Part shown: positions 1 to 64,000 of the stretch, piece by piece | Layout: each line of letters begins with the position of its first letter | How positions within the stretch are numbered: position 1 is the stretch's first letter | DNA from: Nitrosopumilus sp. | GTDB lineage: Archaea > Thermoproteota > Nitrososphaeria > Nitrososphaerales > Nitrosopumilaceae | Reading direction: 5' to 3' | Length of the DNA stretch: 64,000 nt | Assembly: GCA_965204345.1 (NCBI GenBank) | Contig: OZ241981.1 | Coordinates: 448,001-512,000, forward strand | Position numbers and translations under genes: made by a program | Notes under the pieces: model-generated | What the model was told of the DNA's origin: nothing | The model's input: the letters and a program-made list of their open reading frames with translations, nothing else | Database searches by the model: none

Positions 1-3000
1 TTGCCACGCCTGCTGCAATGGATGGAATTACGGTTCCGTCTGATGAGCCTCGAGCAACATCAAAGGTGTATGTGCGGGCATCAACTGTTGCAAAGTTGGT
101 TGCTGCCGGATTGGTGCCGTTGACAGTGCCTGTTACTGTAATGTCACCTAGCTCAAAGTTCTGGACATCCTCGCTAAAGGTTGCAGTAAATGTTACTGGA
201 TTATCACTGGTGCGAGTGCCATCAGCAGGTGTAATGGTTACGGTTGGGACAGTGGTGTCTATTGTGACAGTAACAGAACTGGGGGAGGCCACATTGTTGT
301 TGCCTGCAAGGTCTGTTGCCACATCTGCTGCAATGGATACAGTTACGTCTCCATCAGAAGATATGCCTGCAACGTTAAAGGTGTATGTGCTGGCATCAAC
401 TGCTACAAAGTCAGTTGCTGTGAGGGTGCCGTTGTTGGCAGTGCCCGTTACTGTAATGTCAGCTATCACAAAGTCATTGACATTCTCATCAAATGTTACT
501 GTAAATGGTACGGTATCAGCGTTGATAACTGTGGATGTAGTAGTTGTGATGGTTGGTGTTGGGCGTATGCGGTCTACTATAACAGATATTGAGTCAGATG
601 CCAAATTACCGTTCTCTGCTGCATCAACTGCCAGATTTTCTGGCAGGGTGCCAGATATAGTGGCATCATCCTCGCTGTGCACTATATCAAAGGTGTATGT
701 GCGGGCATCAACTGTCTGAATGTTGGTTGCATTAATGCCGCCTAGTGCAAAGTCAGCATCAGTGAATCCCGTGACATCCTCGCTAAATGTTACTGTAAAT
801 GGTATTGTAGTAGAGTTGGTGATGCTAGGTGCACTCAACGCTGCAGTTGGTCTCGCAGTATCAATCTCAACTGTGATCTCATTTGATGCAGTAACGTCAT
901 TGCCAAAGCTGGTTACAGTTCCTGCAGCTATGGATACAGTTACGGTTCCGTCTGTGGTGCCGCGAACAACATCAAAGGTGTATTCGGTGCCAGAACCTGC
1001 AAGGTTGGATGCTGCTGGAGTGCCGCCGTTGGCAGTACCCGTTACCGTAATGTCACCTAGTTCAAAGTCAGTAACATTCCCGCTAAATGTTGCCGTAAAT
1101 GGTATTGTAGTAGAGTTGGTGACTGGATTGGCAGTTGTGCTCAGGGATACTGTTGGGTTAAGCAGATAGTTTATTGTGAATAGATGGTCGGCAATACGGT
1201 GATCGTCACTTATACTAAGACGTATGTTACATTGCTCTGCTGAATTATCAACTGGATCAAAGGTAATTGTGGTGGCAGGATCACCAAAGGTGACTGTGGA
1301 ATCTGTACAGTCCAGTGATGCAGGACTGTTATCAACAAATAGCAGTTGATCCCCATCCTCATCCTCAAAGATCTCAGTGACATCTAGGGTGACTATGCGG
1401 GATTCGTGTGGCTGCACGTTAATTGTGAGATCGCCTATTACAACAGGCGCATTATTTAGCGTGACTACTATATCGACTGCATATGGGCTGCCAGTACTGG
1501 TATCTTTACCATCAGAAATGTTAAAGGTGATTGTACATTCCTGTGGACTGAAAGGAGTAAACGATATTGTGCCGCTTTCATGACGTACACCTCCAGAGCA
1601 GGCTCCACTTGCTATGTCAATATACGTTAGCGGATCACCTTCGGGGTCTACAAAGTGGTCATCCAAAGAGAAGGTTATAGGATTCAGTACTGGAATACCT
1701 CCGTTTATTATTGGTCGTACTGCTGGAACCGGTGGCAAAGAGTTGGAGACAGTGGTGTCTATTGTAACAGTAACAGAACTGGGGGAGGCCACATTGTTGT
1801 TGCCTGCAAGGTCTGTTGCCACATCTGCTGCAATGGATACAGTTACGTCTCCATCAGAAGATATGCCTGCAACGTTAAAGGTGTATGTGCTGGCATCAAC
1901 TGCTACAAAGTCAGTTGCTGTGAGGGTGCCGTTGTTGGCAGTGCCCGTTACTGTAATGTCAGCTATCACAAAGTCATTGACATTCTCATCAAATGTTACT
2001 GTAAATGGTACGGTATCAGCGTTGATAACTGTGGATGTAGTAGTTGTGATGGTTGGTGTTGGGCGTATGCGGTCTACTATAACAGATATTGAGTCAGATG
2101 CCAAATTACCGTTCTCTGCTGCATCAACTGCCAGATTTTCTGGCAGGGTGCCAGATATAGTGGCATCATCCTCGCTGTGCACTATATCAAAGGTGTATGT
2201 GCGGGCATCAACTGTCTGAATGTTGGTTGCATTAATGCCGCCTAGTGCAAAGTCAGCATCAGTGAATCCCGTGACATCCTCGCTAAATGTTACTGTAAAT
2301 GGTATTGTAGTAGAGTTGGTGATGCTAGGTGCACTCAACGCTGCAGTTGGTCTCGCAGTATCAATCTCAACTGTGATCTCATTTGATGCAGTAACGTCAT
2401 TGCCAAAGCTGGTTACAGTTCCTGCAGCTATGGATACAGTTACGGTTCCGTCTGTGGTGCCGCGAACAACATCAAAGGTGTATTCGGTGCCAGAACCTGC
2501 AAGGTTGGATGCTGCTGGAGTGCCGCCGTTGGCAGTACCCGTTACCGTAATGTCACCTAGTTCAAAGTCAGTAACATTCCCGCTAAATGTTGCCGTAAAT
2601 GGTATTGTAGTAGAGTTGGTGACTGGATTGGCAGTTGTGCTCAGGGATACTGTTGGGTTAAGCAGATAGTTTATTGTGAATAGATGGTCGGCAATACGGT
2701 GATCGTCACTTATACTAAGACGTATGTTACATTGCTCTGCTGAATTATCAACTGGATCAAAGGTAATTGTGGTGGCAGGATCACCAAAGGTGACTGTGGA
2801 ATCTGTACAGTCCAGTGATGCAGGACTGTTATCAACAAATAGCAGTTGATCCCCATCCTCATCCTCAAAGATCTCAGTGACATCTAGGGTGACTATGCGG
2901 GATTCGTGTGGCTGCACGTTAATTGTGAGATCGCCTATTACAACAGGCGCATTATTTAGCGTGACTACTATATCGACTGCATATGGGCTGCCAGTACTGG

Positions 3001-6000
3001 TATCTTTACCATCAGAAATGTTAAAGGTGATTGTACATTCCTGTGGACTGAAAGGAGTAAACGATATTGTGCCGCTTTCATGACGTACACCTCCAGAGCA
3101 GGCTCCACTTGCTATGTCAATATACGTTAGCGGATCACCTTCGGGGTCTACAAAGTGGTCATCCAAAGAGAAGGTTATAGGATTCAGTACTGGAATACCT
3201 CCGTTTATTATTGGTCGTACTGCTGGAACCGGTGGCAAAGAGTTGGAGACAGTGGTGTCTATTGTAACAGTAACAGAACTGGGGGAGGCCACATTGTTGT
3301 TGCCTGCAAGGTCTGTTGCCACATCTGCTGCAATGGATACAGTTACGTCTCCATCAGAAGATATGCCTGCAACGTTAAAGGTGTATGTGCTGGCATCAAC
3401 TGCTACAAAGTCAGTTGCTGTGAGGGTGCCGTTGTTGGCAGTGCCCGTTACTGTAATGTCAGCTATCACAAAGTCATTGACATTCTCATCAAATGTTACT
3501 GTAAATGGTACGGTATCAGCGTTGATAACTGTGGATGTAGTAGTTGTGATGGTTGGTGTTGGGCGTATGCGGTCTACTATAACAGATATTGAGTCAGATG
3601 CCAAATTACCGTTCTCTGCTGCATCAACTGCCAGATTTTCTGGCAGGGTGCCAGATATAGTGGCATCATCCTCGCTGTGCACTATATCAAAGGTGTATGT
3701 GCGGGCATCAACTGTCTGAATGTTGGTTGCATTAATGCCGCCTAGTGCAAAGTCAGCATCAGTGAATCCCGTGACATCCTCGCTAAATGTTACTGTAAAT
3801 GGTATTGTAGTAGAGTTGGTGATGCTAGGTGCACTCAACGCTGCAGTTGGTCTCGCAGTATCAATCTCAACTGTGATCTCATTTGATGCAGTAACGTCAT
3901 TGCCAAAGCTGGTTACAGTTCCTGCAGCTATGGATACAGTTACGGTTCCGTCTGTGGTGCCGCGAACAACATCAAAGGTGTATTCGGTGCCAGAACCTGC
4001 AAGGTTGGATGCTGCTGGAGTGCCGCCGTTGGCAGTACCCGTTACCGTAATGTCACCTAGTTCAAAGTCAGTAACATTCCCGCTAAATGTTGCCGTAAAT
4101 GGTATTGTAGTAGAGCTGGTGACTGGATTGGCAGTTGTGCTCAGGGATACTGTTGGGTTAAGCAGATAGTTTATTGTGAATAGATGGTCGGCAATACGGT
4201 GATTGTCACTTATACTAAGACGTATGTTACATTGCTCTGCTGAATTATCAACTGGATCAAAGGTAATTGTGGTGGCAGGATCACCAAAGGTGACTGTGGA
4301 ATCTGTACAGTCCAGTGATGCAGGACTGTTATCAACAAATAGCAGTTGATCCCCATCCTCATCCTCAAAGATCTCAGTGACATCTAGGGTGACTATGCGG
4401 GATTCGTGTGGCTGCACGTTAATTGTGAGATCGCCTATTACAACAGGCGCATTATTTAGCGTGACTACTATATCGACTGCATATGGGCTGCCAGTACTGG
4501 TATCTTTACCATCAGAAATGTTAAAGGTGATTGTACATTCCTGTGGACTGAAAGGAGTAAACGATATTGTGCCGCTTTCATGACGTACACCTCCAGAGCA
4601 GGCTCCACTTGCTATGTCAATATACGTTAGCGGATCACCTTCGGGGTCTACAAAGTGGTCATCCAAAGAGAAGGTTATAGGATTCAGTACTGGAATACCT
4701 CCGTTTATTATTGGTCGTACTGCTGGAACCGGTGGCAAAGAGTTGGAGACAGTGGTGTCTATTGTAACAGTAACAGAACTGGGGGAGGCCACATTGTTGT
4801 TGCCTGCAAGGTCTGTTGCCACATCTGCTGCAATGGATACAGTTACGTCTCCATCAGAAGATATGCCTGCAACGTTAAAGGTGTATGTGCTGGCATCAAC
4901 TGCTACAAAGTCAGTTGCTGTGAGGGTGCCGTTGTTGGCAGTGCCCGTTACTGTAATGTCAGCTATCACAAAGTCATTGACATTCTCATCAAATGTTACT
5001 GTAAATGGTACGGTATCAGCGTTGATAACTGTGGATGTAGTAGTTGTGATGGTTGGTGTTGGGCGTATGCGGTCTACTATAACAGATATTGAGTCAGATG
5101 CCAAATTACCGTTCTCTGCTGCATCAACTGCCAGATTTTCTGGCAGGGTGCCAGATATAGTGGCATCATCCTCGCTGTGCACTATATCAAAGGTGTATGT
5201 GCGGGCATCAACTGTCTGAATGTTGGTTGCATTAATGCCGCCTAGTGCAAAGTCAGCATCAGTGAATCCCGTGACATCCTCGCTAAATGTTACTGTAAAT
5301 GGTATTGTAGTAGAGTTGGTGATGCTAGGTGCACTCAACGCTGCAGTTGGTCTCGCAGTATCAATCTCAACTGTGATCTCATTTGATGCAGTAACGTCAT
5401 TGCCAAAGCTGGTTACAGTTCCTGCAGCTATGGATACAGTTACGGTTCCGTCTGTGGTGCCGCGAACAACATCAAAGGTGTATTCGGTGCCAGAACCTGC
5501 AAGGTTGGATGCTGCTGGAGTGCCGCCGTTGGCAGTACCCGTTACCGTAATGTCACCTAGTTCAAAGTCAGTAACATTCCCGCTAAATGTTGCCGTAAAT
5601 GGTATTGTAGTAGAGTTGGTGACTGGATTGGCAGTTGTGCTCAGGGATACTGTTGGGTTAAGCAGATAGTTTATTGTGAATAGATGGTCGGCAATACGGT
5701 GATCGTCACTTATACTAAGACGTATGTTACATTGCTCTGCTGAATTATCAACTGGATCAAAGGTAATTGTGGTGGCAGGATCACCAAAGGTGACTGTGGA
5801 ATCTGTACAGTCCAGTGATGCAGGACTGTTATCAACAAATAGCAGTTGATCCCCATCCTCATCCTCAAAGATCTCAGTGACATCTAGGGTGACTATGCGG
5901 GATTCGTGTGGCTGCACGTTAATTGTGAGATCGCCTATTACAACAGGCGCATTATTTAGCGTGACTACTATATCGACTGCATATGGGCTGCCAGTACTGG

Positions 6001-9000
6001 TATCTTTACCATCAGAAATGTTAAAGGTGATTGTACATTCCTGTGGACTGAAAGGAGTAAACGATATTGTGCCGCTTTCATGACGTACACCTCCAGAGCA
6101 GGCTCCACTTGCTATGTCAATATACGTTAGCGGATCACCTTCGGGGTCTACAAAGTGGTCATCCAAAGAGAAGGTTATAGGATTCAGTACTGGAATACCT
6201 CCGTTTATTATTGGTCGTACTGCTGGAACCGGTGGCAAAGAGTTGGAGACAGTGGTGTCTATTGTAACAGTAACAGAACTGGGGGAGGCCACATTGTTGT
6301 TGCCTGCAAGGTCTGTTGCCACATCTGCTGCAATGGATACAGTTACGTCTCCATCAGAAGATATGCCTGCAACGTTAAAGGTGTATGTGCTGGCATCAAC
6401 TGCTACAAAGTCAGTTGCTGTGAGGGTGCCGTTGTTGGCAGTGCCCGTTACTGTAATGTCAGCTATCACAAAGTCATTGACATTCTCATCAAATGTTACT
6501 GTAAATGGTACGGTATCAGCGTTGATAACTGTGGATGTAGTAGTTGTGATGGTTGGTGTTGGGCGTATGCGGTCTACTATAACAGATATTGAGTCAGATG
6601 CCAAATTACCGTTCTCTGCTGCATCAACTGCCAGATTTTCTGGCAGGGTGCCAGATATAGTGGCATCATCCTCGCTGTGCACTATATCAAAGGTGTATGT
6701 GCGGGCATCAACTGTCTGAATGTTGGTTGCATTAATGCCGCCTAGTGCAAAGTCAGCATCAGTGAATCCCGTGACATCCTCGCTAAATGTTACTGTAAAT
6801 GGTATTGTAGTAGAGTTGGTGATGCTAGGTGCACTCAACGCTGCAGTTGGTCTCGCAGTATCAATCTCAACTGTGATCTCATTTGATGCAGTAACGTCAT
6901 TGCCAAAGCTGGTTACAGTTCCTGCAGCTATGGATACAGTTACGGTTCCGTCTGTGGTGCCGCGAACAACATCAAAGGTGTATTCGGTGCCAGAACCTGC
7001 AAGGTTGGATGCTGCTGGAGTGCCGCCGTTGGCAGTACCCGTTACCGTAATGTCACCTAGTTCAAAGTCAGTAACATTCCCGCTAAATGTTGCCGTAAAT
7101 GGTATTGTAGTAGAGTTGGTGACTGGATTGGCAGTTGTGCTCAGGGATACTGTTGGGTTAAGCAGATAGTTTATTGTGAATAGATGGTCGGCAATACGGT
7201 GATCGTCACTTATACTAAGACGTATGTTACATTGCTCTGCTGAATTATCAACTGGATCAAAGGTAATTGTGGTGGCAGGATCACCAAAGGTGACTGTGGA
7301 ATCTGTACAGTCCAGTGATGCAGGACTGTTATCAACAAATAGCAGTTGATCCCCATCCTCATCCTCAAAGATCTCAGTGACATCTAGGGTGACTATGCGG
7401 GATTCGTGTGGCTGCACGTTAATTGTGAGATCGCCTATTACAACAGGCGCATTATTTAGCGTGACTACTATATCGACTGCATATGGGCTGCCAGTACTGG
7501 TATCTTTACCATCAGAAATGTTAAAGGTGATTGTACATTCCTGTGGACTGAAAGGAGTAAACGATATTGTGCCGCTTTCATGACGTACACCTCCAGAGCA
7601 GGCTCCACTTGCTATGTCAATATACGTTAGCGGATCACCTTCGGGGTCTACAAAGTGGTCATCCAAAGAGAAGGTTATAGGATTCAGTACTGGAATACCT
7701 CCGTTTATTATTGGTCGTACTGCTGGAACCGGTGGCAAAGAGTTGGAGACAGTGGTGTCTATTGTAACAGTAACAGAACTGGGGGAGGCCACATTGTTGT
7801 TGCCTGCAAGGTCTGTTGCCACATCTGCTGCAATGGATACAGTTACGTCTCCATCAGAAGATATGCCTGCAACGTTAAAGGTGTATGTGCTGGCATCAAC
7901 TGCTACAAAGTCAGTTGCTGTGAGGGTGCCGTTGTTGGCAGTGCCCGTTACTGTAATGTCAGCTATCACAAAGTCATTGACATTCTCATCAAATGTTACT
8001 GTAAATGGTACGGTATCAGCGTTGATAACTGTGGATGTAGTAGTTGTGATGGTTGGTGTTGGGCGTATGCGGTCTACTATAACAGATATTGAGTCAGATG
8101 CCAAATTACCGTTCTCTGCTGCATCAACTGCCAGATTTTCTGGCAGGGTGCCAGATATAGTGGCATCATCCTCGCTGTGCACTATATCAAAGGTGTATGT
8201 GCGGGCATCAACTGTCTGAATGTTGGTTGCATTAATGCCGCCTAGTGCAAAGTCAGCATCAGTGAATCCCGTGACATCCTCGCTAAATGTTACTGTAAAT
8301 GGTATTGTAGTAGAGTTGGTGATGCTAGGTGCACTCAACGCTGCAGTTGGTCTCGCAGTATCAATCTCAACTGTGATCTCATTTGATGCAGTAACGTCAT
8401 TGCCAAAGCTGGTTACAGTTCCTGCAGCTATGGATACAGTTACGGTTCCGTCTGTGGTGCCGCGAACAACATCAAAGGTGTATTCGGTGCCAGAACCTGC
8501 AAGGTTGGATGCTGCTGGAGTGCCGCCGTTGGCAGTACCCGTTACCGTAATGTCACCTAGTTCAAAGTCAGTAACATTCCCGCTAAATGTTGCCGTAAAT
8601 GGTATTGTAGTAGAGCTGGTGACTGGATTGGCAGTTGTGCTCAGGGATACTGTTGGGTTAAGCAGATAGTTTATTGTGAATAGATGGTCGGCAATACGGT
8701 GATTGTCACTTATACTAAGACGTATGTTACATTGCTCTGCTGAATTATCAACTGGATCAAAGGTAATTGTGGTGGCAGGATCACCAAAGGTGACTGTGGA
8801 ATCTGTACAGTCCAGTGATGCAGGACTGTTATCAACAAATAGCAGTTGATCCCCATCCTCATCCTCAAAGATCTCAGTGACATCTAGGGTGACTATGCGG
8901 GATTCGTGTGGCTGCACGTTAATTGTGAGATCGCCTATTACAACAGGCGCATTATTTAGCGTGACTACTATATCGACTGCATATGGGCTGCCAGTACTGG

Positions 9001-12000
9001 TATCTTTACCATCAGAAATGTTAAAGGTGATTGTACATTCCTGTGGACTGAAAGGAGTAAACGATATTGTGCCGCTTTCATGACGTACACCTCCAGAGCA
9101 GGCTCCACTTGCTATGTCAATATACGTTAGCGGATCACCTTCGGGGTCTACAAAGTGGTCATCCAAAGAGAAGGTTATAGGATTCAGTACTGGAATACCT
9201 CCGTTTATTATTGGTCGTACTGCTGGAACCGGTGGCAAAGAGTTGGAGACAGTGGTGTCTATTGTAACAGTAACAGAACTGGGGGAGGCCACATTGTTGT
9301 TGCCTGCAAGGTCTGTTGCCACATCTGCTGCAATGGATACAGTTACGTCTCCATCAGAAGATATGCCTGCAACGTTAAAGGTGTATGTGCTGGCATCAAC
9401 TGCTACAAAGTCAGTTGCTGTGAGGGTGCCGTTGTTGGCAGTGCCCGTTACTGTAATGTCAGCTATCACAAAGTCATTGACATTCTCATCAAATGTTACT
9501 GTAAATGGTACGGTATCAGCGTTGATAACTGTGGATGTAGTAGTTGTGATGGTTGGTGTTGGGCGTATGCGGTCTACTATAACAGATATTGAGTCAGATG
9601 CCAAATTACCGTTCTCTGCTGCATCAACTGCCAGATTTTCTGGCAGGGTGCCAGATATAGTGGCATCATCCTCGCTGTGCACTATATCAAAGGTGTATGT
9701 GCGGGCATCAACTGTCTGAATGTTGGTTGCATTAATGCCGCCTAGTGCAAAGTCAGCATCAGTGAATCCCGTGACATCCTCGCTAAATGTTACTGTAAAT
9801 GGTATTGTAGTAGAGTTGGTGATGCTAGGTGCACTCAACGCTGCAGTTGGTCTCGCAGTATCAATCTCAACTGTGATCTCATTTGATGCAGTAACGTCAT
9901 TGCCAAAGCTGGTTACAGTTCCTGCAGCTATGGATACAGTTACGGTTCCGTCTGTGGTGCCGCGAACAACATCAAAGGTGTATTCGGTGCCAGAACCTGC
10001 AAGGTTGGATGCTGCTGGAGTGCCGCCGTTGGCAGTACCCGTTACCGTAATGTCACCTAGTTCAAAGTCAGTAACATTCCCGCTAAATGTTGCCGTAAAT
10101 GGTATTGTAGTAGAGCTGGTGACTGGATTGGCAGTTGTGCTCAGGGATACTGTTGGGTTAAGCAGATAGTTTATTGTGAATAGATGGTCGGCAATACGGT
10201 GATTGTCACTTATACTAAGACGTATGTTACATTGCTCTGCTAAATTATCAACTGGATCAAAGGTAATTGTGGTGGCAGGATCACCAAAGGTGACTGTGGA
10301 ATCTGTACAGTCCAGTGATGCAGGACTGTTATCAACAAATAGCAGTTGATCCCCATCCTCATCCTCAAAGATCTCAGTGACATCTAGGGTGACTATGCGG
10401 GATTCGTGTGGCTGCACGTTAATTGTGAGATCGCCTATTACAACAGGCGCATTATTTAGCGTGACTACTATATCGACTGCATATGGGCTGCCAGTACTGG
10501 TATCTTTACCATCAGAAATGTTAAAGGTGATTGTACATTCCTGTGGACTGAAAGGAGTAAACGATATTGTGCCGCTTTCATGACGTACACCTCCAGAGCA
10601 GGCTCCACTTGCTATGTCAATATACGTTAGCGGATCACCTTCGGGGTCTACAAAGTGGTCATCCAAAGAGAAGGTTATAGGATTCAGTACTGGAATACCT
10701 CCGTTTATTATTGGTCGTACTGCTGGAACCGGTGGCAAAGAGTTGGAGACAGTGGTGTCTATTGTGACAGTAGTAGCAAATGCCTCGTTGGTGTTGCCTG
10801 CAGCATCAGTTATTGTATCTGCTGCTATTGACACAGTTACGGTTCCGTCTGTCGAGCCTCGAGCAACATCAAAGGTGTATGTGCGGGCATTAACTGTTAC
10901 AAAGTTGGCCGCTGTCGGATTGGTGCCGTTTGCAGTACCTGTTACTGTAATATCATCTAGGATAAAGTTCTGGACATCCTCACTGAATGTTGCAGTAAAT
11001 GTTACTGGGTCATCAGCAGTGATGGTGCCATTGATGGGCGTAATGGATACGGTTGGAACTATTCTGTCCACTGTGAGTGTAGTGGTACTTGCCGTGTTGC
11101 CCCCTGCTACCGCACCGTCAGGTATTGTTACTGTTAGTTCACCTTGTGTGGCGATGCCGTGTGTGACTGTAAAGGCATAGTCAGTACCGTTTCCACTAAA
11201 TGCAGATATCAGGTTGGGTGTTTCGGTTCCGTTAATTGCCACGACAATATCAGACTGTACGAATCCTGTGACGTCACTGCCAAATGTTGCAGTAAATGGT
11301 ATGGTCTCAAGGTTGGTGATTGGATTGGCAGTCGTGCTCAGAGATACTGTAACAGCAGACACATACTGTATCGTGATATCATAGATGGCATCATCTCTGT
11401 TGCCGTCATTGACACGAACACGTACCTCACATTGCTCTGCTGAATCATCATTTGGATCAAAGCTTAGCGTGGTGGGAGGATCTTGTACGGTTATTATGGC
11501 AGATGTGCAGTCATTTGACTCATGGCCAGTAGCCGAAAATGCTAGTTCCTTGTTGTCTTCAAAGAGTTCATTGACATCTAAGACGACTGTACGAGATTGG
11601 TCTGGCTGTACCTCAATGTTGAGATCAGTTATTATGGTTGGTATAGGATCAAATTCTACTATTATGGTGACTGCATATGCCCCGCCAGTGCTGGCATCGG
11701 TTCCATCAGAAATGTCAAAGGAGATGGTACATGTATGTACAAAGAAGGGAAGAAACTCAAATATGCCGCCGTTGGACTCTTGTGTTATTCGTGCGCCACA
11801 GTCTTCTGTCGTGATGGTGTATGAAAGCGTATCACCGTCGGGGTCTGTAAAGTGATCATCTAGAGAGAATGTTGGAGGAGTTAATGTGGGGCGCTCTAGG
11901 GTTATAACGGGTGGTACTGCTGGAACCGGTGGCAAAAAGTTGGAGACAGTAGTATCTATTGTAACAGTAGTAGCAAATGCCTCGTTGGTGTTGCCTGCAG

Positions 12001-15000
12001 CATCAGTTATTGTATCTGCTGCTATTGACACAGTTACGGTTCCGTCTGTCGAGCCTCGAGCAACATCAAAGGTGTATGTATTGCCAGAGCCCTCAAAGCT
12101 GGATATAGCAGGAGTGCCGCCGTTGGCAGTACCAGTTACTGTAATGTCTCCTGATGTCAAGTCCTCAACAACATTCTCAGTAAGGGTTATGGTAAATTCT
12201 ACAGGATTGGAATTGGTGATGGTGCCATTGGCAGGTACGGCAGTTATGCCCGGATTATCAGTGTCTATTGTGACAGTAACAGAACTGGGGGAGGCCACAT
12301 TGTTGTTGCCTGCAAGGTCTGTTAGCATATCTGCATCTATGGATACGGTTACGGTTCCGTCTGTGGTACCGCGAGCAACATCAAAGGTGTATACACTGCC
12401 AGATCCTACAAGGTTGGATGCTGCGGGACTTCCGCCGTTTGCAGTACCAGTTACTGTAATGTCATCTAGCTCAAAGCTTGGAACATCCTCATCAAAGTTT
12501 ACTTTAAAGGGTACGGTCTCAGCGTTGGTAAGTGTGGATGCAGTAGTTGTGATGCTTGGAGTTGGGGGCGTAAAGTCAAGGGTAATTTGTATTATAGAAG
12601 AGGGACCATTACCGTTGCCTGCCGCATCAAATGCTACATTTGATGGTAGGCTTGGACTAAAAGTGCCATCAGTAAAGCTGTGCACGATATCAAATTGGTA
12701 ATTCCTGTCAGATCCCCTAAGGTTGGTTGCCTGAACACCGGCTAGTGAAAATTCAGCTTCATTGAATCCAAAGACAGTCTCGGCAAATACTACGCCAAAT
12801 GTTAGTGTGTTAGAGTTGGCATAACGGGGGTGAATTAATGATACGGTTGGTATCTTGGTATCAATCTCAACTGTGACCTCGTTTGATGCAGTAACCCCAA
12901 CACCACCGCTGGTTACAGTTCCTGCAGCAATGGATACGGTTACGGTTCCGTCTGTGGTGCCGCGAACAACATCAAAGGTGTATTCGGTGCCAGATCCTGT
13001 AAGGTTGGATGCTACGGGAGTGCCGCCGTTGGCAGTACCAGTTACTGTAATGTCACCTAGTTCAAAGTCAGTAACATTCCCGCTAAATGTTGCAGTAAAT
13101 GATATTGTGTCAAGGTTGCTGATTGGGTTGGCAGTTGTGCTCAAAAGTACAGTTGAGGCAGGTCCAGAGGCAGAAAATGAGCCAAATGAGCTAAAGTGTG
13201 TGGTCCAGATTATCATATCAGAGCCTGCACGAGTAAAACAGGATTCCAACGCAGTGCCAGCTGCAAGATTAGTATTGGCATTGTCTTGATTGACAGGAAC
13301 AAACGAGCACTCAGTTAGCGGTCGTGATACCACAAGTCCATCAGCATCTTCTCCTGAGAAAAAGGCACCATCCTGCCCTGCCTGTCCAGGCAACAGTAAC
13401 CTGACTGCCTGATCAAATGTCAATCTATTGTTGCCATCACCGACTGAGAATACAAGTCCTGTCACATCATTGTCCGGACTTGGTGGAGCAGCAGTAGAGA
13501 CAGATGGAACAGTTATGGTGCCTGCCCAGTCATCAGATGAGCCGCTTACGATTATGCCGTCAGGATAACTAACAGATACTGTTGCAGAAGAGACATCAGA
13601 AGTAATATTTACAGCAGAATCAGAGACTCTCACGCTCTTGACTCCGCCCTGATCATCAAACGTTGGAGCAGTGGTAAAGTCAAGCAGCTGTCCATCACTG
13701 GCAGCAATGGTACCAGGCAGTGTGTTAGATATGACGTTGAGGGTACTCAAATCAGAAGATGGTGTAAATGTTACTCCGCCATCATCGCTTCCGACTGGGA
13801 CATTGATCTCAGCTGCGGTTCCGGTAATATTATTTGTAAAGGTAGACGTGAATGTGGTAATATCATCAGGTGGCGATGATACAGATGGCAGGATATCAAT
13901 TTGAATGGTGTTATCTCCCTCTTTTAGCAGTCCAGAATTGACTTTGATATCGTAATTTGCTTTTACGTCCTGAGCAAGCGGGTCAGATGATGAGCTGTAT
14001 CCATAACCGGAAGGACCGGTGCCCAAACCGCTACTTAGCGTACTGGTAATGCCATTAAAGTTCAATGCCACAATTTTACCCTCAACGTCTGCTGTCTGTC
14101 CAAAGTTGGCAGCAAGGGCATTTGAGAGACGGTTGCCAAACAAATCAAAGAATGCAACGACCTCATCAGAGTCACCGGGGTTGAGAACCACTCTGAGGAC
14201 TGAGAGATCATCAGGAGAGATTTCGGGATTGAATGCAGAGCCTGGCAGAACCAGGGATAGCTGGCCTGCACTGCCCATCACGGTGATGCGGTTGTTGTTG
14301 CTGCTGCCAACAAATAAATCATGAATGACAAAGCCGACATCATCTATTACAACAGTGACATCGCCAGATGGAGTTACTCTGGTAATTGATGAGCCGCCAG
14401 CTACGACATAGTCTCCGTTTGAGGCAATCTTGACGGCGAGAGGATCTGTATTATCATTAGTTATGCCAGTTGCAATAACAGTTACAGTATCACCTGCATC
14501 TACTTGGTACAGGGTGCCACCGGTTCCAGCATTAGAAACATAAACATAGCTGCCAGTTGCTGACTCTACAACATCAAATGCATTGCCCTGTGGTGTATTA
14601 GTATTAGAGTTAACTGTAACATAGTTGCCTGCACCATCAACTATCATATCAGTTATGCCAGTAGCAGTATCTTCAAGTTCAGTTACAGTGCCATCCGGAC
14701 TTACCTGGGATATGACACCATCAGATGTTGCTACAACAAGATTGCCAGTACCGCCAGGCTGATTTGCAACTGCAATTATATTTGGAATATCTGCAATATC
14801 AGACTCTGTGCCGTTTGCACTTAGTCCAATCAGCTTGCCATTGCCATTATCAGCAATAACATAGTCTCCGCTTTGATCAACTGCAAAATCAGTGGCAGAG
14901 GAAATATTGGCAGATGTACCTACAAGACTTGTCAGAGTTGCAGGAGTGGGTGGCAAAGTCAGGCCATCATTGGTGGCAGGATCACTAATACTAAGCTCTA

Positions 15001-15193
15001 TTGACAGTATGTCATCAATATCGGCAAGCACGCCGTTGGTAAAATCGACAAAAATTTCATTATCAGTAAGGGATATGGTTACAGCATCAATTCCAGGATA
15101 TGGCGAAAAGAGCACGGCAAGTACGGCTATCGCTACTGCTAGTGCTCCAAATTCCCGTTTAGATTTGGATTTAATACTTGTAATACTAACCAT
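1..15193 (-). CDS. Giant surface/adhesin-like protein 1 (partial, 3' end beyond the left window edge; >=5064 aa): N-terminal signal/anchor, propeller-like insert, WTTHFSSFG domain, long Ig-like stalk
   Basis: ATG at 15193 (MVSITSIKSKSKREFGALAVAIAVLAVLFSPYPGIDAV, paralogous to the N-terminus of 20354-36331). The same frame is still open at position 2 (..FDVARGSSDGTVIPSIAAGVA). The ORF track omits it because it has no stop codon in the window. Confidence 0.9.
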   Translation of the reverse strand, partial: MVSITSIKSKSKREFGALAVAIAVLAVLFSPYPGIDAVTISLTDNEIFVDFTNGVLADIDDILSIELSISDPATNDGLTLPPTPATLTSLVGTSANISSATDFAVDQSGDYVIADNGNGKLIGLSANGTESDIADIPNIIAVANQPGGTGNLVVATSDGVISQVSPDGTVTELEDTATGITDMIVDGAGNYVTVNSNTNTPQGNAFDVVESATGSYVYVSNAGTGGTLYQVDAGDTVTVIATGITNDNTDPLAVKIASNGDYVVAGGSSITRVTPSGDVTVVIDDVGFVIHDLFVGSSNNNRITVMGSAGQLSLVLPGSAFNPEISPDDLSVLRVVLNPGDSDEVVAFFDLFGNRLSNALAANFGQTADVEGKIVALNFNGITSTLSSGLGTGPSGYGYSSSSDPLAQDVKANYDIKVNSGLLKEGDNTIQIDILPSVSSPPDDITTFTSTFTNNITGTAAEINVPVGSDDGGVTFTPSSDLSTLNVISNTLPGTIAASDGQLLDFTTAPTFDDQGGVKSVRVSDSAVNITSDVSSATVSVSYPDGIIVSGSSDDWAGTITVPSVSTAAPPSPDNDVTGLVFSVGDGNNRLTFDQAVRLLLPGQAGQDGAFFSGEDADGLVVSRPLTECSFVPVNQDNANTNLAAGTALESCFTRAGSDMIIWTTHFSSFGSFSASGPASTVLLSTTANPISNLDTISFTATFSGNVTDFELGDITVTGTANGGTPVASNLTGSGTEYTFDVVRGTTDGTVTVSIAAGTVTSGGVGVTASNEVTVEIDTKIPTVSLIHPRYANSNTLTFGVVFAETVFGFNEAEFSLAGVQATNLRGSDRNYQFDIVHSFTDGTFSPSLPSNVAFDAAGNGNGPSSIIQITLDFTPPTPSITTTASTLTNAETVPFKVNFDEDVPSFELDDITVTGTANGGSPAASNLVGSGSVYTFDVARGTTDGTVTVSIDADMLTDLAGNNNVASPSSVTVTIDTDNPGITAVPANGTITNSNPVEFTITLTENVVEDLTSGDITVTGTANGGTPAISSFEGSGNTYTFDVARGSTDGTVTVSIAADTITDAAGNTNEAFATTVTIDTTVSNFLPPVPAVPPVITLERPTLTPPTFSLDDHFTDPDGDTLSYTITTEDCGARITQESNGGIFEFLPFFVHTCTISFDISDGTDASTGGAYAVTIIVEFDPIPTIITDLNIEVQPDQSRTVVLDVNELFEDNKELAFSATGHESNDCTSAIITVQDPPTTLSFDPNDDSAEQCEVRVRVNDGNRDDAIYDITIQYVSAVTVSLSTTANPITNLETIPFTATFGSDVTGFVQSDIVVAINGTETPNLISAFSGNGTDYAFTVTHGIATQGELTVTIPDGAVAGGNTASTTTLTVDRIVPTVSITPINGTITADDPVTFTATFSEDVQNFILDDITVTGTANGTNPTAANFVTVNARTYTFDVARGSTDGTVTVSIAADTITDAAGNTNEAFATTVTIDTTVSNSLPPVPAVRPIINGGIPVLNPITFSLDDHFVDPEGDPLTYIDIASGACSGGVRHESGTISFTPFSPQECTITFNISDGKDTSTGSPYAVDIVVTLNNAPVVIGDLTINVQPHESRIVTLDVTEIFEDEDGDQLLFVDNSPASLDCTDSTVTFGDPATTITFDPVDNLAEQCNIRLSISDNHRIADHLFTINYLLNPTVSLSTTANPVTSSTTIPFTATFSGNVTDFELGDITVTGTANGGTPAASNLAGSGTEYTFDVVRGTTDGTVTVSIAAGTVTSFGNDVTASNEITVEIDTARPTAALSAPSITNSTTIPFTVTFSEDVTGFTDADFALGGINATNIQTVDARTYTFDIVHSEDDATISGTLPENLAVDAAENGNLASDSISVIVDRIRPTPTITTTTSTVINADTVPFTVTFDENVNDFVIADITVTGTANNGTLTATDFVAVDASTYTFNVAGISSDGDVTVSIAADVATDLAGNNNVASPSSVTVTIDTTVSNSLPPVPAVRPIINGGIPVLNPITFSLDDHFVDPEGDPLTYIDIASGACSGGVRHESGTISFTPFSPQECTITFNISDGKDTSTGSPYAVDIVVTLNNAPVVIGDLTINVQPHESRIVTLDVTEIFEDEDGDQLLFVDNSPASLDCTDSTVTFGDPATTITFDPVDNSAEQCNIRLSISDNHRIADHLFTINYLLNPTVSLSTTANPVTSSTTIPFTATFSGNVTDFELGDITVTGTANGGTPAASNLAGSGTEYTFDVVRGTTDGTVTVSIAAGTVTSFGNDVTASNEITVEIDTARPTAALSAPSITNSTTIPFTVTFSEDVTGFTDADFALGGINATNIQTVDARTYTFDIVHSEDDATISGTLPENLAVDAAENGNLASDSISVIVDRIRPTPTITTTTSTVINADTVPFTVTFDENVNDFVIADITVTGTANNGTLTATDFVAVDASTYTFNVAGISSDGDVTVSIAADVATDLAGNNNVASPSSVTVTIDTTVSNSLPPVPAVRPIINGGIPVLNPITFSLDDHFVDPEGDPLTYIDIASGACSGGVRHESGTISFTPFSPQECTITFNISDGKDTSTGSPYAVDIVVTLNNAPVVIGDLTINVQPHESRIVTLDVTEIFEDEDGDQLLFVDNSPASLDCTDSTVTFGDPATTITFDPVDNSAEQCNIRLSISDDHRIADHLFTINYLLNPTVSLSTTANPVTNSTTIPFTATFSGNVTDFELGDITVTGTANGGTPAASNLAGSGTEYTFDVVRGTTDGTVTVSIAAGTVTSFGNDVTASNEITVEIDTARPTAALSAPSITNSTTIPFTVTFSEDVTGFTDADFALGGINATNIQTVDARTYTFDIVHSEDDATISGTLPENLAVDAAENGNLASDSISVIVDRIRPTPTITTTTSTVINADTVPFTVTFDENVNDFVIADITVTGTANNGTLTATDFVAVDASTYTFNVAGISSDGDVTVSIAADVATDLAGNNNVASPSSVTVTIDTTVSNSLPPVPAVRPIINGGIPVLNPITFSLDDHFVDPEGDPLTYIDIASGACSGGVRHESGTISFTPFSPQECTITFNISDGKDTSTGSPYAVDIVVTLNNAPVVIGDLTINVQPHESRIVTLDVTEIFEDEDGDQLLFVDNSPASLDCTDSTVTFGDPATTITFDPVDNSAEQCNIRLSISDDHRIADHLFTINYLLNPTVSLSTTANPVTNSTTIPFTATFSGNVTDFELGDITVTGTANGGTPAASNLAGSGTEYTFDVVRGTTDGTVTVSIAAGTVTSFGNDVTASNEITVEIDTARPTAALSAPSITNSTTIPFTVTFSEDVTGFTDADFALGGINATNIQTVDARTYTFDIVHSEDDATISGTLPENLAVDAAENGNLASDSISVIVDRIRPTPTITTTTSTVINADTVPFTVTFDENVNDFVIADITVTGTANNGTLTATDFVAVDASTYTFNVAGISSDGDVTVSIAADVATDLAGNNNVASPSSVTVTIDTTVSNSLPPVPAVRPIINGGIPVLNPITFSLDDHFVDPEGDPLTYIDIASGACSGGVRHESGTISFTPFSPQECTITFNISDGKDTSTGSPYAVDIVVTLNNAPVVIGDLTINVQPHESRIVTLDVTEIFEDEDGDQLLFVDNSPASLDCTDSTVTFGDPATTITFDPVDNSAEQCNIRLSISDNHRIADHLFTINYLLNPTVSLSTTANPVTSSTTIPFTATFSGNVTDFELGDITVTGTANGGTPAASNLAGSGTEYTFDVVRGTTDGTVTVSIAAGTVTSFGNDVTASNEITVEIDTARPTAALSAPSITNSTTIPFTVTFSEDVTGFTDADFALGGINATNIQTVDARTYTFDIVHSEDDATISGTLPENLAVDAAENGNLASDSISVIVDRIRPTPTITTTTSTVINADTVPFTVTFDENVNDFVIADITVTGTANNGTLTATDFVAVDASTYTFNVAGISSDGDVTVSIAADVATDLAGNNNVASPSSVTVTIDTTVSNSLPPVPAVRPIINGGIPVLNPITFSLDDHFVDPEGDPLTYIDIASGACSGGVRHESGTISFTPFSPQECTITFNISDGKDTSTGSPYAVDIVVTLNNAPVVIGDLTINVQPHESRIVTLDVTEIFEDEDGDQLLFVDNSPASLDCTDSTVTFGDPATTITFDPVDNSAEQCNIRLSISDDHRIADHLFTINYLLNPTVSLSTTANPVTNSTTIPFTATFSGNVTDFELGDITVTGTANGGTPAASNLAGSGTEYTFDVVRGTTDGTVTVSIAAGTVTSFGNDVTASNEITVEIDTARPTAALSAPSITNSTTIPFTVTFSEDVTGFTDADFALGGINATNIQTVDARTYTFDIVHSEDDATISGTLPENLAVDAAENGNLASDSISVIVDRIRPTPTITTTTSTVINADTVPFTVTFDENVNDFVIADITVTGTANNGTLTATDFVAVDASTYTFNVAGISSDGDVTVSIAADVATDLAGNNNVASPSSVTVTIDTTVSNSLPPVPAVRPIINGGIPVLNPITFSLDDHFVDPEGDPLTYIDIASGACSGGVRHESGTISFTPFSPQECTITFNISDGKDTSTGSPYAVDIVVTLNNAPVVIGDLTINVQPHESRIVTLDVTEIFEDEDGDQLLFVDNSPASLDCTDSTVTFGDPATTITFDPVDNSAEQCNIRLSISDDHRIADHLFTINYLLNPTVSLSTTANPVTNSTTIPFTATFSGNVTDFELGDITVTGTANGGTPAASNLAGSGTEYTFDVVRGTTDGTVTVSIAAGTVTSFGNDVTASNEITVEIDTARPTAALSAPSITNSTTIPFTVTFSEDVTGFTDADFALGGINATNIQTVDARTYTFDIVHSEDDATISGTLPENLAVDAAENGNLASDSISVIVDRIRPTPTITTTTSTVINADTVPFTVTFDENVNDFVIADITVTGTANNGTLTATDFVAVDASTYTFNVAGISSDGDVTVSIAADVATDLAGNNNVASPSSVTVTIDTTVPTVTITPADGTRTSDNPVTFTATFSEDVQNFELGDITVTGTVNGTNPAATNFATVDARTYTFDVARGSSDGTVIPSIAAGVA
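248..10772. repeat. Seven tandem copies of an exact 1500-bp (500-aa) unit within giant protein 1
   Basis: Lines recur at +1500. Differences seen: 4116/8616/10116 (t>c), 4204/8704/10204 (c>t), 10242 (g>a), plus a synonymous g/a at the ends (266, 10766). Confidence 0.98.
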
Positions 15194-15220
15194 ATGAATA
15201 AATTTACAGTAAAAACGACA

Positions 15221-15229
15221 TTAATAAAA
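15221..15229 (-). promoter_or_regulatory. Putative TATA box (TTTTATTAA) of giant gene 1
   Basis: Lies 28 bp upstream of ATG 15193; the same 9-mer sits 25 bp upstream of giant gene 2. Confidence 0.5.
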
Positions 15230-15323
15230 CCTTTGATCATTTTGGCATGCCCCCCCCCCGAGTTTATAAGCAAGACTGCAGGATGGGTGATTTTCTTAAA
15301 AAAAAATACCAGAATTTTAAAAT

Positions 15324-15722
15324 TTAATCAATCAAAAGCGGGATTGAGTTGCCATTACTGTCCCACGCAAAAATAGAATCGTCATTGTAGGGGGATTTTA
15401 CAATTACTGAGACTAGTCCAAAGAAATTATGCAAGTCAGTTACAGACGGCTCTGCTGAACCGCTAGGATGAGAATGGACAATCCCGACATAGCTCATATC
15501 AAAGGGCAGAAACGAATGTGGAAAACCTGCAAAAGTAGGCCCGGTCTCACTAAAGGGAGGAATTACCAGACCGTTTATCGTTATTTCCCCATTTTTTGAC
15601 TTTCCTTTTAAGATCAGAATTCCTTCATTGGGATGCTTCATCTGGCAAAAAGAGAGAATGCTGTCAAGGACATCCTTTTTTATCAATACTTTGCGTTCAA
15701 ATTTTTTCCTTTTAAATAACAT
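15324..15722 (-). CDS. JAB/MPN/Mov34 (JAMM) domain protein
   Basis: N-terminal E plus HSHPSGSAEPSVTD JAMM motif. Confidence 0.85.
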   Translation of the reverse strand: MLFKRKKFERKVLIKKDVLDSILSFCQMKHPNEGILILKGKSKNGEITINGLVIPPFSETGPTFAGFPHSFLPFDMSYVGIVHSHPSGSAEPSVTDLHNFFGLVSVIVKSPYNDDSIFAWDSNGNSIPLLID

Positions 15723-15753
15723 AACAGCACTCCAACGTCAAACTAATTTAATT

Positions 15754-17046
15754 TTAGGAGGTCAGAAGGACATAGTGTATGTTTGAGAACTGCCTTAATT
15801 TTTGCTCAATTTCCAAAATCAGTTTGGGTATCTTAGAGTCAGTCTCATCAATTTCGCCTTGGAGGGTTTTGGATTTTAGTTTAGAACCATCTAGCAAGGC
15901 AGCATTTTTGGCAAGATCAGACTCAAATGAGATTAGCTCATCAGACATCAGAGAACCTAGGTCGTCTTTGATCTTCTCATGTTGTTTATAGTAATCTGAA
16001 ATCTGCCTGACAAACCCGTCCAGTGATTCTTCTATCTCGGTAATTTGAGAGGATGTCTTATCAACATCCTTTACGGAGATGGAACCAGAGAAGACGCCTT
16101 TTCTGACATTTTCAAGAATTATTATAACAGAATCTTTGTTCTGAGGTGTCAGAGCATCAAAGGGTTCTGAAACCAGGGTAGACAGTATACTTTTTTGTTC
16201 CTTATCAAGGGAGGACGCATACTCGTAACGGCTCAGGGGACGGGAGATTTTTGTAAATTGGGTATTGATGTCATTTTTGATCTTTGATTTTTTTGTTGCA
16301 AATGTGTTTAATTTGGCTTTTAAGTCAACATAGCTTTTGTATCTGTCCGAGGATTTGATCTTTTCAATCTCGCTTTGTATGGATGTAATTTTTTCAGAGA
16401 GTGCAAAAAGAGTGTTTTGAATTTCGGAGATTTTTTTGGATTTTTCCTGGCGTGAATTAGTCAAGTGAGCAATTTGATCAAGTCCATCAGTAATTTCATC
16501 AGAAAGCAGTTTTGCCGAATTAAAATTTTTTAGGAACTTGCGAATCTCAGAGTGATTGGCGTTCATGACCTCAAGGTTTTCCTTTAGCTGTGATGCATAT
16601 TTTTTTGCAAAGATATGAATGACCCGGGTCTGTCGCCCCAGAACATCCCCTATTTTTTTGAGAGTTTGGCCCAGTACAACGTTTAGTTTCTCAGCATCAT
16701 CAAAGGATTTGATTTTCGGCAGAGAGACGACATTTTTTTTCATTACGTCAATGACTTGTTTTTTGCCCCTAACAACAATAATGGCAAGATGCCTGTCAAT
16801 ATCATCGACATTAAGATTGTCTTTTTCAAGGACATTGGCAATTTTTGCCAAGTCATCAATGAGTGGCTGGGTATTATTTCTTATGTTGTTAATTTCAGAT
16901 AGAGTCTGGGATTTCCTTAATTCAACAAGCTCAGATAGGATTTTGGGGACATCAGCAAGTGAAATCTCCCTAGTAGCTTGCGGGACTTTTTCAGCAGGCT
17001 CTTCTTTCTGTTTTTTCTTGCCCCATCCAAATACCATTGATATCAT
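15754..17046 (-). CDS. Coiled-coil conserved hypothetical protein
   Basis: 430-aa ORF, K/E/L-rich heptad composition. Confidence 0.7.
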   Translation of the reverse strand: MISMVFGWGKKKQKEEPAEKVPQATREISLADVPKILSELVELRKSQTLSEINNIRNNTQPLIDDLAKIANVLEKDNLNVDDIDRHLAIIVVRGKKQVIDVMKKNVVSLPKIKSFDDAEKLNVVLGQTLKKIGDVLGRQTRVIHIFAKKYASQLKENLEVMNANHSEIRKFLKNFNSAKLLSDEITDGLDQIAHLTNSRQEKSKKISEIQNTLFALSEKITSIQSEIEKIKSSDRYKSYVDLKAKLNTFATKKSKIKNDINTQFTKISRPLSRYEYASSLDKEQKSILSTLVSEPFDALTPQNKDSVIIILENVRKGVFSGSISVKDVDKTSSQITEIEESLDGFVRQISDYYKQHEKIKDDLGSLMSDELISFESDLAKNAALLDGSKLKSKTLQGEIDETDSKIPKLILEIEQKLRQFSNIHYVLLTS

Positions 17047-17113
17047 TCACATCGGGGGATTAAAAATTGTTGTACAGCTAAGATTTAAAATTCACCGAGT
17101 TTTAGAGGGATAA

Positions 17114-17614
17114 ATGGCAAAATCCACCAAAAAAGGGTTTCATACCGGAACAGTCAGAAAAACCACCAAAAAAGGGTTTCATACCGGAACAGTCAGAAAA
17201 ACCATCAGAATTAAGGCATCAAAAGACAGAGTATGGAGAAAGATCAGCAACATTGCAGGGCTGCCAGCATGGGTGGCAGATGTCAAAAAGACAGTCTATT
17301 TATCAAAAAAGAAAACAAACGTAGGAGCTGTCAGACTGATTACGTTTGCAGACGGAAATAGGATTGAAGAGCATGTTGTGGCATGGGAAAAGGGAAGATA
17401 TTTCACGTACGTTGCAACCAATGGTCTGCCTCTAAGGGCATATGTTGCAACAATATCAATCAAGCCAAAAGGCAAGAGTCTTGTAGAACTGACATGGCAG
17501 TCATACCTAAACAGTAAAAAAATGCCTGAACGCAAGTTCTTAGATTTTGTGGTATTTTTAGGAGCGTTTTATGAGACATCGCTTGAAAACCTAAAAGAAC
17601 TGCTTGAAAAATAA
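17114..17614 (+). CDS. SRPBCC (START-like/polyketide cyclase) family protein
   Basis: TIRIKASKDRVW..I..LPAW and VGAVRLITF..EEHVVAW patterns. Confidence 0.75.
   Translation: MAKSTKKGFHTGTVRKTTKKGFHTGTVRKTIRIKASKDRVWRKISNIAGLPAWVADVKKTVYLSKKKTNVGAVRLITFADGNRIEEHVVAWEKGRYFTYVATNGLPLRAYVATISIKPKGKSLVELTWQSYLNSKKMPERKFLDFVVFLGAFYETSLENLKELLEK
17124..17204. repeat. 39-bp in-frame tandem duplication (TKKGFHTGTVRKT x2)
   Basis: ccaccaaaaaagggtttcataccggaacagtcagaaaaa at 17124 and 17163, with no spacer. Confidence 0.95.
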
Positions 17615-17653
17615 CAAATCAAAGTGTAAATACAGCAAACCATTAAAAAAATC

Positions 17654-17989
17654 ATGAGTGACATGAGATTTGTCATCATTGGGATTGGCTTGGTTTTTGC
17701 AGGCTTTATCATACTAGGAGGGTTTGGAGATGCCTATCGGGCAGCTACAATAGAGTCAAACGAGTTTGGGACATGCTATGAGTATTCTGATAGTGCGGCT
17801 CCCTTGGAGATTGACTGCTCATTTAAGATATTTGATCAGGTAGTATTCTTTGGAATAGTTGCAGGCCTTATTGCAGGAGGCATCATTGCATTGCTCAAGG
17901 GTGCAAGGGGCAACTGGGACAGTAAAATAAAACCCAAAGACATGGTGGGACCAGGAAACAGTCAAAACGAAAAATCAGGCAAGGACTAA
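17654..17989 (+). CDS. Small two-TM membrane protein
   Basis: Two hydrophobic segments flank a Cys-pair loop. Confidence 0.7.
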   Translation: MSDMRFVIIGIGLVFAGFIILGGFGDAYRAATIESNEFGTCYEYSDSAAPLEIDCSFKIFDQVVFFGIVAGLIAGGIIALLKGARGNWDSKIKPKDMVGPGNSQNEKSGKD

Positions 17990-18075
17990 TCTTGTTTTGC
18001 AGATTCTAGGCCCTCATGATCATCAGGGCTATCTTCTTCTTCTAGTCTTTGAAAACATGCTTTCTTACAAGGCAT
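17986..18075 (-). CDS. Possible 29-aa microprotein (MPCKKACFQRLEEEDSPDDHEGLESAKQD)
   Basis: ATG...TAG read manually; CxxxC start and acidic tail; below the ORF-track cutoff. Confidence 0.35.
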   Translation of the reverse strand: MPCKKACFQRLEEEDSPDDHEGLESAKQD

Positions 18076-18159
18076 TTTATTTGAGATGTATTGCAAAATT
18101 TCACATTTAACCCTGAAGAGCTATTTGTGCTTTAATAGGCATGCAGTGACAAAAAAGAA

Positions 18160-18540
18160 TCAAGGCTCTGATTCGATGATATTTTTCATCGTCTCAAACA
18201 TCTTGCCAATCTCACTCATTCTTTGATCAAATTGTTCGTCATTAATTTCTTCAGGCTTGTTCAAAGTAATTATGACCTCTGAATAGTCGCCATTTGAGAC
18301 TACACGCATCGGGACATCCCAAGAGGATTCCTCATCAGTATATCGGTGATCCAAAATTCCAAGGGATTTGTTTTCATTAAACTTTAGTTGGGATTTTCCA
18401 TGAGGCCCGGTAAATGACCACCAACCTGCATCGTTGATTTTTGCATCAGGCATCAGCTTGGGAGGCATCTGCAGTATGGCATCAAAGGCATCCCCTGTTC
18501 TCTTTTTTACAGTTATAGAAATAGTCCTAGATCTACTCAC
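18160..18540 (-). CDS. Conserved hypothetical protein, SRPBCC-like fold
   Basis: SRTISITV..LGILDH..VPMRVVSNG..EVIITL pattern. Confidence 0.65.
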   Translation of the reverse strand: MSRSRTISITVKKRTGDAFDAILQMPPKLMPDAKINDAGWWSFTGPHGKSQLKFNENKSLGILDHRYTDEESSWDVPMRVVSNGDYSEVIITLNKPEEINDEQFDQRMSEIGKMFETMKNIIESEP

Positions 18541-18605
18541 AAAACATATGATCTGTAATGATTAAAAAGGATATAGTAGCAATCAGGGGAGAGCAATATT
18601 AAGGA

Positions 18606-18782
18606 TTATTTGTTCAAAAATTCTTTGATCTTCTTCAAGTTGGCAACATTTGATTCTTGAAACATCACCATGGATTCAGACAAAGAGTCAGGCAGAACAG
18701 TCTTGAGATTATCAACTAGGTCATTGCCGCTAACAATCATATTATCAATGAGCTTATCAATTTCAGTTTTCTTATCAGCCAT
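18606..18782 (-). CDS. Small hypothetical protein, 58 aa (MADKKTEIDKLIDNM...KEFLNK)
   Basis: Manually translated open frame with helical composition; below the ORF-track cutoff. Confidence 0.65.
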   Translation of the reverse strand: MADKKTEIDKLIDNMIVSGNDLVDNLKTVLPDSLSESMVMFQESNVANLKKIKEFLNK

Positions 18783-18875
18783 TTGAATAGTGTATTAGTT
18801 AGTTGTAATTAAAATTATGTAAAATCGCATGCAGGGGATGGCATTACGTCAGACAGCAGCTAGCTGTAAAAATAT

Positions 18876-19093
18876 AGTCTAGCAGAATCCCTACTGCTGT
18901 GTCAGTTTCTTGCTTAAGACTGCCTGGTACTAGCACCGGTTTTGCTAGCGCATGCAGGATGCCTCTCTCTCTCAAAGAGATGCTGACCTGCCCATCTGTG
19001 TGCGTGAATTGCGCAGGGACGTTAGGCATCACTGCTGTCTGCCCTGCCACACCTGCCTGAAAACGTTGTGGAGTTACAGGATATCCCAAGATA
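18876..19093 (-). pseudogene. Degenerate remnant of the C-terminus of a giant surface protein gene
   Basis: Aligns by eye, with indels, to 20351-20570 including the stop region; encodes QFTHTDGQV versus QFTHTDEQV in giant 2. Confidence 0.8.
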
Positions 19094-19143
19094 TCAGCAT
19101 TATATCAGGGCATAGTCAGGTATCAGCAGCTAATAGTGTGACT

Positions 19144-19377
19144 TTAGTTGTCTTTTTTTATCAGTGTGGCAGTGGACCGTACCTTTTTTAATTTTTGAAT
19201 GTTCCACGAAACAATTTCACGTATCTTTTCAAAATTTTCGGCCTGAAGCTTTACCAGCATGTCATGAGTTCCAATGGTTTCAAAGACATCCACAACCTGA
19301 TCAAGCTCTTTTAGCTGCTCAATAATATCAGACTCTGCACCCAATTCACAGTTGAGCATAACATAGGCATCAGTCAT
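19144..19377 (-). CDS. Lrp/AsnC ligand-binding (RAM) domain protein
   Basis: MTDAYVMLNCELG..IGTHDMLVKL..VRSTATLI; ATG 19377 preferred over the 19395 start. Confidence 0.85.
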   Translation of the reverse strand: MTDAYVMLNCELGAESDIIEQLKELDQVVDVFETIGTHDMLVKLQAENFEKIREIVSWNIQKLKKVRSTATLIKKDN

Positions 19378-19420
19378 AAGATAGGCAACAATCAATCATT
19401 ATTTAAAGATGGAGAATTTT

Positions 19421-19540
19421 GGATTCTGTTGCGTTTATGAGAAATATACACGAATCTGCTTGATCGCACCAGTTTTAATCAAAGACCTGCAAATGGACTG
19501 GTAAATTCCAGCGATCAGATCATCGGAGTTTGCCAGACCC
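19421..19540. mobile_element. Degenerate MITE-like element copy
   Basis: Contains the taaattccagcgatcagatcatc core shared with 36419 and 54177; left end ggattctgttgcg is the reverse complement of the end at 54290-54302. Confidence 0.6.
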
Positions 19541-19600
19541 GCAAAGACAACTGATGCCATGATGATAATAATGATCAGATTGCCAATCTTCCTTAAATAA

Positions 19601-19903
19601 TTACAAGTCAGAGATCAGTCCAGAAAGAAACATGTGAAATTCCTCGTCATTAAAAGTAATTGTTTCAAATTTATTTTCACTCCTAGCTAGCTGTGCAGAC
19701 TCCAAGTGATAGCAGGCAGTTTTGCCATGTAGCTTGCCAAAATAAAATCCAGGACAGGAACAATAGCGGGCGCCAGGATCAATCCAGTGCTCCCTGCTTT
19801 TTCCAACCACTGTCCAAATCTTTGTCTGACTGGGCTCAAAAACATGTAATTTTACACGTTTTTGAGAGACAAATGATTGGATTCGTTCCAGGTCTTTGTC
19901 CAT
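19601..19903 (-). CDS. SWIM zinc-finger protein
   Basis: YCSCPGF...CYH motif. Confidence 0.8.
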   Translation of the reverse strand: MDKDLERIQSFVSQKRVKLHVFEPSQTKIWTVVGKSREHWIDPGARYCSCPGFYFGKLHGKTACYHLESAQLARSENKFETITFNDEEFHMFLSGLISDL

Positions 19904-20353
19904 ATGTGTTAATAGATACCCATAGTATAACTATGATGTCACAAAAAGGACAAACCCATAAGAATCAGCCTTAATTAGATGATATGAAAAAATATAGTCT
20001 TGCAGTTACTTATATCCACATAGTATTTGAGGGTAACACGATATCAAAGGGGATTTTCGCAGGTAAAAATTCAAGTGCAAATGAATCAGTCAAAGGATTA
20101 ACAAGGACACTGGTAATATATAAAAAAAAGGCCAGATTATGCAATTTTGTGAGACAGTGAGAGGGCCGTTGTTTCCAATGCAGGGATTAACTAAAGCTTG
20201 TTTGGGTTGTGGTACTTTTATTTTCAAACTTTTGGATTGCCAAAGGATGCAGATAAAAGATGTTGCAAGGCAGATATGATAAACTAGGAGAAAACAACTT
20301 TGCAGTCTAATAAATCAAAAGTACCTGTAAAATAGCAAAGAATTAGAAAGAGT

Positions 20354-23300
20354 CTAGCCCAACGGAATCTCTACTGTCTGTGTCAGTATTCCCTGCTCAA
20401 CGCCGTTGGTGCTAACGCTGATTGCGTTGCCGCCCTGCTGGATGCCCCTCAAGGAGTTGACCTGCTCATCAGTGTGCGTAAACTGTACAAAGACGTTCAG
20501 ATCATCATTGCTGTCTTCCCTGCCATACCTGTCTGGGAACGCGATGGTAGTCACGGTTTGTCCTGAGATTCCAAGTTCCTTTTCTGCAAACACGTCAGGT
20601 ACTGACTGCAACACCATGTATTGCGTTAGTGTCTCACCGGTATCCTCGTTTGTAAACTCAATGTTGGTATTTAGGAATTCTTTGAGCACGTCTGGCAGGT
20701 CAACCTGCGTTGTTCTGTCGTTGATTTTCATGCCTGATTTTTGAGATACAACTACTGCATCCTCAGATGCAATTGCAATTTCAGCAGAGGTTGGAACTAT
20801 AGTCCTGCTTCCATCTCCTGCAACAATCTCAATTGTGTCACCGCCCAAGAGAACGCCTCTCATGGAGTTGACCATATCATCAGAGGATGATATCTGCAAG
20901 AAGAGGTTTGCATTGTTGTTGCTCTCCTCAGAACCGGGTCTGTCAGTTAGTGCAACGGTGGTAACTGTCTGTCCGCTGATTCCCAGGACAGTCTCGGCAT
21001 ACTTGTCAGGGTTGGATTGCAGTGTCTGGAAATCAGTGAGTCTCATGCCAGTGTTATCATTTGTAATATCAGTAAAGTCAGCAAGGAACTCGCGGACTAG
21101 TTGGGGTGTCTGTACAGGAGTTAGGCCAGGTATCGGTACTGTTTGGATATCAGGCATGGTGTCAGTTGGCAAATCTGCTGTAGAAGAGGGCTGGTCAGGT
21201 GTTACAACTGCACTGCCACCGGTAATAACAGGTGAGGATGACTCGTATGTATTTACAGATACAGAGCCCGAACATTCGGTGATGTTAAGTGACTTTGAAT
21301 CAGTTGATATTCCCCTTGATACAATATTTTCTACCTGTACGTGTACAAATGACTCGTTTGGTGAGAGGCTTGCATCAAATGAAATTCTGCCAGGATGGGA
21401 CTGCTCATCAGAGCGTTCTGCCGTGATTACACCTGCATAGGTTCTAAGCTTTACAGACAGATTGTCAGTTGCAGGACCAGCTATTACGTTGATTGTGTTT
21501 GCCTCACAGACATCCCATTGTACATCATACAAAACAGCAGCAGAGGCACCATTTGCAACAGATGAGCCGCTAGATGGAAGGGAAGCGCCACCGCCACCGC
21601 CGCCACCACCACCACCGCCGCCACCGCTGCGGCTACTAGAAGGTGTGGATGGTGTAGGTTCGACAGGAACCGTAGAGAATGAGCCAAATGAACTAAAGTG
21701 CGTGGTCCAGATGATCATATCAGAGCCGTCACGAACAAAACAGGATTCCAACGCAGTGCCAGCTTCAAGATTAGTATTGGCAGTAGTCTGATTGACAGGA
21801 ACAAATGGACATACAACTAGTGATCGTGAATCTACAACGCCATCAGCAACTTCTTCTGAGAAGAAGGCACCCTCATAGCTTGCCTGGCCAGGCAAGAGTA
21901 ACCTGACTGCCTGATCAAATGTTAATCTAGTGTTATCATCACCGACTGAGAATGCCAGGCCTATCTCATCATTTGGAGTTGGAGGAGTAACAGTACCAGT
22001 AGAAAGAGATGGAACTGCAATACGGCCAGTCCAGTCACCAGATGAATCGCTTACAACCACATTAGCCGGATAAGTGACAGTTACTGTTTGAGAATCAGAG
22101 AGTGTAGAATTAACGACAGTAACAGAATCAGAAATTGTCACACTCTTTGGTACGGTTGGATTGGCAGTACCAAATGTTGGAGCGCCATTAAAGTCAAGCA
22201 GCTGGCCATCAGTAGTGAAAATCGTTTCAGGCAATGTGTCATGTATTACATTAAGGGTGATCAAATTTGAAGATGCCAGATATGTCCTTACAACATCACT
22301 CCCAAGCGGGATATTATCCTCAATGGTATCTCCGGTAGTGTTGATTGTAACTGTAACTGGGGCAGATGCGGTGTTGAGGTTGCCTGCAAGGTCTGCTGCC
22401 ACATCTGCTGCTATTGATACAACTATTGTTCCGTCTGTAGAGCCGCGAGCCACATTAAAGGTGTAGACACTGCCATCACCACCAATGTTGGATGCTACTG
22501 GATTGCCGCTGTTTGCAGTGCCAGTTACTGTAATGTCACCTAGCTCAAAGTTCTGGACATCCTCACTGAATGTTGCCGTAAACGTTACTTGGTCATCACT
22601 GGTGGTAGTGATGCCATCAGCAGGTGTAATGGATACGGATGGCCTCACCATGTCCACTGTAATAATATGTACAGCATCTGTGTTGCCATCTGTTACCACA
22701 TCGTCAGGTATGGTTACTGTTAGCTCACCACCTGTGGTGATGCCGTGTGTTACTGTAAAGGCATAGTCAGCACCGCTTCCACTAAATGCAGATATCAGGC
22801 TGCCAGGTGTATCGGAAGGAACTCCGTCAATTGCCACAGTGATGTCAGATTCTACAAATTCCGTGACATCCTCGCTAAAGGTTGCAGTAAATGAGATGGT
22901 ATCAGAGTTTGTAGGATCAGCAGCATTTGTGCTCAGGGATACGTATGGGACAGTGGTGTCTATGGTGACAGTGACTGGTACAGATGCGGTATTAGAGTTG
23001 CCTGCAAGATCTGCTGCTACGTCTGCTGCAATGGATGGAATTATAGTTCCGTCTGAGGTTCCGCGAGCAACATCAAAGGTGTATGTGCGAGCATCAACTG
23101 GTACAAAGTTGGATGCTACAGGATTGGTGCCGTTTGCTGTGCCTGTTACTGTAATGTCTCCTAGTTCAAAGTTCTGAACATCCTCGCTAAATGTTACTGT
23201 AAATGGTACCGTATCAAGTCCGGTGCTGCTGCCAATAGATGAACTGACAGAGACAGTTGGGGCAATGGTGTCTATTGTGACGGTAATTTGGGCAGATGCC

Positions 23301-26300
23301 TCATTGGAGTTGCCTGCTGCATCTGTTGCCTTTAATGCATCTATGGATACGGTCACGGTTCCGTCTGTGGTACCGCGGAGAACATCAAAGGTGTAGACAC
23401 TGCCTGTTCCACCAAGGTCGGATGCCACTGGACTGCCGCCGTTGGCAGTACCAGTTACTGTAATGTCAGTTAGGTCAAAGTCCCCAACATCCTTGTTGAA
23501 TGTTGCCGTAAATGGTATTGTAGCAAGGTTGGTGTTATCACCTGCAGTCGTAGTTACGGAGACTGTAAGGGGAACGGTGTCTATTGTGACGGTAACTGAA
23601 TTAGATCCAGTGTTGGGGTTGCCTGCAAGGTCTGTTAGCTCACCTTCATCTATTAATACATTTACGGTTCCATCTGTAGAGCCGCGAGCAACATCAAAGG
23701 TGTATGTGCGGGCATTAACTGTTACAAAGTTGGATGCTGTGGGACTGCCGTCGTTGGCAAAGCCAGATACTGTAATGTCAGATAGGACAAAGTCTTGGAC
23801 ATCCTCGCTAAATTCTACTGTAAATGTTACTGGGTCATCACGGGTGGTGGTGCCATTGGCAGGCGTGATGGTTACAGATGGATCTATTCTGTCCACTGTG
23901 AGTGTATGAGTACTTGCCGTGTTGCCCTCTGCTACCGCACCGTCAGGTATGGTTACTGTTAGTTCACCTTCTGCGGCGATGCCGTGTGTGACTGTAAAGG
24001 TATAGTCAGCACCGCTTCCACTAAAGGCAGTTATCAGGCTATTAGATGCTGGGATTCCGTCAATTGCTACAACGATGTCAGATTGCACAAATCCTGTGAC
24101 ATCCCCGCTAAAGGTTGCAGTAAATTCGACGGTCTCAGAGTTTGTAGGATCAGCGGCAGTTGTGCTCAGGGATACTGATTGGATAGTGCTGTCTATAGTG
24201 ACAGTAACTGGGGCAGATACCTCATTGGAGTTGCCTGCAAGGTCTGTTGCCACGTCTGCTGCAATGGATGGAATTACAGTTCCGTCTGTGGTGCCGCGAG
24301 CAACATCAAAGGTGTATGTGCTGGCATCAACTGTTACAAAGTTGGATGCTGCTGGAGTACCGCCGTTGGCAGTACCAGTTACTGTAATGTCACCTAGCTC
24401 AAAGTTCTGGACATCCTCGCTAAAGGTTGCAGTAAATGTTACGGGGTCATCACCTGTGATGGTGCCATCAACAGGCGTAATGGATACGGTTGGAACTATT
24501 CTGTCCACTGTGAGTGTAGTAGTGGTACTTGCCGTGTTGCCCTCTGCTACCGCATTGACAGGTATTGTTACTGTTAGTTCACCACCTGTGGTGATGCCGT
24601 GTGTGACTGTAAAGGTATAGTCAGCACCGCTTCCACTAAATGCAGATATCAAATTGGGTGTGTCAGTTCCGTTAATTGCCACGGCAATATCAGACTGCAC
24701 GAATCCAGTGACATCCCTGCTAAATGTTGCAGTAAATGGTATGGTCTCAAGGTTGGTGATTGGATTGGCAGTCGTGCTCAGAGATACTGTAACAGCAGAC
24801 ACATACTGTATGGTGACGTTATAGCCTGTATCTCTGTTGCCGTCATTGACACGAACACGTATCTCACATTGCTCTGCTGAATCATCATTTGGATCAAAGC
24901 TTAGCGTGGTGGGAGGATCTTGTACGGTTATTATGGCAGATGTGCAGTCATTTGAACTATGTCCAGTAGCCGAAAATGCTAGTTCCTTGTTGTCTTCAAA
25001 GAGTTCATTGACATCTAAGACGACTGTACGAGATTGGTCTGGCTGTACCACAATGTTGAGATTAGTTCTTTCGGTGGGTCTAGGATCTTCTTTTACCATT
25101 ATGGTGACTGCATATGCCCCGTCGGTGCTGGCATCTGTTCCATCAGAAATGTCAAAGGAGATGGTACATGTATGTGCATTGAAGGGAAGAAACTCAAATA
25201 TGCCGCCGTTGGACTCTTGCGTTATTCGTGCGCCACAGTCCTCTGTCGTGATGGTGTATGATAGCGTATCACCGTCGGGGTCTGTAAAGTGATCATCTAG
25301 AGAGAATGTTGGAGGAGTTAATGTGGGGTGCTCTAGGGTTATAACGGGTGGTACTGCTGGAACTGGTGGCAAAAAGTTGGAGACAGTGGTGTCTACTATT
25401 GTGACGGTAACTGAGGCAGATGCGGTGTTGAGGTTGCCTGCAAGGTCTGCTGCCACGTCTGCTGCAATGGATGGAATTACAGTTCCGTCTGTGGTGCCGC
25501 GAGCAACATCAAATGTGTAGACACTGCCTGTTCCAAGAAGGTTGGATGCTACTGGATTGGTGCCATTGGCAGTACCAGTTACTGTAATGTCAGTTAGGAC
25601 AAAGTTCTGGACATCCTCGCTAAAGGTTGCCGTAAACGTTACTGAGTTATCGCTGGTGGTGGTGCCATTGACAGGTGTGATGGATACTGATGGTCTTATT
25701 CTGTCCACGGTAAGTGTATGAGTACTTGCTGTGTTACCCTCTACTACCGCATTGGCAGGTATGGTTACTGTTAGTTCACCTTGTGTGGTGATGCCGTGTG
25801 TTACTGTAAAGTCGTATTGGGTACCACTAGTTTCAGTAAAGGCAGTTATCAGGCCGGATGTGTCAGTTTCGTTAATTGCCACAACGATATCAGATTGCAC
25901 GAATTGTGTGACATCCTCGCTAAAGGTTGCAGTAAATGAGACGGTCTCAGAGTTGGTAGGATCAGATGCAGTTGTAGTTACAGAGACAGATGGGACATTG
26001 GTGTCTACGGTGACGGTAACCGGGGCAGATGCGGTGTTGGTGTTGCCTGCAAGGTCTGTTGCTACGTCTGCTGCTATGGATGGAATTATGGTTCCGTCTG
26101 TGGTGCCGCGAGCAACATCAAAGGTGTATGTGCTGCCATCAACTGTTACAAAGTTGGATGCTACTAGATTGGTGCCGTTTGCAGAGCCAGTTATTGTAAT
26201 ATCACCTAGCTCAAAGTTCTCAACGTCTTCGCTAAATGTTGCCGTAAATGTTACTGAGTTATCGCTGATAGTGGTGCCATCGACAGGCGTAATGGATACT

Positions 26301-29300
26301 GATGGTCTTATTCTGTCCACGGTAAGTGTATGAGTACTTGCCGTGTTGCCCTCTGCTACCGCACCGTCAGGTATTGTTACTGTTAGTTCACCTTGTGTGG
26401 TGATGCCGTGTGTTACTGTAAAGGTATAGTCAGTACCGCTTCCATTAAATGCAGATATCAGACCCGGTGTGTCGGTTCCGTTAATTGCCACAACGATATC
26501 AGATTGCACGAATTGTGTGACATCCTCGCTAAAGGTTGCCGTAAATGAGACGGTCTCAGAGTTGGTAAGATCAGATGCAGTTGTAGTTACAGAGACAGAT
26601 GGGACATTGGTGTCTATGGTGACGGTAACCGGGGCAGATGCAGTGTTGGAGTTGCCTGCAAGGTCTGTTGCCACGTCTGCTGCTATGGATACAATCACGG
26701 TTCCGTCTGAGCTTCCACGTACTATATCAAAGGTGTATTGGTTACCAGATCCTGCAAGGTTGGATGCTGCTGGAGTGCCGCCGTTGGCAGTGCCCGTTAC
26801 TGTAATGTCAGCTAGCACAAAGTCTGCAACTGGCTTGTTGAAGGTTACTGTAAATGGTACCGTATCAAGGTTGGTATTCTCGCCTGCAGTTGTAATTACA
26901 GAGACTATTAGAGCTTCAGTGTCTATGGTGACGGTAACTGGGGCAGATGCAGTGTTGGAGTTGCCTGCAAGGTCTGTTGCCACGTCTGCTGCTATGGATG
27001 GAATTACGGTTCCGTCTGATGAGCCTCGAGCAACATCAAAGGTGTATGTGCGGGCATCAACTGTTGCAAAGTTGGTTGCTGTCGGATTGGTGCCGTTGAC
27101 AGTGCCTGTTACTGTAATGTCATCTAGGATAAAGTTCTGGACATCCTCACTGAATGTTGCAGTAAATGTTACTGGATTATCACTGGTACGAGTGCCATCA
27201 GCAGGTGTAATGGTTACGGTTGGGACAATGGTGTCTATTGTGACGGTAACTGGGGCAGATGCCATATTGGTGTTCTCTGCGTCATCTGTTGCCACATCTG
27301 CTGCAATGGATACAATTACGGTTCCGTCAGAAGCTATGCCTGCAACGTTAAAGGTGTATGTGCTGGCATCAACTGCTGCAAAACCGGATGCTGTAAGGGT
27401 GCCGCCGTTGGCAGTGCCTTCTACTGTAATGTCAGCTAGCTCAAAGTCCTCAACAGCTTTGCCAAAGGTTACTGTAAAGGGTACCGTAGCAAGGTTGGTG
27501 GTGTCGCCTGCAGTTGTAGTTACAGAGACTGTTAGAGCTTCAGTGTCTATTGTGACGGTAACTGGGGCAGATGCGGTGTTGGAGTTGCCTGCAAGGTCTG
27601 CTACCACGCCTGCGGCAATGAATGCAGTTACGGTTCCGTCTGTGGTGCCGCGAGCAACATCAAAGGTGTATGTGCTGCCATCAACTGTTACAAAGTTGGT
27701 TGCTGCCGGATTGGTGCCGTTTGCAGTGCCAGTTATTGTAATATCACCTAGCTCAAAGTTCTCAACGTCTTCGCTAAATGTTGCCGTAAATGTTACTGGG
27801 TTATCGCTGGTAGTGGTGCCATCGACAGGCGTAATGGATACTGATGGACTTATTCTGTCCACGGTAAGTGTATGAGTACTTGCCGTGTTGCCCTCTGCTA
27901 CAGCACCGGCAGGTATTGTTACTGTTAGTTCACCTTGTGTGATGATGCCGTGTGTTACTGTAAAGGTATAGTCAGCACCGCTTCCACTAAATGCAGATAT
28001 CAGACCCGATGTGTCAGTTCCGTTAATTGCCACTACAATGTCATCCCGGATGAATTCTGTGACATCCTCGCTAAATGTTGCAGTAAATGGTATGGCCGCA
28101 AGATTGGTGATTGGATCGGCAGTAGTAGTTATAGATGCAGTAGGGTCAGACAGATATTGTATGGTAATTGCTGTATCAATCTCCCTGTTGCCGTCGCTTA
28201 TGGTAATTTCCAGGGTACAAACGTCTGCGGTGACAAACTCATTTGCCGGGATAAAGTAAAAGTTGGTGGGGGTAAAGTCAGTTACATCAAAAGCGTCACA
28301 GTCAAACGAATCCCAACTGGCAAAGACAATTGTGAGCTGCTTGTTGTCATCATAAAGGTTGTTGGGATTAATGTTTACCGTGCGGGATTGGCCTGGCTGC
28401 ACCTGTATGGTCAGATCACCGGGGATAGGGGCAGGGTCTTCTATCACATTTAGGGTTACGCTGTATGGACTGTCAGTACTGGTATGTGTGCCATCAGAAA
28501 TGTTAAAGGTCAAAATGCATGTCTCTGCAGTGGTAGAACTAAAGAGAAATTCAGAGCCAGTTGACAGGTCTCCTTGACAGAGATCAGATAAGTCTTCAAA
28601 GGTTATGACGTCTCCGTCTGGATCCACAAAGTGATCAGAGAGGGAGATTGACTGGCTTGCTAGTGTGGGATACTCCAAGGTTATGACGGGAGGTACTGTT
28701 GGAATCGGGGGCAACAAGTTGGTGGAGGTACCATCTATTGTGACGGTAACAGATCTAGGCGATGCCGTGTTGGAATTGCCTAGGGTGTCTGTTGCCACGT
28801 CTGCTGGAATTGACACAGTTACGGTTCCGTCCGTCGAGCCGCGGAGAACATCAAAGGTGTATGTGCGGCCATCAACTGTTGCAAAGTTGGTTGCTGCAGG
28901 ACTGCCGCCGTTGGCAGTGCCTGTTACTGTAATGTCTCCAAGCTCAAAGTTCACAACACTCTTGGTAAAGGTTGCCGTAAATGGTATGGTAGTAAGGCTA
29001 GTGATGCTTCCGGCAGTCGAGCCGACATGAACTTGTGGGGCAACAGTGTCTATTGTGACGGTAACTGGTGCAGATGCGGTGTTGAGGTTGCCTGCAAGGT
29101 CTGCTGCCACGTCTGCTGCTATGGATGCAGTTACGGTTCCGTCCGTCGAGCCTCGAGCAACATCAAAGGTGTATGTGCGGGCATCAACTGTTGCAAAGTT
29201 GGTTGCTGTTGGAGTGCCGCCGTTGGCAGTGCCTGTTACTGTAATGTCACCTACCACAAAGTTTTGGACATCCTCGTCAAATGTTGCCGTAAACGTTACT

Positions 29301-32300
29301 GGGTCATCACCAGTTGTGGTGCCATCGGCAGGTGTAATGGATACTGATGGGCGTACTCTGTCCACGGTGATAGTGAGGGCACCCTCGTTGTTGCTTTCGA
29401 CTGTCACACCGTCAGGTATGGTTACTGTCAGCTGGCCTTGTGTGGTGATGCCGTGTGTGACTGTAAAGTCGTATTCACGGCCGCTTCCACTAAAGGTATC
29501 TACCAGACCTGGTGTGTCGGTTCCGTCAATTGCCACAGTGATATCAGACAGGATGAATTCTGTGACATTGCCGCTAAATGATGCCGTAAATGGTATGGTA
29601 ACAAGATTGGTGGGATCAGATGCAGTTGTGTCCAGAGATACTGATATGACACGGGTGTCTATGGTGACGGTAACTGGAGCAGATGCGGTGTTGAGGTTGT
29701 TTGCATCATCTGTTGCCACGTCTGCTGCAATTGACACAGTTACGGTTCCGTCCGTCGAGCCGCGGACAACATCAAAGGTGTATGTGCGGCCATCAACTGT
29801 TGCAAAGTTAGATATAGCAGGGTTGCCGCCGTTGGCAGTGCCATTTACTGTAATGTCTCCCAGCTCAAACTCATCAACATCCTCGCTAAATGTTACAGTA
29901 AATGGCACGGTGTCAAATTCAGTGTGTGTCCCCACATCAGATGCCACAGTTACGGTTGGCTTTGTTTGATCTATTGTGACAGTGACAGGACCGATTGGCT
30001 CAGGGTTAGGAGCTCCGCTCTGATCTAAGACCAAAGCAGGAATGACTACGCTTATGGTTCCATCCGATGAGCCTCGAGCAATCTCAAACGCATAAGAGGT
30101 GCCAGAACCTTCAAAGTTGGATATTGCTGGACTGCCGCCGTTAGCAGTGCCTGATACAAAAAGGGATAACGGGGTAAAAGTAACCGCCTCACTAAGTTCT
30201 ACGGCAAATCTCACCCTGTCGGCATTGGTCAGCGGACCTACATCAGGTGTTATGGTTGCAACCGGAGCCAGATCAGATGTGAATTCAGTAGTCGGAAATA
30301 CCGTGTTAGGATTGCCTGCCCTATCAGATGCTGCATTGGCAGGTATGGATACCGTAAAGGGGAGTGGCACGGTGCCGTCTTCGGGGGCGCGTTCCACATC
30401 AAAGGTGTATGTGGTGCTATCTACTATCTCAAAGTTGGATGCCACAGGATTGCCGCCGTTTACGTCACCAGATATCACAATATCGGATAATTCAAACCCG
30501 GTGACATCTTCGGTGAATGTTACGATAAATGGTATGGTGCTAAATGTTGCAAACCTATTAAATGAAACACCGTCAACACTCACGCCAGGTGCCGTAGTAT
30601 CCACTGTTACGGTAACTGAGTTAGAATCCGTATTGAGAACCTCATCGTCGCCTAAATGTGTTACAGTGGCACCGGGCAAGAACGCTGTTATTGTTCCATC
30701 TGATGAACCGCGAGCAACCTCAAAGGTATATTCGTCGGCATCGATTGTCCTAAGATTGCTTACTACAGGATTGCCGCCGTTGGCAGTGCCTGTTATTCTA
30801 AAGTCATTGACATGAAGTCCAAAGATGGATTGGCTGAATGTTACGGTAAACGGTACAACGTCAAGGGAGGTGAAATCATCAGCAGTTGTACTGATATGCG
30901 GAACCGGCTCTGGTCGGTAAAACACGCTAACTGTAGTGTCCAATGTCCTGCCGACGTCAATTATAGTAAAATCGACATCGCATCTTATCGTAGAAGTCGA
31001 GAATTCGGGTCCGGTAAAGGCAAAGGAGTGTGGTGTGAGTTGGGATACTGTGTGAGCACATGAGGAGCTTACAGAATCAACATTTACTCTAAGGGGATTG
31101 TTGTCAGTATAATAGTTATTGATGTCTATGACTACTGGGTCTGTCTGGTTATTAAATACTTGTATGAATCTGACAAGTGTTAATGGACTGGGCGGTTGAT
31201 CAGGGACTATGTCTATATTGATGCTATATGCCCTGCCGGTGCTGACATCCTTGCCATCAGATATGTCAAAGAAAAGCGCACATGACTGAGCTGATTGCGG
31301 TACAAACGAGAACGTATCGCTTAAAGGACCAGGAGAAGTCAGATCCCCAGTACATGTTGTTATAGCGTTAAGAAAGGTCAGGGTGTCGCCGTTAGGATCC
31401 TCAAAGTATTGTTCCACGGAGAAAGATTGGGACTCACTTAGATTTACCAGGATTACAGTCGGCGGCACATCTGGAATAAGAGGTAGTGATTGGGGAGCAA
31501 GAGTAGCAGTGACGGTAACTGGGGCAGATGCGGTGTTGGGGTTGCCTGCAAGGTCTGCTGTTACATTTGCATCTATTAATACGGCCACAGTTCCGTCTGT
31601 GGTGCCGCGGGCAACATCAAAGGTGTATGTACGGGCATCAACTGTTACAAAGTTGGATGCTACAGGACTGCCGCCGTTTGCAGTACCAGTTACTGTAATG
31701 TCAGTTAGCTCAAAGTTCTCAACGTCCTCGCTAAATGTTGCCGTAAACGTTACTGGGTTATCGCTGGTGGTGGTGCCATTGACAGGTGTGATGGTTACAG
31801 TTGGGACTATTCTGTCTACTGTGAATGTAGTGGTATCACTTGCTGTGTTGCCCTCTACTACCGCATTGGCAGGTATGGTTACTGTCAGCTGTCCTCCTGC
31901 GATGATGCCGTGTGTTACTGTAAAGGCATAGTCAGTACCGTTTCCACTAAAGGCAGTTATCAGGTCGCTGACAGGTGTGATGGTGAATCCGTCAATTGTC
32001 ACTACAATGTCATCTGCGATAAATTCTGTGACATCCTCGCTAAAGGTTGCAGTAAAGTCAATGGTCTCAGAGTTGGTAGGATCAGCAACAGTTGTGTCCA
32101 GAGATACTGTTGGGATATTAGTGTCTACGGTGACAGTAGCCGGGACAGATGCGATGTTGGAATTGCCTGCAAGGTCTGCTGCCACATTTGCTGCAATGAA
32201 TACAATTACTGTTCCGTCTGAAGATATGCCTGCGACACTAAAGGTGTATGTGCGGGCATCAACAGTTACAAAGTTGGATGCTGTGAGAGTGCCGCCATTG

Positions 32301-35300
32301 GCTGTGCCCGATAATGTAATGTCACCTAAGATAAACTCCCTAACGTCTTCGCTAAATTCTACTGTAAATGGTACCGTATCAAGTCCGGTGCTACTGCCAG
32401 CAGATGAACTGACAGAGACAGTTGGGGCAAAGGTGTCTATGATAACGGTAACTGGAGCGGATACGGTGTTGGAGTTGCCTGCTGAGTCTGCTGCTACATC
32501 TGCTGCTATTGATGCAGTTACGGTTCCGTCTGTGGTGCCGCGGGCAACATCAAATGTGTATGTGCGGGCATCAACAGTTACAAAGTTGGATGCTGCAGGA
32601 CTGCCGCCGTTTGCAGTACCAGTTACTGTAATGTCACCTAGCTCAAAGTTTCTAACAGCCTCGCTAAAGGTTGCAGTAAACGTTACTGGGTCATCGCTGG
32701 TGATGGTGCCATCGGCAGGTGTGATGGTTACAGTTGGAACAAGAGTGTCTATGGTAACGGTAACTGGAGCGGATGCGGTGTTGGAATTGCCTGCTGAGTC
32801 TGCTGCTACATCTGCTGCTATTGATGCAGTTACGGTTCCGTCTGTGGTGCCGCGGGCAACATCAAAGGTGTATGTGCTGGCATCAACAGTTACAAAGTTG
32901 GATGCTGTTGGAGTGCCGCCGTTTGCAGTACCAGTTACTGTAATGTCACCTAGCTCAAAGTTTCTAACATCCTTGCTGAATGTTGCAGTAAACGTTACTG
33001 GGTCATCGCTGGTGATGGTGCCATCGGCAGGTGTGATGGTTACAGTTGGAACAAGAGTGTCTATTGTGACGGTAACTGGGGCAGATGCGGTGTTGGGGTT
33101 GTCTGCTGAGTCTGCTGCTACATCTGCTGCTATTGATGCAGTTACGGTTCCGTCTGTGGTGCCGCGGGCAACATCAAATGTGTATGTGCTGGCATCAACT
33201 GTCACAAAGTTGGATGCTGCTGGAGTGCCGCCGTTTGCAGTACCAGTTACTGTAATGTCACCTAGCTCAAAGTTTCTAACATCCTTGCTGAATGTTGCAG
33301 TAAACGTTACTGGGTCATCGCTGGTGATGGTGCCATCGGCAGGTGTGATGGTTACAGTTGGAACAAGAGTGTTTATTGTGACGGTAACTGGGGCAGATGC
33401 GGTGTTGGGGTTGTCTGCAAGGTCTGCTGTTACATTTGCATCTATTAATACGGCCACGGTTCCGTCTGTGGTGCCTCGAGCAACGTCAAAGGTGTATGTG
33501 CGGGCATCAACTGTCTGCAAGTTGGATGCCACAGGACTGCCGCCGTTGGCAGTGCCAGTTACCGTAATGTCATTTAGCTCAAAGTTCCTAACGTCCTTGT
33601 TGAATGTTGCCGTAAATGGTATCGTATCAGAATTAGTGCTGTCGCCTATATCTGTATCTACAGAGACTGTCAGGGGAGCAGTATCTATTGTGACAGTAAC
33701 TGTATTAGACGCAGTACTGAAGAACTCATCGGTATCATCAATAGCTGCCTGATCCTTTACAAATACTGTTATTGTTCCATCAGAGGAGCCGCGAGCAACG
33801 TCAAAGGTGTATACGCGTTCATTGACTATAGTGTTAATGCTGGGTGCTTCAGGATTGCCGCCGTTGGCAGTACCTGATACGTCAAGATCAAGGGGATGGA
33901 ACCCAAAGGCATTCTTGTTGAATGTTACTGTAAACTGTACAACCTCAAGGTTGGTGAAATCATCAGCGGTTGTGATAATTGGGATCGGGCGTTGACCAGG
34001 CGATGTGTCTATGGTAATGGTAACTGGACGGGATGCGGTATTGGAGTTGTTTGCAAGGTCTTCTGCTACGTCTGCATTTATGGACACAATTACAGTTCCG
34101 TCTGTGGTGCCGCGAGCAACATCAAAGGTGTATGTGCGGGCATTAACTGTCACAAAGCTGGCTGCTGCCAGAGTGCCGCCGTTTGCAGTACCAGTTACTG
34201 TGATGTCAGCTAGCTCAAAGTTCCTAACATCCTCATCAAATGTTACTGTAAATGGTACCGTGCTAAGGCTGCTAAAACGGCCTTCAGATGAACTGACAGA
34301 TACTGTTGGAGCACTAGTATCCATTGTGGTAGTAACTGGAGCAGATGCCACATTGAGATTACCTGCAAGGTCTGCTGCCAAATCTTCATCTATTGATGCA
34401 GTTACTGTTCCGTCTGATGAGCCGCGCAGAACATCAAAGGTGTAGACACTGCCTTCTCCACGAAGATTGGATGCCACAGGACTGTCACTGTTTGCAGTGC
34501 CATTTACTGTAATGTCACCTAGCTCAAAGTTCTGGACATCCTCGCTAAATGTTGCCGTAAATGTTATTGTATTAGAATTGGTAATGTTGGGGGCACTCAA
34601 TGCTACTGTTGGTCTCTGAGTATCAATCTCAACTGTAATCTCGTTTGATGCAGTAACCTCAACACCACCGCTGGTTACAGTTCCTGCAGCTATGGATACG
34701 GTTACGGTTCCGTCTGTGGTGCCGCGAACAACATCAAAGGTGTATTCGGTGCCAGATCCTACAAGGTTGGATGTTACGGGACTGCCGCCGTTGGCAGTAC
34801 CAGTTACTGTAATGTCAGCTAGCTCAAAGTCCTCAACGTCCCCGCTAAATGTTGCCGTAAATGGTATTGTGTCAAGGTTGTTGATTGGGTTGGCAGTTGT
34901 GCTCAAAAGTACAGTTGGGACAGGTTCAGAGGCAGTGAATGAGCCAAATGAGCTAAAGTGTGTGGTCCAGATTATCATATCAGAGCCTGCACGAGTAAAA
35001 CAAGATTCCAACGCAGTGCCAGCTTCAAGATTAGCATTGGCAGTAGCCTGATTGACAGGAACAAATGAGCACTCAGCTAGTGGTTGTGATACTGCATTGC
35101 CATCGGCATCTTCTCCTGAGAAAAATGCACCATCCTGCTCTGCCTGTCCAGGCAAGAGTAGTCGGACTGCCTGATCAAATGTCAATCTATTGTTACCATC
35201 ACCGACTGAGAATACAAGTCCCACAACATCATTTGAAGCTGGGGGAGCAGCAGTAGAGACAGATGGAACCGTTATGGTGCCTGCCCAGTCATCAGATGAG

Positions 35301-36331
35301 CCGCTTACCACTATGCCGTCAGGATAACTAACAGATACTGTTGCAGAAGAGACATCAGAAGTAACCTCTACAGCAGAATCAGAGACTCTCACGCTCTTGA
35401 CTCCGTCCTGATCATCAAACGTTGGGGCAGTGGTAAAGTCAAGCAGCTGGCCATCACTGGCAGTAATGGTGTCAGGCAGTGTGTCAAATATTACATTGAG
35501 TGTACTCAGATCAGAGGATGGTGCAAATGCTACTATGCCAGTAGCATCATCATCACCGTCGCTTCCGATTGGAACATTGGCCTCAATGACAGTTCCAGTA
35601 ATTACATTGGTAAAGGTAGATGGCACTGATGAGAAAAAATCAGCAGAGGTTGCAGACGGCAAGACATCAATTCTAACAGTGTTCTCCCCTTCTTTTAATA
35701 ATCCAGAATTGACTTGAATATCATAGCTTGCTTTTGTGTCTGCACCCAGTGGGTTAGATGATAGTCCACGCCCGTAAGAGCCATCGCCTAAGACGCCAGT
35801 GCCAAACTCATTTGCAAAGTTACCATAGCCAAAACCGCCAAAGTTACCATAGCCAAAGTCGCCAGGACTGCCATCTAAGGCATTGGCACTAATGCCATCA
35901 AAGTTTAATGCCACAATCTTACCCTCAACGTCTGCTGTTTGTCCAAAGTTTGCAGCAATGGTGTTTGAGAGACGGTTGCCAGACAAATCAAAGAATGCAA
36001 CGACCTCATCAGAGTCACCGGGGTTGAGAACCACTCTGAGAACAGAGACATCAGCAAGTAGTGTCTCTGAATTAAATGAGGAACCATCATCGGCTGTAAA
36101 GCTTATTCCGTTTTCAGCAGGATTTCTGACGACAAGTTCCATGGACAGCATGTCATCAACATCAGCAAGCACGCCGCCGGTAAAATCAACAAAGGTTTCA
36201 GTATCATCCAAAGATATGGTCACAGCATCAATTCCAGGATATGGCGAGAAAAGCACGGCAAATAGGGCTATTGCCACTACTAGTGCCCCAAGCTCTCGTT
36301 TAGACTTTAATTTAGCTATAATACTTACCAT
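20354..36331 (-). CDS. Giant surface/adhesin-like protein 2 (5325 aa): signal/anchor, GYG-rich segment, HFS domain, roughly 40 Ig-like repeats with three Cys-containing cadherin-like pairs, second HFS domain, poly-Gly linker, duplicated C-terminal domain
   Basis: Complete ORF with repeats PTV..FTATFSEDV..F...DITVTGTANG..YTFDV..DLAGN.N.AS (bacterial Ig-like type) and F.DPDGD.L.Y motifs. The repeat count is an estimate. Confidence 0.93.
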   Translation of the reverse strand: MVSIIAKLKSKRELGALVVAIALFAVLFSPYPGIDAVTISLDDTETFVDFTGGVLADVDDMLSMELVVRNPAENGISFTADDGSSFNSETLLADVSVLRVVLNPGDSDEVVAFFDLSGNRLSNTIAANFGQTADVEGKIVALNFDGISANALDGSPGDFGYGNFGGFGYGNFANEFGTGVLGDGSYGRGLSSNPLGADTKASYDIQVNSGLLKEGENTVRIDVLPSATSADFFSSVPSTFTNVITGTVIEANVPIGSDGDDDATGIVAFAPSSDLSTLNVIFDTLPDTITASDGQLLDFTTAPTFDDQDGVKSVRVSDSAVEVTSDVSSATVSVSYPDGIVVSGSSDDWAGTITVPSVSTAAPPASNDVVGLVFSVGDGNNRLTFDQAVRLLLPGQAEQDGAFFSGEDADGNAVSQPLAECSFVPVNQATANANLEAGTALESCFTRAGSDMIIWTTHFSSFGSFTASEPVPTVLLSTTANPINNLDTIPFTATFSGDVEDFELADITVTGTANGGSPVTSNLVGSGTEYTFDVVRGTTDGTVTVSIAAGTVTSGGVEVTASNEITVEIDTQRPTVALSAPNITNSNTITFTATFSEDVQNFELGDITVNGTANSDSPVASNLRGEGSVYTFDVLRGSSDGTVTASIDEDLAADLAGNLNVASAPVTTTMDTSAPTVSVSSSEGRFSSLSTVPFTVTFDEDVRNFELADITVTGTANGGTLAAASFVTVNARTYTFDVARGTTDGTVIVSINADVAEDLANNSNTASRPVTITIDTSPGQRPIPIITTADDFTNLEVVQFTVTFNKNAFGFHPLDLDVSGTANGGNPEAPSINTIVNERVYTFDVARGSSDGTITVFVKDQAAIDDTDEFFSTASNTVTVTIDTAPLTVSVDTDIGDSTNSDTIPFTATFNKDVRNFELNDITVTGTANGGSPVASNLQTVDARTYTFDVARGTTDGTVAVLIDANVTADLADNPNTASAPVTVTINTLVPTVTITPADGTITSDDPVTFTATFSKDVRNFELGDITVTGTANGGTPAASNFVTVDASTYTFDVARGTTDGTVTASIAADVAADSADNPNTASAPVTVTIDTLVPTVTITPADGTITSDDPVTFTATFSKDVRNFELGDITVTGTANGGTPTASNFVTVDASTYTFDVARGTTDGTVTASIAADVAADSAGNSNTASAPVTVTIDTLVPTVTITPADGTITSDDPVTFTATFSEAVRNFELGDITVTGTANGGSPAASNFVTVDARTYTFDVARGTTDGTVTASIAADVAADSAGNSNTVSAPVTVIIDTFAPTVSVSSSAGSSTGLDTVPFTVEFSEDVREFILGDITLSGTANGGTLTASNFVTVDARTYTFSVAGISSDGTVIVFIAANVAADLAGNSNIASVPATVTVDTNIPTVSLDTTVADPTNSETIDFTATFSEDVTEFIADDIVVTIDGFTITPVSDLITAFSGNGTDYAFTVTHGIIAGGQLTVTIPANAVVEGNTASDTTTFTVDRIVPTVTITPVNGTTTSDNPVTFTATFSEDVENFELTDITVTGTANGGSPVASNFVTVDARTYTFDVARGTTDGTVAVLIDANVTADLAGNPNTASAPVTVTATLAPQSLPLIPDVPPTVILVNLSESQSFSVEQYFEDPNGDTLTFLNAITTCTGDLTSPGPLSDTFSFVPQSAQSCALFFDISDGKDVSTGRAYSINIDIVPDQPPSPLTLVRFIQVFNNQTDPVVIDINNYYTDNNPLRVNVDSVSSSCAHTVSQLTPHSFAFTGPEFSTSTIRCDVDFTIIDVGRTLDTTVSVFYRPEPVPHISTTADDFTSLDVVPFTVTFSQSIFGLHVNDFRITGTANGGNPVVSNLRTIDADEYTFEVARGSSDGTITAFLPGATVTHLGDDEVLNTDSNSVTVTVDTTAPGVSVDGVSFNRFATFSTIPFIVTFTEDVTGFELSDIVISGDVNGGNPVASNFEIVDSTTYTFDVERAPEDGTVPLPFTVSIPANAASDRAGNPNTVFPTTEFTSDLAPVATITPDVGPLTNADRVRFAVELSEAVTFTPLSLFVSGTANGGSPAISNFEGSGTSYAFEIARGSSDGTISVVIPALVLDQSGAPNPEPIGPVTVTIDQTKPTVTVASDVGTHTEFDTVPFTVTFSEDVDEFELGDITVNGTANGGNPAISNFATVDGRTYTFDVVRGSTDGTVTVSIAADVATDDANNLNTASAPVTVTIDTRVISVSLDTTASDPTNLVTIPFTASFSGNVTEFILSDITVAIDGTDTPGLVDTFSGSGREYDFTVTHGITTQGQLTVTIPDGVTVESNNEGALTITVDRVRPSVSITPADGTTTGDDPVTFTATFDEDVQNFVVGDITVTGTANGGTPTATNFATVDARTYTFDVARGSTDGTVTASIAADVAADLAGNLNTASAPVTVTIDTVAPQVHVGSTAGSITSLTTIPFTATFTKSVVNFELGDITVTGTANGGSPAATNFATVDGRTYTFDVLRGSTDGTVTVSIPADVATDTLGNSNTASPRSVTVTIDGTSTNLLPPIPTVPPVITLEYPTLASQSISLSDHFVDPDGDVITFEDLSDLCQGDLSTGSEFLFSSTTAETCILTFNISDGTHTSTDSPYSVTLNVIEDPAPIPGDLTIQVQPGQSRTVNINPNNLYDDNKQLTIVFASWDSFDCDAFDVTDFTPTNFYFIPANEFVTADVCTLEITISDGNREIDTAITIQYLSDPTASITTTADPITNLAAIPFTATFSEDVTEFIRDDIVVAINGTDTSGLISAFSGSGADYTFTVTHGIITQGELTVTIPAGAVAEGNTASTHTLTVDRISPSVSITPVDGTTTSDNPVTFTATFSEDVENFELGDITITGTANGTNPAATNFVTVDGSTYTFDVARGTTDGTVTAFIAAGVVADLAGNSNTASAPVTVTIDTEALTVSVTTTAGDTTNLATVPFTVTFGKAVEDFELADITVEGTANGGTLTASGFAAVDASTYTFNVAGIASDGTVIVSIAADVATDDAENTNMASAPVTVTIDTIVPTVTITPADGTRTSDNPVTFTATFSEDVQNFILDDITVTGTVNGTNPTATNFATVDARTYTFDVARGSSDGTVIPSIAADVATDLAGNSNTASAPVTVTIDTEALIVSVITTAGENTNLDTVPFTVTFNKPVADFVLADITVTGTANGGTPAASNLAGSGNQYTFDIVRGSSDGTVIVSIAADVATDLAGNSNTASAPVTVTIDTNVPSVSVTTTASDLTNSETVSFTATFSEDVTQFVQSDIVVAINGTDTPGLISAFNGSGTDYTFTVTHGITTQGELTVTIPDGAVAEGNTASTHTLTVDRIRPSVSITPVDGTTISDNSVTFTATFSEDVENFELGDITITGSANGTNLVASNFVTVDGSTYTFDVARGTTDGTIIPSIAADVATDLAGNTNTASAPVTVTVDTNVPSVSVTTTASDPTNSETVSFTATFSEDVTQFVQSDIVVAINETDTSGLITAFTETSGTQYDFTVTHGITTQGELTVTIPANAVVEGNTASTHTLTVDRIRPSVSITPVNGTTTSDNSVTFTATFSEDVQNFVLTDITVTGTANGTNPVASNLLGTGSVYTFDVARGTTDGTVIPSIAADVAADLAGNLNTASASVTVTIVDTTVSNFLPPVPAVPPVITLEHPTLTPPTFSLDDHFTDPDGDTLSYTITTEDCGARITQESNGGIFEFLPFNAHTCTISFDISDGTDASTDGAYAVTIMVKEDPRPTERTNLNIVVQPDQSRTVVLDVNELFEDNKELAFSATGHSSNDCTSAIITVQDPPTTLSFDPNDDSAEQCEIRVRVNDGNRDTGYNVTIQYVSAVTVSLSTTANPITNLETIPFTATFSRDVTGFVQSDIAVAINGTDTPNLISAFSGSGADYTFTVTHGITTGGELTVTIPVNAVAEGNTASTTTTLTVDRIVPTVSITPVDGTITGDDPVTFTATFSEDVQNFELGDITVTGTANGGTPAASNFVTVDASTYTFDVARGTTDGTVIPSIAADVATDLAGNSNEVSAPVTVTIDSTIQSVSLSTTAADPTNSETVEFTATFSGDVTGFVQSDIVVAIDGIPASNSLITAFSGSGADYTFTVTHGIAAEGELTVTIPDGAVAEGNTASTHTLTVDRIDPSVTITPANGTTTRDDPVTFTVEFSEDVQDFVLSDITVSGFANDGSPTASNFVTVNARTYTFDVARGSTDGTVNVLIDEGELTDLAGNPNTGSNSVTVTIDTVPLTVSVTTTAGDNTNLATIPFTATFNKDVGDFDLTDITVTGTANGGSPVASDLGGTGSVYTFDVLRGTTDGTVTVSIDALKATDAAGNSNEASAQITVTIDTIAPTVSVSSSIGSSTGLDTVPFTVTFSEDVQNFELGDITVTGTANGTNPVASNFVPVDARTYTFDVARGTSDGTIIPSIAADVAADLAGNSNTASVPVTVTIDTTVPYVSLSTNAADPTNSDTISFTATFSEDVTEFVESDITVAIDGVPSDTPGSLISAFSGSGADYAFTVTHGITTGGELTVTIPDDVVTDGNTDAVHIITVDMVRPSVSITPADGITTTSDDQVTFTATFSEDVQNFELGDITVTGTANSGNPVASNIGGDGSVYTFNVARGSTDGTIVVSIAADVAADLAGNLNTASAPVTVTINTTGDTIEDNIPLGSDVVRTYLASSNLITLNVIHDTLPETIFTTDGQLLDFNGAPTFGTANPTVPKSVTISDSVTVVNSTLSDSQTVTVTYPANVVVSDSSGDWTGRIAVPSLSTGTVTPPTPNDEIGLAFSVGDDNTRLTFDQAVRLLLPGQASYEGAFFSEEVADGVVDSRSLVVCPFVPVNQTTANTNLEAGTALESCFVRDGSDMIIWTTHFSSFGSFSTVPVEPTPSTPSSSRSGGGGGGGGGGGGGASLPSSGSSVANGASAAVLYDVQWDVCEANTINVIAGPATDNLSVKLRTYAGVITAERSDEQSHPGRISFDASLSPNESFVHVQVENIVSRGISTDSKSLNITECSGSVSVNTYESSSPVITGGSAVVTPDQPSSTADLPTDTMPDIQTVPIPGLTPVQTPQLVREFLADFTDITNDNTGMRLTDFQTLQSNPDKYAETVLGISGQTVTTVALTDRPGSEESNNNANLFLQISSSDDMVNSMRGVLLGGDTIEIVAGDGSRTIVPTSAEIAIASEDAVVVSQKSGMKINDRTTQVDLPDVLKEFLNTNIEFTNEDTGETLTQYMVLQSVPDVFAEKELGISGQTVTTIAFPDRYGREDSNDDLNVFVQFTHTDEQVNSLRGIQQGGNAISVSTNGVEQGILTQTVEIPLG
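32450..33500. repeat. About three near-identical 312-bp (104-aa) tandem Ig units within giant gene 2
   Basis: tgatggtgccatcggcaggtg recurs at 32701, 33013 and 33325. Confidence 0.85.
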
Positions 36332-36355
36332 ATTTCTAATCCTTTAAAATTAGAG

Positions 36356-36364
36356 TTAATAAAA
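36356..36364 (-). promoter_or_regulatory. Putative TATA box (TTTTATTAA) of giant gene 2
   Basis: Lies 25 bp upstream of ATG 36331. Confidence 0.5.
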
Positions 36365-36384
36365 ATAACTAATACATCTGAATA

Positions 36385-36456
36385 ATTTTTAAGAAAATGA
36401 TCTCTGATAGTTTGCAGTTAAATTCCAGCGATCAGATCATCAAAATTTACAGAACT
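36385..36456 (-). mobile_element. Partial MITE-like element copy
   Basis: Reverse complement gttctgtaaattttgatgatctgatcgctggaatttaac...agagatcattttctta matches 54147-54213 and 52992-53054. Confidence 0.65.
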
Positions 36457-36609
36457 ATCCGTTGCATTACCGTGTTTGCCTTAAAATCATCAGGATTTGC
36501 TTTGATGTGGCTGTTTTCTCCAGTCCCTGATCAGACCAGAGAGATAATCTCATCACGCCAAATAAACATCAGTTTGAAAATTAGAAAACACCCCAAGATT
36601 CAACAATGT

Positions 36610-36655
36610 TCCAAACTTGTCGCTCATGCCTGTCCCTTATGAAGGCAGCAGAACC
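36610..36655. mobile_element. MITE-like end relic (second end type)
   Basis: caaacttgtcgctcatgcctgtcccttatgaaggcagcagaacc resembles caaatttatctctcgtgcctattcctcatgaacgcaacagaacc at 54259-54302. Confidence 0.55.
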
Positions 36656-36670
36656 GAATTTTAGGCACAT

Positions 36671-37318
36671 CTACCATACAACATGCACAAGATCTTTGAG
36701 ATTTCTTCGGGGTTTAGGGAATTTGGTCTGTTTGGGATACCCTATACAAAGTACAGATGAGGGAACAAGGTCAGTTTCAATTGCATCCATGACTTTTTGC
36801 TCATCAAACATTCCAATCCAAATCGAACTTAACCCCAAGGCCTGAGCTGCAAGTTGAGAGTATCCGGCAGCAAGGGTGGCATCCTGAATAGCAAATTTTT
36901 TTAAAACATACTCAGGAAAATCAAATTTTACCCTGGAGGGATTTTTACAAAATACCAATACGACTGGGGCATCAACGTACGGCTGATTATTGCATGCCTG
37001 AACAAGGAGCTTCTTTTTTTGGGGACTCTTAATGTAGAAAATTTCAAACCCCTGGTAATTTCCGGCAGTCGGGGCAGTGTCAGCTGCTGCAATAATCTTA
37101 TCAATCTTTATGGTTTCAACTGGCTTATCCAAAAATTTCCGAGTTGAGCGTCTCTTTGCCATAACAGCAAACAAATCAGTATCGACAACCTCAGTGGGCC
37201 CGGACTTTAGAATGAAATCAAGCAGGCTGTTTCTCACATCATTATCAGCAACGTTTGGAGCTTCTTGTGGCTCATATCCCAAGGGATAGATTTTCTCACC
37301 ATCCTTTTGAGAATCCAT
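36671..37318 (-). CDS. Nitroreductase family protein
   Basis: RRSTRKF, APTAGNYQ and QLAAQALGLSSIWIG motifs. Confidence 0.9.
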   Translation of the reverse strand: MDSQKDGEKIYPLGYEPQEAPNVADNDVRNSLLDFILKSGPTEVVDTDLFAVMAKRRSTRKFLDKPVETIKIDKIIAAADTAPTAGNYQGFEIFYIKSPQKKKLLVQACNNQPYVDAPVVLVFCKNPSRVKFDFPEYVLKKFAIQDATLAAGYSQLAAQALGLSSIWIGMFDEQKVMDAIETDLVPSSVLCIGYPKQTKFPKPRRNLKDLVHVVW

Positions 37319-37386
37319 AAAAACATTAGAAAAAATACACTATTAAAGAATTAGAAAATTCCCAGTGATGACAACAGCAGCAACAG

Positions 37387-37572
37387 TCACTCTGCCTCAA
37401 ACATATCGCAGCCAAAAGTGCACGGCTTATTCATCACTCCCTCACATGCACCCAAGTCATCATGCATGATTCTATGGTGACCACAGGTCTTACATTTTTC
37501 CCGAAAATGGGAAATCAGCTCAGCAGTAGAGATGCCAGATTCCCGGATTTTCAATAGAGTTTCTTCGGCCAT
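37387..37572 (-). CDS. Small Cys/His metal-binding hypothetical protein
   Basis: CKTCGH..H...C......C..GC. Confidence 0.55.
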   Translation of the reverse strand: MAEETLLKIRESGISTAELISHFREKCKTCGHHRIMHDDLGACEGVMNKPCTFGCDMFEAE

Positions 37573-37796
37573 AATGGGATTGGATAATCAAGTTAGTTTA
37601 AACATTTTGAACAAATATCTAATAGGAGACAAAAGGAAGAAAGACTCGTGAGCATCATAAAATATATCAACAAAATGAGTCATCGCAAATTCTACTTGAT
37701 ATTTGGAACATCCAGCATAGTTGCGTTTTATTTGCTTTTTACAAACTGTTATCAATTGTACGGGGAGCACTGTTTTTACGTTCCATAAAATGCAAA

Positions 37797-37903
37797 GCAA
37801 CAAATGCCAACTTGCTAGAAAAATTATCAAACTCAGATTGCCTTGAGCGTTTACACCAGTTGCCTTTGCACCAAATGCTAATTTACTAGAAAAATTATCA
37901 GAC
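37797..37903. repeat. 36-bp direct repeat (31/36 identical) flanking a 35-bp unique insert
   Basis: gcaacaaatgccaacttgctagaaaaattatcaaac (37797-37832) and gcaccaaatgctaatttactagaaaaattatcagac (37868-37903). Confidence 0.8.
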
Positions 37904-37904
37904 A

Positions 37905-38096
37905 GTGTTGATTAAGCCAGATAAAGAATCAGACAGATATCAAACAGTAATAGTTGAGTCAAAAGTCAGGGAGGGGATATTTCACAAAGTCATCAAGGAC
38001 TTGGAAAGTGGAAAGGCCGTCTCATGTTCTTGCAAGTGCTGGAGTAAGGGAAACAAGCCCTGTGTGGCCATGAGAACTATTGGTTATAAAGAGTGA
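37905..38096 (+). CDS. Small SWIM-like zinc-binding hypothetical protein (mobile-element-like)
   Basis: VESKVREGIFHKV...SCSCKCW....PC pattern. Confidence 0.5.
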   Translation: MLIKPDKESDRYQTVIVESKVREGIFHKVIKDLESGKAVSCSCKCWSKGNKPCVAMRTIGYKE

Positions 38097-38266
38097 GAAA
38101 TGTCAGGTTGTGTGCCATGAAAGGAGATTCACATGCTCAATGTCAGGACTGTGGGGGGCAATGCACATATTCAAAACATCGCATGCAAACTCATGCAGAA
38201 TATCTGAAAAGACACAGGTGTCCAAAGTGCGGGAATTTTGCGCTGAAAACTAGGAGTTTGGGGACG

Positions 38267-38373
38267 GCTTGATTGCAAGTGAAACTGTTATCTGATTTTG
38301 AGTTGAGGACCAGCCATATTTTGAGGCACTAGTCAGAGCTTGATTGCAAGTGAAACTGTCATCTGATTTTGAG
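38267..38373. repeat. 36-bp direct repeat (35/36) flanking a 35-bp unique insert
   Basis: gcttgattgcaagtgaaactgt(t/c)atctgattttgag at 38267-38302 and 38338-38373. Confidence 0.95.
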
Positions 38374-38376
38374 GGC

Positions 38377-38486
38377 TCTTGTGTCAATAAAGGCGCCGAG
38401 AGAGGGATTCGAACTATTGTTTCTAATCTGAACTTTAGGTTATTATGATCTTGTGTCAATAAAGGCGCCGAGAGAGGGATTCGAAC
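38377..38486. repeat. 36-38-bp perfect direct repeat of the tRNA-Ser 3' end flanking a 34-36-bp insert
   Basis: tcttgtgtcaataaaggcgccgagagagggattcgaac at 38377-38414 and 38449-38486. Confidence 0.95.
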
Positions 38487-38547
38487 CCCCGCACGCTTGC
38501 GCGTAGCCGTTTTCGAGACGGCCGCCGTACTACTTGGCTATCTCGGC
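38466..38547 (-). tRNA. tRNA-Ser(CGA)
   Basis: GCCGAGA/TCTCGGC acceptor stem, anticodon loop CTCGAAA, long variable arm, GGTTCGAATCC T-arm, G discriminator. Confidence 0.96.
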
Positions 38548-38596
38548 ACCTATTATGGGATTGTCTCCATAATAAAACGAATAGATGAGTTTAGGC

Positions 38597-38902
38597 CTAA
38601 TCAATGTCAAATAATTCGTCTCTGAATTTCTTTTTGATTTGATCCCGTGTTCTAACCCACTCTTCGTCAGTTACAGTGTCTGTAAAAATGGAATGAAACC
38701 CGTCAAATTTCGGATTATTCAGTATTGCAATGATTTCCCGTCTTTCAAATTGTGTAAAAGGAAAATAAGAGACAATGGCTGAAACAGAATCATCGGATTG
38801 ACGGATTTCAAATATTTTATCTTGTAAATTGGGCGGAAATCTTTGTTGGGACACTTGATTTTGAATTTGCTTGCATAGTAAATATGATTTTAAAGACAGC
38901 AA
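38597..38902 (-). CDS. Conserved hypothetical protein
   Basis: 101-aa ORF divergent from fen; start codon uncertain. Confidence 0.6.
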   Translation of the reverse strand: MLSLKSYLLCKQIQNQVSQQRFPPNLQDKIFEIRQSDDSVSAIVSYFPFTQFERREIIAILNNPKFDGFHSIFTDTVTDEEWVRTRDQIKKKFRDELFDID

Positions 38903-38963
38903 ATAAGATACCGATCAGTTCCAAAGGATAAACACAAAATAGATGAAAAATCCATGGGATCTC

Positions 38964-39983
38964 ATGGGATTAAATCTCAAAGACCTAGTCACAAGAGAAA
39001 AGACAACGCTGGATGCATTTTCAAACAAAATCATAGCCATAGATGCATACAATGCAATTTACCAGTTTTTAGCAAGCATCAGAGGTCCGGATGGCCTGCA
39101 GCTTACAGATGCAGAGGGAAGAATAACCAGCCACCTCAGCGGATTGTTTTATAGAAATGTGAACTTTCTCTCGCTGGGAATCAAGCCGGTTTATGTTTTT
39201 GACGGCAAGCCGCCATCACTTAAAACGGCAGAAATTGAACGAAGAAAACAGATCAAAAGAGATGCCACTGTAAAATATGAAAAGGCAGTTGCAGAAGGCA
39301 ACATGGAGGATGCAAGAAAATATGCACAGCAGACAACCAGCATGAGGGACGGGATGGTAAAAGAGTCAAAGCAGTTTCTCACGTATTTTGGAATTCCATA
39401 TATTGATGCGCCCTCAGAAGGAGAGGCAACTGCAGCACACCTAACAAATACGGGACAGGCATATGCATCTGCAAGCCAGGACTATGACTCTATTTTATGC
39501 GGAACCAAAAGGCTGGTCAGGAATTTTACAAGCAGCGGAAGAAGAAAAATTCCAAACAGAAATACATACATCGACGTGGTGCCAGAAATCATCAAAACTC
39601 AGAAAACTTTGGATGCAATTGAAATGACAAGGGAAGAATTAATTGACGTGGGAATTTTAATTGGAACAGACTTTAATCCAAATGGTTTTGAGAGAATTGG
39701 GCCAAAGACTGCAATAAAACTAATCAGGCAGCATTCAAGACTGGAGGATATTCCACAAATTCAAGAACAGCTAGAAGAAATAGACTTTGAGCAAATAAGA
39801 AAAATATTCCTAGACCCGGATGTGGCAGACGTGGATGAAATCGTGTTTGGAGAAGCAGACGACATAGGAATTACAAAATATCTAAAGGAAAGAAGTTTTT
39901 CAGAAGAGAGAATTCAGTCTACACTAAACAGATTGAAAAAGGCACTGGAAAAAAAGAGTCAGAATCTAGACCAGTGGTTTTAG
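38964..39983 (+). CDS. fen: Flap endonuclease 1
   Basis: [38 protein letters not shown] and C-terminal PIP box QNLDQWF. Confidence 0.97.
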
Positions 39984-40188
39984 ATTACAAATTCATCCCA
40001 TCATACTTTAAAAAAAACAAAAGAGGTCATAGAGCTATCCATTGCACGATATGCATCAAAAAAATCCTTCAGAATTTGTGCCCAAATTATGTTTGATAAT
40101 CTTACAGCAGCTATTGTAATAGCACTTGCAGCAATGCATGTTGAATTTTTTGTACTAATAATAAAACTCGGGGATTATCAAAATAAAG

Positions 40189-40404
40189 TCATGGGGCATA
40201 AGTCCCTGTTTTGAGAATTGCCAATCTGATTTTCTTGTTCCAATCAAGAATCTGATTGGAATAGTCATCAATATCATCATTCTGTATTGTTTGTTTAGAC
40301 CTCATCCTCATCTCAAAGAATACTTTGGCAAAGATTACACATGACATGATTAAAAATATCTTAAAAAACCAACTAGTTTCATCTGGTTTCAAGCGTATAA
40401 GCAT
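40189..40404 (-). CDS. Small hypothetical protein
   Basis: ORF only; start uncertain. Confidence 0.35.
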   Translation of the reverse strand: MLIRLKPDETSWFFKIFLIMSCVIFAKVFFEMRMRSKQTIQNDDIDDYSNQILDWNKKIRLAILKTGTYAP

Positions 40405-40433
40405 TTTTATATTTAAAATTTGGAAATTAAATA

Positions 40434-41105
40434 ATGGAATATGAGATTGTGAAAAATCCCATGGGACTAATTGAATTTACACTAAACAGGGATGAAAAAA
40501 TTACAGCAGAGGCCGCTGCCATGGTTTTCATTAAGGGTAACATTAGAACTGAAACTAGAATGAGAAAGGGCGGATTTTTAAAATCACTCAAGGCCGCGGC
40601 GTTTGGGGGGGAATCATTTTTTGTAAACGAGTTCACAGCAGATGAGAATGATTGTAAGCTCGGACTGACAGGAAATATGCTAGGAGATATTGAGGTACTA
40701 GATGTTAATGAGGAGTTTATAGTTCAATCAGGTGCATTTGTAGGCTCTACTACAGATTTAACACTAGATACCAAATGGCAGGGATTCACCAAAGGGATCT
40801 TCGGCAGCAACCTATTCATGCTAAAAACAGTCGGAACCGGAAAAATGTTTGTTAATGCATGGGGAGGAATTGTTAAGAAAAAGCTAGAATCAGGAGAAAG
40901 GATGATTCTTGACAACTATCAACTAGTTGCACTAAGTTCCACGGCAGATTACAGAGTAACAAAGCATGGCAGCCTTAAAACAACACTGTTTGGGGGAGAA
41001 GCCCTAGTCATAGAGATAATTGGCCCGGGAACAGTATACATACAGACAAAGAACATTATGGAATTTGCCAGGGCACTAATTCCATTTCTCCCAAGACGGA
41101 ATTAA
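40434..41105 (+). CDS. AIM24 / TIGR00266 family protein
   Basis: ITAEAAAMV, FGGESFFVN, FGGEALV and GPGTVYIQT motifs. Confidence 0.9.
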   Translation: MEYEIVKNPMGLIEFTLNRDEKITAEAAAMVFIKGNIRTETRMRKGGFLKSLKAAAFGGESFFVNEFTADENDCKLGLTGNMLGDIEVLDVNEEFIVQSGAFVGSTTDLTLDTKWQGFTKGIFGSNLFMLKTVGTGKMFVNAWGGIVKKKLESGERMILDNYQLVALSSTADYRVTKHGSLKTTLFGGEALVIEIIGPGTVYIQTKNIMEFARALIPFLPRRN

Positions 41106-41421
41106 TAAAATCAAAAATAAGGAAATTGTTAAAGCATCAGCAATGCCATCCTAGAAAAATATTTGTCATGAGAGCATGTTTTCATAGGAAATTACATCTT
41201 GAGATTGAATTTAAAAAAAAATATACATAATGCAATTTGTTAAATACGGGAAACCCTCGTAAAAAAACAAAAGGAATAAAGATGAACAAAGATGATTACT
41301 TAAATCCAGCAGGCCAGAATTGTAACAGACACTTTTTAAAAACAAGAAATGAGAGAGGGGACATTCCTTTACAACCCTAAAGGTAATCTATATTGCATTA
41401 AGAATTTTTCCAATACTTTTT

Positions 41422-42921
41422 GTGCTAAAAAAACACAGAAAAATCTGGATTCACAAGCAAGATGAAAGCGTGGATCTAGAAAAATTTACAAAAAATGGCA
41501 GAAAGTTGCTAAACACGTTTCTGTCACTGGGACCAGTATACATAAAATTGGGACAGTGGCTTTCCTCCAGAGCAGACATACTTCCACAGCCATACATGAA
41601 AGAGCTGGAAAAATTACAGGACAACATTCCTGCTGCGCCATTTGAAAAAGTCAAACCCATCTTAGAAAGGGATTTGGGATCAGTTGAGGGGAAATTTGAT
41701 TTCTTTGATCATGATGCGCTGGCTGGCGCGTCACTGGGACAGGTGTATCGCGCCAAGATAAACAACAAGGAAGTGGTTGTTAAGGTAAAGCGTCCTGGAA
41801 TAGAAGAAAAAATAAAAGAAGACATAAAGGTTTTAGAGAAATTTTTGCCAATAGGCCTGAGATTTATTGATCCAAACCTGGGTTTTTCTGCAAAGTCAGT
41901 CATAGCACAGTTCATTGAATCAATTCATGAGGAGATAGACTATACTTTGGAGCTAGCTAACTTGAAAAAAATCAAGTGGAATTTAAGGGATAACGACAGG
42001 GTGATAATTCCCTCAGTTTATGAGGAATATTCTTCAAAAAACGTCATCACAATGGAGTATCTTCCGGGAATAAAAATCACGGACATTAAAGCCCTAGATG
42101 AGAAAAAATTTGACCGAAAAAAGCTGGTGCTAGAAATTTTTAATATCTTTTTTACAATGCTGCTTCGGGATCCCATATTTCATGCAGATCCCCATCCAGG
42201 CAATATTTCAGTGAGCAGGGAGGGCAAAATAATCCTATACGATTATGGAATGATTGGAAGATTGGACAAGGAGACTAGAATGCGTCTAATTAGGGTATAT
42301 CTAGGATTGATAGAAAAGGATCCGTCAAGGACAGTCAACGGCATGGAAGAACTCGGAATGTTAAAGCCCGGATTCAACAGGATTTTGATTGAAAAGGCCA
42401 TATCAATGTCAATACGAAGCATACATGGACAAAAGCCAGACGAGGTGGAAGTAAAATCATTTATGGAATTGGCAAACAAGACCATGGGGAGATTTCCATT
42501 TTTGCTGCCAAAGGAGCTGGCATCCTACCTAAGAATGGCCTCAATACTAGAAGGAATTTATGAAACACACAATATTGAGTTCAGGTTTGCCAAAGTCCTA
42601 AGAGCAATTTTAGAAAAAGAGAATCTGGTATTCAGGGCATATGTGCAAGAATTAAAACATTCATTTAACAGGATAACAGAGTCAGTTGATACTGCAATAT
42701 CGCTTGCACCGGAGCTAAAGAGGTTTTTGGATGACAGGCATTCCCTTGAGGAAACAACAAAAAAACGAAACCAGAATCTCCTGCTTTCAGGAAGCATTTT
42801 GTCCTCTGCTGTCTTTGTTGGCTCTGCAGTTTTGTTTTCTGCAAATGAGCTTGCAGGCACAATAGGGATGATAAGCTCAGGTGTAATAATGGGCATTTTT
42901 ATAAAGTTTACAAGAAATTAA
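41422..42921 (+). CDS. AarF/ABC1/UbiB family atypical kinase
   Basis: LGPVYIKLGQWLSSRADILP, ASLGQVY, VKVKRP, FHADPHPGN, DYGM motifs and C-terminal TM segments; true start uncertain. Confidence 0.92.
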   Translation: MLKKHRKIWIHKQDESVDLEKFTKNGRKLLNTFLSLGPVYIKLGQWLSSRADILPQPYMKELEKLQDNIPAAPFEKVKPILERDLGSVEGKFDFFDHDALAGASLGQVYRAKINNKEVVVKVKRPGIEEKIKEDIKVLEKFLPIGLRFIDPNLGFSAKSVIAQFIESIHEEIDYTLELANLKKIKWNLRDNDRVIIPSVYEEYSSKNVITMEYLPGIKITDIKALDEKKFDRKKLVLEIFNIFFTMLLRDPIFHADPHPGNISVSREGKIILYDYGMIGRLDKETRMRLIRVYLGLIEKDPSRTVNGMEELGMLKPGFNRILIEKAISMSIRSIHGQKPDEVEVKSFMELANKTMGRFPFLLPKELASYLRMASILEGIYETHNIEFRFAKVLRAILEKENLVFRAYVQELKHSFNRITESVDTAISLAPELKRFLDDRHSLEETTKKRNQNLLLSGSILSSAVFVGSAVLFSANELAGTIGMISSGVIMGIFIKFTRN

Positions 42922-43310
42922 TTGAGCAGGTTTTCAAATACGTGCAGCAGCAAAGTTGATTTTTTTTAGTCATGTTTACTGGCAAAACATTGCCCCAAGT
43001 ACGCCTCTAGTTTTTCTGGCCTTGATATTTTCAGCATCAAAACCGGCCAGACCGGATTTGACTTTGGGATTATCACCTGCCAATAAGCATCAAAGGCACA
43101 GGGATTCATTTGGTGACGTGTGCGACTTGTCATGCCTCTGAGGACATATCCCTTGCAAATTGCTCCAGGACTTTTATTTAACATGCAATGACAATACAGA
43201 CGGCATCTTCTTAAAGATGCTTTACTCTAATTTAAGATCAAAAGATGTGAAATGTCAAAACAGCCAGAGGCTTTAAAATACTTTAAGTATAATTAAAAAG
43301 AATCCCGTTT

Positions 43311-43607
43311 ATGGTTCATTTTTTAGCATGGTTTCTGGCAGGACTTGCAGCCCCTAAAGTGTATGAAAGACTAGCGCCGGAGGTAAAGGCTCAATGGAAG
43401 AAAAAGTATCCAATACATCACGGCGAGGCGGGAATTCTGATGGTGTTGGGGGGATCTGTTACAAAAAATCTGGGATTGGCAGCTTTTGGAGCAGGCCTGA
43501 TCATAGAAGATTGGAAGGATAGAAACGAATGGTTCAAAAAAACAGATTCAGAACAAGGCATTGAGGAATCTGCTTTTGATGATGATGATGATGATGATGA
43601 CAGTTAA
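43311..43607 (+). CDS. Small membrane protein with poly-Asp tail
   Basis: IHHGEAG..GLIIEDW motif; GAT run at 43578-43601. Confidence 0.65.
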   Translation: MVHFLAWFLAGLAAPKVYERLAPEVKAQWKKKYPIHHGEAGILMVLGGSVTKNLGLAAFGAGLIIEDWKDRNEWFKKTDSEQGIEESAFDDDDDDDDS

Positions 43608-44150
43608 CTGCACAGCAAACCAAAAAGATCTCAAGAGAATTTAAAATGAAGAGAAGAAAAACAAATGTACAGCATGGCATTTTTTGACGAGTCCTGTACC
43701 GACTAATTGCGTATTTTGCAGGTATGTCTTTTAGCGTATGCATTATGGGACCCACATTACCAATAAAAGAAACGGTTAGACCAGATTGGTTTATTGCAGT
43801 TCCAACCATGACTGTAACATGGTTTTAGGAACAGGTCTTGTGATAAAATGAGATGCTCGTAGTTAAAGGGATAAAGACCAGACATTAGGATTTGCCAAAA
43901 GGAGTATTACATTACAGGTAAAGGCACCTGCTGATTTGTGTTTGGTACGTCTCTCAGAAAAAGGACTGACAGCAACAGTCTGGTATCAGGCTTGGCAGTC
44001 ACCATGTAGGCGTATCTGGGATATTTTTGGGATGAAAAAACAAAGAGAAATCAAAGTCAGAAGAAAAACCAGGCGGCCAGGTAATTTTTGAGACAGCCTA
44101 GTTATTTTAAAAGGATTATAACTTAATAACCAGACACCATATTCTAAAAA

Positions 44151-44681
44151 ATGCATCAGACAGAAGCAAGAAAGATACTCAAGGATGCCCCAATCATGTG
44201 GAGAAGAATCAACTCAATAGGCATGATTTTAGACTGTAATTCAACATACGCTGCAAAGCTAGGGTACATCAAGTCAGAGATACTTGGAAGGCCAATCTTT
44301 GAGCACGTACCAAAGGAGGCATGGAAGGACATGAATAACTCTCTAAAAAGATGGTTTGAGACAGGCAAGGTAACAGATAGAAAAATTACGTTCAAAAAGC
44401 AGACAGGTGAGACATTTCTAGGGCTTTTGCAGGCAACTAGCCTGTACGATGAGAACAGAAATCTGCTTGGAAGCAACACGGTAATTTTTGACTTGGAGCA
44501 GATGACAGGTGAAAAGATTAAGGAATGCCAGGAATTTTTTAAAAAATCAAACGAAAGATTGGATGAGATTAAAGAAAAAGACTATGATCAGCTAGATGCA
44601 AATTCAAAGCTAGAATATGATGGACTAGAAGAGATGTTTGAAATGCTATCTGCCATCAACCTGGAGCAATTAAAAAAATAA
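44151..44681 (+). CDS. Stand-alone PAS domain protein
   Basis: GMILDCN..YAAKLGY..SEILGRPI and LYDENRNLLG patterns. Confidence 0.8.
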   Translation: MHQTEARKILKDAPIMWRRINSIGMILDCNSTYAAKLGYIKSEILGRPIFEHVPKEAWKDMNNSLKRWFETGKVTDRKITFKKQTGETFLGLLQATSLYDENRNLLGSNTVIFDLEQMTGEKIKECQEFFKKSNERLDEIKEKDYDQLDANSKLEYDGLEEMFEMLSAINLEQLKK

Positions 44682-46604
44682 TTATTCTGGATTTTCCTTG
44701 ATTGATTTTTGAAGTTCATCAAAGACTTGTTTGACCTCAGTTACAGCAGAACCGTCTTCTAGCGTACTGACATCACCGATTTGCTCACCATTGCCAATTG
44801 CTTTGAGCAGCCTGCGCATGATCTTGCCACTGCGGGTTTTGGGTAACTTGGAAACAAAACAGATTTGCTTGGGAGCTGCAATTGCACCTATGTCGATTCT
44901 GATTTTTTCAACAAGTTGTTTTTCTAAAATCACAGAATCAGCTGCAACTCCTTGTTTTAAGACCACAAATGCAATTATTGCCTCGCCCTTTACATCATCG
45001 GGGACCCCACATGCGGCAGATTCTGCAACATCAGGATGGGATACAATGCAACTTTCAAGTTCGGCAGTCCCAATTCTGTGACCGGCAACCTTTAGAACGT
45101 CATCTGCACGGCCTAGCATCCACAGATAGCCATCATCATCCTTTAAGGCATAGTCGCCCGGATAGTAGCAGTTTTGATATTTTGACCAGTAAACAGTCCT
45201 GTATTTTTGATCATCACCCCACAGTGTCAAAAGCATTCCGGGCCAGGGATTTCTGATTACCAGGTATCCCTTAGTGTTGGCACCGGCCTCATTTCCATTC
45301 TCATCGACAACGTCAATTTTTACACCTGGAATGGGGCGTGTCCCAGAACCGGGCTTTAGAGGAATTGTCTCAATGCCAGGCAGGGACGAAACTAAAATCC
45401 CGCCAGTTTCAGTCTGCCACCAGGTATCAATAACGGGACACTTTTCCTTTCCTATGGTTTTGAAATACCATTTCCATACTTTGGGATTTATCGGTTCCCC
45501 GACTGTCCCAAGCAGTCGTAGGGATGAAAGATCAAAGGAGTTTGGAGCATCATCGCCAAACTTCATAAACATTCTCAGTGCGGTAGGCGTGGTGTAAAAA
45601 ATTGTAACTTTGTATTTTTGTAAAATGTCCCACATCCGTGACGCATCAGGAAAGTCAGGGGCTCCCTCATACATCACTTGGGTTGCACCATGAAGTAACG
45701 GGGCATAAACGACATAGCTGTGGCCTGTAACCCAGCCAATATCAGCAGTGCAAAAAAAGATGTCAGTATCTCTAATATCAAATGCCCACCTGAATGTAGA
45801 ATGCAGATGTGTAAGGTATCCTCCGGTGCCATGCAAGACACCCTTTGGTTTTCCGGTGGTGCCCGAAGTATACAAAATGTAAAGGGGATGATCACTGGGC
45901 AGTTTTTCAGCAGCACACGAATCAAAAGCTTTCTCCATTAGTTTGCTCCAAAGTTTGTCTTTAGGGGAGGTGGAGAATTTTTGCTTTGTTCTCTCCAAGA
46001 CAACCACATGTTCTACAAAATCAAGGTCTGCAATTGCAGTATCCACAACATCCTTGAGCGGAATAATTTTCCCCCTCCTGTATCCGCCATCGGCAGTTAC
46101 AATTACTTTGGATTTTGAGTCCGATACCCTGTCTTTGATTGATGAGGCGCTAAATCCGGAGAAGATTACAGTGTGTATTGCGCCAATTCTGGCACATGCA
46201 AGCATTGCAATGGGCAGTTCGGGAACCATTGGGAGATAGATTGTAACCCTGTCTCCCTTTTGGACACCAAGTGATTTGAGGACATTGGAGAACTTTTGGA
46301 CCTCAGTGAACATCTGGCCATATGACACATTGCGGCATTCGCCGTTTTCTCCCTCCCACAGTATTGCAGGCCTGGAGGATTTTGATTGCTGATGAATGTC
46401 CAGTGCATTATGCGAGGCATTAATTGTGCCTCCAACAAACCATCTGGCAAAGGGGGGATTCCAATCAAGGGTCTTCTCCCAGGGGGAAAACCAGGACAGA
46501 TTCTTTGCCTGCCCATCCCAAAAGGATACAAAATCAGAATCGGCCTTTCTTCTTATGCTCTCATCGTGATTTCCAAGGCCGATTTTGTAGATTTCAGACA
46601 TCAA
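44682..46604 (-). CDS. acs: Acetyl-CoA synthetase (AMP-forming)
   Basis: YTSGTTGKPKG, DTWWQTETG, GRADDV and PKTRSGKIMRR motifs. Confidence 0.96.
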   Translation of the reverse strand: MMSEIYKIGLGNHDESIRRKADSDFVSFWDGQAKNLSWFSPWEKTLDWNPPFARWFVGGTINASHNALDIHQQSKSSRPAILWEGENGECRNVSYGQMFTEVQKFSNVLKSLGVQKGDRVTIYLPMVPELPIAMLACARIGAIHTVIFSGFSASSIKDRVSDSKSKVIVTADGGYRRGKIIPLKDVVDTAIADLDFVEHVVVLERTKQKFSTSPKDKLWSKLMEKAFDSCAAEKLPSDHPLYILYTSGTTGKPKGVLHGTGGYLTHLHSTFRWAFDIRDTDIFFCTADIGWVTGHSYVVYAPLLHGATQVMYEGAPDFPDASRMWDILQKYKVTIFYTTPTALRMFMKFGDDAPNSFDLSSLRLLGTVGEPINPKVWKWYFKTIGKEKCPVIDTWWQTETGGILVSSLPGIETIPLKPGSGTRPIPGVKIDVVDENGNEAGANTKGYLVIRNPWPGMLLTLWGDDQKYRTVYWSKYQNCYYPGDYALKDDDGYLWMLGRADDVLKVAGHRIGTAELESCIVSHPDVAESAACGVPDDVKGEAIIAFVVLKQGVAADSVILEKQLVEKIRIDIGAIAAPKQICFVSKLPKTRSGKIMRRLLKAIGNGEQIGDVSTLEDGSAVTEVKQVFDELQKSIKENPE

Positions 46605-46659
46605 AAAAGTTTATGAGGATAGATCCTTCTAAGTGTTTAAAAAAAATAATTTAAAAAAA

Positions 46660-47538
46660 TTATTGTGCTTCCATTCTAGCAAGCCAGTCATTATCATTAT
46701 CATCTTTTGAGGTCTCTGCTGTCACCTGTTGGGGTGGTTCTGGAAATGCAAATGTTACCTCAGATTCAGTTGGAGGCTCTGGTATTGGGGTACTTGGCGC
46801 CTCTATTGGCCCTGAAGGTATTGCTGCTGATTGGACTGGAACTTCTGGAAGTATTGTCTGAACTGCCTGTTGCGGTTCAGAAGTCTCCAGGTATGTAACG
46901 GCTGATTCTTGGATGTCCGGTGTTGGGGGGGCTGTTATCTCTTGCACTTCTAGTTCAAGATCTGCAATTCTGGTCTTTACATTTGCAATTTCTGCTGTTT
47001 CGTGAGTTATATGCTCAATTACCTCAGTTGTGCATGACTTTACAGTCTCAAATGTTGGATCAGAGATTTCGTTGCTTTTGAACTGTACTTTTGCATCAAA
47101 CGATAGCATCTTTGCAGACTTCATCTGATCATCTAACTCAGCCAGTCTTGCCTCAAGCACAGCCTTGATTTGGCTTTCTGTCTCATCTAATAATACAAGC
47201 TTTGACTTGTATTTTTCATGAATGATTTGTGCATCTGCCTTCATGTCATCATTTTCTGAAACAATATCAATCAGTGCCTTTAGACGGCGTAGAGTTAGCT
47301 GTTTTTCACGAATGAGCCTTTGGGAGTCGAGTCTCCATTTTGGAATGAATATAACAACTTCGCCTTGAACCACCAGTTGCTCATATTGGATTTGCTGTAA
47401 TCCCTGAGAACCGCAGTCAATGCCGACAGACTGTATGCTGCCATCGATGTCAGTCATTGTTCCTACAACCTTACCCATGAATGTTCCGTACATGTCCTTG
47501 ACGTTTTTACCGATTATTTCGATATCGTCTTGGGTCAT
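46660..47538 (-). CDS. cdvA: CdvA-like cell division protein
   Basis: IGKNVKDMYG PRC-like N-terminus, coiled coil and Pro-rich tail; ATG 47538 preferred. Confidence 0.82.
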   Translation of the reverse strand: MTQDDIEIIGKNVKDMYGTFMGKVVGTMTDIDGSIQSVGIDCGSQGLQQIQYEQLVVQGEVVIFIPKWRLDSQRLIREKQLTLRRLKALIDIVSENDDMKADAQIIHEKYKSKLVLLDETESQIKAVLEARLAELDDQMKSAKMLSFDAKVQFKSNEISDPTFETVKSCTTEVIEHITHETAEIANVKTRIADLELEVQEITAPPTPDIQESAVTYLETSEPQQAVQTILPEVPVQSAAIPSGPIEAPSTPIPEPPTESEVTFAFPEPPQQVTAETSKDDNDNDWLARMEAQ

Positions 47539-47671
47539 GTGAGTTAGTTTAGAGATTTGTATAACCAACAAAGTGTAAGAAATGTTTTTAGTTTTAGTAA
47601 GATAAAATTCACAAACTCAAGACAGGTCAATTTTCAGTAATTTTAAAATCTAGAGACAAAATAACAGGCTC

Positions 47672-47965
47672 ATGATTCAAAAAGAGGAACTAGAGCAAAT
47701 TTTGAATTTTGTCGCAAGCAGGTGGACCGGAGCCACAAAGGATCCAAACAACAGGGCAATGGATACTCTGCCAAATGACTTTTGGATGAACTCAATTGGA
47801 GGAAAGACTGCCAAAAAGGGATTCTGGGTTACAACCCTAATGTATACAGAAAATGAAGAGGATGCCGAATCCTTCAAGCAGGTACTGCTAAGATGGCAGG
47901 CAAAAGGCCAAGACAAAGACAGAGACAAAGGTCCCGATCTAATTCAAATTGGAAAAAAGAAATAG
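47672..47965 (+). CDS. Conserved hypothetical protein
   Basis: 97-aa ORF directly upstream of thyX on the same strand. Confidence 0.65.
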   Translation: MIQKEELEQILNFVASRWTGATKDPNNRAMDTLPNDFWMNSIGGKTAKKGFWVTTLMYTENEEDAESFKQVLLRWQAKGQDKDRDKGPDLIQIGKKK

Positions 47966-47997
47966 AGTATTAATAATTGTGAGCTGACATAACGGTA

Positions 47998-49617
47998 TTG
48001 TCAGAATTCTCAATTAATGAAAAAAAAATTCTATCCAAACATTTTTCAAATACGGAAGGGAATGTCTTTGCAATAACTACTCCGCGACAAGTTGATCGCG
48101 GTGCGTTAATGTCAAGATACAGCAGAACAGATAAGAGCATGAGAAGAGTCTTCCTAGATGAATTCTTAAAAAACAGAAACAGGGGGGAGGAATTTTACAA
48201 CAGGGTGCTTTTAGAATACGGGGATGATTCTGTTGCAGAGTTGGGTGAAGCCCAGATTGCAATAGAGGGACTCTCAAACATTGCAGTCAAAAAAATTGAA
48301 GACAGGCGAATTGGCCTGTCATACTTGGAAAAATCATCAAGGTATGTAGTATGGAACAAGAAGGAAAAAGGGAAATACAGGTTTTACAGGGAACCCAAAA
48401 TTATGGAATCGCGGTTTGCAGACATTTATGAGGAGAGCTGTAACTTTTCATTTGATGTTTATTCAGAAAACATAGAGCCGATGATAAGATATGTTAGGGA
48501 AAAATATCCAATAGAAAAATATAGTTTTAAGAATTCCAGGGACGGAGAGGAAAAATTATTCTCTAAGCTAAGAGACGAGTCAGACATAAAGTCAGCAGAG
48601 ATGATTTACAAGGGCTCAACAAAGGCAAAGGCACTTGACATACTGAGGGGATTATTACCTGCATCAACTTTAACAAATGTTGGCATTACAGGAAACGGAC
48701 GCGCATTTGAATATCTTTTAACAGTTTTAGGCTCGTCTGAGCTAAAAGAAGAGCAGGATTTAGCCTCAAAAATCAAAAAAGAGCTTGACACGACGATCAA
48801 GTCATTTGTCAGAAGGGCAGATGACAGGTATGGCAAAGCATTTCAAAAATATCTCAAAGACATCAGAAATAAATCCAAGGCAATTGCTGCAAAAGAAATA
48901 AGACCGGACCCAAGAGAGGGGACGATTACAAAACTTGTAAGGTACGAATCAGAAAGAGATGCAATAGATACGATCATCACAGGTATAATGTATGAGCAGT
49001 CACCGGGTACGTCATATCAGAATATTTTCAGGCAGGTAAAAGGATTGCCTAGGGAGAGAAAGACTAAGATCATAGATGAATTTGCAAGGATTCGCACAAA
49101 CAGGCGCCACAGGCCGCCAAGGGCATTTGAAAACGTGTATTACACCTTTGACTTGTCCAATAATTTTGGAATGTTCAGGGACTTTCACAGGCACAGGGCA
49201 CTGACACTAGAAAGACAGATGCTTACAACGGATCACGGGTATGGCATGCCAGATGAAATAAAGATTTTGGGCATTCAGAGGGATTTCAAGGATTGCATGA
49301 ACAAAACAAAAGAGGCGTTTGAAAAAATTAGAACCAGATTTCCAGAGCAGGGGCAGTACGTAGTAAACTTTGGATACAACTATCCGTACTTTATGAAGTT
49401 TAATCTAAGGGAGGCCTGCCATCTAATTGAGCTGAGAACGGTTCCGCAGGGACATGCAGATTACAGAAGGGTTGCACAGCAAATGTTCAGACAAATTAAC
49501 AGGGTTCATCCAAATCTTAGTAAAATTATAAAGTATGCAGATATGAAGGAATATGATTTGGAAAGATTTGAATCAGAGAAAAGAACAGAAGAAAAGAGAA
49601 AAGATTTGAAAAAATAA
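47998..49617 (+). CDS. thyX: FAD-dependent thymidylate synthase (long duplicated-domain form)
   Basis: [27 protein letters not shown] and ELRTVPQGH motifs. Confidence 0.88.
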
Positions 49618-49620
49618 AGA

Positions 49621-50040
49621 GTGAATCAAATGAAAGAAAGAATAGAAAAGACACAGGAGGAATGGAAGGAGCAGTTAACCCCGGATCAGTATGAAATATG
49701 TATCAATCACGGAACAGAGCCGCCATTTTCAGGCAAATACAACAGCACAAAATTGGAGGGAGCATTCAGATGCACGTGCTGCGGTGAGAAGCTCTTCTCA
49801 TCAGATGCAAAGTTTGATTCAGGCTCAGGCTGGCCAAGCTTTTGGGAGCCAATCTCTGAGGAAAAAATAGAGTATGTCTCAGACACAACACATGGAATGG
49901 TTCGCACAGAGGTAAACTGCAACAGATGCGGGGCGCATTTGGGACATGTATTTGATGACGGCCCAAAGCCGACAAATCAGAGGTACTGCATCAATTCTGT
50001 CTCACTGCAGCATGAGAAGGATGACAAAAGACAAGAATAA
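49621..50040 (+). CDS. msrB: Peptide-methionine (R)-S-oxide reductase
   Basis: GTEPPF, KFDSGSGWPSF, HLGHVFDDGP and RYCINS motifs. Confidence 0.97.
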   Translation: MNQMKERIEKTQEEWKEQLTPDQYEICINHGTEPPFSGKYNSTKLEGAFRCTCCGEKLFSSDAKFDSGSGWPSFWEPISEEKIEYVSDTTHGMVRTEVNCNRCGAHLGHVFDDGPKPTNQRYCINSVSLQHEKDDKRQE

Positions 50041-50057
50041 ACTCAGAAAAGGCTCTC

Positions 50058-50345
50058 TTAACTTGCCGGGTGTTTGATTCCGGATCTTCCTGATGTTAGA
50101 TGGCCTGAATTTAGATTGTTTGAGGCATTGCCAGCCTTGATATACATGCCTTTGGATATGTGTATTATTTTTCCTGTTTTTGTCATCTTGTGGATGATGC
50201 CCCTTATCGAGTGTTTTGTAATGTCTCCTTTATCTTCAAATCCGCACTCAACTACGTATTTGTAAATTTCTTTCAGACTCTTTTTTTCATTTGATTCAAA
50301 AATATCATCTATTGCACGCCCCATCGTATTTTGTTTTTTCTTCAT
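50058..50345 (-). CDS. Small basic winged-helix-like protein
   Basis: SLKEIY...SIRGII..M...GKI.HISKGMY pattern. Confidence 0.55.
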   Translation of the reverse strand: MKKKQNTMGRAIDDIFESNEKKSLKEIYKYVVECGFEDKGDITKHSIRGIIHKMTKTGKIIHISKGMYIKAGNASNNLNSGHLTSGRSGIKHPAS

Positions 50346-51071
50346 AGCAGCAGAACCTCCTTAGGCGAAAACTTGAACTGTAGCATCTGTGCTGTCTGGC
50401 CACACCCCATTGCCTCCCTTTCTCTGAACCGTTATTTTGCCCAGTTTTAGATTGCCTCTTTTTGTAATTTTTGTCAATCCCCCATAATGATTGATTACAT
50501 TTTCTATCTTGGTTATTGCCAAATGTTTTATCCCATTGTCGTTCTTCTTGACCACAGGCATATAATCTGCTTTTGGCTCTGTATTTCCTCTTAATACATC
50601 ATGAATGATTCTAGACTTGTTTTTGCCAAAGAAATTCAGGATTTTCTTCTGTTCATCAAGTGTCAATTCCGTAAGAAAATAGCGTCTCTGATCTTTTACT
50701 TGTGGGATTGGATTCTCATCACTTGGCCTGTATCCCTCTTGTCCACAGTATTTTTTTAAAATGACAGCCACATCTTTTGGAATACTCTACATTTTTTGAT
50801 ATGTGTCTGCCTTTCGCTTGTCTATCTGGCTAAAACGGATGGTGAGCTTTTTTATGGATATCCCTATCTGATTGCCTCCATTGACTATTAGAAGAGCATC
50901 TGCCTTTCCATTCATGCCCAGTGAACGTGTAGTGCTTGCCTTGAGAGTCCTTATTTTGGAGTATCCCATTACAGAAAGCCATTTCTTTGCAGTTATACTG
51001 TTACTCCAATTCTGAAACTCATCTACAACTTGATCTTCGGTTGCAAAACCACTTTTGGCAGTTTCAGACAT
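50342..51071 (-). pseudogene. HinP1I-like type II restriction endonuclease, disrupted
   Basis: TAKSGF, WLSVMG, KAD, SIKK, FSQIDK, KDQRR and ITVQRKGG recall R.HinP1I. An in-frame TAG at 50787-50789 replaces the conserved W, and a frameshift near 50405 displaces QMLQFKFSP. Confidence 0.8.
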
Positions 51072-52002
51072 GATTCATCAGATGGGTTTGTGGTACATTA
51101 TAGTTTATGGCAATTATTTCCCTGCTTTTATCTTTCTGTGTAAAATACTGTAATGACCTGTTTAATGTGATTTTAAATACCCTATACATTGAAGACAGTC
51201 TCAGATAATCTGGCTGGTTTTGCTCTGAAATCATCACCTTGTTTGACTTTTGGATGTTTTTTACAAATTTCATAAAATCATCTAGTTCTACTACTGCATT
51301 ATAGTGGCCGTTGGCGTTGTTCATGTATGGCGGGTCAAGATACACAAAGCCGTTGCAGACATCCGCATAACTTGTAAAATCCTTGTTTGTTATTTTGAGA
51401 TGTTTTATTGTATTGCTTAGAAATCGTATTGTCTCCCTCTTTATTTGAGGACAGTTTGCGTTTTTTCTCATTGGACAGTTAAACTTGTTTTTTGAATTGA
51501 ATCTAATCTTTCCAGAAAAGGCATTTTTAGCAAGATAGAAAAACCTGCCAGCTCCCAGTGAACCGTCCTCCAGATCCAAATTCCTTACATGCAGATAATA
51601 ATCAGGGCTTGATTTTTTGTAATGTCGTTGGTACTGGTCAAAAAGATCATCGGGGTTTTTTCTTAGGGATTTTACAAAGTTTGTAATTACTGGATTATGA
51701 TCATTATACACGATATTTTTTGAACCAAACCTGTTGCAGGCATAAAATGTAAATCCACATCCGCCCCCAAAAACATCATAAATTTTTTCGCCATAATTAT
51801 CAGGAATCAACGAATCAAAGATATGTGCAAATCCTGATTTGCATCCCACATACGGAATTATCTTTAGGGGTGCTTTGTGCTGTCTTCCAACATCAAAACG
51901 TTGTGGCATCCACATGCTTTTTTCAGGCCTCTTATCAGTTTGAACGCAGTGTATTCCAACATCAAAACGTTGTGGCATCCACATACCTCCCCAATTTTGC
52001 AT
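51064..52002 (-). CDS. Dam-like (D12 class) DNA adenine methyltransferase; ancestral start probably near 51915
   Basis: PYVGCKS, DVFGGG, FSGKIRFNSKNKFNCP and VYLDPPY motifs. Confidence 0.88.
   Translation of the reverse strand: MQNWGGMWMPQRFDVGIHCVQTDKRPEKSMWMPQRFDVGRQHKAPLKIIPYVGCKSGFAHIFDSLIPDNYGEKIYDVFGGGCGFTFYACNRFGSKNIVYNDHNPVITNFVKSLRKNPDDLFDQYQRHYKKSSPDYYLHVRNLDLEDGSLGAGRFFYLAKNAFSGKIRFNSKNKFNCPMRKNANCPQIKRETIRFLSNTIKHLKITNKDFTSYADVCNGFVYLDPPYMNNANGHYNAVVELDDFMKFVKNIQKSNKVMISEQNQPDYLRLSSMYRVFKITLNRSLQYFTQKDKSREIIAINYNVPQTHLMNHV
51882..51986. repeat. 36-bp direct repeat (34/36) flanking a 33-bp unique insert, in frame at the methylase N-terminus
   Basis: gt(c/a)ttccaacatcaaaacgttgtggcatccacat(g/a)c at 51882-51917 and 51951-51986; gives MWMPQRFDVG twice. 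Confidence 0.93.
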
Positions 52003-52030
52003 CTTTTACGTCTTTAATCAAAAGATCGAA

Positions 52031-52225
52031 TCACTCTCTTACTAGTTCCAAGACAATCTGCTCTGTCTTGACATCCAGTGTCCATTTTATCCTGTGATCA
52101 GTAGTAATTTCTAACATCTCTGCAATGTCCCTGGGAATTGTACAGTGTACCGTCTGATTCTTGTTTGCAATTACAACGTTTGAGTATTTTATCAGATTTT
52201 TTACACTGTTCAAAACTCCGAACAT
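52031..52225 (-). CDS. AbrB/MazE-like small DNA-binding protein
   Basis: CTIPRDIAEMLEI....IKW.L.....IVLE pattern. Confidence 0.65.
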   Translation of the reverse strand: MFGVLNSVKNLIKYSNVVIANKNQTVHCTIPRDIAEMLEITTDHRIKWTLDVKTEQIVLELVRE

Positions 52226-52264
52226 TTGCCTCTAGTATCCAATTCGGGACATGGAATCAACATT

Positions 52265-52525
52265 CTAATCCAAAAGATGGCCTTGGGGATATTCCTTAAT
52301 CAAGTCTTGCATGACCCATACTGCCTCATTTCTGATGGACTCGTCTGGATGCACGATAAATTTTTTGCAAAATTCCAGCCTGTCCTCGCCTGAGAGTGTC
52401 TGTGCATATCTCTGATCTATTTTGGAATGTGATATGGAATCAAATTTGGATGAGGTATCTTTTATGACAGTTATCTTGTTTTGGTCAACAACCATACATC
52501 TGCCCGGTGCAAACTTTTCAGCCAT
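52265..52525 (-). CDS. Small hypothetical protein (single HEAT-like motif)
   Basis: HPDESIRNEAVWVM. Confidence 0.5.
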   Translation of the reverse strand: MAEKFAPGRCMVVDQNKITVIKDTSSKFDSISHSKIDQRYAQTLSGEDRLEFCKKFIVHPDESIRNEAVWVMQDLIKEYPQGHLLD

Positions 52526-52555
52526 GTAAAATAAACTGCCACAAATACAATTTAA

Positions 52556-52612
52556 TGGATTTGGTATATTTGGTTATCTGATAACTGGAATTTGACAATT
52601 TATTGCCAGGGT
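52556..52612 (+). mobile_element. Truncated MITE-like left end
   Basis: ggatttggtatatttggttatctgataactggaatttgacaatttattgcca matches the family consensus. Confidence 0.6.
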
Positions 52613-52648
52613 GCTGCACTATTGGCAGTTTTTAGGATGAGTTGTCAG

Positions 52649-52897
52649 TCATTTCATGTTTGCTATGTAGGCTTGTATGTCATCCCAACCACTTGAGCAT
52701 ACCTCAGTAGGATTTCTTTTCTGCACACATATTGCTTGCTCCAGAGTGTAAATTAGATCCAGACCCGAATCTTCTCCGCACAACAGTGTACCCGGATCAT
52801 AATGAGTATAACATGTAGGTATCAAAAGTATGCCAACTATTGTAAAGATTATGACTGTAATGCCAAATAAAAGAAGATGAGATGGGATCTTGATCAT
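52649..52897 (-). CDS. Small membrane-anchored Cys-containing protein
   Basis: N-terminal hydrophobic helix and four Cys. Confidence 0.55.
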   Translation of the reverse strand: MIKIPSHLLLFGITVIIFTIVGILLIPTCYTHYDPGTLLCGEDSGLDLIYTLEQAICVQKRNPTEVCSSGWDDIQAYIANMK

Positions 52898-52916
52898 CGG
52901 AGACTCAGAAGACTTG

Positions 52917-53155
52917 GGGCATGATAAAGTTTGATGAATTGATCACCGGAGTTTAACAAAGAGAAGGCATCGGTCTTATTTCAGACAACGGTGATAAAGT
53001 TTGATGAATTGATCACCGGAGTTTAACAGTAAATTGCAAGAGAGTGTTTTCTTAAAAAAAAATTACCCCGTCATCAAAGAATCCCAAAGTAAGTGCAATT
53101 AAGAGACTGCTAAATTTATGATTAATAGCATAGGACACCGAAATTTGTCAAACCT
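52917..53155 (+). mobile_element. MITE-like element whose left end carries a 36-bp duplication plus insert
   Basis: 52992-53153 aligns with the reverse complement of 54065-54212 over about 150 bp. Confidence 0.7.
52922..53028. repeat. 36-37-bp perfect direct repeat flanking a 33-34-bp unique insert (CRISPR-like single-spacer unit)
   Basis: tgataaagtttgatgaattgatcaccggagtttaac(a) at 52922 and 52992. Confidence 0.95.
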
Positions 53156-53210
53156 CCTGACATACAGGAATTGAATTATTACAGTAACGATGAACTATTC
53201 GTAGATATTA

Positions 53211-53405
53211 TTAATTATAATTTCCAAGTGTTCCTTGTCCTATATAACACACATCAATTAAAGGTGCTCGACATACACCATCTTCTTCATCAATAAAACA
53301 TTCAATACATCCAAATTCATCTACGGGAAGATCTGTTGTAGTAATAGGTATGAATATTGTGATAACAAATACTACTATGCCAATCAGTATAGCTATTTTC
53401 TTCAA
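53211..53405 (-). CDS. Small secreted or membrane Cys-containing protein
   Basis: MKK plus hydrophobic signal and four Cys; TTG start. Confidence 0.5.
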   Translation of the reverse strand: MKKIAILIGIVVFVITIFIPITTTDLPVDEFGCIECFIDEEDGVCRAPLIDVCYIGQGTLGNYN

Positions 53406-53430
53406 TAAGAAAAAAAGAGAAAAGTAATAT

Positions 53431-54057
53431 TTATTGGATTCCTAGCTCTGAAACTACGTTTTCCCAAGGACTAAATACTTTGAATAGAGCGTCTTTATTG
53501 TTAGCATCACAACCCGGAATAGTAAATGGATTATCATTTATCTCAGTGATGAAGCAGCCTTTACCCACATGTATACCAAGTAATCTTACATCTGTTCCAT
53601 CTACATCACTGTAAGTTGGTGAACCCGAATCACCTTTTGTACTTGGATAATTAGCTATTGCTTGATTTAGTAATGTATAGCCATCCATGGTACAGTTGCA
53701 TTTTGGTACTGTAATCCACCATAACCATCATTTTTTATTTCTGCAATTTTCACAACATTACCAGCTATCATGCCAGATAGTCCACCTTTTTCTACAACAT
53801 TTAGAGTTATATCTGCTAGTCCATTATGTGTAAGGATTTCATCTGCTCTAAATATTATTGATGGATTAGTTACTTTTACTAATGCAGCATCTGCAATTGG
53901 ATTTATTGAACCATATACATTTGAGTCTCTAACTACATTATCAATTTCTGTTCTAGGTGAAATGAGAGGTAGCTGTTTAACAAATATTTCTCTATTTTGT
54001 ACTATATCTGAAGTAGCATGAGATGAAATAACAATGCAGTTGTTATTGTTTTGTTGT
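53431..54057 (-). pseudogene. 5'-truncated, frameshifted trypsin-like (S1) serine protease
   Basis: ISSHA and IADAALV are in one frame, while KGDSGSP..LLGIHVG is in another (shift near 53690); no start codon. Confidence 0.75.
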
Positions 54058-54061
54058 ACTT

Positions 54062-54215
54062 GGCTTTGGTAAATTTTGGTGTTTTATGCCACAAATCACA
54101 AATATAAGTCTGAACTGCACCTTGAGATTTTTTCCTGACTGGATATCTAAGAAAATTATCTCTTGCAATTTACCGTTAAATTCCAGTAATCAGATCATCA
54201 AAATTTACCAAATCT
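54062..54215 (-). mobile_element. Best-preserved MITE-like element, about 150 bp with terminal inverted repeats
   Basis: Starts tttggtaaattttggtg and ends catcaaaatttaccaaa (16/17 inverted match); no ORF; no clear target-site duplication. Confidence 0.72.
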
Positions 54216-54254
54216 AAATTGAACAGTCCTATAAAATGTCCCGAATTTTGAAGT

Positions 54255-54302
54255 GTATCAAATTTATCTCTCGTGCCTATTCCTCATGAACGCAACAGAA
54301 CC
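54255..54302. mobile_element. MITE-like end relic ending gcaacagaacc (reverse complement GGTTCTGTTGC)
   Basis: Similar to 36610-36655 and to the reverse complement of 19421-19453. Confidence 0.55.
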
Positions 54303-54589
54303 GGTAAAACAACAACAATAATAATAATCACCACGTCAGTATTTTATTGGCTCCAGTCTCAGCATCAGGAGCTGGAGAATGTTTTACGATGCATGTTTGG
54401 GCATATTTTGGTGCAATTAGAGAAGATAGTATGGATTCAAAGAGGGGTTATTCTCAAAATTGATCAAAAACGCAGGATTTTGGACTAAGAGTATTTATGA
54501 AAGCATGTAGATGAATCAGCCTAGGATACAATCAGATTAGAGGGAGATAAAATGAGACAGAATTACAAAACAGAAAGGAATGAAATAAT

Positions 54590-55630
54590 TTGAGAATAAT
54601 ACTGTGCGGTTTTGGACTAGTGGGCCAAAGCTTGGTAAAATTATTTGAATCCAGGACAGATGACCTTTATGCAAAATATGGGTTAAAACCACGTGTTGTA
54701 GGAGTGGCAGACAGCAAGGGCAGTGCAGTTGATCAGTCAGGACTAGACTTTAACAGACTGGTAGAAACAAAGAAGAAATTTGGCACTGTAAAGAACTATT
54801 CAGACAAGCAAAACACAATGTCAGGCATAGAGATGCTCAAAAACATCCAGGCAGACGTTCTCATAGAGACTACGGCAAGCAACTACAGGGATGCAGAGCC
54901 GGGAATGACCCACATAACCACGGCTATGAGAAAGGGAATGCATGTTATTTCAGTAAATAAGGGCCCATTGGCGCTGGCATTTCCATCGCTGCTGGAACTG
55001 GCAATATACAATCAAGTCATATTAAAATTCAGTGGGACCGTAGGAGGGGGAACCCCAATTTTAGACTATGCCAAAAACAGTCTCAGCGGAGAGAAAATAA
55101 CATCATTTGCAGGAATTCTCAACGGGACTACAAACTACATTTTGACAAACATGGGAACAGGCATATCATATAGTGATGCATTAAGGGATGCCCAAGATAG
55201 GGGATACGTCGAGGCAGACGAGTCTTTGGATTTGGACGGACTGGATGCGGCAGCAAAATTGGTTATTCTTGCAAATTGGATAATGGGAATGAAGGTCACA
55301 CTGCCTGATATTGATTGTACGGGTATTAGAAAAGTCACACTAGATGACATTAAAAAAGCTGAAAAAAATAATTCCTCAGTAAAGCTAATTGCATCATGTG
55401 ATAAGAAATTGATAGTAGCGCCAAAAGAGATACCAAACGAGGATCCGCTGTGCGTGAATGGAACGCTAAATGCGATTTCGTTTACCTCAGAGCACTCAGG
55501 AACTCAGACAATTATCGGCAAGGGCGCGGGAGGTACAGAGACTGCCAGCTCAATTTTAAGGGATTTGTTGGAGATTAGGCAAGAGATAAGCAACAATTCA
55601 TTTCATTATTACTATGACACAAAAAAATAA
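54590..55630 (+). CDS. hom: Homoserine dehydrogenase
   Basis: GFGLVG, HVISVNKGP, TVGGGTP, GILNGTTNYIL, DAAAK and GKGAGG motifs. Confidence 0.96.
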   Translation: MRIILCGFGLVGQSLVKLFESRTDDLYAKYGLKPRVVGVADSKGSAVDQSGLDFNRLVETKKKFGTVKNYSDKQNTMSGIEMLKNIQADVLIETTASNYRDAEPGMTHITTAMRKGMHVISVNKGPLALAFPSLLELAIYNQVILKFSGTVGGGTPILDYAKNSLSGEKITSFAGILNGTTNYILTNMGTGISYSDALRDAQDRGYVEADESLDLDGLDAAAKLVILANWIMGMKVTLPDIDCTGIRKVTLDDIKKAEKNNSSVKLIASCDKKLIVAPKEIPNEDPLCVNGTLNAISFTSEHSGTQTIIGKGAGGTETASSILRDLLEIRQEISNNSFHYYYDTKK

Positions 55631-55651
55631 GAAACACATGCTTGGGATAGT

Positions 55652-56134
55652 GTGAGATTGAAGTCAAATCTAATTTCAAAGAGCGAGACAAGCGCGCTGC
55701 TCAAAACAGTGTCAGAGAGGTGGGGAATAAAATTGCCAAAAATGAAAAACCTCAAAGTTCATCAGATTCTAGATGATGCGCAGATAATTACAGGTGATGG
55801 AATCAAAATACTAAAAGTTGACGGTGATTATTTGCCATTTTTGTCAGAAACAAAGACACTGGAGAGGTTTCCAGCAGTCACAGTGGACATGGGGGCAGTC
55901 AAGTTCATGTGCAAGGGCGCAAATTTGATGAGGCCGGGAATCAAGGAATTTACAGAATTTCAAAAAGACAAGCTAGTGTGCATAGTAGAGGAATCCCAGC
56001 ACAAGTTTTTAGCAGTTGGAAAATCCATGGTTTCAAGCTTGGAATTGGGGAATATGGAAAAGGGGGAGGTCATTAAGAATATTCACTACATCTCAGACAA
56101 ATTCTGGGAGACAGGTAAAACAATTTACGACTAG
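55652..56134 (+). CDS. PUA-domain RNA-binding protein (MCT-1/Tma20-like)
   Basis: VTVDMGAVKFMCKGANLMRPGI and HYISD motifs. Confidence 0.88.
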   Translation: MRLKSNLISKSETSALLKTVSERWGIKLPKMKNLKVHQILDDAQIITGDGIKILKVDGDYLPFLSETKTLERFPAVTVDMGAVKFMCKGANLMRPGIKEFTEFQKDKLVCIVEESQHKFLAVGKSMVSSLELGNMEKGEVIKNIHYISDKFWETGKTIYD

Positions 56135-56162
56135 GATGCAATCCTGAAGATTTGAAATCCAG

Positions 56163-56759
56163 TTACTTTATCTCTTCGGTAAATTCTTCGGTACCGTCAT
56201 TTGTAATGACAAGCACGTCCAAGCCATCGCCACTTGCAGAATCCCTCAAGGCAGCAGAACGAACCGCACGTTTTGCCAGATCAACTGCCTCATCCTTGCT
56301 CATGTTTGGCTTGAATTGAGGATCCAAAACGCCCAAAGCCATTTCAGCGCCGGTTCCAACTGCAGCATAATCATCAGGAAGTACCGAACCTAACGGATCC
56401 AAGGTATACATGATTGGTTTATCAACGACGCCACCAACAATTACCTGAGTCAGTAACGGAAAGTATCTTCTCTCATACATCATATTTGACATCATTTTGG
56501 CAACAGTATTTGGAGGAACGTCTCTTTTGAGTTCCATTTTTCTAATTTTGGCAAGAGCGGAAATTTGTAAAGACAGGATTTGCATATCAGCCACAAGGCC
56601 AGCACAGGTTGCACCAACTTTGGGAGTAATTGGGAATGTTTTCTTTGTAGACTTGCTTACAAGAAAGTTTCCAAAGGCGATCCGTTTCTCACTGGCAAAA
56701 GCTACGCCGCCATCAAAAGTAATCCCAACAGCAGTTGCTCCTGGCATATACATTGACAT
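56163..56759 (-). CDS. psmB: Proteasome subunit beta
   Basis: MPGATAVGI, AGLVAD, DPLGS and RDSASGDG motifs; the canonical G-T-T catalytic start is G-A-T here; ATG 56759 preferred. Confidence 0.92.
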   Translation of the reverse strand: MSMYMPGATAVGITFDGGVAFASEKRIAFGNFLVSKSTKKTFPITPKVGATCAGLVADMQILSLQISALAKIRKMELKRDVPPNTVAKMMSNMMYERRYFPLLTQVIVGGVVDKPIMYTLDPLGSVLPDDYAAVGTGAEMALGVLDPQFKPNMSKDEAVDLAKRAVRSAALRDSASGDGLDVLVITNDGTEEFTEEIK

Positions 56760-56854
56760 ATTTGAAATAATTTTACCGCATAATAAAGGGCTTTCTACAT
56801 TTAAGGTGTAATTTATCAGCAAAATAATTATACTCAAAATTAGAGACAAACGTA

Positions 56855-57271
56855 TTGACAGCAGCTGAGATTAGAGAGAAATTTCTAAATGATATTGTCT
56901 TTATGGGTTTAAGGGCAACTGTAGGGGTCATCTTTATTCTCCATGGAATCCCAAAATTCGGTCCGGGATTTGCAGAAAACTTACCAAACATGGGATTACC
57001 AGCCGAGATGGCAATACCAATTGCACTGGCTGAGCTGGTTCCGGGAATATTACTACTGATAGGGGTTCTCAGTAGGCTATCAGCATCGTTGATTTCAATA
57101 ATCATGCTAGGTGCAATCTTTATGGTAAAGGGAGCCTCAAGCATTACAGGCAAGGGAGGAGTAGAGTTTGATTTGATTTTGCTTGCATCTGCACTAGTAA
57201 TCATGATAGCAGGTCCAGGAAGAATATCACTTGCTCAAGTCATCAAAAAAATACCCAGATGTCTTCACTAG
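56855..57271 (+). CDS. DoxX family membrane protein
   Basis: LR..VG..FILHG..KF, AEL..G..LL.G, GVEFDL and GPGRISL patterns. Confidence 0.88.
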   Translation: MTAAEIREKFLNDIVFMGLRATVGVIFILHGIPKFGPGFAENLPNMGLPAEMAIPIALAELVPGILLLIGVLSRLSASLISIIMLGAIFMVKGASSITGKGGVEFDLILLASALVIMIAGPGRISLAQVIKKIPRCLH

Positions 57272-57427
57272 GATTGTTGCCAAAATTACCCACAATATGC
57301 ACACACATGTGTTTTGTAGTTTTTTTAACAAGCAAATCCAGCAGATCTGTTTGTAGAATAAATTCTTCAAGGCATGTACGGACATCATCAATGCCAGAAT
57401 CCGCATGTTTGGCAGGACATGTGTTAA

Positions 57428-58291
57428 TCACACAATTTTATCAAAGGGTTTCATTATTGCAGGAATTTCATCTAGTAAATCCATAGAGGTCATGTGTAAT
57501 CCCAGTCTTTTTTGTGCTGCCTTGCCGGCCAAGCCGTTGATAAAGCATGCAGCAGCGGCAGATTCCAAGGAATTTCGGTTATTTGACAGCAATCCGGCAA
57601 CCAGACCAGAGAGGACATCACCGGTACCTCCAACAGTCATAGCAGGGGTTTTTTTCTCATTAAGATACGTGGTATCCCCATTAGAAATCACATCAGTTGC
57701 ACCCTTTAGCAACACGGTAATTCCAAACTCTTTTGCTTTTTTCTCGACAAGTCTAATGCGCTCAATTTTAGAACTTGAAGGAACAGCCCCAAACAGTCTC
57801 TTAAACTCCCCAGCATGAGGGGTGACTATAACATTCTTGTTGGCAAGCACAGGCAAGACCTCAGGAACCAATGCACTAGCATCAAGGGACAGCCTGACGT
57901 CTCTATCAAGCAGTGACCTTACAAAATGCAGCAACGAGTTCCTATCAGATATTGCAAGTCCCATGCCAATGGTAGCAGAATGCAAATTGCGAGGCAGTGC
58001 GCCAATTAGTTTTTTCACGGCACCCAAAGTGAGTTTTTGGTCAACTAGAGGAATCACGATTAAGTTTGGAGAGACAGAGCGGGTTGGAGCCACATTAATT
58101 TTTGGAACAGAGGTGTAAACAAGATCTGTGCCACACTTCAATGCGGCCAATGATGAGAGTATTGGAGCACCGTGGTAAATGTAGCTTCCACCAACAACTA
58201 AAACAATACCGTTATCACCTTTTCGTGATTTTGATTTTCGAGACGGAATGAATTTTCTGACAGCAGATGCGGTCAAGTTTTTTCCCACCAT
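57428..58291 (-). CDS. nnrD: ADP/ATP-dependent NAD(P)HX dehydratase (YjeF C-terminal)
   Basis: KGDNG.VLVVGGS..YHGAP, TPHAGEF, LLKG and GGTGDVLSG motifs. Confidence 0.92.
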   Translation of the reverse strand: MVGKNLTASAVRKFIPSRKSKSRKGDNGIVLVVGGSYIYHGAPILSSLAALKCGTDLVYTSVPKINVAPTRSVSPNLIVIPLVDQKLTLGAVKKLIGALPRNLHSATIGMGLAISDRNSLLHFVRSLLDRDVRLSLDASALVPEVLPVLANKNVIVTPHAGEFKRLFGAVPSSSKIERIRLVEKKAKEFGITVLLKGATDVISNGDTTYLNEKKTPAMTVGGTGDVLSGLVAGLLSNNRNSLESAAAACFINGLAGKAAQKRLGLHMTSMDLLDEIPAIMKPFDKIV

Positions 58292-58341
58292 GTACAGTAT
58301 AATAAAAAATGCATGAATAAATCTTGTTTTATATTTAATGA

Positions 58342-59244
58342 TTATGAGGATTTTTTGGCAGCCTTTTTTACAGTTTTTGTGCCTTTTGTAGTCTTCGAAG
58401 AAGTCTTTTTCGCAGATGCAGTCGTGGATTTTTTGGCAGGTGATCTTTTAGAATCCCCCTCATCTCTGCCAAAGAATGCCTTTCGTGCAAAACAAAGATA
58501 CGCAGTATGGCCAATTCCTTGAAACGAATGCCTGGTTTTTCCTTCCCTAGCTTCAATGTTTCGTATAATGTGCTCTGTTGACTCTATATCGGTAAACTCG
58601 TTTTCAACTAGGGCCATCGTCAGTTTTTCTAACTGGTTCATCGTGGGGCAAATCGCAAATAGGCATCCACTGCCCTTTAGCATTTGGCGTACCTGAGGAA
58701 CTACGACCCAGGGATCTCCCAGATCAACAAATGCCACGTCCATGTCTTCCAAAGGCATCTTTTTTGCAGTCTTTAGATCCAAATTGTGCTGTGTGACATA
58801 TTTTGAAACGCCGGCTTTTTTGATATTTTTTTCTGCAATCTTTATAAATTTCTCATCAACATCAAAAGTGTAAACGTGGCCTCTGGGGCGCACAATGTTG
58901 GCAACAAAGGATGTAAGAGAGCCGCTGCCTGTACCAATCTCCAGGATTTTTTGGCCGCTGCCAATACCGGACCGTGCAATGATGTAGCCAATATCCTTAG
59001 GATAAACAATCTGCGTGCCGTGCTGAATTTTCATGACATAGTCGTACATTGTCGGCTCTAAAAGATAGACATACTTGTCTTTGTTTGTGATTAATCTAGA
59101 GCCATACTCTGCACCAATGGCATCAGAATGTCTGATAACCCCAATGTGGGTATGAAATGACTCGTTTTTGGATATTTTTGCAAGCCATTTTTTGGAGTTA
59201 TTATAAAAGAACAAAACAGGAGAGTTTTGTTTTATTTTTCCCAT
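58342..59244 (-). CDS. trmI: tRNA (adenine-N1)-methyltransferase
   Basis: TQIVYPKD, EIGTGSGSLT, DLGDPW and HTAYL motifs. Confidence 0.93.
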   Translation of the reverse strand: MGKIKQNSPVLFFYNNSKKWLAKISKNESFHTHIGVIRHSDAIGAEYGSRLITNKDKYVYLLEPTMYDYVMKIQHGTQIVYPKDIGYIIARSGIGSGQKILEIGTGSGSLTSFVANIVRPRGHVYTFDVDEKFIKIAEKNIKKAGVSKYVTQHNLDLKTAKKMPLEDMDVAFVDLGDPWVVVPQVRQMLKGSGCLFAICPTMNQLEKLTMALVENEFTDIESTEHIIRNIEAREGKTRHSFQGIGHTAYLCFARKAFFGRDEGDSKRSPAKKSTTASAKKTSSKTTKGTKTVKKAAKKSS

Positions 59245-59345
59245 GTAATTTTCTTAGAAATTTTAGATAAGAATCTACTGGTTTACAGAATTGCCAAATT
59301 TGCAAACTCAATAGGCTTAAGTTCAGAGTCAACATAAAAAAAAGC

Positions 59346-59471
59346 ATGAAGGAAAAAAGGTTTCACACATGCAAGAACTGCGGCACGGAATTTCCGTCAG
59401 CTGAGATTAGGCTTTATTGTAAAGTGTGCAAATCAAACCTGGATAAAGCAGGGAACTTGCCCAAAATTTAA
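59346..59471 (+). CDS. 41-aa zinc-ribbon microprotein (MKEKRFHTCKNCG...CKVCK...)
   Basis: Manually translated; two CxxC motifs. Confidence 0.6.
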   Translation: MKEKRFHTCKNCGTEFPSAEIRLYCKVCKSNLDKAGNLPKI

Positions 59472-59593
59472 CCCTTGTAAAACGAATATAACATTGAATT
59501 TTTTTTAAAAAAAAATAAGGCATGTCATCGTTTATGAAAATATCAGTTGCCATTGCATTTATCATAGTTTTTGTGACAATTTAGTTTAGAAAG

Positions 59594-59797
59594 TCAGTTA
59601 CCGTTGTTGCTTTTTTCTTTGAAACTGTTGTCCTTTTCATTAAAGACAAGATCAGAATCGCCCTCTTTCTTTTTGAACTCGTCATAATCCTTTTTTTGCT
59701 TGAGCATTTGTGAGCGATATTCATCATGATGCTGTTTTGGAGAGTTGTTTTGAGACTGCCTGGTTTTTTTCAACATCTCAAATATTGCCCGTATCAT
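59594..59797 (-). CDS. Small hypothetical protein
   Basis: 67-aa charged ORF. Confidence 0.45.
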   Translation of the reverse strand: MIRAIFEMLKKTRQSQNNSPKQHHDEYRSQMLKQKKDYDEFKKKEGDSDLVFNEKDNSFKEKSNNGN

Positions 59798-59902
59798 AAT
59801 TTTTTCAACACCACATCAATAATTAATCCTCCGAATCGCACACGGCACAAAAGCCCAAGAAACAGTCAATAGCCTTAAGTTTAGAATCAAAGTCTAAAAC
59901 AT

Positions 59903-60214
59903 ATGAAAAAATCGCTGGGAAGTTTTAGGATTGAAAAGTCATCTTCGGCTAACCCAGGCAACATCAAATGGACACAAAAAGTGACAAATGATTCAAAAAA
60001 GCCAAGGAAAAAACCTGTTAAAAAAGATCAAAAGTCATCTTCAACCAATATTGTATACACAGACAAAGTAGCAGAAAAAAAGGCAGGAAAAAACTTTAAG
60101 ATTGAAGATAACACTCAAAAAGTATCAAAGGGAGAGAGCGTTGGCAAGAAATTTCAAAAATCTTCTGCATCCAATTGTAAGATCAAACAAGGGTTTAGAA
60201 GGCCGGGAAGATAA
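59903..60214 (+). CDS. Lys/Ser-rich basic low-complexity protein with internal KSS repeats
   Basis: ORF with three KSSS/KSSA-containing segments. Confidence 0.5.
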   Translation: MKKSLGSFRIEKSSSANPGNIKWTQKVTNDSKKPRKKPVKKDQKSSSTNIVYTDKVAEKKAGKNFKIEDNTQKVSKGESVGKKFQKSSASNCKIKQGFRRPGR

Positions 60215-60542
60215 TAAGACAGGAAAGAAATCAGCGTTAATTACATCCTTAGAAACTAGGAGCTTTGCCGGTGATTATTTTGGCGGGTTTGGATTTTCTC
60301 AGGTTGGCAAATATTGCCAAATTATAAAGGATGTTTTATGCTTGGAAAAAAATAGCCATGCAAAAAACGGGCATCAAAAACAAGCAAAGCAATCCAGTGT
60401 TTAGAAATTTAACCCAAATGTAATAATTTTTGGTTCTGGTTTTTTAACATATACTGGGTCTTAGCAGACACATAGAGTCAGAGACATCTTGCGGTGTTAG
60501 CTGGAAGGGCCCGTTGCTCACATAAACTAGTTAATACATCAG

Positions 60543-60575
60543 AGTCTCCACGTATGGAGACTGGCTTTTTTTTTT
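60543..60575 (+). terminator. Hairpin plus oligo-T terminator-like element
   Basis: agtctcca-cgta-tggagact stem-loop followed by ggc and T10. Confidence 0.5.
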
Positions 60576-60650
60576 CGCAATGGAATTAAACCCAAAAATT
60601 TAGGACGTTCTTGCTTCAAACAGTATTTAATACCAAGAAAAGGAAATGAG

Positions 60651-60974
60651 ATGTTGGCAGAAATTCAGCTAGAAGGATCCGGAGGATGGATAAAGGCAGA
60701 CCTTACAGATGAGCAAGCAACTAAATCAAAGCTTGTTCCAAATATAGAAAAGCACTTTTTGGCATCACTTGAAAAACTAGACACTGCAAAAATGAACAGG
60801 CATTTTTGCAAGCAATGCAACTCTGAATTTGACGGTGCAACACAAATCCGGATTGAAGAGCAGCCAAATGAGGCAGTTGCAGACGGATTAACCCTGATAG
60901 AGAGAGGACAGTATACCTGTCACAAATGTAATTCCATCATAGGCGAATACAGGGTATTTCAGAAATCAGAGTGA
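60651..60974 (+). CDS. Conserved zinc-binding hypothetical protein
   Basis: CKQC ... CHKC. Confidence 0.7.
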   Translation: MLAEIQLEGSGGWIKADLTDEQATKSKLVPNIEKHFLASLEKLDTAKMNRHFCKQCNSEFDGATQIRIEEQPNEAVADGLTLIERGQYTCHKCNSIIGEYRVFQKSE

Positions 60975-61053
60975 TATCCAAGGTAGTTTTTAGTTATTTT
61001 TAGCACGCTGGAAAATACGTATTCATTAAATATCGCAATTTTTTAGATGTAGC

Positions 61054-61191
61054 ATGGCAAATATGAAATGCGTATCATGTGGAATCAGCTTCTTTTCCCC
61101 AATGGGATCAGAGAAGTGTTCCAGATGTGCCGGAAAAGAATCTCAAGGACATGAGGGTCATGATTCCTGCGGTTGTGGACACAGCCATTAA
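61054..61191 (+). CDS. 45-aa Cys/His-rich microprotein (CVSC...CSRC...GHEGHDSCGCGHSH)
   Basis: Manually translated; below the ORF-track cutoff. Confidence 0.65.
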   Translation: MANMKCVSCGISFFSPMGSEKCSRCAGKESQGHEGHDSCGCGHSH

Positions 61192-61240
61192 TTCCTTTTT
61201 TCCATAGCAAGAATATATTGAACAGTTAACACTCAAGTGT

Positions 61241-61753
61241 ATGTCAAAAACATCACAGGAGATAAAGTCAATAGTCGAGGATTTTATCAGGGTTACCAAT
61301 ATCAAGTATGAGGATCAGACAGAAAAGGTAAGAGAGAAAAGCAAGGTTATTGATTGGCAGTTTCATGTAGGAACAAATGTGATAGTTAGCAAAAATGCAA
61401 ACAGAAAGGACAGAATTCATGTCAATGTCAACATGAGGTTTCCCCCAGAGGATGCAAAACTGCTGGTGATAAAAAACCCGTCATTTTCAAAAGCAGTTAT
61501 GGAAATAAGTGAAATTTGCACAATATGCGGCATAGGTCATCAGTGGATTAAGAGTAATGAAGACATTGCAGGTTTGGCAATATTCTCACATGTTGATGAG
61601 CAAGGCTTGGATAGAATAACATTTCACAATACATGGGATAATGTGGCACGAGTATCAGGACATGTTCAGAAGATACTTCGTTCAAACTTTAGCGGTTTTT
61701 CAGCACAAAGTAACACCACAGATGCAACAATGGACAAATCAATGTATGGCTAG
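61241..61753 (+). CDS. Conserved hypothetical protein
   Basis: 170-aa ORF following the microprotein. Confidence 0.7.
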   Translation: MSKTSQEIKSIVEDFIRVTNIKYEDQTEKVREKSKVIDWQFHVGTNVIVSKNANRKDRIHVNVNMRFPPEDAKLLVIKNPSFSKAVMEISEICTICGIGHQWIKSNEDIAGLAIFSHVDEQGLDRITFHNTWDNVARVSGHVQKILRSNFSGFSAQSNTTDATMDKSMYG

Positions 61754-61946
61754 TCATTTAATTAATTGTTCATATTCCTATATTTTGTTTATTACAATCA
61801 GCAATTTTACGCCTAAATTCCGTCGTCACTTCAATTCCTTCCTAGTTTAGTATTTTCAATATTCAGAGTGGAATCAGTTGATTCAGATATAATATTTTGC
61901 AAATTTAGCTAAATGGTATAATATTGTCTTTTTGTTTGTGGACTTT

Positions 61947-62123
61947 GGATTTGGTAAATTTTGATGAACTGATCACCGAGATTTAACAGTAGTATTCGTG
62001 ACGCTAATTTTTGGCCGCATCACACAACAAAATAGACTCAAAGGCATAAAAAAAAAGTGCAGGCCAGGGAAGATTCTGTATTTCGTGTTTTATGATGTCA
62101 AATCATCAAAATATGACAGAACC
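61947..62123 (+). mobile_element. MITE-like element copy
   Basis: Starts ggatttggtaaattttgatgaactgatcaccgagatttaacagta and ends catcaaaatatgacagaacc. Confidence 0.65.
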
Positions 62124-62201
62124 TCAAAAGGCCTAATTTTTACATTGTATCAAATACAGACAACAAATTTGTATGTTCGTAGATAAAGTTAGAATCTTGG
62201 A

Positions 62202-62496
62202 TTAGCCAACTTGTGTGAAATACTCTCTAGATCTTTTATACACCCGATCCCTAGGTCGAATTCCTCGTACTATGATTAGGCAAGCAGTGTTTTTTTCAAC
62301 ACTGTAAACAACTTAGTCACCTATACGTAGAGATTTTAAACCTTGTAGGCTCCCAGTCAAACCTTCCCATATCGGGGTTATTTTTTAAATCAGATATTCC
62401 TTTAGTTATTCTCTTTAGGGTTTTGGGATCGCCTTTTTTTAGTTTGTGATATTCAGATTCGCATGAATCAGTTAATTGGATGGTGTAATTACACAT
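62202..62496 (-). pseudogene. RelE/ParE-family toxin, disrupted
   Basis: MCNYTIQLT..KRITKGISDLKNNPDMG, frameshift, LTGSLQGLKSLRIGD*VVYSV...IRPRDRVYK; start overlaps the upstream gene's stop. Confidence 0.75.
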
Positions 62497-62842
62497 TTGT
62501 CTTTACTTTGTCCCATGAAACTAAACATCCTTCTTTAACATCTTTAGTACTGCTGCGAAGCTGTTTTATCAATTCCTTATCTAAAAGGATTTCAAGAGTT
62601 TCACCTAGAGAACGACTTGCTTTAGGTTTTGTGATTTTAGATTTTTTAAAAATATCAACATGCACACGTTCTATGCCTACGGCTGGTTTGCTAGAACAGG
62701 CAGCATCAGCTAAAAAGAAGAATTTTTCTAACTCATCCACATTTTGGAATGATTTTTGTAATTGTGAAATGTTTTCTGGAAAATTTCTTTTTACTTTGGC
62801 CTGTGGAAAAACAGTTGTTATATGTTGTAATTTTAATGACAT
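62489..62842 (-). CDS. Putative antitoxin
   Basis: Directly upstream of the RelE-like gene; C-terminus LEILLDKELIKQL...DVKEG.LVSWDKV is typical of RelE partners. Confidence 0.6.
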   Translation of the reverse strand: MSLKLQHITTVFPQAKVKRNFPENISQLQKSFQNVDELEKFFFLADAACSSKPAVGIERVHVDIFKKSKITKPKASRSLGETLEILLDKELIKQLRSSTKDVKEGCLVSWDKVKTNV

Positions 62843-63324
62843 CTAAATCAGTTCTATTTCCTCTAATTCGTTCCAGCCATCTTTGCATTGTTTTATTTTA
62901 AAATACGATTGCTTTTCTTTAACACATTGTAGAATTTTTGCTTTTTTCATATTTTTGTATACTTTTTTTTAGAAAATGTATAGATGCCAAGATTTCTAAT
63001 CGGTCAGGATCAGTTTTTTTATCTTCCATAAATGCTAAAAATTCTGCAAATCTTTTTTGTACATTTTTTTCAGCAAACGTGCCTTCTGGAACTTGTTTGT
63101 AGATAGTTTGTAAAGCAAATCCATCCTTTGTTAATCGTGTTAAATATGGTCCTCGCATGTAACAAGTAAATCCATAACCCAGGTAGACCCCAAACGATTG
63201 TAACAAGTAAACTGTTTTTTGTAATTTTAATCGTCCTTCAAAAGTAGACATGTCAAAATTATCTATATTCCGTAAACTAAACCAAAATCAACAACTGAAT
63301 TTGCCAATACTAGTCACACCCATA
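62843..63324 (-). pseudogene. SocA/Panacea(DUF4065)/YwgA-like protein, frameshifted
   Basis: RLKLQKTVYLLQ..GY.F..Y.RGPY..L and LEILASI motifs. A frameshift in the homopolymer near 62963-62971 separates a C-terminus ending ..WNELEEIELI at 62843; the N-terminus is also damaged. Confidence 0.65.
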
Positions 63325-63722
63325 GGTTGCTGCAAAACTATTTATTTTAAATATATTTTCAAAAAAAGGAATCTATCATTTTTGATTTATCGCGCATTTT
63401 TGTTAAATTCAACATGCTAAACTGCGGCTTTTTTGTCCTTAATTAATGCCATATGATCTGCTTTTTGCAGGCGTTTTTGGTATCTTCAGGCGCGTATTAT
63501 CCACTGCCTGTTGGCTTTGCCTCCACAATTCCCATACCAGTCAAAAAAGACCCTAAATGAAAAACACGCATGTGCAAAGCGTGATCTTGATCACCAGAAT
63601 GTACCAACAGGAATTTTTAAGAGAGAGAATTGGGATAAATTATTCAAGCCTAAATCATATCATTTAAAAAAATACAGAGAACCGAAATGCACATACACTA
63701 GTAAAATTCACTGGAAAATGAA

Positions 63723-64000
63723 ATGATTACTTTGGAACACAGAATTCTTAGCGAGTATAGAATAAAGATAGCAAAGATTGAAACTTTGGCCAGATCCATA
63801 ATTACTCACAGATCCCCAAAAGGAAGAGAAGCAAGAGAGGCATCAGAGTTTTTAGATGTTCTAATCAACGAGACTGACAAATTCTATGAGAGTAATAGTA
63901 CCATTTTGTCAAATAATGGGAAAAGACCACATGATCGTTCACGCCTTCCAGAAACCAAAGAATGGAACGATAACATAGAGAAATTTTATGAAAAGAACCC
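63723..64000 (+). CDS. Conserved hypothetical protein (partial, runs off the right edge)
   Basis: MITLEHRILSEYRIKIAKIETLA... open to the window end. Confidence 0.7.
   Translation, partial: MITLEHRILSEYRIKIAKIETLARSIITHRSPKGREAREASEFLDVLINETDKFYESNSTILSNNGKRPHDRSRLPETKEWNDNIEKFYEKN

Follow-up and report, generated by a model that had tools for sequence, protein, structure and literature searches.

Scars of single-spacer integration outside CRISPR arrays in a Nitrosopumilus genome, very probably made by its own Cas4-Cas1-Cas2 module

How does a short stretch of local sequence come to be directly repeated around a spacer-sized insert at sites that are not CRISPR arrays? The question is raised by five loci in a 64-kb window (the whole stretch of DNA that was analysed) from Nitrosopumilus sp., a sponge-associated ammonia-oxidising archaeon. 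A direct-repeat search of positions 37000–54000 recovered all five loci where the original prediction had placed them. Six repeat families occur in this interval; five are the structures in question, hereafter scars, and the sixth is a 20-nt tandem. The whole window contains nine direct-repeat families, among which no further repeat with scar geometry was found. The scars and the two genes concerned are the following.

37797–37832, no strand: event 1, copy 1 (36 nt; 31/36, 86%, identical to copy 2; spacing 71)
37833–37867, no strand: event 1, insert (35 nt, spacer-sized, unique)
37868–37903, no strand: event 1, copy 2 (direct-repeat search)
38267–38302, no strand: event 2, copy 1 (36 nt; 35/36, 97%, identical to copy 2; spacing 71)
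38303–38337, no strand: event 2, insert (35 nt, with a chromosomal source elsewhere)
38338–38373, no strand: event 2, copy 2 (direct-repeat search)
38377–38414, no strand: event 3, copy 1 (38 nt; 38/38, 100%, identical to copy 2; spacing 72)
38415–38448, no strand: event 3, insert (34 nt)
38449–38486, no strand: event 3, copy 2 (part of the intact tRNA gene)
38464–38547, minus strand: tRNA-Ser, anticodon CGA (ARAGORN), the 3' end of which is the target of event 3
51064–52002, minus strand: D12-class N6-adenine DNA methyltransferase ORF, 312 aa (PF02086, E 3.8e-24, domain from residue 51)
51881–51915, no strand: event 4, copy 1 (35 nt; 34/35, 97%, identical to copy 2; spacing 69)
51916–51949, no strand: event 4, insert (34 nt)
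51950–51984, no strand: event 4, copy 2 (direct-repeat search)
52922–52958, no strand: event 5, copy 1 (37 nt; 37/37, 100%, identical to copy 2; spacing 70)
52959–52991, no strand: event 5, insert (33 nt, or 35 if the ambiguous base at either end is counted)
52992–53028, no strand: event 5, copy 2 (direct-repeat search)

Insert lengths of 35, 35, 36, 33 and 34 nt had been proposed for events 1 to 5; the measured values are 35, 35, 34, 34 and 33 nt, boundaries being off by 1–2 nt. The proposed fixed duplication of 36 bp did not hold, as maximal repeats at the five loci are 35–38 nt long and those identified genome-wide measure 33–39 bp, with a mode of 36–38 and one ambiguous case of 42. The predicted target sites of events 3 and 4, a tRNA 3' end and a methylase start, were both confirmed. 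Copy 1 of event 3 consists of the final 23 nt of tRNA-Ser and 15 nt past its 3' end. Event 4 is an in-frame 69-bp (23-aa) insertion near the N-terminus of the methyltransferase, and the frame is open throughout the structure. Event 5 adjoins a multi-copy element, copies of which are present at six other places in the assembly. Judged by the divergence of its copies, event 1 is the oldest-looking of the five.

Genome-wide, we identified 28 independent events and 6 additional copies located in duplicated segments (34 in total). Periods range from 66 to 76, with a mode of 72 (10/28 events). Duplications are 33 (3 events), 35 (6), 36 (6), 37 (3), 38 (8), 39 (1) or 42 (1) nt long; this spread of about 2–3 nt is wider than a strict ruler would yield, and some values are inflated by chance edge matches. 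Inserts are 30 (1 event), 33 (4), 34 (7), 35 (7), 36 (4), 37 (3), 38 (1) or 41 (1) nt long, and 26 of the 28 fall between 33 and 38 nt. Copies are perfect in 19 events and mutated in the other 9. Several events lie inside open reading frames, where they include in-frame protein insertions of 22–25 aa. In a scan of the whole genome at periods 40 to 130 (34-nt window, at least 26 matches), 49 clean matches were found at periods 68–76, versus 28 over the other 82 periods, none of which exceeds 3. The distribution is thus sharply peaked, not flat, and a chance origin of the geometry is excluded. In this genome of 2.12 Mb, hardly any isolated repeats with two copies are of another kind than the scars. 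Among 77 isolated two-copy repeats with periods of 25–400, 36 have a period of 65–79.

The whole genome contains a single match to Cas1. The corresponding gene belongs to a cas4, cas2, cas1 module that adjoins a six-repeat array with periods of 72, 68, 70, 72 and 72 and a repeat of about 34–37 nt. The adaptation genes and canonical array that the original prediction proposed to look for are hence present, and the array period matches that of the scars. When the 8 Cas proteins of a relative's locus (L073) were used as tblastn queries on the genome, cas1, cas2, cas4 and the final 123 aa of cas6 were matched. The sole match to the cas3 query (24%) is a DEAD/MZB helicase, and cas8, cas7 and cas5 gave nothing. 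Among protein families, RAMP, DevR and Cas6_C have no match in the genome, and Cas3-core stayed under its cut-off. A complete type I-B system was rejected, as the effector set cas8b, cas7, cas5, cas3 and cas6 was not found complete. The module is what is left of a regular type I-B locus, and the undescribed Cas1-like system that had been suggested is not needed.

We conclude that the scars very probably result from off-target (non-canonical) spacer integration by this Cas4-Cas1-Cas2 module of type I-B ancestry. The original reading, off-target integration by a Cas1-type integrase, is supported by the geometry, the module, the empty alleles and the self protospacers described below, and each of the checks proposed with it spoke in its favour; geometry and co-occurrence suggest Cas1-Cas2 as the likely enzyme. 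The cas1 gene has itself been hit by an in-frame 72-bp event, made of a 38-nt duplication and a 34-nt insert, with two TAA stop codons. The two copies are perfect; the event is therefore recent, and the gene may have been active before it. Since cas1 is broken by one event, integration activity is probably extinct in this genome.

The same script was run on sampled stretches of other genomes of the genus (400 or 800 kb each), and the same scars were found in three other Cas1-bearing genomes. G132 (type I-B, 37-nt repeat, period 71–73) features 12 matches at periods 69–75 in 400 kb, and both its scars and its array are 1–2 bp longer than those described here. G086, which has an intact I-B system, features 6 matches in 800 kb, 3 of which are perfect, and the Cas1-positive G080 features 2 matches at period 72 in 400 kb. 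In G002, the one Cas1-negative control sampled, 3 matches at periods 68–72 were found in 800 kb; one of these (33/34) resembles a true scar, and the control is therefore not clean.

The good candidate in G002 would fit a Cas1-type integrase distinct from the module seen here: one from an earlier resident CRISPR system, one borne on a plasmid or virus, or a trans-acting casposase. The present cas4-cas2-cas1 genes would then be bystanders. That the resident cas1 is broken and that genomes of the genus often contain several Cas1 homologues also speak for such an origin; there are 5 matches in G014, and at least one in 50 of the 89 genus genomes searched. We nevertheless regard it as unlikely. The genome studied has its one Cas1 homologue only, and the cas1 event is recent enough for the same gene to have acted before. 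Moreover, scar periods match those of the genome's own array (68–72) and of the arrays of its closest relatives, and in G132 scar and array lengths shift together. Two Nitrosopumilus relatives with a Cas1 that is 60–61% identical have 36-nt repeats and periods of 70–72. Casposon target duplications are about 14–15 bp long, which counts against a casposase.

Five of the 28 inserts have an end-to-end chromosomal match elsewhere (34/36, 34/35, 30/32, 33/34 and 30/30), and the source genes known among these five protospacers are trpA, NFACT and UPF0182. For instance, the event 2 insert matches G000:C1:262049-262083 (minus strand) at 34/35 positions over its full length, and loose ends of run X12 at event 2 show the source locus. 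The event 5 insert matches G000:C1:964067-964098 (minus strand) at 30/32 positions. This is conserved chromosomal sequence: together with 4 nt on each side (41 nt), the insert matches at 33–34/41 positions in the loci of all 7 relatives examined, and when 24 other genomes of the genus were searched with it, 21 gave matches. The event 1 insert has no second match anywhere in the genome; that of event 3 has no match in the genome and no exact match in viral_contigs. Overall, no source was found for 23 of the 28 inserts in the genome itself or in the virus collections searched, where nothing relevant was present. The proposed search for insert sources yielded the five self protospacers, from which no consistent PAM could be derived.

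Inserts are not diverged local duplications, one outcome that would have spoken against the original reading, as they match the flanking repeat at 13.8 positions, compared with 13.95 for random DNA. They are also unrelated to one another, the highest pairwise score being 20 ungapped matches. These data bear on a Cas-independent process, such as template switching, break repair with filler DNA or an unknown small mobile element that duplicates 36 bp of its target. Nothing specific favours such a process, beyond the fact that the link to Cas1 is one of geometry and co-occurrence, and we consider it very improbable: duplication and insert sizes are both sharply fixed, inserts related neither to each other nor to their flanks include exact-ended copies of distant genes, and the canonical array has the same geometry. 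As all inserts are different, they are not one element. A transposon or MITE with target-site duplication was rejected on the same grounds, no common element sequence being found.

Targets match the canonical repeat no better than random sites do (mean best match 15.2/36 versus 15.0, P 0.31). Single-spacer mini-arrays, as carried by viruses and mobile elements, likewise consist of two repeats and one spacer (PMC8616872), and the scars might be taken for functional arrays of this kind. Mini-array repeats are described as identical or similar to the canonical repeat of the host (PMC8616872), whereas scar repeats are local sequence, several scars lie inside open reading frames, and no Cas6 or effector genes remain to use them; such a function is most improbable. 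A canonical CRISPR array was also rejected, as each site has two copies only and the repeats are unlike both the canonical repeat and each other.

Integration is not fully sequence-blind, as a short motif similar to the leader-repeat junction is over-represented at both junctions. Of the 56 junctions, 28 have G at position -3, where 10.8 are expected (p 2e-7), and 10 have GCT/ or G[AG]CT/ (slash, junction), where 1.1 are expected; the motif was defined post hoc, after inspection of the data. The leader-repeat junction reads GGCT/CT in this genome and GACT/CA and GGCT/CA in two relatives. In G132 it is GTCA/GT, not GCT/. Replication of the motif is weak: 8 of the 18 G132 junctions have G at -3 (p 0.04), as does 1 of the 6 in G086. 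The G-(T/C) start first noted for the repeats is a partial view of this two-sided motif.

Alleles lacking the insert, which the original prediction led us to look for, were found for four sites in relatives, a second contig and other metagenomes. At event 4, the target is single-copy and the insert absent in the orthologous gene of G014 and in contig C9 of the same assembly. G014 also has a single copy of the tRNA end duplicated by event 3. At C1:754439, the allele is empty in 5/5 relatives. At event 2, a joint that skips 71 bp (38266>38338) represents the empty allele in runs X8 and X12. Six further events were queried, and in the 5 relatives searched no orthologous DNA that spans the site could be used for comparison. 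Junctions are supported by independent runs. In the public run X5, one contig covers 37000–38406 with 0 differences and bridges events 1 and 2, which are therefore not artefacts of this assembly. Artefacts of assembly or sequencing, which might be suspected in an assembly of 9 contigs with 3.5% estimated contamination and given that perfect repeats interrupt the De Bruijn contigs of other runs, are a negligible prospect. Against them stand this contig, the mutated copies in 9/28 events, the fact that some events recur in all copies of segments duplicated later, and the same scars in other genomes of the genus.

Off-target integration by the resident module may proceed in the following order. 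Cas4-Cas1-Cas2 would capture a prespacer of 33–37 bp, consisting of chromosomal or near-identical DNA in at least 5 of the 28 cases. The complex would attack a non-CRISPR target on both strands, at points separated by about 36 bp, a spacing presumably set by the same ruler that duplicates the CRISPR repeat of about 36–37 bp. Gap repair would then duplicate the 35–38 bp between the attacks, leaving the spacer between two copies of local sequence. Sites tend to carry the junction-like motif, inverted, on both sides (G -3, C -2, T -1, T +2, A +6/+7) and are not repeat-like overall. Events persist where tolerated, as in intergenic DNA, in accessory genes or as in-frame insertions of 22–25 aa. The cas1 event, with its two stop codons, probably halted the process in this lineage.

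On balance, we lean towards a broader view, in which the type I-B Cas4-Cas1-Cas2 of a largely sponge-associated Nitrosopumilus clade would act as an ongoing, leader-independent insertional mutagen, leaving single-spacer scars at a density of about 4 to 30 per Mb, in-frame peptides of 22–25 residues and duplicated tRNA ends, and able to limit itself by destroying its own gene. If so, the catalogue of scars would directly report the intrinsic target code of the integrase and would also capture CRISPR array birth at its earliest stage.

The mechanism is already known by experiment; the natural scale, the in-frame protein insertions and the cas1 hit are new. Neo-CRISPR loci formed by off-target integration were described in E. 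coli cells with overproduced Cas1-Cas2 (Nivala, Shipman and Church 2018, Nat Microbiol; 10.1101/148544, PMC7054753, PMC6698737), natural evidence from two other species being termed circumstantial (10.1101/148544). As in those loci, a spacer-sized insert lies outside an array, a repeat-length local sequence is duplicated and the leader is not needed. In contrast to that engineered, over-expressing type I-E system, the present case concerns an archaeal genome from nature, the module of which derives from type I-B. Its 2.1 Mb contain about 28 events, fixed or polymorphic, among them in-frame protein insertions, one at a tRNA end and a hit in cas1, and the scars recur in three other genomes of the genus. 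In vitro, off-target sites resemble the leader-repeat junction for Streptococcus thermophilus Cas1-Cas2 (PMC6895254) and share repeat features for that of Pyrococcus furiosus (PMC6698737). The short junction-like or repeat-like context and the fixed attack spacing are common to these systems and ours. As reported there, the assays used plasmids and gave largely half-site products, whereas full-site products are fixed in chromosomes here, with a motif on both sides and at sites without overall likeness to the repeat.

Orphan arrays of the type surveyed in 2020 by Shmakov and co-workers reportedly have repeats that resemble a known CRISPR repeat. In contrast, all but few of our targets are unrelated to the repeat, one exception being G086:43914, where 11 of 12 bases at the 3' end match it (hand count), and no site has grown past one spacer. 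The origin proposed for such isolated loci, off-target spacer acquisition away from cas genes, is the same (Shmakov et al. 2020, CRISPR J; PMC13142298). Ectopic acquisition inside arrays, described in S. thermophilus (PMC7999890) and reviewed elsewhere (PMC8047081), shares with the scars the loss of strict leader-proximal polarity. As described, it uses the canonical repeat, and only one event described here is comparable: the genome's own array contains an off-register duplication of 40 nt, composed of 28 nt of repeat and 12 nt of an old spacer, with a period of 72.

The five loci at which the original prediction saw local sequence repeated directly around a unique, spacer-sized insert were all recovered at their positions in the window (events 1–5, hereafter scars).

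Scars in the window (window positions)
Event 1: copies 37797-37832 and 37868-37903, 31/36 identical, spacing 71, insert of 35 bp
Event 2: copies 38267-38302 and 38338-38373, 35/36 identical, spacing 71, insert of 35 bp
Event 3: copies 38377-38414 and 38449-38486, 38/38 identical, spacing 72, insert of 34 bp
Event 4: copies 51881-51915 and 51950-51984, 34/35 identical, spacing 69, insert of 34 bp
Event 5: copies 52922-52958 and 52992-53028, 37/37 identical, spacing 70, insert of 33 bp

A repeat search, which returned 9 families, revealed no further repeats with this geometry elsewhere in the 64-kb window. The targets are those that had been proposed: event 3 copies the 3' end of a tRNA-Ser(CGA) gene (38464-38547, minus strand), event 4 sits in frame close to the beginning of an ORF for a D12 N6-adenine methyltransferase (51064-52002, minus strand), and event 5, assigned to a MITE end, adjoins a multi-copy element. 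Copies of this element (52200-52920) that are 79-95% identical map to C1:409502, 1941851, 1937074, 1680742 and 263274 of the main contig and to contig C7, and its depth is raised several-fold in every DNA run. In another genome (G017:C1:107699-108076, compared with window 37792-38457), the homologue of 37660-37791 directly adjoins the tRNA-Ser region, so that the ~670 bp carrying events 1–3 represent a variable insertion beside the tRNA gene. This stretch also contains two small zinc-ribbon-like ORFs. Repeats at 17119-17196 (39 bp twice) and 35815-35862 (24 bp twice) are simple head-to-tail duplications, unrelated to the scars. A CdvA-family cell-division gene (PF18822) is located on the minus strand at 46660-47571; its contig depth in the metatranscriptome run X12 is 532, versus 1-20 in its neighbours, contig depth being a poor measure of expression.

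The window occupies C1:448001-512000 of the assembly (2.12 Mb; main contig, 38.7% G+C). When every period between 25 and 400 was scanned, the assembly yielded 77 isolated direct repeats with two copies each and a length of at least 25 nt. The period is 70-74 in 28 of the 77 and 65-79 in 36. Repeats with a length of at least 30 and a period of 60-80 were taken as the scar set. The resulting 34 loci comprise 28 independent events and 6 copies within later segmental duplications, located in a 3.6-kb triplication at 1.407-1.414 Mb, in three inverted pairs and on contig C8.

Dimensions of the 28 independent events (number of events in brackets)
Repeat length: 33 (3), 35 (6), 36 (6), 37 (3), 38 (8), 39 (1), 42 (1)
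Insert length: 30 (1), 33 (4), 34 (7), 35 (7), 36 (4), 37 (3), 38 (1), 41 (1)
Period: 66 (1), 69 (2), 70 (5), 71 (6), 72 (10), 74 (1), 75 (2), 76 (1)

Repeat copies are perfect in 19/28 events. A tolerant scan (at least 26/34 matches) gave 49 clean hits at periods 68-76, compared with 28 over 82 other periods between 40 and 130, and adds 20 more degenerate candidates, some of which are short or doubtful. The genome-wide distribution is therefore not flat, and scar periods are concentrated at 68-76, as had been anticipated. The densest cluster is formed by the five events of the window, which span 15.3 kb; random placement gives five in 0.14% of trials. The tandem triplication of ~3.6 kb (C1:1406775, 1410373 and 1413971) carries the same 72-bp scar in each copy and is thus younger than that integration.

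The original prediction attributed the scars to a Cas1-like integrase, and cas1, cas2 and cas4 are indeed present in the genome, together with an array with periods of 68-72. The single Cas1 homologue (C1:1887727-1888668, minus strand) is interrupted by two in-frame TAA codons. The order on the minus strand is cas1-cas2-cas4, then a short leader and a six-repeat array, whose periods are 72, 68, 70, 72 and 72. The cas1 gene is split by a 72-bp structure of the scar type, in which 38 nt are perfectly duplicated, so that the peptide VIKIKPYQKHYA occurs twice, around a 34-nt insert translating as LQ*DLI*SSSII. When the scar is removed in silico, a 337-aa frame is regained. The array itself contains an off-register event: two copies of a 40-nt unit, which combines 28 nt of repeat with 12 nt from the adjoining spacer, enclose an insert of 32 nt.

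Cas1 proteins sharing 60-61% identity with this one are found in two Nitrosopumilus genome records. Both relatives' loci carry a long array (36-nt repeats, period 70-72), and in one of them (the annotated locus L073) the order cas7 (Csh2), cas5b, cas3, cas6, cas1, cas2, cas4, leader, array identifies a type I-B system. Searching the genome with the eight L073 proteins (tblastn) matched only cas1, cas2, cas4 and a C-terminal piece of cas6 (123 residues), and the locus is therefore a decayed type I-B locus that has kept its adaptation module. The cas6 fragment (C1:1884292-1884660) lies on the opposite strand, beside a phage-integrase-family ORF, which suggests that the effector genes were removed by a mobile element. 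The truncated region (C1:1884278-1884673; 16278-16673 of locus L001) encodes these 123 C-terminal residues, which share 63% identity with the relative's Cas6, and adjoins the 563-aa integrase-family ORF on the other strand (C1:1882557-1884296; L001 14557-16296). Compared with cas6, the block comprising cas1-cas2-cas4 and the array has the opposite orientation. Family searches gave no match for RAMPs, DevR-type Cas7 or Cas6 in the genome. Cas3-core hits were below cut-off, and the best one, at C1:181071-182030, was rejected as Cas3, being a DEAD/MZB helicase. When the cas locus was used as the query of a DNA search across the genus, the matches were mostly to an unrelated conserved gene at the locus end.

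Comparison of all 34 inserts with the genome (BLAST) revealed a full-length second match elsewhere for the inserts of five unique events.

Inserts with a second match in the genome
Insert of event 330574: source 1275229, 34/36 identical
Insert of event 486267 (event 2): source 262049, minus strand, 34/35 identical
Insert of event 500922 (event 5): source 964067, minus strand, 30/32 identical
Insert of event 1385280: source 174508, 33/34 identical
Insert of event 1947301: source 1288999, 30/30 identical

The matches end at the insert boundaries, and all mismatches are transitions. The five sources lie in ordinary genes: trpA, one NFACT-family and one UPF0182 gene, and two small frames that are unassigned. 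In the four self-matched events with perfect repeats, mismatches number 0/153 in repeats versus 5/132 in spacers (Fisher p 0.02), and in event 5 the left-boundary base of the insert agrees with the sequence at 7/7 relatives' loci and not with the resident gene. These small numbers hint that some "self" spacers may have been taken from the DNA of a closely related strain. An NTG flanks four of the five protospacers on one side, a post-hoc impression from too few protospacers to define a PAM. No source for the remaining 23/28 inserts was found in the genome or in the virus collections searched; the only hits of window 37790-38490 in a phage collection (blastn) were two of 27 nt, at chance level, in Staphylococcus phages, and exact-pattern scans of viral_contigs for insert sequences gave 0 hits. 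That the inserts are diverged local duplications, a possibility raised at the outset, was rejected, as their likeness to their own flanking repeat is no higher than that of random DNA.

Single-copy alleles, which the original prediction expected, were found for events 2, 3 and 4 and for the event at C1:754439. The target of event 4 is single-copy and lacks the insert in the orthologous methyltransferase gene of a close relative (G014), as well as in a 97%-identical copy on contig C9, this copy being a paralogue or else a strain variant that was co-assembled. On this 2886-bp contig, positions 1003-1634 match window 51500-52200 at 94-97% identity, as a second copy without event 4. The tRNA end targeted by event 3 is single in G014, and the C1:754439 event is missing from 5/5 relatives examined. 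For event 2, a joint skipping exactly 71 bp (38266>38338) occurs in contigs of the DNA run X8 and the RNA-library run X12, both from other studies. A contig of run X5 spans 37000-38406 with 0 differences, confirming the junctions of events 1 and 2 in their filled form. Natural populations are thus polymorphic for event 2. All evidence from public runs comes from assembled contigs, not raw reads, and shows presence rather than allele frequency; contigs of X5 and X6 end at the perfect repeats of events 3–5, neither spanning nor contradicting these events. For the regions around C1:162808, 1546947, 1400070 and 1045502, the five relatives searched offered no usable homologue; these regions sit in strain-specific DNA. 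A query around C1:368743 gave only partial matches in relatives, ending at the site edge.

From the sequences compared, the simplest and a very probable account is that Cas4-Cas1-Cas2 wrote the scars by full-site integration of spacers at off-target places. If the enzyme attacked the two strands ~36 bp apart and the gaps were then repaired, a repeat-length duplication would be left around a spacer-length insert, and a short junction preference of the enzyme would explain a flanking motif. Even self-derived inserts would be harmless, since scars offer no repeat recognisable by Cas6, and the hit on cas1 would account for the small, decaying array. That another integrase wrote the scars is unlikely, and a Cas-independent process is more unlikely still; that they are functional mini-arrays is very improbable, and an artefact is hardly credible. 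None of these rivals accounts at once for the agreement in period, the protospacers with exact ends and the events in cas1 and the array.

Target sites were rejected as look-alikes of the canonical repeat, with a mean best match of 15.2/36 versus 15.0 for random sites (P 0.31). When both ends of each event were treated symmetrically and irrespective of orientation (56 junctions), the flank just outside the duplication was found to be non-random, as evidenced by features that were picked after inspection of the data, with p values that are consequently post hoc.

Base preferences at 56 scar junctions (a slash marks the junction)
G at -3: observed 28/56, expected 10.8, p 2e-7
GC at -3/-2: observed 13/56, expected 2.3, p 4e-7
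GCT/ or G[AG]CT/: observed 10/56, expected 1.1, p 1e-7
T at +2: observed 26/56, expected 17.1, p 0.009
A at both +6 and +7: observed 20/56, expected 5.9, p 5e-7

The leader-repeat junction is GGCT/CT in this genome, and GACT/CA and GGCT/CA in the two relatives with similar Cas1; the canonical repeat has T at +2 and A at +7 at both termini. The motif is in line with published in-vitro assays: off-target sites look like the leader-repeat junction in one study (a passage of PMC6895254) and share features of the repeat in another (a passage of PMC6698737). It is weakly replicated in other genomes: G at -3 occurs in 8/18 junctions of G132 (p 0.04), the leader junction of which is GTCA/GT, and in 1/6 junctions of G086. 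One scar of the latter (G086:C1:43914; sample loci L082-L121) departs from most others in having a repeat-like target, the 3' end of which matches the canonical repeat end at 11/12 bases by manual count.

Six events sit in long frames that remain open through the whole structure (686, 1891, 313, 528, 899 and 1101 aa, stop to stop), and each adds 22-25 residues. The C1:754439 event, for instance, inserts 72 bp in frame close to the beginning of the conserved 528-aa frame. The frame at 368743 measures 178 aa once the scar is removed in silico. Periods are divisible by three in 15/28 events (p 0.02 versus one third), an excess that fits selection against frameshifts, 72 being also the commonest array period.

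Off-target integration is known from E. coli over-expressing Cas1-Cas2 (Nivala et al. 2018, as cited in passages of 10.1101/148544, PMC7054753 and PMC6698737). Natural evidence, limited to two species, is rated circumstantial in a passage of 10.1101/148544. Isolated arrays have likewise been suggested to arise in part by off-target acquisition (Shmakov et al. 2020, as cited in a passage of PMC13142298), and the natural examples of both studies may overlap in kind with the present scars. A search of article main texts found no earlier account of natural, genome-wide scars like these, whether in Nitrosopumilus or in other organisms, and the passages of a sponge-holobiont paper featuring a Nitrosopumilus CRISPR system do not mention ectopic or off-target integration. 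The chemistry would be the same as in E. coli; what is new is the scale, the setting and the consequences, with ~28 events in one natural genome, including population-polymorphic ones, in-frame protein insertions and inactivation of cas1. The role of off-target integration in nature bears on the cost of the adaptation module and on the origin of new arrays, and both the fitness cost of the Cas1-Cas2 integrase and its intrinsic target preference would be measurable from genomes alone. A repeat-length duplication around a spacer-length insert is a signature that can be searched for in other lineages, and the two-repeat "questionable CRISPRs" dropped by detection programs may hold real biology.

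Cas1 homologues are present in 50/89 genomes searched (completeness of at least 95%), the present one included. The tolerant period scan was repeated on 400-800-kb samples of four other genomes.

Scar-type hits in samples of Nitrosopumilus genomes
G132: type I-B, 37-nt repeats, array period 71-73; 400 kb, 12 hits at periods 69-75, most of them perfect 34-44-nt repeats
G086: intact type I-B; 800 kb, 6 hits, 3 perfect
G080: Cas1-positive; 400 kb, 2 older-looking hits at period 72
G002: no Cas1, 52% G+C; 800 kb, 3 hits, one apparently genuine
Present genome: decayed type I-B; 19 and 16 hits per 800 kb

The same scars are thus borne by three other genomes of the genus, and their occurrence where type I-B is intact indicates that they are peculiar neither to the present genome nor to the loss of interference. 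Judged against a single, imperfect negative control (G002), scars appear to recur where a type I-B-like adaptation module is present. The cas1 position of G086 falls within the contig range of locus L073. G014 features five Cas1-family matches, two of which lie in open frames of ~577 aa that may be fusions or casposon-type genes. Cas1-bearing open frames of 557-578 aa recur across several genomes of the genus.

Follow-up and report, generated by a model that had tools for sequence, protein, structure and literature searches.

Off-target spacer integration that gives rise to 'neo-CRISPR' units was reportedly described by Nivala, Shipman and Church in Nat Microbiol in 2018; the events are said to have been obtained in E. 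coli with over-produced Cas1-Cas2 of type I-E, and to carry duplications of about 28 bp. Off-target integration by Cas1-Cas2 in E. coli is described in passages of PMC6698737, PMC7054753 and bioRxiv 10.1101/148544, and in a passage of the last the evidence from other species, two in number, is called 'circumstantial'. In vitro, Cas1-Cas2 of P. furiosus integrates off-target at junction-like sites that are spaced by the length of a repeat, G or C is preferred at the attacked base, and the C at position -3 of the leader and the bases at the repeat border are echoed (passages of PMC6698737). Papers on 'ectopic spacers' concern, according to their titles and abstracts, positions inside arrays. Natural scars of this kind in the chromosome, be it of archaea or in connection with type I-B systems, were not reported in the titles, abstracts and passages of the literature searched.

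The locus described here is a repeat-insert-repeat unit in a MITE-like element of a Nitrosopumilus sp., and 26 other units of the same size are present in the genome. As in the 'neo-CRISPR' units there is an insert of spacer length, a repeat-length duplication of non-CRISPR DNA and junction-like motifs at the ends, and active Cas1-Cas2 would likewise be required; unlike them, the scars are natural, archaeal and of type I-B, the duplications are about 37 bp, and the 27 events are fixed, with one of them in cas1 and none grown into an array. With the in vitro system of P. furiosus they share the repeat-length spacing of the sites and the echo of the junction, which here reads G-C-T|N-T-N-A-N-A-A, but the passages on that system describe a plasmid assay with half-site and full-site events and repeats of 30 bp (PMC6698737), whereas here completed and repaired insertions with repeats of about 37 bp are found in the chromosome. 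Compared to the canonical type I-B arrays of the same genome and its relatives, the length of the unit, the sizes of repeat and spacer and the junction motif are alike, but the MITE unit consists of two repeats and one spacer, has no leader, and the sequence of its repeat is unrelated. It also differs from the target-site duplications of MITEs, as the 37-nt duplication is located inside the element and flanks a 33-nt piece of a host gene and not a transposon.

Casposons are kilobase elements that have terminal inverted repeats of their own and make short duplications of 14–15 bp. Family 1 casposons are reported from relatives of Nitrosopumilus (PMC8464041, PMC4046053). Their integration is, like that considered here, a reaction of a Cas1-family integrase with target duplication, and takes place in the same archaeal group, but the inserts in the present genome are 30–41 nt and mutually unrelated, the duplications are about 37 bp, and the single Cas1 homologue sits in a cas1-cas2-cas4 module.

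The repeat-insert-repeat unit and its surroundings

The window, which is the whole stretch of 64,000 nucleotides that was analysed, contains the sequence TGATAAAGTTTGATGAATTGATCACCGGAGTTTAACA twice, with 37 of 37 positions identical and a spacing of 70 nt from start to start (Table 1). A third copy with up to 3 mismatches is not present elsewhere in the window, and none of 100 shuffles yielded two matches to the sequence. The original prediction for this locus gave a perfect repeat of 36–37 bp and an insert of 33–34 bp, and both the unit and the letters quoted for its insert were confirmed. The interrupted MITE copy and a second copy in the opposite orientation enclose about 0.9 kb, with a frameshifted remnant of a trypsin-like protease and an ORF of 64 aa. 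On the other side, the insertion occupies the upstream region of an 82-aa ORF, the expression of which it might affect.

Table 1. Features in the window; positions are counted from its first nucleotide, except for the nhmmer match.
Feature	Position	Strand	Remarks
Copy 1 of the 37-nt duplicated target	52922..52958	+	outer terminus of the MITE directly upstream, 52913-52921
33-nt insert ('spacer')	52959..52991	+	copies part of a conserved gene for a membrane protein of 93 aa
Copy 2 of the 37-nt duplicated target	52992..53028	+	runs on into the MITE body
Interrupted MITE copy	52913..53154	+	element of ~172 nt with a 70-nt insertion, from the alignment of 20 family copies; right terminal inverted repeat at about 53136-53154; nhmmer match 500986-501068
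Second MITE copy, inverted orientation	54062..54217	-	inverted pair with the interrupted copy, 63 nt, 83% complementary
Palindrome-only member of the MITE family	52557..52611	+	on the other side of the 82-aa ORF; single-copy homologue
82-aa cysteine-rich membrane-type ORF	52649..52897	-	ATG 24 nt from copy 1
Single-copy homologue	36379..36450		
Single-copy homologue	54140..54217		
Single-copy homologue	61946..61991		
Scar	51881..51984	+	35-nt copies with 1 mismatch, 34-nt insert, period 69
Scar	38377..38486	+	perfect 38-nt copies, 34-nt insert, period 72
Scar	38267..38373	+	36-nt copies with 1 mismatch, 35-nt insert; 3 nt from the scar at 38377
Older scar	37797..37900	+	33-nt copies with 4 mismatches, 38-nt insert, period 71

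Further scars are located in the same window (Table 1). The one at 51881 lies in frame inside an ORF of 312 aa (51064-52002), where it has duplicated the peptide MWMPQRFDVG, and an empty paralogue is present on contig C9. At 38377 the last 23 nt at the 3' end of a tRNA-Ser(CGA) are duplicated together with 15 nt beyond, and the tRNA is intact. The insert of its neighbour at 38267 is a copy of G000:C1:262049-262083, with 97% identity over 35 nt. A contig of the public sequencing run X1 carries the 34-nt insert of the tRNA scar (38415-38448) between unrelated flanks, and this is a possible foreign donor.

The MITE family as target

The repeat had been taken for the left end of a dispersed MITE-like family, which is confirmed by an nhmmer profile of the surrounding sequence and by the alignment of family members. 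In the 2.12-Mb genome the profile gave 109 matches at 96 loci; 81 of these loci have E<=1e-3, and among them are 42 long and 31 palindrome-only ones. The alignment of twenty long copies gives a non-coding element of some 175 nt whose terminal inverted repeats measure about 17–21 nt, and since it begins with GGTTCTGGTAAATTTTGATGA (left terminal inverted repeat) and ends with CAAAATTTACCAGAACC (right terminal inverted repeat) the term MITE-like is justified for this short, non-coding and multicopy element. Behind the left repeat comes the same sequence in inverted orientation, the two forming a palindrome of 39 nt, and the duplicated 37 nt correspond to this left end, i.e. the terminal inverted repeat and the adjoining inverted copy. 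The idea that the MITE extension is an archaeal promoter or terminator module was dropped, as the alignment gives a 175-nt element with terminal inverted repeats, and it was further weakened by the inconsistent orientation of the MITEs relative to the neighbouring genes.

The single-copy homologues named beforehand were all located (Table 1). A count over the family shows duplication plus insert at 1 of 81 loci, the one at 52922-53028, and the 80 others constitute empty-site controls, in line with the proposal that the MITE end was there first and acquired duplication and insert later. In the relatives no orthologous empty site for the locus was found, the region not being conserved, and searches with the locus matched the insert only, by way of its donor gene.

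Between the 37-nt repeat and the CRISPR repeat of the genome, 14 of 34 positions agree; the null mean is 14.8, and this likeness is at the level of chance. Nor does it belong to a known CRISPR repeat family, as judged by 0 Rfam matches with E<=1 for positions 50000-56000 of the window.

The insert and its donor gene

Rather than belonging to a longer autonomous element, the insert copies a host gene. It matches the minus strand of G000:C1:964066-964098, inside the gene for the 93-aa membrane protein, with 30 of 32 nt identical and 3 mismatches over the full 33 nt; in the comparison across the genus, the genome's own copy is 94% identical. Five relatives have 2 mismatches in 33, and 103 of 150 other genomes of the genus match the insert over 33–35 nt and never beyond it; the best of these matches, with 97% identity over 34–35 nt, are found in two other species. 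The insert thus differs from the donor in its own genome at 3 of 33 positions although the two flanking repeats are identical, which points either to another strain as the source of the donor DNA or to an odd timing. From the sequence comparison, DNA of a related strain may have been the donor.

Scars in the rest of the genome

An exact scan of the genome for direct repeats revealed more than 20 unrelated places where 35–39 nt are duplicated around 33–37 nt. There are 36 isolated perfect pairs (>=30 nt, at a distance of 20–400 nt), 23 of them at 65–79 nt, and a tolerant scan (>=28 of 32 matches, distance 45–130 nt) gave 54 isolated imperfect pairs, with 41 at 68–76 nt, 17 at exactly 72 and none at 45–61. 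A second peak of perfect repeats, at 145–154 nt, was considered as double units and is instead a protein-domain repeat of 50 residues. From a set of 48 pairs, 11 were removed by inspection as protein or tandem repeats and paralogous copies were collapsed, leaving 31 units; the motif statistics comprise 27 independent events, without the four in which the exact repeat run is below 33 nt.

The duplications in these 27 events are 33–42 nt (median 36) and the inserts 30–41 nt (median 35), and duplication plus insert add up to 66–76 nt with a mode of 72. In 19 events the two repeat copies are identical. Apart from the MITE unit the targets, which are unrelated to the MITE family, include cas1 as well as ordinary genes, multicopy elements and the 3' end of a tRNA. 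Most periods are multiples of three. ORFs that are still open, with 313 to 2559 aa, have been lengthened by several events, and another event breaks a frame of 1026 aa. No ectopic unit of the genome contains a second spacer (0 of 27).

At least eight events have paralogous empty sites (162808, 167191, 499881, 1045502, 1400070/2017386, 1406775 with three copies, 1765720/1848731 and 1947301). The left flank with the repeat, and the repeat with the right flank, were each aligned to the paralogue elsewhere in the genome, and in eight events the two alignments overlap by exactly one repeat length. The paralogue therefore has a single copy and no insert, and the scars are insertions.

The inserts are mutually unrelated, with a longest common word of 9 nt among the 27 events, and five of them, that of the MITE unit included, are end-to-end copies of distant chromosomal DNA. 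No consistent PAM triplet was found on either side of four self protospacers, although Cas4 is present. Exact matching, which is a strict procedure, gave 0 matches to viral contigs for the inserts of the tRNA and cas1 events, and 0 matches to metagenome contigs for the tRNA insert. The hairpin propensity of duplicated targets and of inserts is no different from that of random DNA.

The resident CRISPR-cas locus

The genome has a single Cas1 homologue (PF01867, E = 1.5e-68), encoded at C1:1887727-1888668 and containing two internal stop codons. It is part of a cas1-cas2-cas4 module (C1:1886747-1888701) adjoining a CRISPR array of six repeats with periods of 72, 68, 70, 72 and 72, and a tyrosine integrase, a C-terminal fragment of Cas6b and two degenerate repeats are located nearby. 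The repeat has a conserved core of 34 nt, and the three leader-proximal repeats have 3 further nt in common. Cas7 (PF01905, PF05107) and Cas5 (PF09704) were not detected in the genome, which is rated 99.7% complete, searches for Cas3 (PF18019, PF22590) gave weak or generic helicase and HD matches that are uninformative, and 131 aa is all that remains of Cas6b.

In the relative G157, an orthologous Cas1 gene belongs to an intact type I-B locus consisting of cas8-like, cas7, cas5, cas3, cas6b, cas1, cas2, cas4, a leader and an array of 67 repeats, with a short unscanned gap placed between cas1 and cas4. The arrays beside orthologous Cas1 genes in nine relatives have repeats of 36–37 nt and periods of mostly 70–74 nt. 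On the basis of this complete locus and the array sizes of the relatives, the resident system is a decayed type I-B system, of which the adaptation genes and a stub of the array remain, with no Cas7 or Cas5 detected. The unit of 66–76 nt, mode 72, seen in the scars matches the unit of this decayed array, and their geometry speaks for CRISPR integration. The 34-nt core and the duplications of mostly 35–38 nt could be reconciled by the 3 additional nt of the leader-proximal repeats and by the 36–37-nt repeats of the relatives.

One of the scars is located inside cas1 itself. It is a 38+34+38 unit with a period of 72, and its removal in silico gives a frame of 337 aa, compared to 154 aa with the scar. 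The gene appears to have been broken by the very reaction that it catalyses.

The MITE unit is about 1.39 Mb away from the cas locus. Where a functional array would have several spacers it has one; its repeat lies outside the CRISPR repeat family of the genome, and a leader and adjacent cas genes for processing and interference are lacking. Since there is no leader, no full Cas6b in the genome and no Cas7 or Cas5 detected, the unit is now probably inert.

End motif and leader-repeat junctions

When the 54 ends of the 27 events are pooled a common motif, G-C-T|N-T-N-A-N-A-A, is found. Position -3 is a G in half of the ends (27 of 54, p = 4e-7), and the other enriched bases are C (-2), T (-1 and +2) and A (+4, +6 and +7). 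Leave-one-event-out scores are above the null both at the better and at the worse end of the events (p = 6e-9 and 3e-7).

A matrix built from the scars only gives 6.27 bits to the genome's own leader-repeat junction, aagtgaggct|CTGAATAGAATT, a score reached by 1e-5 of 200,000 random positions (top 0.001%). The junctions of the relatives, which are of the type (G/A)CT|GTCAAAATGA, were scored with the same matrix: of nine, seven belong to the top 0.4% of random positions and eight to the top 3.1%, while the remaining one is at 5.8%. The left end of the MITE unit, acttggggca|TGATAAAGTTTG, which is itself in the training set of the matrix, is within the top 0.3% of random positions, and the right end only within the top 20%.

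The bodies of the duplicated segments match the CRISPR repeat at 14.9 of 34 positions on average, compared to 14.8 in random DNA. As they are no closer to the repeat than expected by chance, recognition must rest on the short end motif and a ruler. An integrase that first recognises a short junction motif and measures off about 37 bp from there would agree with these findings.

Relatives and independent sequence data

In the complete 1.70-Mb genome of G157 there are 19 isolated pairs, and seven of these are perfect at 69–73 nt, six being ectopic and one an orphan pair of a true repeat type. A perfect 39+34+39 unit is present inside the cas operon of G014. The negative control is a single Cas1-less genome and not a survey: in the 796 kb of the 1.36 Mb of G010 that were scanned there are 8 pairs, one of them at 70 nt, and no peak.

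Parts of the window between 52600 and 53400 are covered by 12 public runs from 4 studies, several of them labelled sponge metagenome. One run per study was compared to positions 37000-54500, and the contigs of X9, X1 and X4 break or restart exactly at the two 37-mers: those of X9 stop at 52951 and resume at 52999, and those of X1 and X4 start at 53001. Breaks at both 37-mers are what is expected of a de Bruijn graph if both copies exist; the data are contigs and not raw reads, and do not distinguish filled from empty alleles.

Origin of the scars

The MITE unit is very probably the footprint of an off-target spacer integration by Cas1-Cas2, with Cas4, of type I-B, where the role of Cas1-Cas2 as the catalyst is deduced from sequence features. 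A prespacer of about 33 nt would have been captured by Cas1-Cas2 with Cas4 from a homologue of the conserved host membrane-protein gene, and placed in the left end of the MITE instead of in the leader-proximal CRISPR repeat. The first attack would have been at a site in the MITE end that resembles the leader-repeat junction (GGGGCA|TGATAAAG), and the second strand transfer about 37 bp away, a repeat length as measured by the integrase, and gap repair would then have left one copy of the 37 bp to the left of the insert and one to its right. At no fewer than 26 other sites in the genome this reaction would have taken place as well, including cas1, which it would have inactivated.

Another integrase, or a repair process not involving Cas1-Cas2, is an unlikely source of the scars; its insertions would be about 72 nt long and duplicate about 36 nt of target, perhaps by a mechanism not described so far in which a short piece is copied. 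It would be compatible with the lack of a clear PAM, with the several inserts that are self DNA and with a weak trade-off between duplication length and insert length (Spearman rho = -0.39, p = 0.04), and the case for Cas1-Cas2 catalysis is here built on sequence. The trade-off is however expected from boundary ambiguity alone and the inserts are not hairpins, whereas the end motif matches real leader-repeat junctions in the own genome and in eight of nine relatives, the lengths equal those of repeat and spacer in the CRISPR subtype, and both scanned genomes with Cas1 have more scars than the single, partial Cas1-less control.

That the terminal palindrome of the MITE was itself recruited as a proto-CRISPR repeat, independently of an existing CRISPR system, is very improbable. 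The duplicated segment does consist of the terminal inverted repeat and the adjacent inverted copy, and the repeat-spacer-repeat form stressed in the original prediction stands; the further step, that a transposon end as such has been turned into a CRISPR-like repeat, does not. The other same-size units occur at sites unrelated to the MITE family, just one MITE locus in 81 has been struck, all units have stayed at a single spacer, the propensity of the targets to form hairpins is not unusual, and an adaptation module with a matching ruler length is already present in the genome and accounts for the geometry. For these reasons the locus lends no support to proposals that CRISPR repeats arose from the ends of mobile elements, and the MITE looks like an incidental target and bystander, not an ancestor of CRISPR repeats.

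Equally improbable is the landing by ordinary transposition of a palindrome-only element and a full MITE 33 nt apart, with a coincidental likeness to a spacer. Both types are abundant, as seen from the counts of long and short loci above, and in two paralogous cassettes (C1:309438-309752 and C1:1937074-1937460) the corresponding place at the end is taken by a palindrome-only member, but the 37-mers of the unit are identical, while other copies in the window differ at more than 3 of 37 positions and the best genomic relatives of the 37-mer are 84–91% identical; in addition a copied piece of a distant gene fits the gap exactly, and the period of 70 nt falls within the genome-wide peak. An assembly or sequencing artefact, or replication slippage, is the least probable origin, for even if short repeats can be mis-assembled and only contigs, no raw reads, were at hand, slippage would yield tandem copies without foreign DNA between them, in three separate studies the contigs break at both 37-mers, periods divisible by 3 keep long ORFs open, and independently assembled relatives show the same units.

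The loss of the interference genes would have made self-derived and misplaced spacers tolerable. A plausible order of events is that the interference genes were lost, that self-spacers were then tolerated, and that cas1 was struck thereafter. We lean, with some reserve, towards the wider view that after the loss of interference Cas1-Cas2-Cas4 acted as a genome-wide insertional mutagen in this sponge-associated archaeon, which resembles ammonia oxidisers, leaving at least 27 fixed scars and finally hitting cas1.

Implications

The process itself is known from E. coli in the laboratory. Its setting and scale are new here, a natural archaeal type I-B system with dozens of fixed events, as are a target motif that transfers to other species and the knock-out of cas1 itself. 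The genome is a natural data set of dozens of completed events with internal empty-site controls, from which a target motif predicting real leader-repeat junctions in other species is obtained. Self-derived spacers are tolerated in it where no Cas7 or Cas5 gene is detected, and the integrase has disrupted its own gene by the reaction it carries out. Questions to which the data set is relevant are the genome cost of adaptation, the decay of adaptation modules, and whether new arrays start in this way, which 0 of 27 units did here.

If Cas1-Cas2-Cas4 did act as an insertional mutagen, at least five scars would carry genes of the cell itself and some would lengthen, in frame, proteins that are still open. 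The scars in this genome, in G157 (6) and in G014 (1) would then be a countable record of CRISPR mis-integration, and would give a lineage-wide measure of the target rules, of the fitness cost of adaptation and of the rate of failed array birth.

Further scars inside the window

Four additional repeat-insert-repeat scars, each read as an off-target Cas1-Cas2 spacer integration, are located within the window, and two of them are separated by only 3 nt beside tRNA-Ser(CGA), while another lies in frame within a 312-aa ORF that by its sequence looks like a DNA methyltransferase gene. In the public sponge metagenome run X1, a contig whose loose ends fall at window positions 38415 and 38448 also carries the 34 nt inserted in the tRNA-Ser scar, here with unrelated flanks, and this contig may represent the foreign donor of the spacer.

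Features in the window, in the genome that holds it (G000) and in two relatives (G157, G162)
Feature	Position	Strand	Remark
Giant ORF	window 2-15193	-	>5000 aa
Giant ORF	window 20354-36331	-	>5000 aa
Scar	window 37797-37900
Scar pair	window 38267-38373, 38377-38486		tRNA-Ser(CGA)
Scar	window 51881-51984		312-aa ORF
Protease remnant	window 53431-54021	-	trypsin-like serine protease, GDSGSP motif
Perfect 38+34+38 unit	G000:C1:1888134-1888243 (L001 1908-2017)		in cas1, outside the window
Clusters of 22-34-nt repeat	G000:C1:1829624-1829910, C1:252026-252162, C6:32449-32585
Split orthologous cas1	G162:C1:1178380-1179223 (L041)
Orphan unit	G157:C1:43914-44022		two repeats, one spacer; assembled from loci L043-L128

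Neighbouring genes and other repeats

The protease remnant is split into at least two frames and is found, together with a 64-aa cysteine-rich ORF, between two inverted copies of the MITE. Eight MITE or palindrome copies, all in the same orientation, are present at G000:C1:673400-682700 between co-directional small genes, an arrangement resembling cassette boundaries. The first giant ORF shows a 1500-nt internal periodicity, seen in the ladder of ORFs on the opposite strand.

The repeat of the three clusters is ATGTCACGTAAATTTAACACCT with variants, irregularly spaced by 51-111 nt. These clusters do not resemble CRISPR and are not protein-coding repeats; they could be the iterons of an integrated element.

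cas1 and CRISPR units

In G157, where the type I-B system is intact, the repeat of the orphan unit is a genuine I-B repeat of a subtype differing from that of the main array. The orthologous cas1 of G162 is split, as is that of G000; in G162 it contains a single in-frame TGA and gives two separate matches.

The sole cas1 of G000 is interrupted by the perfect 38+34+38 unit. Deletion of this unit in silico restores a frame of 337 aa, and judged from this reading frame the gene therefore appears to have been inactivated through its own reaction.
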